DNA of 63,793 nucleotides, filler included, from Reclinomonas americana ATCC 50394 (GCA_048213135.1; 7 parts of 3 records of this genome joined end to end with filler, not necessarily neighbours in it); one strand, 5' to 3'; counted from the first letter of the whole stretch, positions 1 to 63,793 are shown. The notes: generated by a model not told the origin, from the sequence alone. Program-made: numbers and translations.

Positions 1-54
1 CCTCTCATGCGATCTCTCCTCGTGTCCCTCGTACAATGCATGGCCACGTGACAG

Positions 55-353
55 CGTGAATGCCTCATGCGAGGTGCTGCGTAATGTGGAGTGCGTTGGG
101 CCGCGGCTGTTTGTGCGCCCGGCCACGCTGTGTGCCAAGTACGGGCAGTTCTACTTTGGCACTGCGCTCATCTTGTCGTGCTTTCTCGGCATATTCGGCG
201 CCGATCGCTTCTACATGGGATACGCGGGATGGGGCGTGGTCAAGCTGCTCACGCTCGGCGGCTTCACCGTGTGGTGGCTCACCGATGTGATTCTCCTTGT
301 GCATTGGGACGCTGACGCCCGCCGATCGCACGCTGTGGGCACGCTATTGGTAA
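55..353 (+). CDS. TM2-domain protein, last exon (5'-partial; 1-nt frameshift near 296-300, probably a sequencing error)
   Basis: After acceptor gtgacag(54): ...TALILSCFLGIFGADRFYMGYAGWGVVKLLTLGGFTVWWLTDVILL, the TM2 DRFY motif. Removing one T gives CIGTLTPADRTLWARYW* (TAA 351-353), a typical TM2D C-terminus. Confidence 0.88.
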
Positions 354-374
354 AGGCCATGTTTCTTTCCTTCA

Positions 375-1784
375 CTACTCGTCGCCTTCCTCTTCTCCTC
401 CTTCGTCCTCGGCAGCTGCGGCGGCGGCGGCGGCGGAACCGCTGCTACTGCCGGCACCACCGTCGGCCTCGCGCACAGCCTCCGCCAGCCACTCGAGCAC
501 CACCTCCACCACTTGTCGCTCTTCGCCGAAAAAGTAGTGGTCGCAGCCTGTGTTAGCTGGTGAGATANNNNNNNNNNNNNNNNNNNNCATACTCTCATGC
601 ACAGACGGCGCGCGTGGAGCTGCTACCATCGAACTCGGCCTGCCACTTGGGCTGGGAGAGCTTTTCGTAGAACGAGCGGAAGCGAGACATGCCGGTGAAC
701 GAGTCTGTGGGACCACGAAAAATGAGGAGAAGGCAAGTGGAACGTAGAGGGGCGGTGGCACACACACCGCGAGACCCTGCAGCACACAATAATGAGATCA
801 CGGCGGCACTGGGAAGAAAAACACACACGCATACCATTGGTGAACAACTTGGGCTTTGGGCTGTCGACCAACTGCACGCAGGAACTCGCTCGTCAAGCAC
901 CGACCACCTCCACGACACACGCGCAAAGGCACGAGCACAAATAGAAACCTTCAGGTGATGCCCGAGCAGAAAACCGCTAAAGAACCCTGCCGGCATCGAG
1001 ATACCAGCGTAGCCTGACACGCGCTCCAACCGCGGCGCCACACTGCACGCTGCGAGCACACACACACACTCAGCCTCACATCGCCCCCCACTCAGGCAGT
1101 GGAGACGCACCAACACTGGCACCAAACGAGTAGCCGACAATCCACAACGAGTCGATTCGCGGTGGTCGTTTGGCCATCAGTGCCGCCTCCTGCGGCGACA
1201 CAGCTCCCTCCTCCTGCGGCTTCCCACTCTCGCGCTCCTGCATGAACGTCGACACCATCCACTCGTACGCAGTCACCACGTCCTGTCGCTCACTCGTGCC
1301 TCGCCACGACGACGATCCCACTGCAGTCGCAGAGCAATTGCTAAGGCATTGTGGTGAAGCTCTCTCTCTCTCTTTCCTTCTCTTGCGCAACTGGAGCGAC
1401 CGACTCCGCGAAAGTCAAAGCGCAGAGTGAGGTAGCCTCGAGCGGCGAGACTGACAGCCAGTGCACGCACGACGTTGTTCTTCATGTCGCCTCCGAACTT
1501 TGGATGCGGATGTGTAATGATCACACCAACTGATCATCCATGCGTGAGAGAGAGAGAGAGACAGCGTGTGTGTGCGTCTGTGGGAGAGGCAGAGGAGAGG
1601 CGCAACTGGGTCGCTGGAGTGAGTGCGTGTCGACGTAGCTGAGCATGCCGGAGAGGTTGGGCGCGGAAGGGTCGGAGGTCGACTCCAGGATCACATCCTC
1701 CTCGATCAGCATGGCCTTTTGTCGATCACGAGCTCGCTGGCGTGCCTGTGCGCGACTCGATGATGATGCCGAGGACGATGCCAT
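375..1784 (-). CDS. Alpha/beta-fold hydrolase (COG2945-like), multi-exon
   Basis: Spliced exons give IGVIITHPHPKFGGDMKNNVV...RFDFRGVGRS, nucleophile motif GYSFG, NGSRDSF (via 9-nt microexon 768-776) and CDHYFF; stop TAG 375-377. Confidence 0.88.
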
Positions 1785-2444
1785 GGCGTTCGAGGGAGGA
1801 CGATGACAACAACGAAGACATGGCAGGACAAACGGGCGTAGAAAGGGATGGCAACCAATGGGCGTACGGGGGGAGAAAGGCTCATTATATTCAGCAGCAA
1901 GTGCGTGGGCGGTGTGGAAAGAGAACAATTGGAGAAAGACAACGTACAGTGAGGTTGGGAGTGCGTGCGCACGACAAAAACACTAGGATGCGGAAACTTC
2001 TCCCCTTGTCCTGCACCAACCACTGCCAGCTGCTGCTACTGCCAAAGCCATTAAACGACACGCGACTTGGCAGACAGCAGAACATGGGTGGGGGCGCACA
2101 GACAAAAAAAGCACGATCACGAGAGGAGCGGCAATCACAGGGGGACATCCGTGGCGATCACAGAAAAAAAGGTGGCAAACCATCGACGGAGAAGACATGG
2201 ACTAGGGCGATGGCAAAGAGAAGAGAGAGAAACACACACATTTGGACACGCGCAAACACGCACAAAATAAGAAACAACAACAGGCAAACAAGAGGCTTTG
2301 ATAAAAAAGGGAGAAAGACGCAAGATGGGAATGAAAAAAACACAATTGGGATTTGATTGGGGTTGGAGCACGGGGGGTGGGGGGAGGCAGGACGGGGCCG
2401 CGGATCCGTGCTCCCGAGGGCGACACATGTGGGCACTAACGCGC

Positions 2445-3056
2445 TCACAGCTCGTCGAACTCATCCTCGGGGTCAAAGTCGAATGACGTCTCCCACTCGA
2501 CCTGCCACACACACTCACTCGTCAGCAAGCAGCGCAAAGGAAAGGGAAGGAGGAGAAGGAGGCAGAGAGGAGAGAGCAGGAGAGATGTGTGTGTGCCTGT
2601 GTCGAAACCAACCTCATCACTAGGTACTCGGAAGTGGAAACCAAAGTTCTTGCCACGCTCGATTCGACTGTAATGTACGCCGGCGTTCTTGCTGCTACTC
2701 GCGGTCGAATACTCGTCGTCTTCGTCCTCTTCTTGTGTCGACATTTCCATGTCGACGTGCTTGCTGCTCCAGCAGGGGATGATGATGATGATGAGTACGG
2801 CAATCAGTACACAACCATGACAAGAGGTCGTGTGAGCGCAACTTTTCGGCCGAACATGTGAAGAAGAGGATGCGGTGCATGCGCCGGTTGACAAAGAACA
2901 GGTAGAAGGACCAGATCTTGCCCTCGTCGAGGCCCGAGTCGGCGTCGGAGAAGGAGAAGATCTCGGCGTCCTTGACAGAGATGGCGGCGTCGATGGCGGA
3001 CCAGATCTCGCCCAAAAGCCGGGGCGGCAGCGCGGCGGGTGAAAGCGACAGGTTGA
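2445..3056 (-). CDS. MAF1: MAF1 (Pol III repressor), C-terminal half
   Basis: LLGEIWSAIDAAISVKDAEIFSF...GKIWSFYLFFVNRRMHRILFFTC is the MAF1 C box, followed by an acidic tail ending DEFDEL*. Confidence 0.88.
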   Translation of the reverse strand, partial: STCRFHPPRCRPGFWARSGPPSTPPSLSRTPRSSPSPTPTRASTRARSGPSTCSLSTGACTASSSSHVRPKSCAHTTSCHGCVLIAVLIIIIIPCWSSKHVDMEMSTQEEDEDDEYSTASSSKNAGVHYSRIERGKNFGFHFRVPSDEVGFDTGTHTSLLLSPLCLLLLLPFPLRCLLTSECVWQVEWETSFDFDPEDEFDEL

Positions 3057-4437
3057 NNNNNNNNNNNNNNNNNNNNNNNNNNNNNNNNNNNNNNNNNNNN
3101 NNNNNNNNNNNNNNNNNNNNNNNNNNNNNNNNNNNNNNNNNNNNNNNNNNNNNNNNNNNNNNNNNNNNNNNNNNNNNNNNNNNNNNNNNNNNNNNNNNNN
3201 NNNNNNNNNNNNNNNNNNNNNNNNNNNNNNNNNNNNNNNNNNNNNNNNNNNNNNNNNNNNNNNNNNNNNNNNNNNNNNNNNNNNNNNNNNNNNNNNNNNN
3301 NNNNNNNNNNNNNNNNNNNNNNNNNNNNNNNNNNNNNNNNNNNNNNNNNNNNNNNNNNNNNNNNNNNNNNNNNNNNNNNNNNNNNNNNNNNNNNNNNNNN
3401 NNNNNNNNNNNNNNNNNNNNNNNNNNNNNNNNNNNNNNNNNNNNNNNNNNNNNNNNNNNNNNNNNNNNNNNNNNNNNNNNNNNNNNNNNNNNNNNNNNNN
3501 NNNNNNNNNNNNNNNNNNNNNNNNNNNNNNNNNNNNNNNNNNNNNNNNNNNNNNNNNNNNNNNNNNNNNNNNNNNNNNNNNNNNNNNNNNNNNNNNNNNN
3601 NNNNNNNNNNNNNNNNNNNNNNNNNNNNNNNNNNNNNNNNNNNNNNNNNNNNNNNNNNNNNNNNNNNNNNNNNNNNNNNNNNNNNNNNNNNNNNNNNNNN
3701 NNNNNNNNNNNNNNNNNNNNNNNNNNNNNNNNNNNNNNNNNNNNNNNNNNNNNNNNNNNNNNNNNNNNNNNNNNNNNNNNNNNNNNNNNNNNNNNNNNNN
3801 NNNNNNNNNNNNNNNNNNNNNNNNNNNNNNNNNNNNNNNNNNNNNNNNNNNNNNNNNNNNNNNNNNNNNNNNNNNNNNNNNNNNNNNNNNNNNNNNNNNN
3901 NNNNNNNNNNNNNNNNNNNNNNNNNNNNNNNNNNNNNNNNNNNNNNNNNNNNNNNNNNNNNNNNNNNNNNNNNNNNNNNNNNNNNNNNNNNNNNTGCTCT
4001 TACATGTGTGCTTGTGTGTGTGAGAGAGGGGAAATGGTGAAAGTGAGGATATGTGCGCGCGCGTGTGAGTGAGAGTGAACAGCACACGTGATTCCTTTGT
4101 GTGAGTGCGTGGGGCGTCTCATTGCCACGGCTTCTCATTAGCGGTTACTTGCAGTCACACATACACACACTCTCCAGAGATAATGAGAGAAAGAGAGAAA
4201 GAGAGAAAGAGTGAGCTCACACAGAGGCACGTGCGAGATGATGAAAGTGCACTTGAGTGTGTGTGTTTGGTAGGTGTCCGCACTATGTTTACTCACGCGC
4301 ACACGTGTGTGTGTCTCTCTCTCTGTGTGTGTGTCTCTGTGTGTGTACAGGCGTGGGGACTGCTACATTTTGATCAACAACATCAACAACAACAACATCC
4401 AATCAACAATCAACATCAACAGCATTGAAAATCAGTC

Positions 4438-5194
4438 ATGAAACCTATTGACTCACCCGGACTCGGCAACGCCAACAGTACGCTGGCCTCGCTCGACGCA
4501 GGCGAGGCACTAATATCTGGGAGGTTGGAGTTGTACTCGGCAAAACCCGACAACACCGACAAGGAGATGGCGAGAGCGCTGGAGAAGAAGTTTGACGATG
4601 AGATGTACTTTGACGAGAGTTGCGTGCTGCGTGGTGAGACAGAGAGGGAGAGTGAGAAGGAGATGGGCGGCGGCGGCGGCGGCGGCGGAGGTGAGATGCA
4701 CTTGGAGAGGAGTTGTGTGGCGCGAAATGGGGAGACTCGGAGGTGACGGGGCAGATTGGCGGAGTTGTGGGATTACGCGCGACTGTGTAGTTGACAGGAG
4801 AGAGTAGTAGGCAAGGGGAGACTTGGGAGATGACGGAGTTGTGGGATTATTCTCTACCTGCAGGGAAATGCAGGGAGGGACGATTGTATTCTTCATCTGA
4901 CATGGTGCAAGTGGATCATATGAGACAAGGGGAGCATGCCGACGAGGGGAATGGAACATGTCTCTCATCCTTCTCTCTCTCCAACCGCAGGTGGCACACC
5001 TGGACTACCCACCATCAGCCCCACGTCACCCTACGGCGGCTCACCTTTCTCCTGGGAGGACTCGAGCAACACGCGGAGGACATTTGTGCAACTCATCACG
5101 ACACTCAACCAGGCCTTCCCCGACTACGACTTCTCGTCAGTAAGGCCTCAGTCGTTCATGCGCGAGACCTCGGCGGAGATGGTGGCCAACAGCG
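4438..5194 (+). CDS. MAF1: MAF1 N-terminal half, on a contig inverted relative to the C-terminal half
   Basis: MKPID...ISGRLELYSAK (A box); intron 4619-4990; RRTFVQLITTLNQAFPDYDFSSVRP (B box). Ends AAC AGC G, which joins TC AAC CTG at 3056(-) in frame (NSVNL). Confidence 0.88.
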
Positions 5195-5274
5195 NNNNNN
5201 NNNNNNNNNNNNNNTCACACGTGGTGTGTGTGGAAGTTGAAAGTTGAAAGTTGACGAATCCTTTTTGTTGTGCA

Positions 5275-6204
5275 GCCGACCACTGCGCAGGAGCGCCTGT
5301 TGCGCCACACGGCGTCATCGGAGGCCGCTCGGTCACCCACCGCTGCCGCTGCACCGGGTGGCAGTCCGCAAAAGGGCGACGATGCCATGTTCCGGCCGCA
5401 GATCAACTCCAACAGCCGCGAGATGGAGAGGCGCACGGGCCCGCGCACCGATCGCAATCTGGCGTTGTTTGAGCTGGTTGGTTCCTGTGTTCTCTCCCCC
5501 TTCACATCATTGGCACTCATTTTCCTTCTCCGCAGAGCAAGCGCAAGCGCGAAGCTCAGGAGCAACAGAACCGCCAGCAGGCGATTGAGGAGAAGGAGCT
5601 GGAGGAGTGCACGTTTTCGCCCAAGATCCGCAAGCCGCGTGGCGGGTTCGTCTTCAGCCACCCCCTGTTCCTCCTCCCTTGTGCAGCTATCTTACGCCCT
5701 CTCTGGTGTTCCTCGCGCAGTGGTAACCTGGCCGGCAGCGTTGTCGACCGTGCGCATCAGTGGGCCAAGAATCGCCAGAGCCGCATACAGAGTGAGCAGG
5801 ATTCGCGCGCACAGGAGGAGCTCAAGGAGTGCACGTTTACGCCCAAGATTTCGGTGAGGATCATTGTCGCTCATGAACGAATGCGTATGTCTACAGCGTC
5901 CTCACCCTTTCCCTCCCTCCCTCTGTTTAGGGACCTCCGAGGACACCGGTCAGTGGCAGTCTGACGCCGCGCAGCCCATTGGCCAGCGCCGTGAGCGATG
6001 TGGCGCCGTCGCCATCGGCGGGCTCGGTGGCACCGGGCGTGGATGAGTACGTGGAGCGCGTGCGCAGCGCGCGCAAGAAGAAGGAGGAGCTGGAAAAGTC
6101 GACATTTGTGTCGGGCGCCAACTGGCAGCCGCGCCTCACCAAGGGCAAGGCACCGAAGCTCGGCCGCGAGGCACACGATGTGAGCATCAAGTCGCTGAAG
6201 AGGG
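5275..6204 (+). CDS. Coiled-coil protein with recurring (T)FxPxI motifs, third segment (inverted contig, 3'-partial)
   Basis: Spliced exons with MFRPQIN, ECTFSPKI and ECTFTPKI; continues the gene from segment 6442-6990. Confidence 0.65.
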
Positions 6205-6441
6205 TACGTGGATATGCGGAAAGAGGGGGACAGGGGGAAAGGAAATCGGTGATCTCATACNNNNNNNNNNNNNNNNNNNNNNNNNNNNNNNNNNNNNNNN
6301 NNNNNNNNNNNNNNNNNNNNNNNNNNNNNNNNNNNNNNNNNNNNNNNNNNNNNNNNNNNNNNNNNNNNNNNNNNNNNNNNNNNNNNNNNNNNNNNNNNNN
6401 NNNNNNNNNNNNNNNNNNNNNNNNNNNNNNNNNNNNNTTAG

Positions 6442-6990
6442 ATGCAAAACCACGAGCAAACTCGCGCGGCGCTGGCCGAGCGCCTGAAGGACAAGGCCGA
6501 TGGGGAGGTGCGCGATTCACCCGAGATCAATTCACGGTCGCGCATGCTGGCCCTGAAGCACGGTCGTGAGGCGCGCGTGGAGGATCGCCTGCTCGGCAAG
6601 CGACGAGAGTTTGAGCAGAAGCTGGCGGAGCAGCAGGTGACGGAGGTCAGCGAGACGGCGCCCGGCAATCCGCGCATCACTGCGCTGGCGGCCTCGCTGG
6701 TGCGTCACGGCGACGTGTCTGAGCGCTTGTACGGACTGGCGACACAAATGGCGCGTAAGCGCGAGGAGAGCGCCGACGAGGCGACTCGGGCGCAGGCCTT
6801 CCAGCCGCGCATCAATGCAGCGTCGGGCTTTTCGGCGCTGCGGACGCTGCCGATTGAGGTGGATTTGTTGGAGCGCGCGCGTGAAAAGGAGCTGACGCGC
6901 AAGGCCCGCATTGAGCGTGAGCAGGCCGAGCAGGGACTGCGACATCGCCCACAGATCGATCCGCACTCGGAGGAGATTGCGGCGCGCCTG
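6442..6990 (+). CDS. Coiled-coil (T)FxPxI-motif protein, second segment (inverted contig)
   Basis: ttag|MQNHEQ...DSPEIN...AFQPRIN...HRPQID...ARL|gtacgt; phase-0 continuation of the exon ending HLYYHW at ~7233(-). Confidence 0.65.
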
Positions 6991-7232
6991 GTACGTGTCA
7001 CNNNNNNNNNNNNNNNNNNNNNNNNNNNNNNNNNNNNNNNNNNNNNNNNNNNNNNNNNNNNNNNNNNNNNNNNNNNNNNNNNNNNNNNNNNNNNNNNNNN
7101 NNNNNNNNNNNNNNNNNNNNNNNNNNNNNNNNNNNNNNNNNNNNNNNNNNNNNNNNNNNNNNNCGAACGCGCGCGGCGCAGATGTGAGCGAGAAGGAGAA
7201 AGGGGAAGGACGAGGAGGCAATAAAGACGCAC

Positions 7233-8204
7233 CCAATGATAGTACAAGTGCTGCTCCACGCCCTCATAGTGGCGCTTCTTGGAGGCCTCCGAGATGCGCG
7301 GCTTAAACGTGAGCTCTGGATCCGGCTCCTCCACCTTCTCCTTCTCCTTCTGCTCCCGCATCTCACGCCGCTTGGCCGCCATCTCCAGCAGCCGCTCCTC
7401 CACCGGCTTGGAGTGATCATACGACACAGTGTGCAAGCGCGCAATCGACGGCGTGCCCGTGACCTCCGCCTGCTGCCGCGCCAGCTCCTCAGCGCGCAGA
7501 CGCTCCAGCTTCTCCTTGTACTCCTTGCCCTTGTTCAGCAGGATCTCCTCAATCTGTGACGCGCGCGCGCGCGCCTGAGTGAGCATCGCATTAGGCGGGC
7601 CCGCTCTGTGGAGAAACGCAACTGGAGGACGCGTCCCGCCCGTGCTATGGCTGCGACGTGGCGCCGGCGACACACTGCTCGCCGCAGCACCACCTGCTGC
7701 TGCTGCCAGTGGCGATCCACTGCCATCGCTCTCTCCATCTGCATCGATCGAGATCCAGTTAGATGACACATGTGCTGTGTGCTGTGTAGTGAGAGAGAGA
7801 GAATCCACGCAACCGTGTTGTTGCTGTTGTTGCTTTAATGATCCACCACTGCGCGCACTCAGTGGCGCCTGTGGCACCTGCTGCTGACGCACCCACTCGG
7901 TGTGGTCGTCCAGCTCGCTCTGTTGGGCCCTCAGTTGCTCATTCTGTCGACTCAACTGCTCATGCCTGGAGAGAAGAACAAGAGAGTGAGCAAGAGAGTG
8001 AGCAAGATGTGTGTGAGTGCATGTGTCTGTCGGCACGAAAAGGAACGGTTTGTGTGAAGTGTGTGTGTGTGTTGGTATTGTGTCACTTCGACGTGTCTAT
8101 CTTTCTCTCTCTGCGCGTGTGCTGTGTGCGTGCTGCTTGTGTGCGCGTGTGTGCGTGTGATGACGCAACACTCGACGCGCAAGTGGGTTGTCAAACTCGG
8201 CCAT
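7233..8204 (-). CDS. Coiled-coil (T)FxPxI-motif protein, N-terminal segment
   Basis: ATG 8204 MAEFDNPLARRV|HEQLSRQ...ELTFKPRISEASKKR...HLYYHW|gtgcgt; function not recognised. Confidence 0.65.
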
Positions 8205-8451
8205 TCCTCCGAATCGCACACAAGACACTGCTGAAAAAACACACACAAACACTAACACTCACTGCGACACACTATACGCGCGCACACACGAGAGAGAGAT
8301 CACACAGACACACAAAAAAATAAAGAGACGAGGCACGCGCAGTGGAGGCGATGTGGAAAAAGTGTGTGTGCGCAATGAGAGCCAGTGTGTGGACAATGCG
8401 CAACTGTCCGCACCGGCTCGCGCGCAAAAACGGCCACTCAAAATCGAAAAC

Positions 8452-11112
8452 ATGGATCTGAGTGCGCGTGGAATGGACATTGACATTGCCATTGCCTCTG
8501 CGCGTGGTGGTGGTGGTGATGCTGACGCAGAGGAGGGTGCGAGCAGTGTGGGAGGCAGTGGCGGTCGACTGGGCATTCATGTGGCGGAGGAGGGCGGTGA
8601 GTCGTCTGCGCCTTCATCGGCACCGTCGCCCATGTCGGCCAATCCATCGGATGAACGGTGGGCGTTGCGGCAGCAGGCGGTGTCGTTGCATCGAGGAGCA
8701 TCGTTGCGTTTGATGATATGATGATTGTTGATGACGAGTGGGTTGTTTTATTGCATATGTAACTTGTGCGTTTTTGTGCTGGGATAGAGTTCGACTGGGT
8801 GCGCGACGCAAGCTGGTGAGCCTCTTCTCTCCCTGTTTGTCTTTGTGTGCGTGTGTGCGTGTGGCCACCGTGGGACTCACTGATCCCTCTTGGCATGTTC
8901 GGTTGTTCAGAAATTTGGATGTGGTATGCTGCTTCTCCTCCTTCCCGCAGCGACCGGGCACCTGTTGTTTATGTAGCTGTGTTGTGTAGGATGGGACATG
9001 GACGAGCATGTGGGACTGGGAGCGGTCGATCTCGACGTGTCGTGCTGTTGCGCAGTTTGCATGTCCGCCTCCGCGACGACGATGCGTTATCTTGGCTGGG
9101 CACTCAATTTCGTTTGTGACTGCCCAGGCACGTTTTCGCGCAATGGTGAGCCGCAAGAGTCGGTGTGGTTCCGCAAACTGCGCAACGACAATGGATCGAT
9201 TGTGCACTCGGGCGATAACCGCACGGGCGAGGGCGATGGCGACGATGAGACGGTGCTGGTCGATTTTGATTTGGTGCCGGCCGGTGTGCATGTTGCGTTG
9301 CGCGTTGCAGTGTGTGGTGCCGCGCCCCCTACCACCGCGTTCGTTCTCACTCGGGTCTGCATGCACACAGGCGGTCTTTATTGTGCTGAACAGCTTTTCG
9401 GGCGTTTCATTCGAGCACGTTCGATCGGCGCACTGTCGTGTGCTGGACTCGAAGAACGACAAGCCCGTGTGGTGGATGTCGGTGGATGCGGCGGGTCCGC
9501 ACACAGGTTTGCGCTGACAGGCTCTGTGCACGCGCATTCGTGTTCACCCGACTCACTGCGACACAGGCCTGCTGCTGTGCAAGGTGTACCGCGAGGGCAT
9601 CGATTGGGTGCTGCACAGTGTGTCGGAACCGGCGCCGGGTCGGACCATTGACGACCTGATGCGTGTCATGCAGCAAGTGGTGGAGGCCGATTTTCCTTCT
9701 GGCGAGCCCTGCAGCGAGGAGAAGCTGTGCAATGCACTGAGCGTCGTTGCGTCGACCCCACACAAGAATGCGGAGGGAGTGTTCGCAGGCTGAAAATGTT
9801 GTTGTTGCATGGCAGATCCGACTGCTGCCCGACGGCGAAAACTACGGCTTCTCACAACTGGACCTGGCCGACGCTGGCATCCTCGACTTGGGTGGCACGG
9901 CGCGCATGTCGACGCTGTTGCACGTGAACATTTCGAAGAATGCCATTCGCGATGTGTCTCCCCTCGGCGAGCTGCCACACCTGCTCAGCTGTACCGCGCA
10001 ACACAACATTGTGCACGACATTACGCCGCTAATGCAAAGAGGTGCGACATTGGCGATGAGAGAGAGAGAGAGAGACAGAAGCGAGTGTGTGTGTGAAAGA
10101 GATACGAGTGTTGTGCTCACTGATAACCTCCCTCCCCCCCCNNNNNNNNNNNNNNNNNNNNCTACTACCCTACCCCCCACCCCCACCCCCCCCCACCCCC
10201 CACCACACACACACAGAATCACTTGAACACCTGGACATGCATGACAATAGTCTGCGTTACATGCGCGGTCAAGCCGCCTGCGCCAATCTGCAAACCCTAA
10301 TCCTCTCTGGTCAGTGTCTTCCACTTTCACTCTCTTCCCCTCCCTCCGCCTCACCATCGCTGGCGACAGAGAATTCCATCATGATCTTTGACATGACGGG
10401 CCTGATGTCTGTGCGACACCTCGACCTCAGCACCAACGCCCTCTCACAACTGCCGAAACTGGACTCGCCGGTGCTGGAGACCATGAGCCTGGCTAGCAAC
10501 GCCATTTTCAAGCTGGACGGCCTCTCTCGCTTCCAGTCCGTGCGCAGCCTCACCCTCAACACCAACAGAATTTCGTCGCTTGCCGAGTTTGCCACCGCCG
10601 GCCTCGTGCACCTCACCTCGCTGAATCTGTGCGACAACCACCTGGCCAGCATCAAGGAGTTTGCGCATCTGAGACACCTGCCGAGCCTGACTGAGCTGGA
10701 CGCCAGAGGTGAGCGCAAGCAGTGAGCGGACGACAGATGCGCCCCAGCATCCCTAACCCGCCCCTCGGTGAGCACAGAGAATCTGGAGGAGTTCCCACCT
10801 GGCGACATTCACGCCATGCTCTTTGACCCGCAAGGCATCGTCGTCACGACGCCCGGTCCCAACATAAGGATGCTGGTGAGAAGCGACAACCACCGCGCCA
10901 TCTCTTTCTCTCTCTCTCTTCTGCGACGGGCTGCTAACCTCTATCTTCGACAGAACGCCAGCGAGGTCGAAGAATCGGAAATCGAGGTCGCCCGCGAGCG
11001 TGCCGTATCTCTCTGGGAAGAGGAACAAGCCGCAATTGCCGCTGCTGAGGCCGCTGCCGCCGAGGCCGCACTGGAGGAGCGACCAATGAGTGAAATGGGC
11101 GAGCAGGACTGA
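8452..11112 (+). CDS. TerD/TerZ-domain + LRRC23-like leucine-rich-repeat fusion protein (~11 introns)
   Basis: Spliced: KFGCGWD...DLDVSC...SIVHSGDNRTGEGDGDDE...LNSFSGVSF...GLLLCKVYREGIDW (TerD), then in frame LSVIRLLPDGENYGFSQLDL...LLHVNISKNAIRDVSPL...LNLCDNHLASIKEFAHLRHLPSLTEL (LRRC23-like). Confidence 0.8.
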
Positions 11113-11203
11113 GCGAGAGGAGAGAGGAGAAGGAAGAAAGCATCCAATGAATTCAATCCACTTTGACTGACTCTTTCCTCACTTTTATTCTTCCTCCGCT
11201 GTC

Positions 11204-14200
11204 ATGCGCCAAGTGAGTGCTCTCCTTGTCGCCGCTCTGTTGCTGCTTGTTGCAGCGGCTGTGCTTGCCCCCGAGGCCGATGCTGCTGCAGTGGCACCGC
11301 CTATGTGGCCCAACAAGGTGTGCATTCACAGAGAGAGATAGAGAGCACACAAGTCTCTCACATGATGTGTGTGCGCAGTACACCATGGCCCTCGTGCTTG
11401 AGCTGTTGCGTCGTTTTTTCCGCGTGTGTGCATCATGATTGGTATTCCTCACACACACTGATGCTTGCAGGCCTTATGCGCACATTCGCGAGGTGACTTT
11501 TTTTGTTCTTGCTCTTCTCTCTCCTCGTGTGTATGCGCGCGTGCACTAACACACACAGGTACACACTCTGTGATGCAGCCCATTGAAGTGACTCTCGACC
11601 GTGATTCGGGTCGCGAGGCCATTCGCTACTATGATGGTGTGCTTTTTGCTCTCTCTCTTTGTCTCTCTTTTGAGTCTCTGCATTGCTCACTCTTGTGCCT
11701 AGGCATGGACACCACGCTGTACCGCAACGACCTCAACACCACGTTTGAGCTCTACCCGCGCAAGGATGTGGAGACGTGCTACGTTGAGTTCCGACACCAG
11801 CATGCACATGTGTGTGTCATGATGACATACATGCTCACTCTGCGTGTCAGATCGGCGTGTTCCACCACTCGCCGCCGCCGCTCACCTCCCTGCTGCCCGA
11901 CCTCACCGGCTACACGCTGGCCTCGGCACCCGTCGACATTGATGGTTGGTTGGCCATTGCGCTCCCGCTTCGTGTGACTGACGATGTGTATCCTTCTTAT
12001 GCGCGCGCCCGTGCAGGTGTCCGTTGCAATGCGTGGCAGTACACGGTGATGCATGGTGCCAAGGTAGCTTCTGGTTTGGGGCTTCTTTCTTTGTTCCGTT
12101 GTATAACAGCAGCTTGTGCAGCAAAACAACTACACCATGTACGTGTCGGCCGACGACAACAATCGCCCCGTGCGCTTCCACATCCAGTACGGCTACAATG
12201 TCATTGGTGGTGAGTCGGGAGACCACGCGCTGTGCTCACCACCCTCGATTCTCACTCCCGTGCACACAGGTTCGCACTACGACGAGTACGTCTTCAACTA
12301 CCTGTTCTTCCGGCCGCAGGAGGTGCGCGAGGACATGTTGATTGTTCCGCACATTTGCCAGAGCTCGTCGGCCACCCGCGGCGACGTGGATGGGCCGATG
12401 CACCGCCACGACCGCATGGGCTCGTTCTTCCGCAGCATCATGCCGTCCCCGCAGCACATGAGCGACGCCGTCGACGCCTCATCGCTCAAGTTCAACGAGT
12501 TTGTGCACGAGTTTGGCAAGGTAACACGCAATCCTGCACTGTCGATGACACCTGCTGCGCCGCGCTCATCCTTTGTATACGTCCAATCACACAGTCGTAC
12601 GCCACCGTCGACGAGTACACTCAGCGCCGCGCCAACTTTGAGCGCAACATGCGCCTCATCAACGAGCACAACGCGCGCACCGATGTGACTCACAAGCGTT
12701 GCGTGAACCGCTTTTCGTGGCGCTGTATGTGTGTGTAGCTGGTGTGCTGATGATAATCACAATGCAGTGCGCGCCAACAAGTGGGCCGACTGGCACCCCG
12801 AGGAGTTCCGCGCCACCATGCTGCTGAAGCGCGGATCGTGAGTACACGGTGTCGCCGCCGCGTTGTGAAGTGTGAGTGTACTCACAGCGGTGGATCTTGC
12901 AGGCGCCCCGAGACGAGCAATGCTCACGCCACGTTCAAGCACACTGTGAGTAGGCTATCACGCACTCGTTGTGTGATTGATTTCGTCCTCATGCACTCGT
13001 GATGCAGGGCGCCCCGGTCCCCCCGGCGTTCGACTGGCGCAGCAAGAATGTTGTGCTGCCAGTGCGCGACCAGGTTTGTCGTGTGAAGTGGGTCACGCTC
13101 TGGTCATCCATGTTGTCTCACATGTCTTTCTCTTCTTGTGCTTCTGTGTGCGTAGGGCGGTACGTATGCGGTAAGGCCTGTTCGCCCCCTTTTCACACCT
13201 CATCCCCTCATTCTTTTCGTGCCTCCAACCCGCAGTGTGCGGCAGCTGCTGGGCGTTCTCCGGCACCGGCTCCATTGCCTCCATGTGGGCCATCAAGACT
13301 GGTACGTGCATGCAGCTTGTTGAGATTGTCGCAACACTCAACGCTCACTGCTGCTTGCTTGCGTCACTCTCGCAGGCATTCTGGTGTGTGCATTACAGCA
13401 GCTTCCGTTTTGTTGAAACCGCATGACGACTGACACCTCATGTTTCCCTGTGCAGGCCAACCTGTCGCCCCAGCAGGCCATGGACTGCATGTGGGACTAC
13501 CCGAGTTGAGTTGGTTTCATCACATATGCGTTCATGAATTCCTGAACTCATTGATTTTCTCTCTGCAGACAACCAGGGTATGTGTCGCGGCAACAATCAA
13601 TGTGCCCAAGCGCCTCTCACCGGTGACTGTGTTTGTGTCGTACAGCTTGCAACGGTGGCAACGAGTGGGACGTCTTCCAGTACGCCATCGACAATGGTGG
13701 TATTGGCGCCATGATGGAGTACCCGTATCTGATGGCTGATGGTGCGTGTGCACGAGTTCTTCACCCTCTTTCATACCGCGCATACTAATACGCTCTTGCT
13801 CTCTTTCTCTGCTCGCCAGGCTTCTGCCACCCCACCTTCCCTGTGGCCAAGGTCACCAAGTACTTCAACACCACGGCGGGCGACGAGAACGACCTGGTTC
13901 GTTGTCAGCTGGCGCACCGGTTTGGTTGCTCCCAACGGACTCTCACTCGCAACACTTGTGTGTGTGCCTGCAGATGAATGCTGTGGCCACCCACGGCCCG
14001 GTGTCTGTCGCCATCATGGTGGCCGACTCGTTCATCTACTGTTGCGTGGTGGTGGCGTTGAGTGCCTCGTTTCCTGTTGTGTGCCTTCGTGACACTCACT
14101 TCGTTGAACACAGACGGATCTGGTTTGTGACTCCGATCTGCGACAAAGGGAATGCGTGCGCGTGATTGATCTCACTTGCATGCATGCAGGTGTGTACTAC

Positions 14201-14694
14201 GAGCCGACGTGCAAGAGCGACCCGGCTTCCCTCGATCACGGTGCGTGTCGATGCATGTGTCTCCAACACACTCTTCCTGACTTAAATTGCCGTGCTCGCT
14301 GCGCAGCCGTTCTGGTGGTGGGCTACGGCTCTGACGGCGCCGGACAGGACTACTGGATTGTGCAGAAGTTGCGTGAACCCGCGACGAATGCCATACGGTG
14401 CAAGAGGGTAGGCACTGATGTGTTGTGTTCCACGCTGCAGCTCGTGGTCGACCCACTGGGGTGATGAGTTGCGTGGCACATTGCTCGTGTGATCCAGCAC
14501 TTGTGCTGTCGTTTCGCTCACATGCGTTTCTCCTGCAGTGGCTACGTGAAGATGGCACGCAACCGCCAGAACAACTGCGGCATTGCGGTGCGCTGTTGCC
14601 GTGTGCTGTCTTAGCGGATGCTGCATGTTTGTTTCTTACCTATTTTTCCGCCCGAGCACAGACTACGCCCAACTTCCCGGTGTACGAGCCATAA
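11204..14694 (+). CDS. Papain-family (C1A) cysteine protease with N-terminal extension and I29 propeptide (CfaD/26-29 kDa proteinase-like); 26 introns
   Basis: Signal peptide; ERFNIN-like EYTQRRANFERNMRLINEHN; FDWR; QGVCGSCWAF; LDHAVLVVGYG; YWIVQNSWSTHWGDDGY; stop TAA 14692-14694. Confidence 0.95.
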
Positions 14695-14805
14695 GTCGTC
14701 ACGACGACGACGACATCACTGGCAACAAGCGCACGCATGAATACGTCAGTGAAATCTCTCCCTTACCCCCCTTTTCGCTTTGCTCATCCGACGGCTTCCA
14801 CATGC

Positions 14806-17348
14806 TTACATTTGTCGAGGGACAGCAGCTGCTGCAGGAATCGTGAGAGTCTGAATGGCATGCGCCGGGATGGTGATGGGGGCGACGTAGTTGCCGAGCT
14901 GCAGGCCAAACTGCACCTGGTCGTTGCCGCGGTTGAGCACGACGACAACGACGTCGCCGGCAGGCGTGACAGTTGCCAGGGCCATGAATGATCCCAGCGG
15001 ATCTTGCACGGGGTTGAGGCCGAGGCGTACCGAACCCGGCGGTATGTGTCGCGAAAAGTGACCCATGTGCCAGTACTGGTCACCATACTCCAGTTTCTTG
15101 GTGACGCGATCGTAGCGGAGAGGCGAGTCACATGGTCCGAGGGAGTGTTGCGGTCCGCCTTCCGAATCGAGCAGCACGTTAAACTCGACCCAGATTCGTG
15201 TGTGTGCATTCATGTCGCCAATAATGTCCACGGCATACCTGCACGCAGTTATCGAGGGTGGAGTGAGTGCAACTGAGTGGGTGGTATCTCGACAAGCACA
15301 GTATTTCGCACCTGCTGCCTTGCGCCCAGTGATCCGTCTGCTTCCAGTGTGCCTCCAGTGTGGCCTCCGAGGCGTAGAGCGGCAGCTGTGGGAAGCTCTT
15401 GTACACCTGCTCCAGATACTGGTACTGCACGAGAGGAAGGGAGGTTGGAGATTGAAGCGCACACGTAGTGGAGAAGAGGAGGCACGCAACGTTCTGCAGA
15501 TTGCCGCCATACCAGTGAAACGCCACTGCGAGAAACACCGCAGTGAGTTGACGAAGAAGGAAATGTTACCTCGTACCACACTCGTCGTACCTCCGTCCAC
15601 TGCAACAGCAGCAAGGTCAGCAACAGGGAGTTGGACGAAAAATAGCGACGTGTGCTGAACAAACCGTACTGACGCGCGATCGGATTGCTCATCACAGAGG
15701 CGATGTCTGCACAGTAGTGTTGTCGTTGGCACAGCGTATGGTGACGAAACTGAAGAAGGGAGGGGACGCAACAGTCGGGCATCTGGGGCTTCTGATCATC
15801 GTAGATGTAGATCTGAAGAGATGGGTGGTCGGTGCGGAGTCGCGGACCAAGATAGCCAGCCAGGAAACTTGCTTCTTCCGTGGCATTGAAACAGCAGCAC
15901 TCGTAGGTGACGAGGAACTGGGTGGATATTAGCAACGGAGAAGTGATCCTTGACGAGATCAAAGTGACTCACCTGCCCGCATACATGCGGCTCGTTCTGC
16001 GTCGACGGCAACAGGTGAGCGAATCACGATCAAAATGTTGCAAAAAATGAGACCAACCTCCACAGTGATGGCCGAGATTTGCACACCTCGCTTCCCGTAC
16101 TCGGTGACGTACCTGCGAGCGACCATGCGATGAGTGTCATCTGCTGCTGCAGCGAGACGAGCAAGAGGACGCGCACGCTCAACTTGGACAGGTACAAGGC
16201 CCAGGCGGAGAACATCTTTGGGTCTTGAATCAGTCCAGGCTTGTCAGAGTTGCGCATGTCGTGCTGCGGAACATTGTCGGCTTTGCGAAGGACACGAGTA
16301 GCAGTGAGAGGGATAATCGCTCACATTGCGCTTCATCCACGCTGCGAGACAGGCAAACACACGAGTCAGCTCAGTTGATGGACCCACGAAGCGAGTGGCT
16401 CGTACCCGGCGGCGACCACGGTGTGGACAAGAAGGTGATGGTGCGGTTGTACTTGGCCGCCGTGTCCATGGCGCGGTGAATGAGCGGGATGATTTTCTGC
16501 GACCACGCACGACGTCGTCAGCGGCGACGAGGAAGGAAACACAACAAGTTCGCTCTCACGCGCACCTCTTCATCGTGTGCCACCGAGAAGTGCTCCATGT
16601 TGTAGTCGCCCTCGCTGTCGTCGTACGAATAGCTGCCGACGGAAAAGTCGCAGCTCCCGATCGTCAGCCGCGAGAAGACATACTTGAGTCCACTGAGAGA
16701 ATACGAACGCGCAAACAATGTTAATACCATGTACACACACGTACATGACAAGAGAATGACACACCTGTCGCCCCAGATGTGGTCGAGCGCCTGCACGAAG
16801 ACGCGACATCACATCAGTTTGTCCTTCACAGCCCCCCTCACTCCCACTGCACTCTCTCTCACCTCCGCCTGCAGCTCCGCCGACATCTCGTCAAAAATGT
16901 GCGCCACCGCGTCCGTGATGGCTCCACCAAAGCCCTTCAGCGGCTGATACCGATCAGTGATGTTCACTGTCAACAGTTGCTGTTGCTGCAGCGGCGCCTC
17001 CGAAGCTGCCACATCCTCCAGCAGGAACTGATGCGCCGGAACAAATGGGATGGAAGCTGATGCAGAGACAATGAGAGAGGAAGGCCGAGCAGAGAACAGC
17101 GCGCGGAATGGAGTGTAACGTTTGATGGCCCATCGATCACCAGTGTCGCGCGCACTCTGCACCACCTGCATGCGTGTGAGAGAGACACAGAGAGAGTCAG
17201 AGTCACACCGAGAGTGGTTTCCGCTCGTTCTCTGCCACGCAACTTGCACAGCTTGTGGAGGCGCTGACCATATGGCAAGTGCACAGTTGACAGACAGTGC
17301 CATAAGAAGCAGTAGCAAGAGCAGGAGACCCCGCGCGTGTCTATGCAT
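14806..17348 (-). CDS. Glycoside hydrolase family 30 (glucosylceramidase-like)
   Basis: Signal peptide; YQPLKGFGGAITD; IGSCDFS; TPWSPPAWMK; ITVENEP (acid/base); VDGVAFHWY; LYASEA (nucleophile); YWHMGHFSRHIPPGS. Confidence 0.93.
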
Positions 17349-17422
17349 TCGTTTTCCCGGAGGACAAGAGGAACGAAGGACTTGTCCCCGCCCGCCCTTT
17401 GCAAAGCATACGCGTGTATATC

Positions 17423-20408
17423 ATGGAGCCACCACCGCCGCGGCAGGTGAGATGCAGAGTAGAGTGGAAGACTCACACACACGCAGACAACAGACAGACA
17501 GAGAGAGACAAGGCGAGACTGAGTGTGCATGTTGTGCAGAGATGTGTGTGATCAACGCATGCCACTCACCTCTCTCTCTCCCTGTGCATGTGCGTGTGCG
17601 TATGTGTGACTGTGTGCAGCGCACTGCGACAGGCACATCTCCATCGCCACCTGCAACATTGACACCGCCATCGTTTCCCGCTTCTTCTTCCTCTTCTTCG
17701 TCGTCATCCTCAGCGGGAACAGGTGCTGCTGCGGCTGCGGCGGCAGTGGCGGCCTCCAATGAGGGCACACGGCGAGAGTGCGAAGAGCGACTCAAGGCCG
17801 ACGATGCAATTCTGTCGCGCGATACATTCACACTGCTGTTGCGCTACATCAAGGCAGAGGGAAAGCCGCAGGTGAGGTGGATGTGTGAGAGAGGGAGGGA
17901 GGGAGGGAGGGAGAGAGAGACANNNNNNNNNNNNNNNNNNNNNNNNNNNNNNNNNNNNNNNNNNNNNNNNNNNNNNNNNNNNNNNNNNNNNNNNNNNNNN
18001 NNNNNNNNNNNNNNNNNNNNNNNNNNNNNNNNNNNNNNNNNNNNNNNNNNNNNNNNNNNNNNNNNNNNNNNNNNNNNNNNNNNNNNNNNNNNNNNNNNNN
18101 NNNNNNNNNNNNNNNNNNNNNNNNNNNNNNNNNNNNNNNNNNNNNNNNNNNNNNNNNNNNNNNNNNNNNNNNNNNNNNNNNNNNNNNNNNNNNNNNNNNN
18201 NNNNNNNNNNNNNNNNNNNNNNNNNNNNNNNNNNNNNNNNNNNNNNNNNNNNNNNNNNNNNNNNNNNNNNNNNNNNNNNNNNNNNNNNNNNNNNNNNNNN
18301 NNNNNNNNNNNNNNNNNNNNNNNNNNNNNNNNNNNNNNNNNNNNNNNNNNNNNNNNNNNNNNNNNNNNNNNNNNNNNNNNNNNNNNNNNNNNNNNNNNNN
18401 NNNNNNNNNNNNNNNNNNNNNNNNNNNNNNNNNNNNNNNNNNNNNNNNNNNNNNNNNNNNNNNNNNNNNNNNNNNNNNNNNNNNNNNNNNNNNNNNNNNN
18501 NNNNNNNNNNNNNNNNNNNNNNNNNNNNNNNNNNNNNNNNNNNNNNNNNNNNNNNNNNNNNNNNNNNNNNNNNNNNNNNNNNNNNNNNNNNNNNNNNNNN
18601 NNNNNNNNNNNNNNNNNNNNNNNNNNNNNNNNNNNNNNNNNNNNNNNNNNNNNNNNNNNNNNNNNNNNNNNNNNNNNNNNNNNNNNNNNNNNNNNNNNNN
18701 NNNNNNNNNNNNNNNNNNNNNNNNNNNNNNNNNNNNNNNNNNNNNNNNNNNNNNNNNNNNNNNNNNNNNNNNNNNNNNNNNNNNNNNNNNNNNNNNNNNN
18801 NNNNNNNNNNNNNNNNNNNNNNNNNNNNNNNNNNNNNNNNNNNNNNNNNNNNNNNNNNNNNNNNNNNNNNNAGCCGAATGCATCCTGTGAGAATGAGACT
18901 CACGTTGTCCGTGCGACGACGACAGTCGGCCATTGAGTTCCTGACGCGTGGGTACACCGGTCACGCCTCCATGTGCAATGCCTTGGCCGAGTGTCTGCGC
19001 ACGCTGGGCTACTCGAACGAGCGCATCGTGGAGCAGTGCGGTGCGTACTTTCGCAAGACGCTGGCCGAGCGCTTCGACCCGGTCAAGGCCGATCGTTTCT
19101 TTGAGCAGAGCCGGCGGAAAGATGTTGCGTTTGGGTGGCGATGTCTGGAACGTGTGGCGCATCTCGTGTGCTGACTCGCCTGTGCGTAGCCGGTGTGGTT
19201 GAAGGAGATGATTCGCAGCAAGGACTGGAGGAACTTTTTCTACGAGCTGTCCAACCAGCACCGATCGTGCTTGTTTTTGGATTACGCTGTGCAGGTTGGA
19301 GCGTGCATCTCTATCGCAGCGTGCGATCCAACGCGTTGTGCCTCACGCACCCCACTCCACAGCTCATCTTCGACAGTGGTTTTGTCGACGAGATCGTCGC
19401 CGTGCCGTCCAGCATCAACTTCTTCCCGCTCTTCCATGGCATTCTTACGCAGTACGCCCGCCTGCTGTGCGGTGAGCAGGGCAATCGACTCTCGGAGTTC
19501 AAGACACTCGAGAGACTGCAGGCGCTCAAGGTGGGCACACCAGGCGACCAGCATGCAGTCTCGTTTGTGAAGCCGCTCTGACCCGGTTACTCTCCCCTCG
19601 CAGGAACGCGCCGTGGAACGTCAGGATACGTATCTCTACTCGCAAGTGTTCCTCCTCACCCTGTCGCGCCAGTTGCGCCAGCCAGCGCTGCAACGACTGG
19701 CAGAGGAGATTGAGAGCGAGGCAGAGAAGGAGCAGTCGTTGCGTCTCAATTGGTGGGAATTGGCTCTCTGGGAGCTGCGTGTGGGCTCATTCACGCCATG
19801 CAGATTGCTGGTGCAGAAAATGCATTACCTCCTCAAGTTCCCACTGGCGGTGTTCGAGAGTCTGCAGGATGACGCACAGCAGGCCGAGTCGTTCCGGAGC
19901 GAGTTTGCATTCTGTGCATCGTGTCTGGCCGACATTATCAACGACCCTGCGTCTGCCGTCGGCAACATCTCGCAAGTGCATCGGTCGTTCATGGCGCCCG
20001 ATTGCCGCCTCCCCAAAATGCTGCTGCACCAGGAGAGATTCATCGGTTTGTGGCATCCTTCGTCTCTTCGGCACGCCGCTCTCGTTGTGCTAGCTGACGA
20101 AGCGGTGCGTCAGACATCCTGCTGGGCGAGCTTTTCCGACCACGTCGCGGTGTCGCACAGGATCACATTGCTCGGTGTGCGCAGCTAGTAGCGCTGGCCG
20201 TCACCAATGCGGAGGTGAGAAGCGCTTCCTCTTTCTTGCCTTGTGTTGTGTCTCCTCCTCTGCTGATCCCTGGTGCGCGCGCAGGAGACACGCGAACGAC
20301 TAAAGGAGCGGCTACAACTGCTGAGTTTCGAGTGCCGCGAGCGCTTTGTGGCCGCCAAAACCGACGTGCAGCACATTGCCAGAGCGTTTTACGATGAAGC
20401 GGGGTACG
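17423..20408 (+). CDS. NELFCD: Negative elongation factor C/D (TH1-like), 3'-partial at a gap
   Basis: LLRYIKAEGKPQ|SAIEFLTRGY...FDPVKADRFF...PVWLKEMI...WRNFFYELS...CLFLDYAVQLIFDSGF...DTYLYSQ...ELFRP, collinear with recalled TH1/NELF-D. Confidence 0.88.
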
Positions 20409-20610
20409 NNNNNNNNNNNNNNNNNNNNNNNNNNNNNNNNNNNNNNNNNNNNTTAATTAATTAANNNNNNNNNNNNNNNNNNNNNNNNNNNNNNNNNNNN
20501 NNNNNNNNACGGTACGGTAACCGGTACGGTACGGTAAACGGTAAACGGGTAAACCGGTAACGGTAACGGTACGACGTACCGGTACGTACGTACGTACGTA
20601 CGTACGTACG

Positions 20611-20612
<2 letters not shown>

Positions 20613-20701
<89 letters not shown>
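20613..20701. repeat. (GT)n microsatellite in an intron
   Basis: About 44 uninterrupted GT units directly before acceptor gctccag. Confidence 0.95.
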
Positions 20702-20703
<2 letters not shown>

Positions 20704-20707
20704 CCAG

Positions 20708-23700
20708 GTATCGAACCATTGCGTACAAGAGGCGAGTGGTGCTGGACCTGGATATAGAGCTGGAGGAGCGCTGGGTGCTTCGTGTTGGCAAGCAGTTTGC
20801 CATGACACAGCGCGCCGTCTACTGCCCCGATTTCCTACCCGTCTTTGGCGACGATTTCTTCGTGTCTCCACGGTCACTGCTACACAGTGATCCGTCCACA
20901 TCGGTCATGTTTACGAACGCCAAGGTACGGATCGTCGATTTTTTTTGAAGAGGTGTTTGAAATGAGATCGCTCACTCCCTGTTTGTGTGTGTGTGTGTGC
21001 AGCGATTGAGTGAGTCGGTCAAGGTTGCGGAGCGAGCTTTCCGCGAGTTCGTCGACAGATCACCACTCTCCGGCAACGACTTCAAGCAGTACTTGATCAC
21101 GCTGCTGAGACACATGCGCATACCGAATGACTACAAGCAGGGAGTGCCGATCACCATTACTTGGAACGATGAAATCACGGCAGAGGCCCGGCAGCTGTTT
21201 GGCGATCCGCGTGTCAATCATGGTGCGGCGCGTTGCGGCAGCGAGTGCTTTGTCGCCAAACTGCTGCTGACATGTGAAGGGGTGGTGACTCGCAGGCGAA
21301 TCACTGTCGACAATGATTCACACGATTTGCCAGAATGCGTCGCGATTCGAGCCGCCCGCCATTATGGACGGCGTGGAGGTGCGTCGCCTAGCGGCTGTGT
21401 GTTGATGTTGCGAATGAGCTGGCCTCACCGTCATTTTGTGTACTCCACGCAGGGCTTTGTGGAGTGGCTGATTGACATGCACGGGCTGCCAGAAGAGGTG
21501 CTGCCGATGAGCGGCAATACGCAGCTTGTCCTGCTCTCCAGGCAAGGCGAACCGCCGGCCATGACGGCGTGTCAGCCGCCGGAAGATGATCGTGTGCTCG
21601 AACTTGGCGTTTATTCACCAATGGCCACGGATCGTCGGGTACGTCTGCGGTCAACGGTTTCTTTCTTTCCGTGCGTGGTGCGCTCCTTACACTTCTCGCT
21701 TCTCGCCACAGTGGTATCGCAAAACGCTGAGTGACGACGGGGTGGAGAGTGTCGACAGCGACAGCATCAGCATGTCGTCGTCGTCGGTCGTTGGTCACGT
21801 GTCGTCGGCGGATCCGGCGGGAGCCTTTGATCACCCGGATACCCCGGAGCATGTGCTGTCGCCCACGTCGCAGGCGGAGGGAGAGGAGGGCGGGCACTTT
21901 ACGGAGACCACACTTCTCGCGTCGGGAGATTTGTTTTCATCTGGCTCGCGTCTCATGTCGTCGTCCTCTTCGTTGATGTCGTCGTCGTCGTCGGTGGGAT
22001 CGGTGGCGTCGGCGTCGGCTCGTTTGCAACGTGGTGTGTCCATGTCGGCCAGCGGTCTCTCCAAGGCAATGCGCCGTGGCTCGGGCAAGCAGTGGACACG
22101 GCAGGGCGCATTCCGCCGATCGCTGGGCGGCGGCCTGACTCGCGCCGCCAACAATGTGCTGACCACCAAGGACTTTATTGTCTCTGTGCGGTGAGTGAGT
22201 GCATGCGCTTTGCGGTGTTTTGAGTATCATGCCCGCAGAGCTCACGCATCTGGGGGCGCCACAGATTGCTGTGCCAATTGTTGATTGAGCGTGTGGTGCT
22301 CGCGTCCTGTGCCAAGTACTACTTGCGGTCGTCGCTCGAGGAAATGTTGGAGAGCGACACGGCGTACTCGGAGCGAATGGACTGGCTCCGCTCGCTGCCG
22401 CCAAGCGCACTCGGTGTTACGGAAAAGGTGTGTGTGTGCGGGCAATCTTGAATTGTGTCCGTTCACTGTTTCCGTCCCGCTGACGCCTTTTGCTTATCAT
22501 GCAGTTGCTCGGTGGCTTCCCCGACGACCCGAGTCTGCTGCTGGGCGAGCCCATTCGGTTCCTGTCGCAGTTCGACATTATGGAGGCGCCGACGGACAAA
22601 CTGCGCTGCATCATGTGGGCCTCGCAGAGTATTTTTGAGCTGCTGTACGGGTGGCGGGGCGTGGTGGTGTCGGCCGATGACTTTATGCCGGCGCTGGTCT
22701 TTGTCTGCGTGCATGCCGACATGTGGAGCCCGTTTGCACATCTGAAGTTCCTGCGTGACTTTTACGACGGCCGCAAGACGGCGCAGGCTGACTACTACTT
22801 GACGTGCTTTGAATGTGCGTGCTCTGTGCAGCGTCTCTCCCATTGCCTGCGTGTGCGCGCTCGCTCACCTCTCCGTGACACACACAGTTGCCATCACCTA
22901 CATTAGCGAGCTGACGCCGGAGAAGCTGGAGGCCGGCATGGACGAGTCACTGTCGTCACATGCAGAGAAGGCGCATAGTTCACGCGTCCAGGATCTCCTG
23001 CGCACCGCGTCGAGTGATCGCGGTGGTCTGGGGTGCGTTGTTCTCGATCTGGCGCATTCATTGTTAGTCGCTGACTTGGGGGACCATGCCAGGCTCTTTG
23101 AGGGCTCGGAGGTGGATCTGTTTGGCTCGTTCCGCGAGTCTGGCACCGGCGGCGACAATCCGCTGCCCGACACGGACAGCAGTGGAGCGTCGCGAACGAG
23201 TTCGCAGGGCGAGCAGGCAGTTGCGTTTCCGCGCGTGCTTGCAGGAAGTGAGAGAGAGTGTGTGTGGCTAACTGTTCTTCCTTTTTCGCGCACAGGCGCT
23301 GCACCGCGAGGCAAGCTCGTCTCGTGTGGGTGATTTGTGGAAGTGGGGCGTGGAGGGCGTGTCGCCACCACAGAACCGTCGGCGATCGTCGTCCTCTGTG
23401 TCGGCCTCGTCGGCAACGTCGGCGGGGTCGGTCACCGGCTCGGCCACCTCGTCGGTGCTCTCGTCGGAGGCCGACGACATGGAGGGCGGCAGTGAGGATC
23501 TGGAGGCAGTCGATGACGACGAGCAGCAGCAACTGCAGCAGCAGCAGCAGCAGGAGGAGTCGGAGGACGGCGATCTTGCTGATGACGTGCCGCCGACGGT
23601 CGACCGGTTTGGCGACGACGAGGCAAATCGACGCTTGCGCCAGCGGCACTCGGCGTCGGTTCCGGTGCCAGACGGCGGAGAGGCTCGGTCGCCACCGCGC

Positions 23701-23982
23701 GCGTCGGGCAGAGCGTCAGCCGCGGCGGCAAACGCCGAGATTGCGAGAAGTGCCAGCGAGTTGGTGGCGGCGTCTGTTGCCACTCTCGACGGAGCAGCGT
23801 CGTCGACGACGGTGCCAACTTCGGCGGCGTCGATCGAGACCGATACTGTGGGCGAGCCGAGACCACGCAGGAGCGCGCAGCGCCCGAAGCGGATACCGCA
23901 CCGAACATTGTCGATGCAGGCCGACGACGAGCCGGAGAGCGAGACATTTACGGAGACGCACGATCATCCTTTGAAACTGTGA
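20708..23982 (+). CDS. VPS9-domain protein (Rab5-family GEF), 5'-partial
   Basis: APTDKLRCIMWASQSI...VSADDFMPALVFV...LKFLRDF...DYYLTCFEFAITYI is the VPS9 signature; long Ser/acidic tail; stop 23980-23982. Confidence 0.88.
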
Positions 23983-24016
23983 TAAAATATTTTAAGAGCA
24001 CACAAATTCAGTGGCT

Positions 24017-25415
24017 TCATCTATCTCCATCATCGTCGTCGTCGTCGTCCTCACGACGCCGCTCAAACAGTCCAGTGTCCAGGAGAGCCTTGGCAGCGGC
24101 ACGGCCCGACAGCCACGCGCCCTCCACACGCGGTCCGGCAAACGCATCGCCGGCAAGCACCAATGGTGCCGACGTGTCCGTGTCACGCACCAGCAGACAC
24201 GGCTCCGGCCACACGGCGTCCGGGATGGCGTAACGCCACCGCTTCACTTGCGCCTCGGCCACCTGCTCGGTCGACGCCTCGGGCAAGAACGGCAGCACGG
24301 CCTGCAGGAGCGCTTCGCGCACCACATCATCCGAGTCGCCATAGTGAGCCTGCGACCACGCCGGCCGGGCGTGCACAGTGAGCGCAACCGGCGCATCCTC
24401 GGAGCTGGCCATTCCCGGCTTGGCATTATTCTCGGCGACCCACGACACCAGTGCATTCTCCGACTCGGCCAGCTGGCGACCGCCCGGCGCACCGAGCAGC
24501 GAGCGCGCGCCCGGCTTGAGAACCACCAGCAGCGCCAGCGTGGGGAAGTACGACACACGTGACAAGTCGGCCGCCGGCAACGACTGCACCGCGTACGACT
24601 GATCGACGAGACGCAGCATGGCCAGCGATTGCGGAACCTGGTCATTGAGGTCGGTGAGGAGGGACAAGACAACTTCCAGCAGGCAGCGATGCGACGCACT
24701 GGACTGGTGAGCACCACCGCCGCCGCACGATACACAATATCCCGCTCGCCCGACTTGTCATCGTCGCCAATCACCAACAGCTCTTGCGCATCCGGTCGCA
24801 CGCTAGTCACACGAAACGAGGTGCGAATCGACACTGCAGGCTCTTTCACTTGCGCCGCCTGGTACTTGGCCAGCGAGTTCATGCCCGCCGGACACGAGTA
24901 CCGCGGATAGCCGTCCTTCTGTGCGTGTGCGTGTGAGTGTCTGCAGTGTGTGAGAGGGAGGGGGACTGGGAGTGACTGACCTCGGGAGAGAATCCGCGGC
25001 ACCACTCTGCAGCCACGCCCGCTGGCATCAGCTCGCCCAGCACAAACGCAGTGAATGCACCGCTGCGTGCGGTGAAGAACTGCGCTCCATGGTCGACACT
25101 ATACGCGATATGAGAGAGAGAAAGAGAGTGAGTGCATGCTGCTGCTGTCTGTGAAACTCTCCTCGAGCACACCGGATCATTGCATCGCCTTCGCCCACTC
25201 GGCGTGTGGCCAGTCGCCCGCCCACAGACACGCCCTTGTCGAGCACAATGATGGGCGGGGCAGAGGCCGGGTGCAGACGACCAACAAGAGAACGAGCGGC
25301 CTTTTTCGTCATTGAGTGAGGACAAGTAAGCAAGAAAGAGAGACAAGTGACTGGGCGTAACTGTGAGGCCGGCAAGTCCAGCACCAATGACCACGATAGC
25401 GGGGCGAGAGGCCAT
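24017..25415 (-). CDS. Renalase-like FAD/NAD(P)-dependent oxidoreductase (COG3380 type)
   Basis: VVIGAGLAGL; DKGVSVGGRLATRR; DHGAQFFTAR; GMNSLAKY; RWRYA; LAGDAFAGPRVEGAWLSG. Confidence 0.92.
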
Positions 25416-25604
25416 TCACACGCACTCACAAGGTGAAAGTTTTGACTCCGATGGAGTGACGTCGACGTCGAGCGATTTTTCGCGCGCACGACGTTCTTTA
25501 TCGCGCGAGAAAACGACAACTCAACGCAGCGTGCATGAAGGCAGCGCAGAAGAGTGCGAAGGGGCTTCTCGCATCGCGCGCACAAAACAAACTGTCGCCA
25601 AACG

Positions 25605-28434
25605 ATGTCCTCTCAAGAGAGTAACGGACAGTTTCGTTCGCAAGCCAACTCACAAGCGATGTTTTTCGACGATCGCCCAGGCAGCTCCTCATCGGTATGT
25701 GCGAATGAGAAAGAACACTTGTACACACAGTCTTCCTTACTCACTCACTCACTCTCTGTCTCTCTCTCACACACAGGCCTCTGGGTCGTCTGATATGCTG
25801 GCCACTCGCCGCGAGAAACTCAAGCAACAAGCCATGAGAGGCCGTGGAGGTGTGCCCTCACAATGCGCATTGTGTAAGAGAGAGAGAAGATAATGCTCAC
25901 TTCTTTTGTGTGAAAGGTGTTGCAAGGTCAGCGGGTGTTCGATCAAGTCTCGGCGAGTTCCCGCGGAGACCCATGTCTGCTGGTGGTTCCTCAGTGGGCA
26001 GCGGGTGAGCAACACAAGGCGCGCGCACATCTCTCACACGCATTCTCACACTCGCGCGGACACAGTGTGACGGCCACGACACCAACGTCAGATGCCTCGG
26101 GGGACGCGGTGTTTGGACGCAACAGCTCATCGCCCGCAGAGATGGGCGGCAGTGGCAGTGGAGTGGGAGCTTCGTCGACACTGGGCGCGCGGCAAACAGC
26201 GGCAGTGGCTGCGGCTGGAGGTCGTCCGCGGACAGCAAGTGGCGCGGCTTCGGGCTCGGGAGGCGCAGGGTTGCACTCGCGTATCGTGGCCGCCAATGCC
26301 GACTCGGCCGAGCCGAACACCGCGGAGACGTATCGCCTGCGGCAGCTGCTNNNNNNNNNNNNNNNNNNNNNNNNNNNNNNNNNNNNNNNNNNNNTTAATT
26401 AATTAANNNNNNNNNNNNNNNNNNNNNNNNNNNNNNNNNNNNNNNNNNNNCCAGCGGTCCCGGGATGCTGCTGCTGCCGGCCGCCGCTGCGGCCGCCGGC
26501 GACGCGCCACCACGTTCCTCCGCCGCCGCCTTCTCCTCACGCAGCGCCGCCGGCTCATACTCATCCAGCAAGCCCTGCTCCGACNNNNNNNNNNNNNNNN
26601 NNNNNNNNNNNNNNNNNNNNNNNNNNNNNNNNNNNNNNNNNNNNNNNNNNNNNNNNNNNNNNNNNNNNNNNNNNNNNNNNNNNNNNNNNNNNNNNNNNNN
26701 NNNNNNNNNNNNNNNNNNNNNNNNNNNNNNNNNNNNNNNNNNNNNNNNNNNNNNNNNNNNNNNNNNNNNNNNNNNNNNNNNNNNNNNNNNNNNNNNNNNN
26801 NNNNNNNNNNNNNNNNNNNNNNNNNNNNNNNNNNNNNNNNNNNNNNNNNNNNNNNNNNNNNNNNNNNNNNNNNNNNNNNNNNNNNNNNNNNNNNNNNNNN
26901 NNNNNNNNNNNNNNNNNNNNNNNNNNNNNNNNNNNNNNNNNNNNNNNNNNNNNNNNNNNNNNNNNNNNNNNNNNNNNNNNNNNNNNNNNNNNNNNNNNNN
27001 NNNNNNNNNNNNNNNNNNNNNNNNNNNNNNNNNNNNNNNNNNNNNNNNNNNNNNNNNNNNNNNNNNNNNNNNNNNNNNNNNNNNNNNNNNNNNNNNNNNN
27101 NNNNNNNNNNNNNNNNNNNNNNNNNNNNNNNNNNNNNNNNNNNNNNNNNNNNNNNNNNNNNNNNNNNNNNNNNNNNNNNNNNNNNNNNNNNNNNNNNNNN
27201 NNNNNNNNNNNNNNNNNNNNNNNNNNNNNNNNNNNNNNNNNNNNNNNNNNNNNNNNNNNNNNNNNNNNNNNNNNNNNNNNNNNNNNNNNNNNNNNNNNNN
27301 NNNNNNNNNNNNNNNNNNNNNNNNNNNNNNNNNNNNNNNNNNNNNNNNNNNNNNNNNNNNNNNNNNNNNNNNNNNNNNNNNNNNNNNNNNNNNNNNNNNN
27401 NNNNNNNNNNNNNNNNNNNNNNNNNNNNNNNNNNNNNNNNNNNNNNNNNNNNNNNNNNNNNNNCGGTGGACAAGAAGGAGTTTATGCTAAAGGTACAGTG
27501 GCTCTTCTGTGGTTGACGCTTGTGTGTTGTGCTGATGCGGCTTGTCGGCAGCCACTGCCGCGCGGCAAGCGTCTGCTGTGCTACATTCGTCGCGACAATG
27601 GTGGTCTCTCGCGTCTCGCGCCCAAGTATTTCCTGTACATTGAGGAGAACAACGAGTTCCTGCTGGCAGCCAAGCGCCGCAGTGGCAAGCGCACTCCCAA
27701 CTACGTGATTTCGTTGTCGGAGACGCCGTCACGCAAGGGCGACGACTTTGTGGGCAAGCTGCGTGCCGACAACACTGGCTCTGTGTTCCGCGTGTACGAC
27801 GACGGAGCGAATCCGACGGAGGCACTGAAGGCTGGGGAGACGGCGCGACGCGAGCTGGCCGTGTGCATCTACGAACCGAATTTGCTCGGCAAGGGTGGTC
27901 CGCGCAAGATGGTGGTGGTGGTGCCGGATGCGGATCCCGCCACTGGACACACCATGGCAGTGCGACCGCAGGGCGACGACGACTCCATGTCGGAGGTGTA
28001 CAAGCGCGGAGGCAGAGCGCTGGAGCGTCTGCTGGTGTTGAAGAACAAGCAGCCAGTATGGAACGAACGTGCGTCTCTCTCTGCTACGCTTCCTTCTCCT
28101 TCTTCACCCCTTCGCCTCACTGGGATGGGTGTGCGTAGAGCTCAAGGCCTTCGTGCTCAACTTTGGCGGCCGCGTGCAAATGGCCTCGGTCAAGAACTTC
28201 CAGCTGGCGGAGGAAGACAACCGTACGTGCACTCATGCATACATGCTCCTCGCCCTTCCGTTTGTTTCTGCACTCACGAGTGAGCTGATCATTGCACTAG
28301 CGTCCACGGTGTTGCTGCAATTCGGCAAGGTCTCCGCCAGCACCTTCTCGCTCGACTTTACGCACCCGTTCTCGCCGCTGCAAGCCTTTGGTCTCGCCCT
28401 CAGCAGCTTCGACAACAAGATGTCCACGGAATAA
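25605..28434 (+). CDS. Tubby-like protein (internal segment 26451-26584 inverted in the assembly)
   Basis: LLCYIRRD; FLLAAKRR...NYVIS; FVGKLRAD; LKNKQPVWNE; FVLNFGGRVQMASVKNFQL; LLQFGKV...PFSPLQAFGLALSSFDNK. Start may be 25605 or 25659. Confidence 0.93.
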
Positions 28435-28606
28435 GGGCGAGAGAGAAAAGAGAGAAGGCGGTCTTTTTTTTTGTTTCTGCCTGCCGGACCGAGGTGCTTT
28501 GTTTTGTTTGTTTGTTGGGAGGAGGTGTACAAAAACACAATGAAAAAGTTGGTGAATGAAATTTGCTTTGTTTTCTGTTTGTGTTGTGTGTGAGAGAGAG
28601 GGAGAG

Positions 28607-30133
28607 ATGGCGTACGGTGGGTATTCGTTTGATGGCGACATGGGCCACATGCAAGACAGCAGCATGCGAATGTCAGAGGGACGCATTGAGGTGCACGAGT
28701 GGACATGTCCAGTGTACACTAACCCTCTCACACTCACTCACTCACACGCTCTCTGTATATGCGTGTGCTGCATGCAGATTGTCAAAAAGTCAGACGACTT
28801 GTGTCAGTTCTACATGCGCAGTGTGGATACATCGGTTCGCGCGCGCGTACTTGTCACTTGTCACTCTCCACACTCTCACGCTCTCACGCTCTTGCATGCA
28901 CACAGGTGGCCAACTCACTGAGAAGAAGCATGATTGCCAATGTGCCCACAATGGCCATTGAGTTTGTGGAAGTGGAGAAGAACTCGTCGGCATTGCATGA
29001 TGTTGAGTGCATTGAGAGACAAGAAACACACACAACACATACAAGAGTGAGGCAGTGTCTCCGTGCCTTCTCTGCTCACCTGTGCATGCAGGAGTTCATC
29101 GCGCATCGACTGGCGCTCATTCCCCTTGTCAGCGTGGATGTGGATCGCTTCAACATGCGGGAAGAGTGCTCGTGCGACTCGTTCTGCTCGCAGTGTGCCG
29201 TCATGTTTGAGTTGTCTGTCAAGTGCACTGGGGAGAGGCAAGACGTCACCGCGTTCCATCTGGTGTCGGATCACGAGAGCGTGCTGCCTGCGCGTATCAC
29301 CGATGCCGGTGTGCAAAAGGCGCTGAGTAGAGTTGAGTGATTCTTCGTGCATCACTCGCGAAGCAGTCTGTGTGTGTGTTCACGCCACCTCGCGCGTTGT
29401 GTCAGATGCACCCGCCAGCAACGCCGGCGTCGGCGAGCATGATGAGCATGGAGGAGTCGTCGTTGTATGCGGGCGAAGCACCGGGTATTCTCATCATGAA
29501 GCTGCGATCGGGTCAAAAGCTGAAGCTGCGCGCCATTGCTGTCAAGGGCACCGGCAAGCAGGTTCGACTTCCGTTTTTTGCTATTGCTATTCGCAGTCGC
29601 CTCGTCGGCTCACCCCATCTTGCCTGTCGATGGACAACAGCACGCCAAGTGGTCACCAGTGTGCGTGGCCGTGTACAAGTTTTTGCCAGAAGTCGAGTTG
29701 AATGTGGAACGCTGTCGTCAAATAGATCCGGAGAAGAGGCGAGAGCTGGCCGCCACATGTCCCGCGAATGTGTTCGAGTTCGACGAGGCATCGCAGCAGG
29801 TGAATCCTGCAGCCACTGCGTCTCTCTCTCTACCTCTCGCGACCCACCCGCTTGTGTTCGTGCTCTCCGCAGGTCGTGGTGGGCGCGCCAGACGAGTGCA
29901 TGTTCTGCGGTGAATGCACGACGTATGCCAGCGAAAAGCTGAATGTGCGCGACTTGGTCAGTGTGCGGCAGCAGGCAGGCGATCAGGGCGGGCACAATTT
30001 CCTGTTCAGTGTGGAGAGCACCGGCGCCCATCCGGCCGCCGATATTGTAGTGCGTGCCATTGGCGTCTTGCGCGACAAGCTGCGCATGCTGATCGACGAG
30101 CTCCGGAAAGCCTCCAATGCACAAGGAATGTGA
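28607..30133 (+). CDS. RPB3: RNA polymerase II subunit RPB3
   Basis: VANSLRRSMIANVPTMAI; NSSALHDEFIAHRLALIPL; Zn site CSCDSFCSQC; IMKLRSGQKL; GTGKQHAKWSP; FLFSVESTG. Confidence 0.95.
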
Positions 30134-30964
30134 CGAGGGGAGTGAGGCTCCAGCGTCGCCTTTACAATGTCGCGTAGCAATGAATCCGTTGGCCTCACAA
30201 TGTGCTATTTCCACAACCCCATAATAACTGTATCTACACTTGTTAGGAATTCAACGAGGATGCACGCGCATGAGTCTGCACGCGCGGCTACCCACACTAC
30301 ACACAACATAGGGAGAACAGAGAACCACAACAGGGAATAAACAGGTTCAACAACAGTACAAAAAATCGGTAGTACAACAACAAAAATCACAAACACACAG
30401 AGAGAGAGAGAGAGAAAAGAGAGAGATTACTATTACAATACACAAATCGTTTTCGTACAGGCCCATACGNNNNNNNNNNNNNNNNNNNNNNNNNNNNNNN
30501 NNNNNNNNNNNNNNNNNNNNNNNNNNNNNNNNNNNNNNNNNNNNNNNNNNNNNNNNNNNNNNNNNNNNNNNNNNNNNNNNNNNNNNNNNNNNNNNNNNNN
30601 NNNNNNNNNNNNNNNNNNNNNNNNNNNNNNNNNNNNNNNNNNNNNNNNNNNNNNNNNNNNNNNNNNNNNNNNNNNNNNNNNNNNNNNNNNNNNNNNNNNN
30701 NNNNNNNNNNNNNNNNNNNNNNNNNNNNNNNNNNNNNNNNNNNNNNNNNNNNNNNNNNNNNNNNNNNNNNNNNNNNNNNNNNNNNNNNNNNNNNNNNNNN
30801 NNNNNNNNNNNNNNNNNNNNNNNNNNNNNNNNNNNNNNNNNNNNNNNNNNNNNNNNNNNNNNNNNNNNNNNNNNNNNNNNNNNNNNNNNNNNNNNNNNNN
30901 NNNNNNNNNNNNNNNNNNNNNNNNNNNNNNNNNNNNNNNNNNNNNNNNNNNNNNNNNNNNNNNN

Positions 30965-32122
30965 GGACCACTCGCAGCCGCCTCCGCGGACGCACACTCG
31001 TGCCGACGACGAAGGTGACGGGGGTGATGCGGCGGGCGACGGCAGCGGTGAGCAGCGTGAGGAGTACACGGGCGCCGCCGCCGGCTCCTCCTCCACCACC
31101 GCCGGCCGTCGTCCGTCGTCGGCGTTTGCGCGATCGTCGGCCAATGGCGGCTTCCACTCCAACGCCGAGCAGTTCGGTCAGCAGCGTGGTACGCGAGCGC
31201 GCCAGAAGCAACGCGAGCAGGAGACGGCGCGCTACCGCAGCGATATGGAGCGCATGCGACAGCAGTCAAAGGACAAGGTTTGTGCGAGAGAGAGAATGCA
31301 CAAGTTGTTGCTCATCGGCTCACACGTGGCCATCGTCGTTGTAGGATCGCACGACGCAGCGCACACAACGCGAGCATGCGGCACGGGAGGAGATTTTGCA
31401 TGCGGCAGAAAAGATTGCGCTGATTGAGCAGCTGGTGGCCGCCAAGCCGTGGCTCGACACTCGCCTGCTGGAAAAGTTCCTGTATTCCGAGTTGCAGACG
31501 CGATTCCAGGTGCTGGACGCCGACCTGTTGGTCGACATGACGTGCGACGACGCCAAGCGCGAGCTGGCCTACATTAGCGCCAATGTGCGTGCCAAGTACG
31601 ACGACGCCAAGGAGCGCAAGTCGGATACGGTTGGTGGCACTGTTTGCGGGGGGAGGGAAGCCGTCGTGTGTGTGATGGTCGCTGACCTTGTTGCTTGGTG
31701 CAACAGGAACTGTTGGACGACGCGCGTTACTTTGGTCGACACGCCGACTATCTGCGCAGTCGGTACGAGTCGGCGACGCTGTGGGATCGACTCAACATTC
31801 CTCGCGGCACGAGTGGATCGGAGCTTAAGAAGGCATTCTTGGTGCGTGAGCTGTCAGAGACCCACATGCTACGTGTGCATGTACTGATCGCATGCCATCA
31901 ACGCACGCAGCGTCAAGTGTTGCTCTTCCACCCTGACAACATTCGCAAGGAGCGACGGCTCTTCTTTGCCAGCTTCCAGGAGTACGAGCGGCTGTGCTCC
32001 GACATTTTCCGGGTACGCACTGCGCGCGGCATCGATGCAAGTTGTGTGTGGCAGCTCTGCTTACGCGTACTTTTTCGCAGATGGTGGACGAGGCCTACAG
32101 GAAACTCAAGCAAAAGGAGTAA
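30965..32122 (+). CDS. Protein with C-terminal J (DnaJ) domain, 5'-partial
   Basis: Spliced: LWDRLNIPRGTSGSELKKAFLRQVLLFHPD...IFRMVDEAYRKL; HPD motif; stop TAA 32120-32122. Confidence 0.75.
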
Positions 32123-32609
32123 CTGTGTCGNNNNNNNNNNNNNNNNNNNNNNNNNNNNNNNNNNNNNNNNNNNNNNNNNNNNNNNNNNNNNNNNNNNNNN
32201 NNNNNNNNNNNNNNNNNNNNNNNNNNNNNNNNNNNNNNNNNNNNNNNNNNNNNNNNNNNNNNNNNNNNNNNNNNNNNNNNNNNNNNNNNNNNNNNNNNNN
32301 NNNNNNNNNNNNNNNNNNNNNNNNNNNNNNNNNNNNNNNNNNNNNNNNNNNNNNNNNNNNNNNNNNNNNNNNNNNNNNNNNNNNNNNNNNNNNNNNNNNN
32401 NNNNNNNNNNNNNNNNNNNNNNNNNNNNNNNNNNNNNNNNNNNNNNNNNNNNNNNNNNNNNNNNNNNNNNNNNNNNNNNNNNNNNNNNNNNNNNNNNNNN
32501 NNNNNNNNNNNNNNNNNNNNNNNNNNNNNNNNNNNNNNNNNNNNNNNNNNNNNNNNNNNNNNNNNNNNNNNNNNNNNNNNNNNNNNNNNNNNNNNNNNNN
32601 NNNNNNNNN

Positions 32610-35600
32610 TTCAGATTGCGCCGACTGCTACTGCTACCGTGTCCAGCGGTCGTCGATGATGTTGCAGTGGTGGACGACGACCCACCAGCGCCACTGCCAC
32701 CCACATTGGCATGCGAAGCGAAACGTGGCACCTGTGTAGGCGGCGACACTACAGACAGAGGAGGCGATAATGAGTCGGATAATCATCGCGAAAGAGAAGG
32801 GACGGGTGGCGGCACAACGCACCAAACGCGGGCGGACCCTGAGATGCAAAGCGATTTGGGTGGCGCGGTTGCTGTCGTGTCTCACGCTTGGGCAGTGGGT
32901 GCCGCGGCTCAAAGTTGGGGCGCTGAGGTGCAGGCCGTCCACCCGGTCGCGGACCAGGTGGTGGCTCGGGTCCTGGCGTGCGCGGACTCAGACTCGAGCG
33001 CTCGTCCTGGTCGGGGGACGATGCCGACGGTGGTGGATGATTCGCGTTGGAAGCCGTTGACGTCGGCGGCGAGGACATGTGAACGCCGCCGGTGGATGAC
33101 ACGCGAGTCGCACACGAGCGTGCCCAGTCTAGGAAGNNNNNNNNNNNNNNNNNNNNNNNNNNNNNNNNNNNNNNNNNNNNNNNNNNNNNNNNNNNNNNNT
33201 CGGACGCCAATAGCGCGTCGGGCACACCGAGTCCCGCAGCCACAGCCGGTCGCAAGAGCAAGTACGTGCCGACAGATGAGGTCCTCTCGGAGCACCTCAA
33301 CACACTGGAGGAGCGAATTCAGCAGCTGGCCGAGGTTTGTCTTTGAAAATGCACTCCTTTTCGTCATTGTCTCTCCGCGAGATCAACTCATCGTTGTTGC
33401 CACGTAGGCACAACGGGTTGCGCAAGCCGAAGGTGTCAAGGCGCGGCAGGAGCTGCAGCAGCGGTACGCCGACGAGAAGCGCAAGCTGAACCAGCAAATG
33501 GCGGTGGCGGAGCTGGACGAGTTTGGTGAGTTGTCGTCGTCTGTGTTTGATCACTCATCGATGTCGGGCTCGCTGACCCTTATGCCTGCGAGAACAGCCG
33601 CCTTTTCTCTGCGTCTGAACGAGCTTGCGGTCCAGTACGCCGATGTGTTTGGCCAGCTGGACGACACACTGAAAGCAGCACTGCTGCCGCTGCAACATGA
33701 GCTGGTGAGTTGCATGTGGACCACTTGTCGTGAGAGATGGATGTCAGAACTCACATGGTTGTTTGCAGGAACTGGTCAACGACGAGAAGCGACGCATTGA
33801 GGCGCAGCTCCGACTGCCAATGTTGGCTCGCACACGGGCCACCAAGTTCGCCGACGTGGGTGTNNNNNNNNNNNNNNNNNNNNNNNNNNNNNNNNNNNNN
33901 NNNNNNNNNNNNNNNNNNNNNNNNNNNNNNNNNNNNNNNNNNNNNNNNNNNNNNNNNNNNNNNNNNNNNNNNNNNNNNNNNNNNNNNNNNNNNNNTTGTA
34001 CAGCCAACACGCGGGGCAGCGCTTCCGGCTTGATTCGCGACTTGCCACTGTCGACACCAGCAACGAAAGACGGCGGAACATCCACGGTAGCATGCCGCCC
34101 GTGCTCTGCATCGCCCCCGCACATGTCAGTCAAGAGAGTCACTTCGGATTACCGCTTGCAATTACGCACCGTGGCGATGGTTTGCCGCTGATGACGAATT
34201 CGAAGGCGGAAGCGGTGGCTGTGGCGCCGACGGCGCTTGTGACGCGGGATCCGCGGCAGAGTGACCTGCGTTAGAAGCCACGGACGCCGCCGTGCCCGAC
34301 GTCTGCTCGCCCGATGGCGAATTCGCCGACGTTCGTGGCACGCGACGAGCGGCCGCCTCCTCCGTCTCACTTCCGCGAGTACCCTTGGCGGCGACTGCTG
34401 ATGACACCGGCTCGTAACTGCGACTGCGTGCATGGGCACTGCGCTGGCCAGGCTGTGCATGACAAAACGAACAGATACACGTCAGCGTCCAGAAGGGTTA
34501 TCGGCAGACAAGGACGCTAACGTACCGAGGTGGGCGCGGCGGGTGCAGCACGGTGCGGTGGCGGTGCAGCGCGTGATCCTGGGTTGGACAGCGGAATGTC
34601 TCGCTGCTCGCCCTGGTCGTACAGGTCGCCGTACTCGTCCTCACCGTCGTCGTCTTCGTCTACCTCCACCACCTCCTGCAACAGGTCATCCTCGTCGGCG
34701 TCGATATTACGCGCCGGACGAGGCAGCAATGTCGGCTCGGAAGCCGACGTGGCGATGGACGGTTTTGGGGGCGATGGTGACGACGGAGCGCGACGAGGAT
34801 TCTTGTACGGGTCACGTGACTCGTAGGGCGGTGGCGAAGGGACCTTTGGCACCACGCCGGTTGGTGTGCGAATCGTCGTCTCCATGACCACATCCGCGGA
34901 GGCCGCCGAAGCGGAAGCAGGTGGTGGTGGCACGGGTGCTGCAGGTCCCGACAGAGGAGGCATGGAAAGCGAGTTGCCGAGGACGTGCGCCGGTCGTGGC
35001 GCGCGCGGTGACTGATTCGGTGACGTGGGTGGAGTGGGTGACGAGGCCTTGGGCGACGTTGCGCCACTTGGACCAGTGGTGAATCCCGAGGCTGCCTGCA
35101 GCGGCGACGTGGTGCTGCGCCGGCCGCCGGTGGGCGGCAAGCCGCTGGGTGGCGGCCCAGGTGACGGAGTGCTCGCACCGCCACCGTTTGCAATGGCATC
35201 CAGCACAGCCGGCGAGGTGTTGATGGTGAGCGGTGGTCTTCCGTCACCCGCGTCCGCATTGAGACTGCTTCGCGGTGGGCGAGGTGCCTGAACACAGAAA
35301 TCAAATGAGAAACACGCAATAATCGACTGAGTATGCGCACAGCGCACCTGCGGCAAGCGAGTGTTGCTCTGGTTGGATGGACGGCGACTGGAGAACGAGC
35401 TAGCTCCAGTTGGTGGCGACAGAGTCTTGTTTCCCGTCGTCTGCGTGGTGCTCTCCAGCGGCATCGACACGCCAAGTGCGTCACTCGGCTCCTCACCAGC
35501 CGCGGAAGGCACAATAAAATCCCCTTTAGTCTCCGTCGGCGGCGCAGTGTACCGCGGCACAGCTTCGCCACGCGACAGACTCTCCAGTGATGGCGGTACC

Positions 35601-38394
35601 AGGGGCGCCTGCGGCGAGGACAGCAACGACACAGCAGGCGTCGTCACCGTCGTCGTTGCTGCGGCTGCGACTGCGGCTACGGCAGAAGAAGGCAGCTCCG
35701 AGTATCGCGGCACGGCGTCACCTCGCGACAGCGTCTCCAGCGGTGGTCTGGCCGACATACCCGCACCGGTAGGGTCCGCGCCGCCCGGGAGCGGCGACGT
35801 GTCCACGCGTTCCACTTCTCCGTCAGACGACGACGACGAGACGGCGTCGAAATCGCGCGACACACTCGACATGTGCGGCTGCGACGAGTTGGTGGTGGAG
35901 GAGTCGTGCTTGGCGGTGCCTCCGCGCAGAGGACGATTCATCGAGCTGCGGCGACGCGCAGCCATGCCGGGTGATGTGGCCGACAGGTGTGCACTACCCG
36001 GCGAGTACGGTGGTATCTGCACCGGCGAGTGCACGTGCGTTGGGTCGGGAGCGCCGGCAACGGGGCCATTCGAGCTCGAAAAGAGTGTCGACGTGGCGGT
36101 CGACGGCCGACTCGAGGCCGGGCTGTACGGCAGCGCACTGCTTGGACGCCGGCGCTTCCCGTCGCCGCCACCACTGACTGAACTGGCGGCCGACGGACCA
36201 GCACCAGCTCCACCAATTCCGCCACCACCTGCACCGCTGCCGCCGGCTCCACCAGCATACATGTTGCGAGGGGTCATAACAGCGTCGCCCTCGTCGGTGA
36301 GCTTCCATATCACAGACTGCGGCAAATCGCCAGCGAACTCGAGGACGCCTTGCCTGCACACACATTGAAAGGTATCGTAAGTGAGCAACGCAACAAAGAA
36401 AGGAAACACAATTAACCGACAGTACCTTGTTGTGGGTCGCTCGGCTTGGTATCTGCGGTGTGCTTCGACACCGCTGGAGTTGAGCAGGTGTTCGTAGGGC
36501 GACTCGGTGCCGCGAACGGGACTGGCGAACGAGTGCTTGGGAGTCGGTGGTGTGGTGGTGATGGCAGCTGACGGTACGGCGTCATGAGTTGCACTTGCGG
36601 CCGCAGTGGCAGCGGCTGTCGCCGCCGCCGCTGCTGCTGCTGCCGCCGATTGAGTCGGATAGCGAGGTGAGCTGGCCGACGCCGCCACGGGAGGCGACTG
36701 GAATGGTTGAGTCAGCGGAGACTGTGGCGACGAGAACTCGGCCGCACTCTCCGCCACTCTCAATCTGTCGACTGACACGGGCGTGGCGGGTGCCTCAAAG
36801 TCGGCCACCATGCGCATGGAGCTACATCATCACTCGCTGTCAGTTCACACGACAAAAGAAGAAGAAGAGAAGGCGCAGACGTAGTGTGAGCTACGCACAC
36901 ATTGGTGTTGGGTGTCACAATGCTGCGCGCGCGTCCGCGGGTGCCGCTGTCAAACGACTCCGAGACGACCGAGATCACCGATGGACGCTGCCACACGCCA
37001 GAGCCGCCAGGCGACTGTGATGATGGTTGTTGCGACGATAATCTCCGAGCACCCGCCGGATCCACGGGCGCTGTGATCGACGGTGAAGCGTTGGCGGAAT
37101 AGTCATCCAGGGCCGACTTGGACGACGACCGTGACATGGAGCCGGAGGCCAGAGACGATGACTCCTCCGCTTGCTGTCGTTGCACAATATCTTGCATGGC
37201 CTCGGTGAGCAGATTGATCAGGCGGGACTGTGGGGGACACGAGTCAGCGTGCAACGCCCACTTCGAAAACAAGTTTCGCCATCAACAGACCCTCTTGACT
37301 GCGGCCAGCAAGTTCCGCAGAGGAGCACTGTCGCAAAAGAATGCCAATGAATCGAAGAACGAGTAGAGTGCACGCAGCGTCTCGGCGCATTCCTCTGTGC
37401 GTGCGAATCCCGTTGAGCGATGAATGCAAACGACGGAGGTCGGGGGTGACGCAATTGTTACCTGGCATTGTCAAGCCACTGCCGCGCTCAATCATCTGCA
37501 AGTACTCCAACATGTCCACAGTGCACCGCCAAGAGAACAGAATGACTTCCTCCATGAAGCGCTCCCGCACCGACGGCACAAAGTTGGTCGACACATACTC
37601 ATCGTGTTGTGCAAAGAACTCGCCGATGCAGCGAAACACCAGCGGCAAATCTGCAGAGCGGCCATCGCCATGAGCCACACACAGATTGCATGAATGGTTG
37701 CACGCAAAGTGGCGAGAGACAGACCTTCGCAGGTGGGTGGCGTGGTGGGAATCGCATCGTAGATCTTAGTTAGAAATGCAATGTCCATGATGGTTTTGGT
37801 CTTGACACGATTGCCTGCGCGCACGGACATTAGCAGCCCACTCGCCTGCAGCGTCACACGCACACCACCACCACCCTACCTCTCCGATCAATGACCTCCT
37901 TCGGCAACGTGTGCGTGCGAAACACACGACCGAGTTCCTTGCGCAGTTCCCGACACTTGGGCACTCCCCTGCATTCTCGCCTCCCGCTCAGCACGAGCAC
38001 AACGACAGTCGGGATTCACACACAGACAGACAAAGACAACGACTGACCGCACAAGGGCCTCACGCATGGTGACCAGCGTGACACCAAACTCGGCACACGC
38101 CTGCTGGTAAAACTCGTGTGTCGGATCCGCATTGGAGATGATGTCCGACACCGCTCTACTCGCAGTCAGCAATGAACTGCTACACACACACGCACTCGCA
38201 CAGAGAGAGGGAGACACTGAACGCAACAGACACAACACAAAGTGATCGCGAAGCAGCTCGGTCTCGGGGTGACTGGCCAGGAAGGAGCTCACACTCAGCG
38301 ATGAAGCTGAGGAAGAAGAAGAGGAAGAAGAAGAGGAGCCGCTTGCCACGCCTGCGGTGGTGTACACAGGCGGCATGACTGTGGCATCACTCAT
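32610..38394 (-). CDS. Large hypothetical protein: helical N-terminus, long Ser/Pro-rich disordered middle, coiled coil (33200-33863 inverted in the assembly); 3'-partial
   Basis: ATG 38394, GT-AG spliced exons, 766-codon ORF 34517-36817; in-frame joins VLAVQ|SDANS and DVGV|FLDW across the flipped contig. No family recognised. Confidence 0.65.
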
Positions 38395-38902
38395 TCACAA
38401 TCTCCGCGCACCTGCGTGTGATACAAGAGTGAGAAGAAGGGACACAGAGTAATCTTCGCAATCACACACATACACGCAGAGAGAGCGACAGAGATGCGTG
38501 TGTGTATAAGGAGTGTGGATGTGTGTCCACAGTGAAAAGAGGGAAACAGGCTCCATCTCGATCACTCTGTTTCTCTCAAACGAGCGTCGGCCATGTCACC
38601 AACGACCACTCACCACTTTGTTAAACACACACACACTCTCGCGCGCGTCTTGTCAACCACACGCACACAAGGCAGCACGTGTGTACTATACACACACAGA
38701 CACGCGCACAACCCACGCTGTGGCACACAAAAAAGTTGATTGAGAAATGTCCTGCGACGTTTCATGTGCGACGTGCTCTCCGTTTCCACTTGCGCGAGAT
38801 CGCCACCGAGACAGTGATGTGAAATGATCGTAGGTAGGCCGAGAGCGAGAGAAGCGCAGCGGAAAATGGCATGCAGGCAGCGTGTCCTGTGACATTGCGC
38901 GC

Positions 38903-40799
38903 ATGTTCGGGTTGGTCGGCAGCGGGCAGCTTCTCGGCAGCTGCTCTTTACGCACTGCCTATTGGCAGCACGTGTGTGGTACATGCGTGGCCATGGGGCA
39001 GCAGGTTTGTCATCATCGATGTCTGTCATGATCGCCTCCTTGCACATGCACGCTCATCGCTGCGTCTCTTCACTCAGCTCGGCCACGCCTCTCGTTTGAC
39101 GCTCAGCTTCGACACCACCGTGCTCAGCGTACTCGTCAGCGCACAAATGCCATCCGCCCCCTCCACAACAACGCCTTCGCCTTCGCCGCCGACTGTCATG
39201 CACATGTGTCCGTTGCGCGGACACGTCGGAAGCGCAACGTGGCCGCCGAAGCTGTCGTACGCCATTGCTGATCCGCGATCGCCCGGACCGTTGTTGGCGG
39301 CTGCATTTCAGTCGCTGCTGCTGGCTTCGGCTGCGGAGGACTCGCTGGCCGATGGCGACACCATGGCACAGCTGATGCCCAAGGTTCCATGTGCTGTTTT
39401 CACCTTCGAGTGTCGTTCTTCTGACGGCTGGTGGCGTGCAGTCGTGGCTGCAGTGGGTGGCGGAGCGATCGCGGCATCGAGCGTCGGCCATTCTGGCGGG
39501 TTTGCCGGAGCTGCCGGCGGCGATCGTCAGTCGCGTGTTGCGCTCGCCGGTGCACGAGCAGGTGGCGGTGGAGCAGCGCGCTGTGCTTTGCGACGGTTCT
39601 GTGTCGTTTGCCGACCTGGCGCTCTCCAGTGAACAGGCGGTGGCCGATGCATTTGAGCTGACGGCGTGGGCGGCGGGGCGGCCTGAGAATGCGGCGACTC
39701 TGCGACTGTTGCGTGCGTGCGCACGCGCGCGCGAAAGAGCAGCTTGTGCAATAGCTGATGGCGGTGCACTCGTCGCAGGGCCGGGCAACAATTTGGCCGC
39801 ATTCTGTACCTCATCGACGCCGTCAAGGACTACGAGCGCGACCTGAAGGCCGACAAGTTCAATCCGCTACTGTACACGGTGCCGGCCTCGTCGCTGTACC
39901 CCACCGTGTTTCGTCGTGGTGCCATTCGAGCTGTGTGTTACCCACCCGCTGACACACCCCCATCCTGCGCAGTTGGTCGCTCTACGAGTCGGCACACAAC
40001 ACCCTCATGCAGCACGTCACGTCTATGACCACGACGACGGCCGGCAAGTCGAATGACAGAGACGTGCTGACGCAGTTGCTCGGGCGCGAGCTGCAGGCCA
40101 GATGTGTGCGTGCCATCCGAGCACTGCGAGACACGCACGCGAGCGCAATGCCTCTCCGTTCGTTCTTGCCGACCTCCGCCGCCAAGATGACCGCCTGCCA
40201 GTCACGACGGCAGACTGTCGACACTGGTGCTGCAATGCTGGCCACTGACGGCGCCCCCTCTGTTCTGTTGTACGCGAGGTCCGATGATCCTCACCAGCGT
40301 GGTGAACAAAGCGCGCAGCCGCCAGAAGTACGACGGTGCGCTGTTGTTCCTCGATTCGTCACTGTTGGGGGTGTGCGCCTGACGTATGCTTGTTCACAGT
40401 GTGCCAAACCTCCCGCCTGCCCCCTCTGCATCACCGCCAATGCCAGCGGCTGCTGGTGTCGTGGGAGGAGCAGCGGCAGCAGCAGCGGCGGCCGCAGCGG
40501 CGGCCACGCAACAGGGACTGCCTCCGTCGAAAAATGGAGGTGACGACAAGGTCTGTTGCTGCTGCGATCGACCCTATTATGATTCCCGAACGTCCCACTT
40601 ATCGCGCCACGCCACCGAACAGGAGGAGGGTGTGGGCAAGGACTGCTGCCGCACGTGCTGCGAGGAGGGCACATGGAATTGCTGCACAGATGCGTGCAGC
40701 TGCTGCCCGAAGTGCGACAAGGGCGGCTGTCATTGCGATGGTTGCGACTGCTGCCACTGCGACAGCTGCCATTGCTGCAGTTGCTGCGACAGCACCTGA
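38903..40799 (+). CDS. DUF5685-like protein with Cys-rich C-terminal tail
   Basis: Spliced: MFGLV...YWQHVCGTCVAMGQQLGHASRLTLSFDTTVLSVLVSAQ...CPLRG...LLLASAAEDSLADGD...FGRILYLIDAVKDYERDLKADKFNPL...CCRTCCEEG...CDGCDCCHCDSCHCCSCCDST*. Confidence 0.75.
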
Positions 40800-40860
40800 T
40801 CGAGAATCTCAGTACACCTTTATTATATAGGTGCACAGCATGAGCGTGTCGCCCCGACAA

Positions 40861-43252
40861 TCAAAAGGTAAACATGCTCTCGGCCGGCACGCCAAAGACG
40901 TCGGTCAGTGCTCGCCGCATGTCGGCGCAAAATCCGTCGGGACCACACAGCAGGTAGCGCGTCGGCGCTCCGCCCGCCAGCACATCCTCGGGAAGCAGCT
41001 GACGCACCTTGTCAGAATTCAGACGACCGCGCAACACGGTCGGCTCCCACGACTCCGGCGGACTGGTGAGCACGAGCGAGACAGAAAAACGATCGCCGTA
41101 CTCGGCGCGGTAGGCATCGAGCTCCGCACGCAGCAAAATGTCCTCTGCACGACTGCGTGAGAGCGCTGGCGGAGGGGCAGATAGTTGGGACAACGACGCC
41201 ACCTTCGTGACGGTTTGAGTACAACAGATGAATCTTGTGATCGGTGCCAGCCTTCAGCAACCCAGTGGCCACCTGAATAGAAGGCACAAGATGAGTGCCA
41301 CGGCCAAGAAAAGGGAGAGAGGCGAAAAACTGCGCACCGAGTACAGCGGAGTGATTCCAGTGCCGGCACCAATGAGTACCACATGTGCCGCCTCCNNNNN
41401 NNNNNNNNNNNNNNNNNNNNNNNNNNNNNNNNNNNNNNNTTAATTAATTAANNNNNNNNNNNNNNNNNNNNNNNNNNNNNNNNNNNNNNNNNNNNAGCGT
41501 GAGGTTGTGCGAGTAGTGCGAAATGGGTCCCTTGATCAGCATGGACGAGTGGCCCGGCCGCAACGTGAAAATGTGCGACGACACTGGCCCGCCCTCGTAT
41601 CGCTGGAGGGGATGGGGTGGTGAAAGTCCATTAGTCAAGGAAAGAAGACATGACCATGCTTGGTGTGCTTGCCTTGATGAGGAGGCGAATGATTTCGCCG
41701 TCGAAACCAATCGGCGTGTACGGGCGTTGAATGTAACCAGCCACGGCTTTCTGATCAATGGCCCTGCCGCGCAAACCGTTTGAGCACAATCGGCGAATCA
41801 CAAGAGCATGCACACAATGGGGTCGCACCGCAGGTAGATGTGCTCTCCAATGTCGAGCGTCATGCGCACATCGGGCGGCACCATGAACTCGAACACGGCC
41901 GTGTTGGGCGACGTATCTTTGCGCGTCAGGAGCGGCATCTNNNNNNNNNNNNNNNNNNNNNNNNNNNNNNNNNNNNNNNNNNNNNNNNNNNNNNNNNNNN
42001 NNNNNNNNNNNNNNNNNNNNNNNNNNNNNNNNNNNNNNNNNNNNNNNNNNNNNNNNNNNNNNNNNNNNNNNNNNNNNNNNNNNNNNNNNNNNNNNNNNNN
42101 NNNNNNNNNNNNNNNNNNNNNNNNNNNNNNNNNNNNNNNNNNNNNNNNNNNNNNNNNNNNNNNNNNNNNNNNNNNNNNNNNNNNNNNNNNNNNNNNNNNN
42201 NNNNNNNNNNNNNNNNNNNNNNNNNNNNNNNNNNNNNNNNNNNNNNNNNNNNNNNNNNNNNNNNNNNNNNNNNNNNNNNNNNNNNNNNNNNNNNNNNNNN
42301 NNNNNNNNNNNNNNNNNNNNNNNNNNNNNNNNNNNNNNNNNNNNNNNNNNNNNNNNNNNNNNNNNNNNNNNNNNNNNNNNNNNNNNNNNNNNNNNNNNNN
42401 NNNNNNNNNNNNNNNNNNNNNNNNNNNNNNNNNNNNNNNNNNNNNNNNNNNNNNNNNNNNNNNNNNNNNNNNNNNNNNNNNNNNNNNNNNNNNNNNNNNN
42501 NNNNNNNNNNNNNNNNNNNNNNNNCCTGGAATCCCTCGCGCTTGGCATTGGTCAGCGCCGACGGCAGCGCACCCGGAGCCGCCTCTCCTCTGGCCGCTGC
42601 TCACAGACGACAATTTGAGCTCCCGCAAACGATCGAGGCTGCTCGGGAAGAAGAACGAACCACTGGCCGACGATGGGCCCACCAGCAGCGACGACACTGA
42701 CAATGAACTGGGCGCCTCTACGTGCAGCAACAACAACGAAACACCCATCAGCAGCACGACGACGACTGAAGAAAACCAGGAGCCTCCTCATACATACCCT
42801 TCTTCAGCTCGCCAATCTCATACTTGCTGATCAACTCCTTGGCAAACGTGGAGTGGCTGCAAATCCACGGTCACCAACTCACATAGACACGCACACACAC
42901 ACACGTGCAAGAGAGGCAACGAACATGGGATCAAACAGCGTGGTGGCATCAATGCCCGCGCCCTCCTGCACATTCTGAATGAGCACCAACTCACACACAG
43001 ACACGCAAAGATCGCGACACAGAACCATGATAAACGCCTCGCCACCAGGATGCTCATCGACAAACTTGGAGACGTCCAGCACACGCCCATACATCACCAT
43101 CCAGCAGTCTGCACACACACACACACACGAATGAGAGAGAGAGAGTCACAAGCGTTTTCGCGCGCAACAGTCGCACCATCGGGCTTGTTGTGCTGCGCCA
43201 CCTCGGCCATCGTAAACTGCCGCTTCCCCTCGCCTCCAGCCGCACTCGCCAT
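40861..43252 (-). CDS. Cytochrome b5 / NADH-cytochrome b5 reductase fusion protein (internal gap)
   Basis: EVAQHN..DCWM...HPGG...GIDAT..FDPIHS (cyt b5); RPYTP, LLIKRYEGGPVS (GC-AG intron), GAGTGITP, LLYSN, LCGP (reductase). Confidence 0.9.
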
Positions 43253-43334
43253 TGTCACACACAGTCGCACACAACAAAAAAGGTGAACGACAGAAAACAC
43301 CGATCGATCGGAGGACGACTTGTCTTTCTCTCTT

Positions 43335-45021
43335 ATGTACGCCGACGGGAAGCCGACGTTGCAACCGCTCGGACGCTCCGTGATCAAGTCGCGTGCCGAT
43401 ACTCGCTCGTTCCTGTGCGATATCGTCGGCAACGATGTGCTTCGCCAGCACGTGATGGGCATTGGGTGCGCACATACCACTCTGTCTCTGTCTCTTTGCT
43501 GTTGCTGATCGGTGTGCACAGACAGATTCTGAAGATGGTGGTGCGTCTACTGTGTATCTGTGTGCGTGCGTTGAGTGCGTTTCTGAGTGAGTGGTGCGAT
43601 AGGATGTGACGGCGGGGCGAGTGGCGTTTGCGCACTGCCAGACGCGCATCACGACGCTGTTGTTTGACGCGGTGAGTGTGAAGCGACCGGTGCTGCATGG
43701 CGATCTGGTGCGCGTGGAGGGCGAGCTGCTGCGCGTGGGTATGCCTACGTGCCCACTTGCGGCTGCTTGTTGTCGAGCATCGCTCAGTCTGCGTTTGGAT
43801 ATATAGGGAGAACATCGATGGTCGTGCGCAGTCGTGTGTTTCGTCGCGATCTGCAGTCGAGTCAGTGGCAGCTGGTGCTCGTTGGCGATGTGACGCTGGT
43901 GGCGCTCGATGCGCAGCTGAGACCAACGGATCAGATCCCGCGCCTGCTGGAGCAGGAGGAGGCGGCCAAGGCGGAGGCCGCGGCCAAGGTCAGTGTCAAC
44001 TCCGGCGGTCGGGATTCGGAGAGCGATCGGGCGAGCGCCGTGGAGCGGAATGGTGGGTGTGTCGTGGTGGATGCGCTGCTCGTCAACAGGCGACTCACTG
44101 ACTGCGTCGCAGAGTTCCCGGCCGTCGAGGGTCGCCTGACTGGTTCGGTGGCGAGATCGTGCACAGATGCACAACTGTTGTCTCACTTCTCTCTTGTTCT
44201 ACACAGTGGCCGATGTGGAGGACGAGCTGAACCAGTCAAAGACCGTAAAGGTACCAATGGCCGACACGGAGATCGTGTTCCAAAAGCTGTTTGCGCCCAA
44301 GGATAAGAATCCCAACAACTTTCTCTTTGGCGGCGAGATGCTCGACATGATGGAGGTGGGCAGCAGAGACCATCTCGTCGCACCCCACATAGCTTGCTTG
44401 CCTCACGCCGTTCGGTGCAGAAATTGTCGTCGTACACGTGCAAGGCTTTCCTCGGGCAAGACGAGTGCTTCACCACGCACATGAATCGTGTGGTGTTCAA
44501 GGTTCTTCATGAAGTGATGGCTGATGCTGCAGTGCACTTGTGGTTCTCACTCCCCTCGCAGCTCCCCGTCAACATCATCGACATGGTCCGCGCCACCGCA
44601 CGCATCATCTACGTCAGTGCCCACCACATGACCGTCCGCGTCGATGTGTGCGTCGTGGCCGCCGACAATGTCGTGCGCAAGTCCCACACTGGTGTGTTGC
44701 GACCGGAGAAGATAGAGAGGGAGAAACATGCTGACTTGCACGTCGCCACCCAGGGTACTTTACGGTGGCTGCAGTGGATCGCGCCGGCTGGAAGATGCCC
44801 ATCCAAAAGGCAAGAGTCCCGCAAAGCGAGAGAGAGAGAGAAACGAGAGTCACCTGTTCTCACGGTATTGATCGTGCCCTCGACAGGGTCTGCTGCTGAG
44901 CGACGATGACCAGCAGAGCTTGCGACAGTTCCAGCAGGGACACATGCTGCACGAGGCCATTCGCAAGCGCGCCGTAGCCGAGGCAGACAACAGCGGGCAA
45001 ACGCTGCGGGCCAAGCTCTGA
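43335..45021 (+). CDS. Double hot-dog acyl-CoA thioesterase with PTS1-like C-terminus (AKL)
   Basis: GQILKMVDVTAG...FDAVSVKRPVLHGDLVRVEGELLRVGRTSM; DKNPNNFLFGGEMLDMME; GYFTVAAVD; ends LRAKL*. Confidence 0.85.
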
Positions 45022-45149
45022 ACCGCGCCATCCACCGTAGGAGAGCAGTAAAAAAAGCACTGTTTGATTTTTTGTTGCATTACGTCATTCCTCTGCCAGC
45101 ACTCCGCTCTCCCTCTCTCTCGCGCGCACATCACCGACACGTTTGAGTG

Positions 45150-45649
45150 TTACTCGGCCGCCACAGCATCCGCTCCATCGGCACCCTTCGGTGCACTGCA
45201 ACAGCCACCACAACAACAACAACCGTGAGCCGGACCGCATCAGCGGCATAGGGAGAGAGAAGCAGTCCACCACCGCACCTCGTCCAGTACGCATCCAGCT
45301 CATCGTCGAGCTTCGACACTGAGTGATCACGGCCCATGTAGTCGTCCAGCTCCTTGTCGAGATCGTCAATGTTGGCCTGCAGCACCCATTAGCAAACGGC
45401 GAGGAACCGAACCGATTGCAAAAAAACGAGGGACTCACTCCGCCACCGCGTCCACCGGCGGCACCGCCGCGGCCACCACGGCCACCGCGGCCACCACGGC
45501 CACCACGGCCACCGCGACCACCACGTCCACCAGCAGCACCACCACGAGCTCCACCGCGACCACCACCGCGACCACCTGCTACGGCCACTGCACCACCGCG
45601 ACGACCGCCACGGCCTACCACCACGCAGTGAGCACCACGCACACACATG

Positions 45650-45709
<60 letters not shown>

Positions 45710-46237
45710 GTGCTTAAAACACACACCTCCGCGCGGGGAGAGCTGGCCACCACCACGTGCCACTCGCCGGTTGGCATTGACCTGTGGCCGCACCACCTGC
45801 GTCTCCTGCTGCACACCGCGACGTCGCTGCTGCACCGCCTGCGTGCGGTTCGCGTGTCCCACTTGCTGCGCAGAGACACGTCGCTGCACGGTCTTGCCCG
45901 CCATCTTGGCGCCGGCTTGCGACTGCGGGCAAAGGAAACATGCAAGTAAGACAACATGAAATGGACACACTCTCTCCCTCCCTCTCGTGACGTTGCTGCT
46001 GTTGATGGGCGGTGCAACGGGCGCACAGGTGCACAGTCACACATACAGTGTGCACACTGACACACACGCGCAGGCCAAAACGAGGCAACATGGCCATGGC
46101 AAACCGCACTGTTTTTCCTTTCGCGAAACCACCTCTCCTTCTCTTCCGTGTGCACACACACACACACACACACGAACCTTGACGGTCTTGAACCGCTCGC
46201 TCAGCGTCACTTTGATGCCACCCCTGCGTCCCGACAT
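45150..46237 (-). CDS. CHTOP/FoP-like RGG-rich mRNA-export factor
   Basis: N-terminal KVTLSERF; long RGG tract; duplicated DLDKELDDYM / KLDDELDAYW motif (FoP duplication). Confidence 0.8.
45440..45620 (-). repeat. Coding 9-nt tandem repeat encoding (RGG)n
   Basis: ccaccgcgg/ccaccacgg units on + strand; RGGRGGRGG on - strand. Confidence 0.85.
45651..45707. repeat. (CA)n microsatellite in an intron
   Basis: About 28 CA units. Confidence 0.95.
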
Positions 46238-46308
46238 GATGAGGTTCCGATGCTTGTGATTGGTCGAGTGGAGTGGACCGTGAACTCACTCTGCTCACGC
46301 TACATAAC

Positions 46309-49300
46309 ATGGAGGAACGCGGGCCGCCGTTCGACGAGAAGCTCGATGCGTTTCGGCACGAGTTCGAGGCGGCTAGTCGATCGCTGCGAGTGCGTTGCCG
46401 TTTTTTCGATCCACTGTCTGTGTGCGACTTGTCTCTCTGATTTCGCGCGCGCTCGTGTATGTGTGGGTGTGCAGAACCCAGCGATGGTGCACTCGGCGCA
46501 GAGTGCGTTGCAGGAGTGGCGCAAGGATAACGACAGCCTGGTGGCGTTCTATTACATTGTCGGTGAGATAGTGATCATCGTTGACTGAGAGAGGATGATG
46601 ATGGGGCTGGTTGTTGATCGTGCGCCCCCACGCAGCACACTCGAGGGAGTCCGATGCGCTCATGCAGGCGCTCTCTGCCATGCCGGAGGTGTACATGCGT
46701 GTGTGGCCGCTGCTGACACGAGAGTTTCGCGCCGAGTTGCGCGGGTTCCTCATGACGTATCTCGTGCATGTGGCGCCACGGTGCGTCGTCGCTGTTGTTG
46801 TCGTCTCTTCTCATTGCGCATCGTCGTTTACCATCAGAGTGTGCATGTATGTAGCGTGGGAGAACGCACAGTCAGTCGAATGACGGCACGTGCGTTGGCG
46901 TTGATGATCAAGCGCGACTGGCTCGACACCACCGACGAGGAGCACTATGTGTTGCATTCGCAGATTAGCGCGTTGCTGGAGATGGAGACGAGTGAGATGG
47001 TGAGCTTTCCTGTTTCGTTCTCTCAGACGTGGAGCATGCGTCGACGCTGATCTCATCGGCGCGAGTCCATCAGAAACTGGCCGGCACCATTCTGATCTCG
47101 GAACTGGTCACGGAATTCTGCTCAGTGTCGGGGTCGCGGATGGGCGTGTCGTGGGACTTTCACGCGACAGTACGCGCCTCGTTTCAGGAGAGCTTTTTGC
47201 ATGGCTCGTTTAGCGTCGCACTGCAACTGTTGCATCAGGTGGTGACCTCGGCAGTCGACGGGACTGTGCGAGAGGATGACGCACACTTGTTTGCGCACAC
47301 TGTAACGCTGCTCGGCAACATTCTGTCGTGGGATTTCATGGAGAGCAAAGGTGACTCCAGCGTTGTTGTGCACGGAATCGAGCTGTGCGACTCCACATTC
47401 ACGCTTTTGCGCACACGCAGAATCGAGTTCACTGCGTGCACTCATGTCGCCGTCGGTTGGTTCTGGCCAGGTCAAGATGTCTACGTCGTTTGTGGAACCC
47501 GGCGCTGCGTGGCACGACTTGGTGGCGAACGACTCGGTCTTGCTTCTGTTTCTCAAGGTCCGCTGCCTGCTCGGCTTGCTGCTGCTGTTTTGCCGTTCGC
47601 TCACGGAGAGTGCAGGCACACGAGCTCGCCCGTGCGGAGCCAACGACCTCGCACACCCTGTGTGAGATCATGATGCAGATGGCGTCACTGCGCGGCAGCA
47701 TCTTTGCGGACCTCAACAACGAGCTCCAGTTCATGTCGTCGCTGCTGACGGGCGTCATGGAGTGGTACCAGCAGTTGCGCGCTCACTTTTTTCTTTTTCC
47801 CGTCGAAACCACTGCGCCTCATCGAGTTGCATTGCTGTAAGTGCACCTGCTGATCTGGACGAGGACTTGCGCTCGACCGAGCTGCTCGACGTGTCGCAGA
47901 TTCTGCTGCGCTGCGTGCAAAACCTGACGCTGAAGAAGCTGACGCAGCTGCCGTGCTTCCAGCCACTGCTGTCGTTCATGATGGATCTCATCTGTTTCAC
48001 CCTCCACCCGCCCGCCGACGACGTCGAACAGACGTGGTTGCTGGAGAGTTTTGATGTGCTGCTGGACTGTTGGGCATTCATCGGTGAGGGCGTCGCTGGG
48101 TGTGTGGAGTGTGGACGAACGCGTACTCACTCTGTTTCGTCACCCTCGGCAGCTGTCGATGTGGAGTTACTGGCCACGTCGCATGTGCCCGTGGACGCCG
48201 CAGTACCGCAATGTGCGACCTTTATTTTCCAGACGTACGTGGATGCACGTTTGCGCAAGGGTCGATTGCAGTTGAATCTGGACGAGGATGATCCGGGCGC
48301 GGAGATTTTCGACGAGCAGGCGCTTCTCGACGCACAGGTACAAGCGGGGTGTGCCACGGAAAGAGAGTACGAGGTGTCCACTGCTGACCATCTCCCCGTC
48401 GCGCAGCTGGACCAAGTGGCTACCTTTGCTCGTATTTCGCCATACGTCAGCCTGGAACACGTGTGGAAGCTGTTGTCGGCACGCTTGCATGCATTTTCTG
48501 TTGTTGCGCACTCGGAAACCCCACCCGAGGCAATGCTCGTGGAACTCGGTGCGTTGATCCTTCGGCGGCATTCCCATTTGGGACAGTACAAAGCTCATCA
48601 TCGGCAACAGAGAACGGACCGGTGCACAGTATTGAGATGCTGGAGGACATCTACTGGCTTTTGCGCCTGTTGACTGCGGTGTTGGCGGACTCGCCCGATG
48701 GTGAGACACCGATGGTGCCGCGTTCGATTCTGGACATGTCTCGCGAAGTTGTGTTTCGCCGTCTTTCCCAACCATCACCTCGTCGCTTCAACTCAATCGG
48801 GGCGACTGTGGGCAGACTCCGGCTGACGGAAATCCGCTGGTCGCCATCTCCAATGGCATTGTGCAGTTTGCGTCGCTTGTGGCCGACCTGTTGACGCACT
48901 ACTCGCAGGTTTTTTCTGTTGACTTGCATCGCCACCATGCACTTCTCGTGCATGTTCTCACCCTCACACGGCACGCAGCACGTAATGGCCAGTCCGCGTG
49001 TGTTGGAGGTTCTCTGTGTGTTTCTGGAGCGATGGGCGGCCACGTACCTCATGCCAGACATTTCACAATACGAGCACTATTGGTCGGTCTCCCCCGTCGC
49101 TCGCTGGCGCACACACTCTCTCTCTCTCTTACATCCTCCCCAGTCCCACACTTGGCGAGCTGTACGGTCCCGAGTGCGATGGTGCCGTGCACGTCGTGCA
49201 AGTCGTTCTTCATTTGGCCTATGAGATTTTCCGATGTTTGCCCACCGAGCCCGTACTGTGTGGCAAGGTTCGACCGTGTCACGCGCTTCCTTGTGGCCGT

Positions 49301-51512
49301 GCTGTGCTCTTACTGTCCCTCGCACTCGCAAAGTTGTGCGACCTGCTCATCTCGCTGAGCAAGCGGAAAGCCATCGGCAACACCATGATCAACTTGGGTG
49401 CGTGGCCGTGCACAGTTGCAGTCTGTCACACTCGCCTCACTCACACGCGCCGCAGACTCGTGGTGGATGGTGGCGCTGGCCAATGTCGGCTTCGAGGGCA
49501 CATTCGCCAGTCATCCACTGAACATCCGAAGGTTCGGCCAGCCCTGACTGCCGAGCCACGCGTCGTTTCATTCTCTAAGTTGTGCACTGTTGTTGTTGTT
49601 GTTGTTGTTGCTGTTGTGCAGATCGCTTGTCGTGGCCGCCTGCCACGTGTGCTCGTCGCCTGATCGGCGGGAGGAGAGTGAGCAGGCGTTTCTCAGAATA
49701 CTCACCCCACTGCGAGTTACGTCTGTAAAGCGGACGGCATACGCATCCGTCTCGACTTACTCCTTGTGCCTGCAGGAACGGATTGTCGCTGTGGTGTCGG
49801 CTGACGACTTTGCGCAGTCCATAAGTTCGCCTGCGACGCAGGTGCGATTGCGAATCACAGCAGGGGGGAGAACTCGATCGCTGCATGTCAGCTTACTTTT
49901 ATCGCGCAGTCCACGATTCAGGCGCTGTTGGAAATGCTTCGCGGCACTGTACTGGCCTCGGATTCGAGTGTGGCCGAGCTTCTCTTCCTGTTCCTGACTG
50001 AATTCTTCATCATCCTGCGACATTTGCTGGAAATGTTCCACATGTACTCGCCAGTGACGACGCTGGTCATGCAGCTGGTGTGCGACATGGTCGACATCCA
50101 GGTGCGTCACTGCGACAGCATCGGTGAATGACGACGGCATGGACTCGGATAGGCTTAATGTCGTGCGCTATGTGCAGTTTGTGCTCGTGCCCAACACGCA
50201 CACGCAGCTGGTATATGCACTCTGTACGGATGTGCTCAAGTGGTACTCTCGCCAGAACACTGGTGAGTGTGCCTCATTCTTGCGGCCTTTTTCTTTCTTT
50301 CTCGCGCCTCATTGTGGCGCACATTACTCAAGGTCGGTCCGCACCAGCGCGGTTGTCGCACGAGCAAGTGGAGTCGGAAGACGATGAGCAAATCACAGAC
50401 CTCATCATCCTGCTGAAGATGCTCACGCACTTGTTCAACAAGGACTTTCTCGATTTCTCGCTGGATGGCCGTTGCGTAACAAAAGCAGGCGCACGCAGCG
50501 GTCGTAGCTGACATTACTTGCTTTTCTATTCTAGCTGCTGCGCCAGAGGCCGTGGCCGAGGGCGAGCTGACCGTGGCACATGTCGTCTTTTTCGGCCTGG
50601 CGACACTGATGCCGCTGCTGCGACCGGAGCTGTTCGAGGTTTGCCGCTGCTCGTGCGGTTTCCAACGCCTGTTGCTGACTCGCGCGCACACGCGCACACG
50701 CGTAAACAGTACCCCAACCTGGCGTCGGAGTTCTTCCACTTTTTGCGCTATCTGACCACGGTGTTCCCCGAGCGTGTTGCCGAGTTGCCGGCTGATATGT
50801 TCGGGCATGTGATGTCTGGCATCGAGTTTGGTCTTCGCCAATTGTTGCGTTGTGCACTGCTGCTGCTGTTGTCCACCTTGTGCGCAATAAGTACCTTACC
50901 GACAAGCACATCGCACAGACACAACGGCAAAGTGTGCCAGCTGGCGCTGGAGGCGCTTGCGGCACTCGTATTCTACCACTTGCGCTACCAAGCCGGTGAG
51001 TGGATGCAACAGCATGATGCACTTTGCTTCGGTCTCTCACACCCCCTTCGTTCACAGATGGTGGCGTGCCACTACTTCTCCAATCGGAGCCACCGGCACT
51101 CTCGCGTTTCCAGCATCAGCTGCTCAACATGTTGGTGTTTGAGGACGTGAACTCGGATCTGTTGGACCAGGCCGCCGACGCCATGCTGGCTCTCGTGCTT
51201 GCCGACGAGGTTTGCCACGACGACGCATGTGCAGTTGTGCTTCCTTCGCTCCTCCTCTTCTTCTCATTCTGCTGCTCCACCCAGGGCTCGTTCCGCGCTC
51301 TGGCCGCCGAGTTGATGGGCTACGTGCTGCACGACAGCTACCGAGAACCCGTGGAGCAGGCATTCAGTCGCCTGCTGATTGTGGCCACCGCACCGTCGCC
51401 AACACATTCGAGGCTACCGCAGGCCGCCATCACCAGCGAGATGAAGCATCACTTTAGGAAAGCGTTGGTGCAGTTTGTCACCGACGTCCGCTGCTATGTT
51501 CGCATGAAGTAG
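46309..51512 (+). CDS. XPO4: Exportin-4-like karyopherin, many introns
   Basis: ALMIKRDWLD; LISELVTEF...MGVSWDFH...SFQ; ILSWDF; MQMASLRGSIF; EDIYWLL...VLAD..GETPMVP; KDFLDFS; QYPNLASEFF; FVTDVRCYVRMK*. Confidence 0.88.
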
Positions 51513-51554
51513 AATCTCTATATAAACACACACTGTCATAATTCTCCTCTTTAC

Positions 51555-54500
51555 CTATATGTATGCACTAGCCTTGGCGGCGATGAGTTGCGCGGAACTA
51601 CCCCTTGTGAATTTCCGCCAGTCGTCTGACTCCAGGAAGCGGCTGCACGCACGCGTACACAGACCGTCAGCAAATGAGAATATTGGGAAAGAGAGCACGG
51701 GCACGAAGACAAACCAGAACGAGTCTTGCTGCAGATGTGACGGCCACATGAGAGACAAGTGAGTACAAAACGCGAGGGCAAAAAAATTTGTCGAATAGTC
51801 ACGACCGCCGACGCACCTGCATGACCATCACGGCATATCGCGAAATGTCGTCAAAGATTGTCTCGATGCCGCCCTCGGCCTCGTCCGCATCGAGCCCGGC
51901 GGCCGTCAGCGGCACTGAGGACATTTCGATAAAGCTGCTGCGCGGCGCCTGTGCAGAGCCCCGATACTGCAGAGGCAAGAAGGCTTCATCACCGTGATCT
52001 TGCACGGCCTGCCGCACCGGTGCCGCCAGCATAATGGCCAAATTGAGGCCGTGCAGCGCATTGACGCTCACAAAATCAGTGTACATCTGCCGACCCAGCG
52101 TCTTGATCCGCGCTGCCACATCATCGCCATGCGACTGCGAGTATCGCCTGCACAGCTTGTGGTACACCTCGAAGCGCTCCAGGAACCACAACTGCGGAGA
52201 TGGAGGGTCGGTCAGCCCGGACGTGACAAACAAGCAACACAAGAAACGCAACATTTTCCACGCTGAATTCGGAGACCTGTGTCAGGGAACAACAAAGTGA
52301 GACAAACCAGCAACTCAGCGCACTGCGACTACGTGTCGTGACGCACCAGGAACTGGCGAAAGAGTGCTCTGCGAAGGAACACAGCACGAAGATGAGGTGT
52401 GTGTACACGACAACGACATCGAAGCAGGGTCGCACCTCGATTCTTGATTGGCGAGCACCTCTTCCAGGCGTCCAGACGGGAACAACGCACGCTCAATCGC
52501 ACGCCGTCTGTGGTCGACAGTGGAGTATCGCGTGCGGCCCCACTTGAAGTAGCCTCGAATGATCGGAATACCGGAGATCAACCACGACGTGTTGAGGAGG
52601 GCCCACAGCAGGAAGTTCAACAGATTGTGCGCGGAACTCGAATACCACTGGACGCACAGAGACGGCGATGAGAATTCAGAGAGGTAGAGTGAGCACGTCT
52701 GCAGCATGGCACTCAACATTGGTGCTGGTCAGGCCAATGAGGAACGCCACGGCCACCNNNNNNNNNNNNNNNNNNNNNNNNNNNNNNNNNNNNNNNNNNN
52801 NNNNNNNNNNNNNNNNNNNNNNNNNNNNNNNNNNNNNNNNNNNNNNNNNNNNNNNNNNNNNNNNNNNNNNNNNNNNNNNNNNNNNNNNNNNNNNNNNNNN
52901 NNNNNNNNNNNNNNNNNNNNNNNNNNNNNNNNNNNNNNNNNNNNNNNNNNNNNNNNNNNNNNNNNNNNNNNNNNNNNNNNNNNNNNNNNNNNNNNNNNNN
53001 NNNNNNNNNNNNNNNNNNNNNNNNNNNNNNNNNNNNNNNNNNNNNNNNNNNNNNNNNNNNNNNNNNNNNNNNNNNNNNNNNNNNNNNNNNNNNNNNNNNN
53101 NNNNNNNNNNNNNNNNNNNNNNNNNNNNNNNNNNNNNNNNNNNNNNNCGGACTCACCAGTTCTAATCGCACAGAGAAAAAGTCCGGAGGGTGCCGCATGC
53201 TTCACGATGAAACGGGAGCGTGTCAGAAAATTGTCATGTACGTGCCGAGCAGCAGCAACAACAACACATACCGCGCGAGCGTAAATGCCGCAAACGCCAT
53301 CAATGCACAGGTCACGGTGGAGGTAAAGTAGTAGGCACCACGGGTGAGGAAGACGCATGAGCACCACGCGGGCGTCACGTCGGTGTAAAATGCCTCGCGA
53401 CCAATCGTCAGTGTCAACTGTGCACAGAGCAAGGATTTTCACGCGCCCACTCACACGCACAGAAAGAGACAACACGTACAAGCAAGAGAAGAAACGACTC
53501 ACCACCAACGCCAGCGGCAACAGGACGGTGACCTCGACAATGATCACAATCTTCGCGAGATAGGCGTCGGTCACCCGCGCGCCAAATGAAAAGATCTTCC
53601 TGGCGTCTGCTGCGGGCACAAACAGCTCCGTCCCGTCCTCCTCTTGCATGCTGGCCTCGGCGCGTTTCCGCGAGACGTCAAACGTGAGCCACAGGCGCAC
53701 GATGCGCAGCGTCAGCACCGACACCATCGGCACAAACTGCGCAAGCGAGAGACAGAGTTGGCGGCCAGTTCAGCACACGTACATGCGCCAGCAGCACAGT
53801 CCATCCACGCAACAGTAAGAAACGTGACGAAAGCCAGCGTGTTGCACCTGCATGGAAACACACAAACAAGTGTCGATGAGCAATATCGCTCCTTGGGAAG
53901 ATGCGCGTGCATGCCCCCAGTTCACCATGGGTTCGACGAGCCAAAGTACACCTGCAACGCGGCAACATCAGCGCACACTTAACACACGAAGCGAGAGCAC
54001 TACGCGCACTCACCGCACTTCCGAGCGCAATCATGAAATGATTGAAGTAGAACACAAACAGGAGCTGTGTGCACGGAACACACACACACTAGTGAAAATC
54101 ACCCTCTCCCACATGTAGGCTGCCACAACGCACCCTAGGTGAGCGCGCTCGCATGTACGGCTCACGCCGATGTGACCAGATCAACTGTTGTGAAACGCGC
54201 GCGCATGTGTGCGTGTGTGTGAGAGAGAGGGAAAACACACACAAAAAAAGGAGTTGCTAGACACGACGCACCAGCATGATCCCAGTCAATGGCACCATTG
54301 ATAAGCTGTACAGAGCGCTGCTCGGGCACACATATACACACACGTGGCGCACACAGAGACACACACACAGGAGAGACACACACAAATCAGCGCATGTTCG
54401 TATATCCACCGAGCACATAGACGCACGCACATATATGGACACATGAAGCGTATAGAGAGAGAGAGAGGAGAAGAGAGAGAAGAGAGGAGAAGAGAGAGGA

Positions 54501-54677
54501 GAAGAGTGCGCGCAACACACAAACCTCAGCGGCGAGCGCAGAATGCCGTGCAACTCTGAGAGACACACGCACACACACAGTCAGTCATACGCACACATGC
54601 AGCAGCAGCAAACAACAGCAACGTGGTGGCACACCTGCGACCTCGGTTGGAGAGGCACACTGGCCTCCCGCAGACAT
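51555..54677 (-). CDS. Multi-pass membrane (7TM-like) protein with C-terminal RGS domain, copy A (internal gap)
   Basis: Several hydrophobic helices including SVLTLRIVRLWLTF; RGS: LEEVLANQESRALFRQFLVSEFSVENLWFLE...MYTDFVS...LNL...IFDD...MQQDSFCRFLES. Confidence 0.85.
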
Positions 54678-54733
54678 GATCGCGGAGCACAGCAAGCACA
54701 GTCTGTTCGTTCACTCGGATTGTTCTTTGAAAA

Positions 54734-54909
54734 ATGGAGGTCGACGAGGGCAGTGGCGAGGCCTCATCGCCCTCCACCAACGCCGTTCTTCAGCTGTTTG
54801 CCACCATCAACGCCGAGTACGATGCGCAAAAGGAGCAACGAGAGCGATTGATTCGCGTGGCCCGCGATCTAACACGCACCAGCAAGGATGTGATTAGCGC
54901 CTGTCAGCG
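54734..54909 (+). CDS. Translin/TRAX-family protein, exon 1, copy A (3'-partial)
   Basis: MEVDE...AEYDAQKEQRERLIRVARDLTRTSKDVISACQR|gtgagc. Confidence 0.75.
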
Positions 54910-55026
54910 GTGAGCCTCTCTCTCTCNNNNNNNNNNNNNNNNNNNNNNNNNNNNNNNNNNNNNNNNNNNNTTAATTAATTAANNNNNNNNNNNNNNNNNN
55001 NNNNNNNNNNNNNNNNNNNNNNNNNN

Positions 55027-56636
55027 ACCATGACGGTGCACAGCTTCAGGATCTACACGCATACAGAGAGAGAGAGAGTCAATCTCAAGAGCGACCATGA
55101 GTAGAAAGTTGTTGACGGACTCACCAGTTCTAATCGCACAGAGAAAAAGTCCGGAGGGTGCCGCATGCTTCACGATGAAATAGGAGCGTGTCAGAAAATT
55201 GTCATGTACGTGCCGAGCAGCAACAACACATACCGCGCGAGCGTAAATGCCGCAAACGCCATCAATGCACAGGTCACGGTGGAGGTAAAGTAGTAGGCAC
55301 CACGGGTGAGGAAGACGCATGAGCACCACGCGGGTGTCACGTCGGTGTAAAACGCCTCGCGACCAATCGTCAGGGTCAACTGTGCACAGAGCAAGGATTT
55401 TCACGCGCCCACTCACACGCACAGAAAGAGACAACACGTACACGCAAGAGAAGAAACGACTCACCACCAGCGCCAGCGGCAACAGGACGGTGACCTCGAC
55501 AATGATCACAATCTTCGCGAGATAGGCGTCGGTCACCCGCGCGCCAAATGAAAAGATCTTCCTGGCGTCTGCTGCGGGCACAAACAGCTCCGTCCCGTCC
55601 TCCTCTTGCATGCTGGCCTCGGCGCGTTTCCGCGAGACGTCAAACGTGAGCCACAGGCGCACAATGCGCAGCGTCAGCACCGACACCATCGGCACAAACT
55701 GTGCAAGCGAGAGACAGAGTTGGCGGCCAGTTCAGCACACGTACATGCGCCAGCAGCACAGTCCATCCACGCAACAGTAAGAAACGTGACGAAAGCCAGC
55801 GTGTTGCACCTGCAGGGAAACACACAAACAAGTGTCGATGAGCAATATCGCTCCTTAGGAAGATGCGCGTGCATGCCCCCAGTCACCATGGGTTCGACGA
55901 GCCAAAGTACACCTGCAACGCGGCAACATCAGCGCACACTTAACACGTGAAGCGAGAGCACTACGCGCACTCACCGCACTTCCGAGCGCAATCATGAAAT
56001 GATTGAAGTAGAACACAAACAGGAGCTGTGTGCACGGAACACACACACACACTTGTGAAAATCACCCTCTCCCACACGTAGGCTGCCACAACGCACCCTA
56101 GGTGAGCGCGCTCGCATGTACGGCTCACGCCGATGTGACCAGATCAACTGTTGTGAAACGCGCGTGCATGTGTGTGTGAGAGAGAGGGAAAACACACACA
56201 CGAAAAAAGGAGTTGCTAGACACGACGCACCAGCATGATCCCAGTCAATGGCACCATTGATAAGCTGTAAAGAGCGCTGCTCGGGTACACATATACACAC
56301 ACGTGGCGCACACAGAGACACACACACAGGAGAGACACACACAAATCAGCGCATGTTCGTATATCCACCGAGCACATAGACGCACGCACATATATGGACA
56401 CATGAGGCGTATAGAGAGGGAGAGGAGAAGAGAGAGAAGAGAGGAGAAGAGAGAGGAGAAGAGTGCGCGCAACACACAAACCTCAGCGGCGAGCGCAGAA
56501 TGCCGTGCAACTCTGAGAGACACACACACACACACACAGTCAGTCATACGCACACATGCAGCAGCAGCACACAACAGCGACGTGGTGGCACACCTGCGAC
56601 CTCGGATGGAGAGGCACACTGGCCTCCCGCAGACAT
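55027..56636 (-). CDS. 7TM-RGS protein, copy B (N-terminal portion, 3'-partial)
   Basis: Same exon structure as copy A with a few substitutions (e.g. PTE/PSE, YMW/YVW). Confidence 0.75.
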
Positions 56637-56694
56637 GATCGCGGAGCACAACAACAAGTCTGTTCGTTCATTCGATTTAATTGTTCTTTGAAAA

Positions 56695-57075
56695 ATGGAG
56701 GTCGACGAGGGCAGTGGCGAGGCCTCATCGCCCTCCTCCAACGCCGTTCTTCAGCTGTTTGCCACCATCAACGCCGAGTACGATGCGCAAAAGGAGCAAC
56801 GAGAGCGATTGATTCGCGTGGCCCGCGATCTAACACGCACCAGCAAGGATGTGATTAGCGCCTGTCAGCGGTGAGCCTCTCTCTCTCTTCTCTCTCCCGT
56901 CTTCCTCCCTTCTGGGGTGCGCGTAGGTTGACAGGGCCGTGCACAGTCTGCCGACACGCAAACCACTGGAGAGCGGAGTGTGTCGGCGTGTGCTGAGCAG
57001 TCTCGAGACCATGTATGGCATTGCGACGAGTGTGGCCGAGGGGTTGCAGGGCGACAGCTACTGGAAGCTTCGTCT
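56695..57075 (+). CDS. Translin-associated factor X (TRAX)-like, copy B (3'-partial)
   Basis: RERLIRVARDLTRTSKDVI...CQR|AVHSL...GLQGDSYWKLR resembles TRAX (ER.IK.SRDIT..SK..I; LQG..W+.R). Confidence 0.75.
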
Positions 57076-57192
57076 TGTTTGGCCATCTTTTTNNNNNNNN
57101 NNNNNNNNNNNNNNNNNNNNNNNNNNNNNNNNNNNNTTAATTAATTAANNNNNNNNNNNNNNNNNNNNNNNNNNNNNNNNNNNNNNNNNNNN

Positions 57193-58302
57193 AGGATGTA
57201 CGGGAAGTGTGGTGCGGGCATCGGAGGCATGTGGCGGTGGCTGGATGGTCGAAAACTCGAATCAGTCGACTTTGACCGTGCAAACTTCAGCAGGAATGTC
57301 TGCTTATTTATCGGGCACTCCCGCAAACGACTAAGTCGTTTGTGAGGAAACGAGCACTGTGATGGACGGCTGACATTGGTCGACAATCTTTCGCCAAAGT
57401 TACGCCGAATATCAATGTCGACGTCGGGGTCCCACGCGCGCTGTATGCACTGGCGCAATGGACACTCGACATCTTCTCATGTTGGCACGAACAGGTCGAA
57501 CAAGAGAACCGCAGCTTGCGGCCGGCGGTGACGAGCTTCATGCTGTGCTCTGATCTCTCCCTCAAGGTCGAGTCGACATCGGCTGTCCTGTGCGAGAACT
57601 TTTTATTTCTGTCTTGTGAGCTGGTGCTCTGCACCCTGCGTTTCGTGTGTGCGTGGTGTGTGTGTGTGTATGTGTGCGTGCGTGTGTGCCATGTGCGCCA
57701 TGCGTTGCTCTGGGTGTGCTTGGTTTATTGAACATTTGTGAGTTGTCTCGGAGAAATTCGAGTTGTCTGCTCCTGTCTTCTTTCATGCCCGCGCATGTTT
57801 CGTGTGAGCTGCGTGTGCACACATTCATGCGGATGACCACATTTGTGTGGCTGTGCGCGTTGTGAGTGTTGAGTGTGGGGGGCAAGGTGGACATTGCCAG
57901 TTGTCTGGTGATCACTCACACTCTTTGTTTCGCGCGCAGGGCGACAAGAAACTCATTGACAAGCTTACGAATGTGGTGCGTACTGTGGCTCTCGAGTGGC
58001 TCACTGAGTGGCTCACCGAGCGCCAAGCTCTCGACCACAGCAGCGTGACGAATTCGTCAATGTCAGACTCGGTCGCATTGCTGTGGTGGTGTTGTGCTCT
58101 GCACGAAGTTTCGTTTCGCTTGTTGCTTGTCTTCTTGTTTCTTCTTGTCTGCATACTTGCATGCGATGCCCGTCTCGCGAACAGCGCGCGTAGCCACCAT
58201 CAAATCCGAGCGCGCAGCTCACCAGCGCCCACAGCCAGTGGCTGCTGTCTCCGCCAGAGTTGATGCAGTGTGGAGTGGTGCACCGTACACAGGTGTGGCA
58301 TA
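57193..58302 (+). pseudogene. Unrecognised spliced coding-like sequence with an in-frame stop
   Basis: Frame ...KRAL*WTADIGRQSFAKVT...LSLK|gtcgag...gcgcag|GDKKLIDKLTNVV... joins in phase; no family recognised. Confidence 0.3.
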
Positions 58303-58452
58303 GCAGGTGAGTGAGCTGGCGCAGCACTCCACACTGCGTCAACTCTGGCGGAGACAGCAGCCACTGGCTGTGGGCGCTGGTGAGCTGCGCGCTCGGATTT
58401 GATGGTGGCTATGGTGGCTACGCGCTGCGTGCCATTCGCGAGACGGGCATCG
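58164..58452 (+). repeat. Long inverted repeat (fold-back hairpin)
   Basis: 58191-58277 pairs with 58325-58411 over 87 bp (one U:G on + RNA); outer stem 58164-58181 pairs with 58435-58452; loop about 33 nt. Confidence 0.95.
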
Positions 58453-58486
58453 AGCTTGCACTCGGTCGTTGGACATTGCACATACT

Positions 58487-58520
<34 letters not shown>

Positions 58521-59039
58521 GTACAGGTCCACGAGGGCGGTGCCACAGTTGATGCACGCATTTTCAATGCCCACACGGCAACCCACTTCCTCCGGGAGTG
58601 CAGATGGGCTCTGTTGATCTCGGTGACGGCACGGCGCAGTGCGTCGTTGTTGTTGTGAGTCGCGCCCATCTTGCGCCGCACGATCACCTGGTGGCCACGC
58701 TTCCTCCGGTCAACCGCATCCGCGCCGTCGCTGCACCAGCGGTGCCGCCGGCGCAGTGATCGCCACGTGCCTTGGCGTTCCGATTGTCCGAGTGCCCTAG
58801 CCGGCTGTGCCTGCCTCCACATTCCTCCACTGCCTGCCCACCTGCTGACCCACAGCCTCCATTTGTGCCTCTTATTTTTCCTGTTGTCGTCTGCGTGTAT
58901 GCGTGTGTGTGTGTGCCCCTGTGTGCCTTTCCTTGCTCCTCCGATCTGCTTGCCTACGCGGCGGCACCCGTAGCACTGTACTGCAGTGCATCGCGGTGCC
59001 GCGGCGGTGGCGGGCGGTGGCGGGCGGGCGGCGACGAAT

Positions 59040-59399
59040 GAACTCTATCCATTCTTATCGTATGTGCAATCTATGCAAAGTTCGATTCTCCAAAGTCCAC
59101 AATCCAAGGCGAGGATAGATTGGTGACAGCCTAAGTTCTGCCGGATCGCTCGGGAACTCCGCTGCCGGGAATGGACTTTAGGTGGACATAGGCCCAGGCA
59201 AATCTCTGCCAAAGTTGTCGGCGAACTTTAGAAACCTATCATTCCCCAAAGTAGGACTTTAACGTAAGTCTGGCGCCTAATCTTGAACCTAAAGTCAACC
59301 CCATCTATCAAGATTAGAAACTAATCGGCGGCAAAGTCCAACTTACACCAGACGTTACTTTGGATTGGGGGGACATTTCAGACATTGCTTCGCGCAGTG
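59040..59399. other. AT-richer non-coding island with clustered AAAGT/ACTTT motifs (possible transposon subterminal region)
   Basis: 10 AAAGT/ACTTT copies in ~290 bp, plus inverted repeat ctaatcttga/tcaagattag. Confidence 0.45.
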
Positions 59400-59807
59400 N
59401 NNNNNNNNNNNNNNNNNNNNNNNNNNNNNNNNNNNNNNNNNNNNNNNNNNNNNNNNNNNNNNNNNNNNNNNNNNNNNNNNNNNNNNNNNNNNNNNNNNNN
59501 NNNNNNNNNNNNNNNNNNNNNNNNNNNNNNNNNNNNNNNNNNNNNNNNNNNNNNNNNNNNNNNNNNNNNNNNNNNNNNNNNNNNNNNNNNNNNNNNNNNN
59601 NNNNNNNNNNNNNNNNNNNNNNNNNNNNNNNNNNNNNNNNNNNNNNNNNNNNNNNNNNNNNNNNNNNNNNNNNNNNNNNNNNNNNNNNNNNNNNNNNNNN
59701 NNNNNNNNNNNNNNNNNNNNNNNNNNNNNNNNNNNNNNNNNNNNNNNNNNNNNNNNNNNNNNNNNNNNNNNNNNNNNNNNNNNNNNNNNNNNNNNNNNTT
59801 TTCGCAG

Positions 59808-60650
59808 GCTTCGGCAACGCGCACTTCATGTCGTTCACCAACCGCGCGCCGCGAGAGCACACGGACGGCACCGCGGGCGAGAGCCGCCTGATTGAGCTGG
59901 AGCTCAAGGTGATTGCCGACGTCGGCCTCATTGGCTACCCGAATGCCGGCAAGTCGACGCTGCTGCGGCGCGCGTCGCACGCGCGACCCGACATTGCCGA
60001 TTATGCGTTCACCACAGTGCGGCCCAACATTGGCGTGGTGCGCTACACCGACCACGAGACGCTGCATGTGGCCGACATTCCCGGCCTCATCGACGGCGCG
60101 CACATGAACATTGGGCTCGGCCACGAATTCCTGCGCCATGTGGTGCGCACCAAGGTGCTGCTGTTTGTGGTCGACGCCACCGCACGGCACTACAAGGCCG
60201 GCATCCGCAAGAAGCCCCACAAGCGCGACGAGCAGGAGTACGCGGAGACGGCACGTATCGAGCCCACACAGGCACTCGATCAGCTGCTGCTTGGTACGCA
60301 AGGGGCCGGGGAGAAGAGAGGCAGGCAGGCCGGCAGTGGTCTGACCTTTTGTTCCCTGTTTCGCAGAATTGTACCACTACGACGCCACACTGCTTCGCAA
60401 GCCGGCACTGGTGGCACTGAACAAGATGGACGCCGTCCCAGCGGAGGAGCACGCCGCACTGCTGCGTCGCGTGCGCCGACACAGCCTGTGGCCAGTATTT
60501 CCGATTGCCGCCTCCAACGAAGACGATGCAGCGTGGTCCCGCAAGATGGAACACCTGTGGCAAGCCGTACGACACACAATAGAGAACACCAACGATAGTG
60601 CTGGAGACGAGGCCGCAGCCATGCAGCGCGTGCAGAGACTACTCAAGTAA
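59808..60650 (+). CDS. Obg-family GTPase (MTG2/GTPBP5-like), 5'-partial
   Basis: [73 protein letters not shown]. Confidence 0.93.
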
Positions 60651-60698
60651 GCAGTGAATTTTTGTGTATTGTGTTTTGTGAGCAAAGCTCGCCGTGAG

Positions 60699-61849
60699 AT
60701 GGGTCTCTTTGGCAATCGCGCGGGCTCTGAGGCCGAGGGCGGAGGTGGCGCATTTGGGGCACGTGGGCAAGCCGAGAGTGAGGCCATGGTCAAGGCGTGG
60801 AAGAGAGAGCTCAAGAGCCAAGATCGAGAGCTCAACCGCAGCATTCGTCGTTGCGCGCGCACACTCACAGAGAATAGGGGGAGAGAGAGTCGTTCTCCTC
60901 ACACAAGCGCTGTCTCTCACACGCACGTACATGCACAGGACTGGAGCTGGAGGAGGGCAAGTTGATGCGCAACTGCAAGGTCATCACGAAATCTCACTCT
61001 CACTCTCTCTCTCTCACTCTCGCTCTCACACACTCGTGTGACACAGGCGGTGGCCAAGCGACAAGAGATGCAGGCGGTGCGGACAATGGCCAAGGAGATT
61101 GCGCATGCTCGGGTGGCTCGCAATCGACTGCACGCGGCTCGGGCGCGCGTCAACTCAGTGATGATGGAGTTGCAGCATGCCAGAGGTGCCTCTCTCTCCA
61201 CCACTTCCTCCTCCTGCTCCTCATGTGCCTTGTCCTGATCTTCTCCTTCTTCTTCGTCTTCCTCCAGCAATGATCAAGGCCACTGGACATTTGCGAATGG
61301 GCGCCGATGTCATGCACCACATGAATCAGCTGGCCAACGTGCCCGAGATCACACAGACTGTGGCGCGACTGACACAGGAGATGATGCGAGTTGCGTGGCC
61401 TGTACATGAGCAGGAGGTCGGCGATGATCCTCGCTCACCCTCGAACACCACAGAACGAGGTGCTGGAGGAGCAAATGGAGGATGCAGTGGAGGGGATTAG
61501 TGATCAGTACGAGGACGACGCGGATGCGCTGGTGGAGGCGGTGATTATGGAGGTCACGGGAGAGCAGCTGGCCACGGTCAAGCCGATTCCGTCGCAGAGG
61601 TTGCCGCGTGGGACGGCGGCCGCTCAGCCTGTCGCCGAGGCGGTACGGCCACAGCGTGTGGCCATGGCTGCCGACGGAACTCTGGTGCGCGATGCTGGCG
61701 GCTCATCGTCGTCTTCTTCTTCCACAACAACAACGACCACCACCACGACGGCATCGTCGGCAGCAGCAGCCGCCGACGCTGCGTCGTCTTCCGAACTCGA
61801 TGCGCTCTCTCAGAGACTCGCGGCATTACGATCAGGGTCGCAGCTGTAA
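60699..61849 (+). CDS. CHMP3: ESCRT-III subunit VPS24/CHMP3
   Basis: MGLFG...KAWKRELKSQDRELNRSIRRLELEE...MAKEI...ARVNSVMMEL...MNQLANVPEI...LTQEMM...EEQMEDA...LSQRLAALRS*. Confidence 0.85.
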
Positions 61850-62126
61850 TTATTATGCCAGCGCGAACGTGGTGCAGCCGCCGCCGCGACGATCCACCTT
61901 TTGAGTCCCACCAAAAAAATGTATAGCCACCCCAACCCGNNNNNNNNNNNNNNNNNNNNNNNNNNNNNNNNNNNNNNNNNNNNTTAATTAATTAANNNNN
62001 NNNNNNNNNNNNNNNNNNNNNNNNNNNNNNNNNNNNNNNTCTCTCTCTTTGTGAACTTGATTCTTACCTTTTCTTGATCGACGGCAGCCCAAGAGTGCCG
62101 CCGAACGTGTGCGAAAGCGCATCACC

Positions 62127-63578
62127 ATGTCGACCCCGCTGTCGCCCCGCGCCGAAGCCATTTCCACACGGCTCTACGCAGTGCGTCGACATGTTCCGTC
62201 ACCTCCTCGTCTGTGTCCATGTGTGTTCACCGATAGTGCAGGCACCACTTGCTGCGCACAAGCAACCAACGTGGGATCCGCTGGCGGCGATTGAAGCGGT
62301 ACATACACGCTTGTGTGGAGTCTGCGCATATCTATCTCTGCTCATGTTTTGTGCGTATTTTGTGGCAGTCCAAGAAAGCGGCGAAACCGACGTGGAGAAA
62401 GAGTCCGGAGACCATTCCGGATGTCGGCGTGGGCGATCGTGTCATGGTGTACATTAAGAAGCGAGCCGCGATCGTGCCGACAGCCGGCAGTGCGGCGTCC
62501 TCCAACCCGCAAACGCCGCGGGGGACGACGGCAGCAGCTGCGGCCGACGAGCTGTCGGCTGCCGATGGTGTCGGTTCCATGCTGTCGATTGCCTCCAGTG
62601 TCGCAAATCGCGGTCTGCTGAGTCGGGCGGCTCCGGTGGCGGTCAAGGGCACGGTGGCGTACGTGGGCACCACCGATTTTGCGGAGGGCCTGTGGGCGGG
62701 CGTGGTGCTGCTAACCCGAGGTGCGTGTGTTTTTTTCGAAAAGGGTGGCTGCGCTTCGTGCTTCTGACCATGTGTTGTTTGCAGATGGACGACACGACGG
62801 CGAGGTCGATGGCCGACGGTATTTCACTTGCCCCGACGGGTTCGGCCTGTTTGTGCCCGCCAGCAAGTTGGTGTTGTTGCGCAAAGCGGTGCGTAACGGA
62901 CTCGGAAGTGTGCGCACCCCAGCAGGATGCGTTCTCATTTTTATGAATTGGATTCTGCAGACAACAATTACGGAGCCGCGTGCTGTCCGGGTGGCGCCTG
63001 CGCTGCTATCAGGTCGTGACTTACTAACCGGCGGTGGCGACGAAAGCACAGCGGAGACGGATGCTGCTGTCCCGAACGGGGGGCCGGTACAGCTCGGACG
63101 CTTCTCGCGCCAGTTTTTCCAGGAAAACCTTTACGATCATGCCGTGGAGGAGACACGCGTGCTGCTGGACCGCGTGCGCACCGCCGCGACTTTTGCCGAC
63201 GCCGAGGTCAACTTGGATCGGCTGGACGAGAAGCCGGCGGTGGTCACCGGTCCGCCCAGCCACCAGCTGATCTCGCACACGGAGAGCTCGATTCAGAAAA
63301 CGGTCGAAAACCGTCGCGCACCCTCGCCCAAGTACGATCCGGACGCACCAGATGGTGGCAGTGCTGCGCTTTCCGCCACCGATGTGGCACAGATGGCGCT
63401 GCGACGATACGAGGAAACGCACTCGCACGATCGACGCGCCGCTGCCGCCGCCGGCACCGTGTCCGAGTCGCTGACGGCGCAGTCGCAGAGCGAAAAGGGC
63501 TGGCGCGGGCACACGTACATTGCGCGGGGAGTGGGCAAGGCCAGAACGTTTGCCGATCACGCAGCTGCACAGGAGTAA
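62127..63578 (+). CDS. CAP-Gly domain protein
   Basis: VGDRV...GTVAYVGTTDFAEGLWAGVVL..DGRHDGEVDGRRYFTCPDGFGLFVPASKL. Confidence 0.85.
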
Positions 63579-63702
63579 ACTTGATAATGCCCAAATGATG
63601 ATGTTAGCCAATTTTATTGACGAGATTCCAGCGCAGCCAATTGAACGCAGCAGTTTTTCTTGGCGCGTGCAGCACAAACACACACACACACAAGCAACAA
63701 AC

Positions 63703-63735
63703 ATGGACGTGGAGGCGATATGGTCAGCAGAGCAG
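63703..63735 (+). CDS. First exon of a probable radial spoke protein 11 / ropporin-1-like protein (3'-partial)
   Basis: ATG in aaacATGg context; MDVEAIWSAEQ|gtacgt resembles the recalled RSP11 N-terminus (MDVEPIFCAEQ). Only 11 codons visible. Confidence 0.5.
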
Positions 63736-63793
63736 GTACGTGTGCGCGCGCGCATGTGTGCGTGTGTGCGTGTGCGTGTGCGTTTGTGTGTGA

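Follow-up and report, generated by a model that had tools for sequence, protein, structure and literature searches.

The window analysed here, a 63,793-nt stretch of DNA from Reclinomonas americana ATCC 50394, contains a cathepsin-like protease gene, a GH30 glucosylceramidase gene and an RPB3 gene in which introns with a displaced 5' splice-site motif were located by protein homology. An initial annotation had listed 37 such donors in the window, and the motif GTT[GA][CAT]G is present at all 37 first intron bases on the assigned strand. No donor-motif prior was used in placing 11 of them by homology (seven in the protease gene, three in the GH30 gene and one in RPB3). A GT-only ab initio finder served as a second source for the listed sites without homology placement. 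All counts below refer to this one 64-kb window, with the homology-verified sites coming from only three genes. Donors are written with the exon-end base in lower case before a slash.

The protease gene (11282..14682, + strand) comprises an N-terminal domain, I29 and peptidase C1, as assigned by Pfam (I29, Peptidase_C1) on exon ORFs. Spliced alignment to the ortholog P0027 (scores 843-986, GT-AG-only) placed ~26 introns of 58-86 nt in ~545 codons, seven of them with a shifted donor. These are t/GTTGCGT...GCAG, phase 2 (11405..11470); c/GTTGAGT...TCAG, phase 0 (11783..11850), also found ab initio; c/GTTGCGT...GCAG, phase 1 (12698..12767), aligned to both P0027 and P0026; a/GTTGAGT...GCAG, phase 1 (13505..13568); t/GTTGCGT...ACAG, phase 1 (14041..14113), aligned to P0027 and P0022; a/GTTGCGT...GCAG, phase 2 (14368..14440); and a/GTTGCGT...GCAG, phase 2 (14468..14538), which follows a 27-nt exon. 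Microexons of 9 nt come after both the 13505..13568 and the 14041..14113 introns.

The GH30 gene (14836..17243, - strand; Pfam GH30 and GH30C, homologs P0001-P0007, spliced alignment) has 13 confident introns of 55-73 nt. Alignment to P0003 confirmed three shifted donors, namely a/GTTGAGC...GCAG in phase 2 (16113..16183, -), t/GTTGCGT...GCAG in phase 1 (15707..15772, -; also found ab initio) and c/GTTGCGT...GCAG in phase 0 (15425..15490, -). A further listed donor of this gene, 17243 (-), is a candidate at which the motif is present. For RPB3, PDB alignment matched human residues 29-61 and 62-130 to ORF residues 61-93 and 124-190. Human residues 61 and 62 abut across the gap, so the intron is exactly 29002..29091 (+; t/GTTGAGT...GCAG, 90 nt, in frame and stop-free). 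The candidate RPB3 donor a/GTTGAGT at 29332..29338 (+) is consistent with the alignment, its flanking loop being too variable to set the boundary.

With any of the 16 donor dinucleotides permitted, the intron start was unchanged, and was GT, at 10/10 shifted donors of the protease and GH30 genes. Intron ends in the aligned genes are AG by aligner requirement, and the junctions match the homologs gap-free. Cleavage before GT, as originally claimed, was borne out at six junctions read from the alignments, where the split or next codon encodes the homolog residue and a 1-base slide would alter it. The split codons are CTG (Leu) at 12698, AAC (Asn) at 13505 and TAC (Tyr) at 14041 and 15772; at 15490 the next codon is TAC (Tyr). 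At 14368, AA joins C across the junction to give the homolog's Asn, the catalytic Asn of Q-N-S-W as had been proposed, and a PDB alignment of the upstream exon ends at the Gln directly before this residue.

Among the 26 listed sites without homology placement, the ab initio finder recovered eight. On the plus strand these candidates are t/GTTGCGC at 9047..9127, an 81-nt in-frame intron of a TerD-domain gene; t/GTTGCGT at 19124..19189, a 66-nt intron ending GTAG in a TH1/NELF-D-like gene (Pfam TH1); c/GTTGCGT at 19738..19803 (66 nt); a/GTTGTGT at 48748..48815 (68 nt) and c/GTTGCGT at 50471..50546 (76 nt), both in one HEAT-repeat exportin-like gene; and a/GTTGCGT at 61390..61453 (64 nt). On the minus strand they are t/GTTGCGT at 52192..52252 (61 nt, donor 52252) and a/GTTGCGC at 1530..1606 (77 nt, donor 1606). 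An earlier GT-only run also recovered a/GTTGCGT at 23220..23295 (+), a 76-nt candidate intron of a VPS9-domain gene. PDB alignment of the TerD gene ended short of the exon upstream of 9047; for a second candidate, t/GTTGCGT (9292..9298, +), with which the main TerD exon would end, it was consistent and not decisive, and the ab initio run preferred an in-frame GT 6 nt upstream. Reading of the sequence points to a candidate donor a/GTTACGC (25355..25361, -) in an amine-oxidase-like gene, following its N-terminal exon ...IGAGLAGLT. This is likely an intron of 61 nt ending AAAAG, with Pfam Amino_oxidase downstream; a PDB search with the ORF downstream of 25361 gave no match.

Fourteen listed donors (span 1385..61396) are candidates by motif alone: 1391, 2842, 7813, 8169, 17243 and 53813 on the minus strand, and 4619, 8703, 9746, 39708, 47774, 49716, 50844 and 60850 on the plus strand. 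The ab initio alternatives were a GT 3 nt upstream at 9746 and 60850 and one 9 nt downstream at 39708. Three unlisted candidates were also seen. A copy of donor 53813, t/GTTGCGTGGA (55769..55775, -), lies in the second unit of a 1.96-kb tandem duplication, and two others were found ab initio only, t/GTTACGG in the VPS9 gene (22416..22504, +; 89 nt) and t/GTTGAGT (52648..52717, -; 70 nt).

These data confirm a second donor class with an extra T. Around one in four of the introns checked begins with GTTGCG or GTTGAG instead of GTGCG or GTGAG. The claimed abundance of the class holds within the window, the motif occurring at 10/38 unselected homology-placed donors compared with 177/7827 (2.26%) of all GT sites (binomial P=9e-9). 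GTTGCGT occurs 30 times in the window against 15.1 +/- 4.0 in shuffles, none of 100 shuffles reaching 30; the bare hexamer GTTGMG showed no enrichment there (101 observed, 106.9 expected). C occupies +5 in 31/37 donors of the class, compared with C at +4 in only 31/81 ordinary donors, so the class motif does not simply duplicate the ordinary one.

The initial annotation had further tied the class to exons ending in a base other than G. Its tally of -1 bases at the 37 donors (A 16, T 12, C 8, G 1) was identical on recount. The sole -1 G case, 7813, is doubtful, its putative 75-nt intron being read through in frame. Across 39 homology-placed introns the motif was found at 11/14 donors after non-G and 0/25 after G (Fisher p=2.2e-7), and in the GT-only ab initio set outside the homology-aligned genes at 12/64 and 0/63, respectively (p=2.8e-4). 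For the protease gene, the earlier figure of 7/9 after non-G was reproduced; that of 0/17 after G became 0/16, with 17 reached only by including the ambiguous donor 13742. A strong intronic motif accompanies all 14 homology-placed donors after non-G, GTTG[CA]G in 11 and GTGAG[TC] in three. After an exon-end G, homology-placed intron starts are degenerate (GTGTGC, GTGACT, GTAGCT, GTAACA and others). Exon-end and intronic matches are anticorrelated, and the three donors without G at +5 or +6 all follow G.

In the class logo, the definition used in the initial annotation itself dictates positions +3 to +6; independent information comes only from -3 to -1 and from +7 onward. The class -1 position (A16 C8 G1 T12) resembles ordinary -2 (JS 0.017, vs 0.566 at the same position), and class +7 resembles ordinary +6 (JS 0.055 vs 0.314). 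Position -3, T-poor in both classes, is unmoved by the shift (JS 0.01 at the same position vs 0.09 offset). Scored against the genome's own ordinary logo, not its U1, the class fits poorly in the normal register and well when slid by one base.

Median lengths are 70 nt for shifted-donor introns and 67.5 nt for ordinary introns, and GCAG acceptors occur in 9/11 and 20/28, respectively. A check for distinct branch sites, as suggested in the initial annotation, found a CUSAY branch-like motif common to both classes. In the form CT[CGA]A[CT], chosen by eye, it occurs in 34/39 introns with its A mostly 11-35 nt from the 3' end, and is missing from 2/11 shifted introns. U12-type donors have the consensus /RTATCCTT. 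Minor-spliceosome identity was rejected, this consensus being found at 0/37 listed donors, all of which carry GTT[GA][CAT]G.

We interpret the class as true GT-AG introns of the major spliceosome that carry a second consensus at the 5' splice site, H/GUUG(C/A)GU, and are read one base out of register, a reading to which we assign roughly even chances; the interpretation in the initial annotation is partly supported. A seesaw rule is envisaged, under which an exon-end G would permit a degenerate intron start and a non-G exon end would require a strong intronic match, UG(C/A)GU, placed mostly 1 nt farther from the cut. G-U-U-G-M-G-U would thereby imitate the ordinary G/G-U-G-M-G-U with one change. 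As the conserved UG(C/A)GU lies one base farther from the cut, pairing by U1 and/or U6 would be displaced by one base. U1 snRNA early, and later probably the U6 ACAGA box, would pair with the displaced block; intron G+1 would sit where exon G-1 pairs, and the surplus U would be left as a mismatch or a bulge. Cleavage by the catalytic core (U6/U5/Prp8) would remain at the sole available GU. The earlier suggestion that G+1 stands in for the missing -1 G fits the offset logos, from which we infer the register itself. Variant U1/U6 snRNAs or an altered U1C, LUC7, PRP8, METTL16 or SNRNP27 might be involved, as that annotation also suggested. With the human-type U1 5' end, AUACUUACCUG (PMC4856993), the shifted duplex would read G:C9, U x C8, U:A7, G.psi6, C x psi5, G:C4, U:A3. 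This is not stronger than H/GUGCGU in the normal register, so U1 pairing energy alone fails to explain the preference and something beyond it is needed.

An alternative that we consider unlikely, while taking it seriously, is a bulged-U or asymmetric-loop register in which U1 and U6 would keep the normal anchor (G+1:C8, U:A7) and G+1 would be no substitute for G-1. One of the two U's, or a loop U-G-C, would be extruded and pairing would resume at G+6:C4 and U+7:A3. Such a register is described for human sites resembling a 1-nt insertion between +2 and +5 (PMC4856993, PMC11162779), and the class motif is exactly the ordinary motif plus one U. However, this register would gain a base pair from an exon-end G, which should then at least be tolerated, and the motif is absent after G in both the homology-placed and ab initio sets; the likeness of the class -1 logo to ordinary -2 also argues against this register. 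These two arguments are not decisive because donors after G may need no strong intronic motif.

Somewhat less probable still is recognition in the normal register by a divergent or second snRNA, with a U1 5' end, variant U1 or U6 ACAGA region complementary to GUUGCGU. This would suit the class preference for GCG, which human-type U1 would not favour, and the lack of energetic advantage that the shifted motif gains from such a U1, and expressed variant U1 genes are reported in humans (PMC3561869, PMC10870369). However, even at E<=5 the window yielded no snRNA gene, and all other intron features are common to both classes.

An intron-gain relic appears improbable. Here an introner with a GTTGCGT end would have inserted at non-G sites, the motif reflecting ancestry and not recognition, as the very uniform intron lengths (55-90 nt) and the extreme intron density of the protease gene might suggest. 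Yet ordinary introns are of equal length, and all-against-all blastn of the 39 introns in the window yields only 10-16-nt chance matches, the best being the 12-nt donor end common to 12698 and 14368 (E=0.014); lacking mutual similarity, the shifted introns are not introner copies. Least credible is an artefact, either miscalled splice sites or a spurious extra T within donors that are truly GTGCGT: the assembly is a gapped draft (6235 N) and an intronic 1-base indel leaves the frame intact, so homology is no site-by-site safeguard against a spurious T, but homology fixes intron starts even without a GT requirement, we know of no cause that would add a T only after non-G and never after G, and the two units of the diverged tandem duplication (90-98% identity) both retain the motif, at 53813 and 55775.

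Donors read one base out of register, as we favour, are an extension of two known kinds, the non-canonical 5' splice-site registers and the AG//GU vs //GURAG donor classes. Shifted, bulged and asymmetric-loop 5' splice-site/U1 registers occur in humans (PMC4856993), where non-canonical registers together make up an estimated ~1.5% of 5' splice sites (PMC11162779). As at mammalian shifted-register sites (Roca & Krainer 2009), the cut is at GU with the consensus-matching block one base downstream, and G+1 would pair at the usual G-1 place, which here we infer. Those sites are rare, atypical and A-rich, whereas the motif here is GUUGCGU and accounts for 10/38 unselected donors and 11/14 after non-G. 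Bulge (+2/+3) and asymmetric-loop registers (Roca 2012; Tan et al. 2016, PMC4856993) likewise carry an additional nucleotide in the +2 to +5 interval, but they retain the -1G anchor and the class here is absent after G.

AG//GU and //GURAG donors are described as read mainly by U5 loop 1 and the U6 ACAGA box, respectively (Parker et al. 2022, PMC9803359), with -1G and +5G mutually compensating (PMC8283771). The strict exon/intron trade-off found here resembles that scheme and its seesaw. Unlike //GURAG, with G at +5, the intronic class here is mostly //GUUGMG with G at +6 (11/14), //GUGAG accounting for only 3/14. Shifted donors, which follow non-G exon ends and carry their conserved G at +6, thus have neither -1G nor +5G. 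At the STAT3 tandem donor D2, where the U6 helix has been proposed to shift by one nucleotide (PMC11162779), one extra nucleotide similarly separates the cut from the U6-pairing block. STAT3 D2 is one alternative donor in humans and was examined with suppressor U6, whereas the present class appears constitutive, judged from sequence alone. A mode of splice-site reading that is rare in humans thus looks routine in this intron-dense genome.

The initial annotation had proposed 37 introns beginning with GTT[GA][CAT]G, that is, with an ordinary GTGMGT-type donor (M, A or C) carrying one extra T and its conserved G at +6. This motif is present at 37/37 positions on the assigned strand, and the accompanying tally of last exon bases (−1: A 16, T 12, C 8, G 1) was exact on recount. 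Introns were placed with our own protein-to-genome spliced aligner, which uses only GT...AG and BLOSUM62 and carries no donor-motif prior. Alignment of the GH30 glucosylceramidase gene (14836..17243, minus strand) to its homolog P0003 gave 14 introns, 13 of which were kept, all 55–73 nt long; three begin at the proposed sites 16183, 15772 and 15490. An exhaustive protein search provided P0027, a 544-residue ortholog with the same three-part architecture as the cathepsin-like protease gene (11282..14682, plus strand). Its spliced alignment spans the whole gene, with introns beginning at all seven sites proposed there (11405, 11783, 12698, 13505, 14041, 14368 and 14468). When all 16 donor dinucleotides were permitted and GT was not required, 10/10 protease and GH30 sites were again chosen. 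The observation of shifted donors is confirmed.

The intron proposed at 29002 (RPB3) is in frame and stop-free, and a single PDB search therefore shows human RPB3 abutting across it. Human residues 29–61 and 62–130 abut exactly across ORF residues 94–123, fixing the intron at 29002–29091. PDB searches with the TerD ORF and the RPB3 exon downstream of 29332 fixed no boundary. Homology fixes 11/37 proposed sites; the other 26 are not so fixed. Without signals, a codon-bias ab initio finder was not strong enough, and a GT-only version with an acceptor and length prior (26/35 predictions matched the 38 benchmark introns) was used solely as a noisy independent sample. It recovered 8 of the 26 remaining sites, with a ninth found in an earlier run; at 9292, 9746, 29332, 39708 and 60850 its choice was another in-frame GT only a few bases off. 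Site 7813, the sole case after G, is doubtful, since the reading frame continues uninterrupted across the intron proposed there.

Gene identities were assigned by Pfam on stop-free ORFs. These comprised a TM2 gene, a TerD gene, the cathepsin-like protease (I29 and peptidase C1), the minus-strand GH30 glucosylceramidase, TH1/NELF-D, a VPS9-domain gene, an amine oxidase, Tubby, an Rpb3-type polymerase subunit and an NAD-binding oxidoreductase. The window is a gapped draft (6235 N; G+C ~58% over determined bases) and its genes are extremely intron-dense. In Pfam, only 4/35 short exon ORFs mapped to I29 or Peptidase_C1. Stop-free introns of length divisible by three occur at 29002–29091, 9047–9127 and 14241–14306 (+). 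ORF length is a poor exon guide here because long spurious ORFs run through in-frame stop-free introns, and bridging of introns by ORFs was uninformative as a test, since frames remain open by chance in GC-rich DNA. The closest protein matches were metagenome or transcriptome sequences at ~47% identity. Protein homology searches with protease exons as queries gave no matches, and in metagenomes a search for related GH30 loci gave 85 pattern hits, 0 of them confirmed. In the amine-oxidase-like gene, the first exon (within 25300–25415, minus strand) encodes only M-A-S-R-P-A-I-V-V-I-G-A-G-L-A-G-L-T, a dinucleotide-binding motif; a 61-nt intron whose end seems to be AAG, not CAG, separates it from the remainder of the gene. 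A PDB search with the downstream amine-oxidase ORF gave no match. Runs of (GT)n/(CA)n are abundant, GTGTGT occurring 317 times over both strands. Pairs of 44-N gaps 12 bases apart, at 20409, 26351, 41396, 54927, 57093 and 61940, look like a scaffolding artefact.

The association of the motif with the exon end was assessed on 39 homology-placed introns (25 protease, 13 GH30 and 29002). Left out were 17069, where GH30 homolog P0007 supports read-through, 11228 in the signal-peptide region, and the ambiguous pair 13742/13748; 12575 was replaced by 12521, from P0026, a further protein in the protease alignments. GTT[AG][ACT]G occupied 11/14 donors after non-G versus 0/25 after G (Fisher p=2.2e-7), or 10/13 versus 0/25 without the pre-selected 29002. 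The motif marks 177/7827 GT sites in the window (2.26%), compared with 10/38 homology-placed donors (binomial P=9e-9). The protease tally reported initially was reproduced at 7/9 after non-G versus 0/16 after G (0/17 counting the ambiguous 13742). GT-only ab initio introns outside the homology-placed genes, a motif-blind but noisy sample, carried it at 12/64 donors after non-G versus 0/63 after G (p=2.8e-4). On the homology-placed and ab initio introns of the window, the proposed second donor class is real, abundant and tied to a non-G exon end. As a raw word, GTTGCGT occurs 30 times in the window, about twice the 15.1 +/- 4.0 of shuffles (0/100 reach 30), but the hexamer GTTGMG is not enriched there (101 vs 106.9 expected from shuffles); the case therefore rests on placement and not on word counts. 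Nor is every copy of the word a donor: the antisense GTTGCGT at 14557–14563 (−), opposite the last protease exons, is the complement of A-R-N-R codons.

Cleavage had been claimed to fall before the GT, and this is borne out at six junctions, where the boundary is unambiguous because a base other than G follows the acceptor. In our own reading of the P0003 and P0027 spliced alignments, the codon formed across |GT...AG| encodes the homolog residue in each case: Leu at 12698 (a one-base slide would give Arg), Asn at 13505 (Ser), Tyr at 14041 (Cys), the catalytic Asn of Q-N-S-W at 14368 (Lys), Tyr at 15772 (Cys) and Tyr at 15490 (Asp). These matches place the cut before GT.

Donors after G are degenerate, including GTGTGC, GTGACT, GTAGCT, GTAACA, GTTGGT, GTTTGT, GTACGT and GTGCGT among others, and three have no G at either +5 or +6. 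The 14 donors after non-G are near-invariant, with 11 GTTG[CA]G (8 GTTGCG, 3 GTTGAG) and 3 GTGAG[TC]. Aligned on the conserved block, G|GTGMGT and |GTTGMGT differ by one base. The −1 position of the class (A 43%, T 32%, C 22%, G 3%) resembles ordinary −2 (JS, the distance between position profiles, 0.017 vs 0.566 for the same position) and its +7 resembles ordinary +6 (0.055 vs 0.314), while the T-poor −3 stays in place without shifting with the class; +3 to +6 of the class were set by its initial definition and carry no evidential weight. The two classes are alike in intron length (median 70 nt for the class vs 67.5 nt for ordinary introns) and in a CT[CGA]A[CT] motif near the 3′ end (34/39 introns); with AG required by the aligner, the acceptor is GCAG in 9/11 vs 20/28. 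T at +3 is frequent in ordinary donors after G (GTTGGT, GTTTGT, GTTCGT; 6/28 homology-placed, 13/53 ab initio), for example at 11945, 13074, 13897 and 14123 (+) and at 16057 and 15664 (−); in most eukaryotes +3 is almost always a purine. A class donor is retained in each copy of a tandemly duplicated 1.96-kb segment (53813 and 55775). The copies (53148–55110 and 55116–57070; period ~1960 nt, 90–98% identity) each hold a minus-strand gene, and its introns are the same in the two. N gaps adjoin the junctions, and the duplication may be a haplotype or assembly artefact.

The protease gene contains four microexons on the plus strand, of 4 nt (13156–13159), 8 nt (13376–13383), 9 nt (13569–13577) and 9 nt (14114–14122), each flanked by 64–82-nt introns. 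Including them recovers conserved residues and matches the homologs exactly in length (DQ|Gv|CGSC, TG|IL|ANLS, YPn|NQa|CNGG and FIYy|GSg|VYYEP), bringing the gene to ~26 introns in ~545 codons. Tandem donors 6 nt apart at 13742/13748 (+) read g|GTGCGT then t|GTGCAC. The no-gap P0027 alignment favours the weaker downstream donor and P0026 the upstream one; the two may form a pair of alternative 5′ splice sites.

We infer a case of the known exon-end/intron-start seesaw. The initial interpretation is partly supported overall, and the mechanism by which the class might be read is unproven. In the simplest reading the recognition helix would lie one base further from the cut, for U1 first and probably U6 afterwards. 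Intron G+1 would take the place of exon G−1, the additional U would form a mismatch or a bulge, and cutting by the catalytic core would still be at the sole GU. Human cells are documented to use shifted, bulged and asymmetric-loop registers (PMC4856993). PMC11162779 puts non-canonical registers at an estimated 1.5% of human donors and proposes, for one STAT3 donor, a one-nucleotide shift of the U6 helix. With a human-type U1 5′ end (AUACUUACCUG, from PMC4856993), the shifted duplex offers no advantage over normal-register H|GUGCGU (H, non-G), and C is favoured far more at class +5 (31/37 donors) than at ordinary +4 (31/81). Both points weaken a purely energetic U1 explanation, so that a bulged register in place of the shifted one, and a divergent or second U1/U6 that reads the class, stay live rivals. 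A dedicated U1/U6 variant, if true, would mean two donor-recognition systems divided according to the exon-end base. An Rfam scan of the window gave 0 families at gathering score; relaxing the threshold to E<=5 added chance matches of miRNA, sRNA and snoRNA-like type and no spliceosomal snRNA. Recent introner copies as the source of the class are rejected, the introns being dissimilar, with no intron families in an all-against-all blastn of the 39 introns of the window. For the lineage, we consider it possible, a little short of probable, that a one-base-displaced 5′ splice-site helix is a constitutive half of the splicing code, every exon unable to end in G being served mainly by GUUGCGU donors, which would be read by shifted ordinary U1 and U6 or by a dedicated GUUGCGU-complementary U1/U6 variant.

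Training on GTRNGT-type donors would lead gene finders to miscall class introns, and the nearby in-frame GTs picked by the GT-only finder indicate that Reclinomonas annotation needs a two-class donor model. The class should interest splicing specialists, pending transcript and snRNA data. If confirmed by these, it would offer a natural system uncoupling binding register from cleavage site over hundreds or thousands of introns, in which one could ask which of U1, U6, U5 and Prp8 sets the cut, and how far a donor code can drift.

No report of such a donor class was found in the open-access literature covered, and GTTGCG, GTTGAGT or GTTGCGT, in DNA or RNA form, gave nothing on splice donors in open-access titles or abstract starts. 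According to PMC8283771, −1G and +5G compensate for each other, and by this human rule donors lacking both would be expected to be nearly unusable; in the Reclinomonas window, however, such donors are the norm after non-G exon ends. Parker et al. (PMC9803359) distinguish an AG//GU class read mainly by U5 loop 1 from a //GURAG class read mainly by the U6 ACAGA box. Relative to these two classes, the novelty in the Reclinomonas window lies in the intronic-motif class carrying its conserved G at +6.
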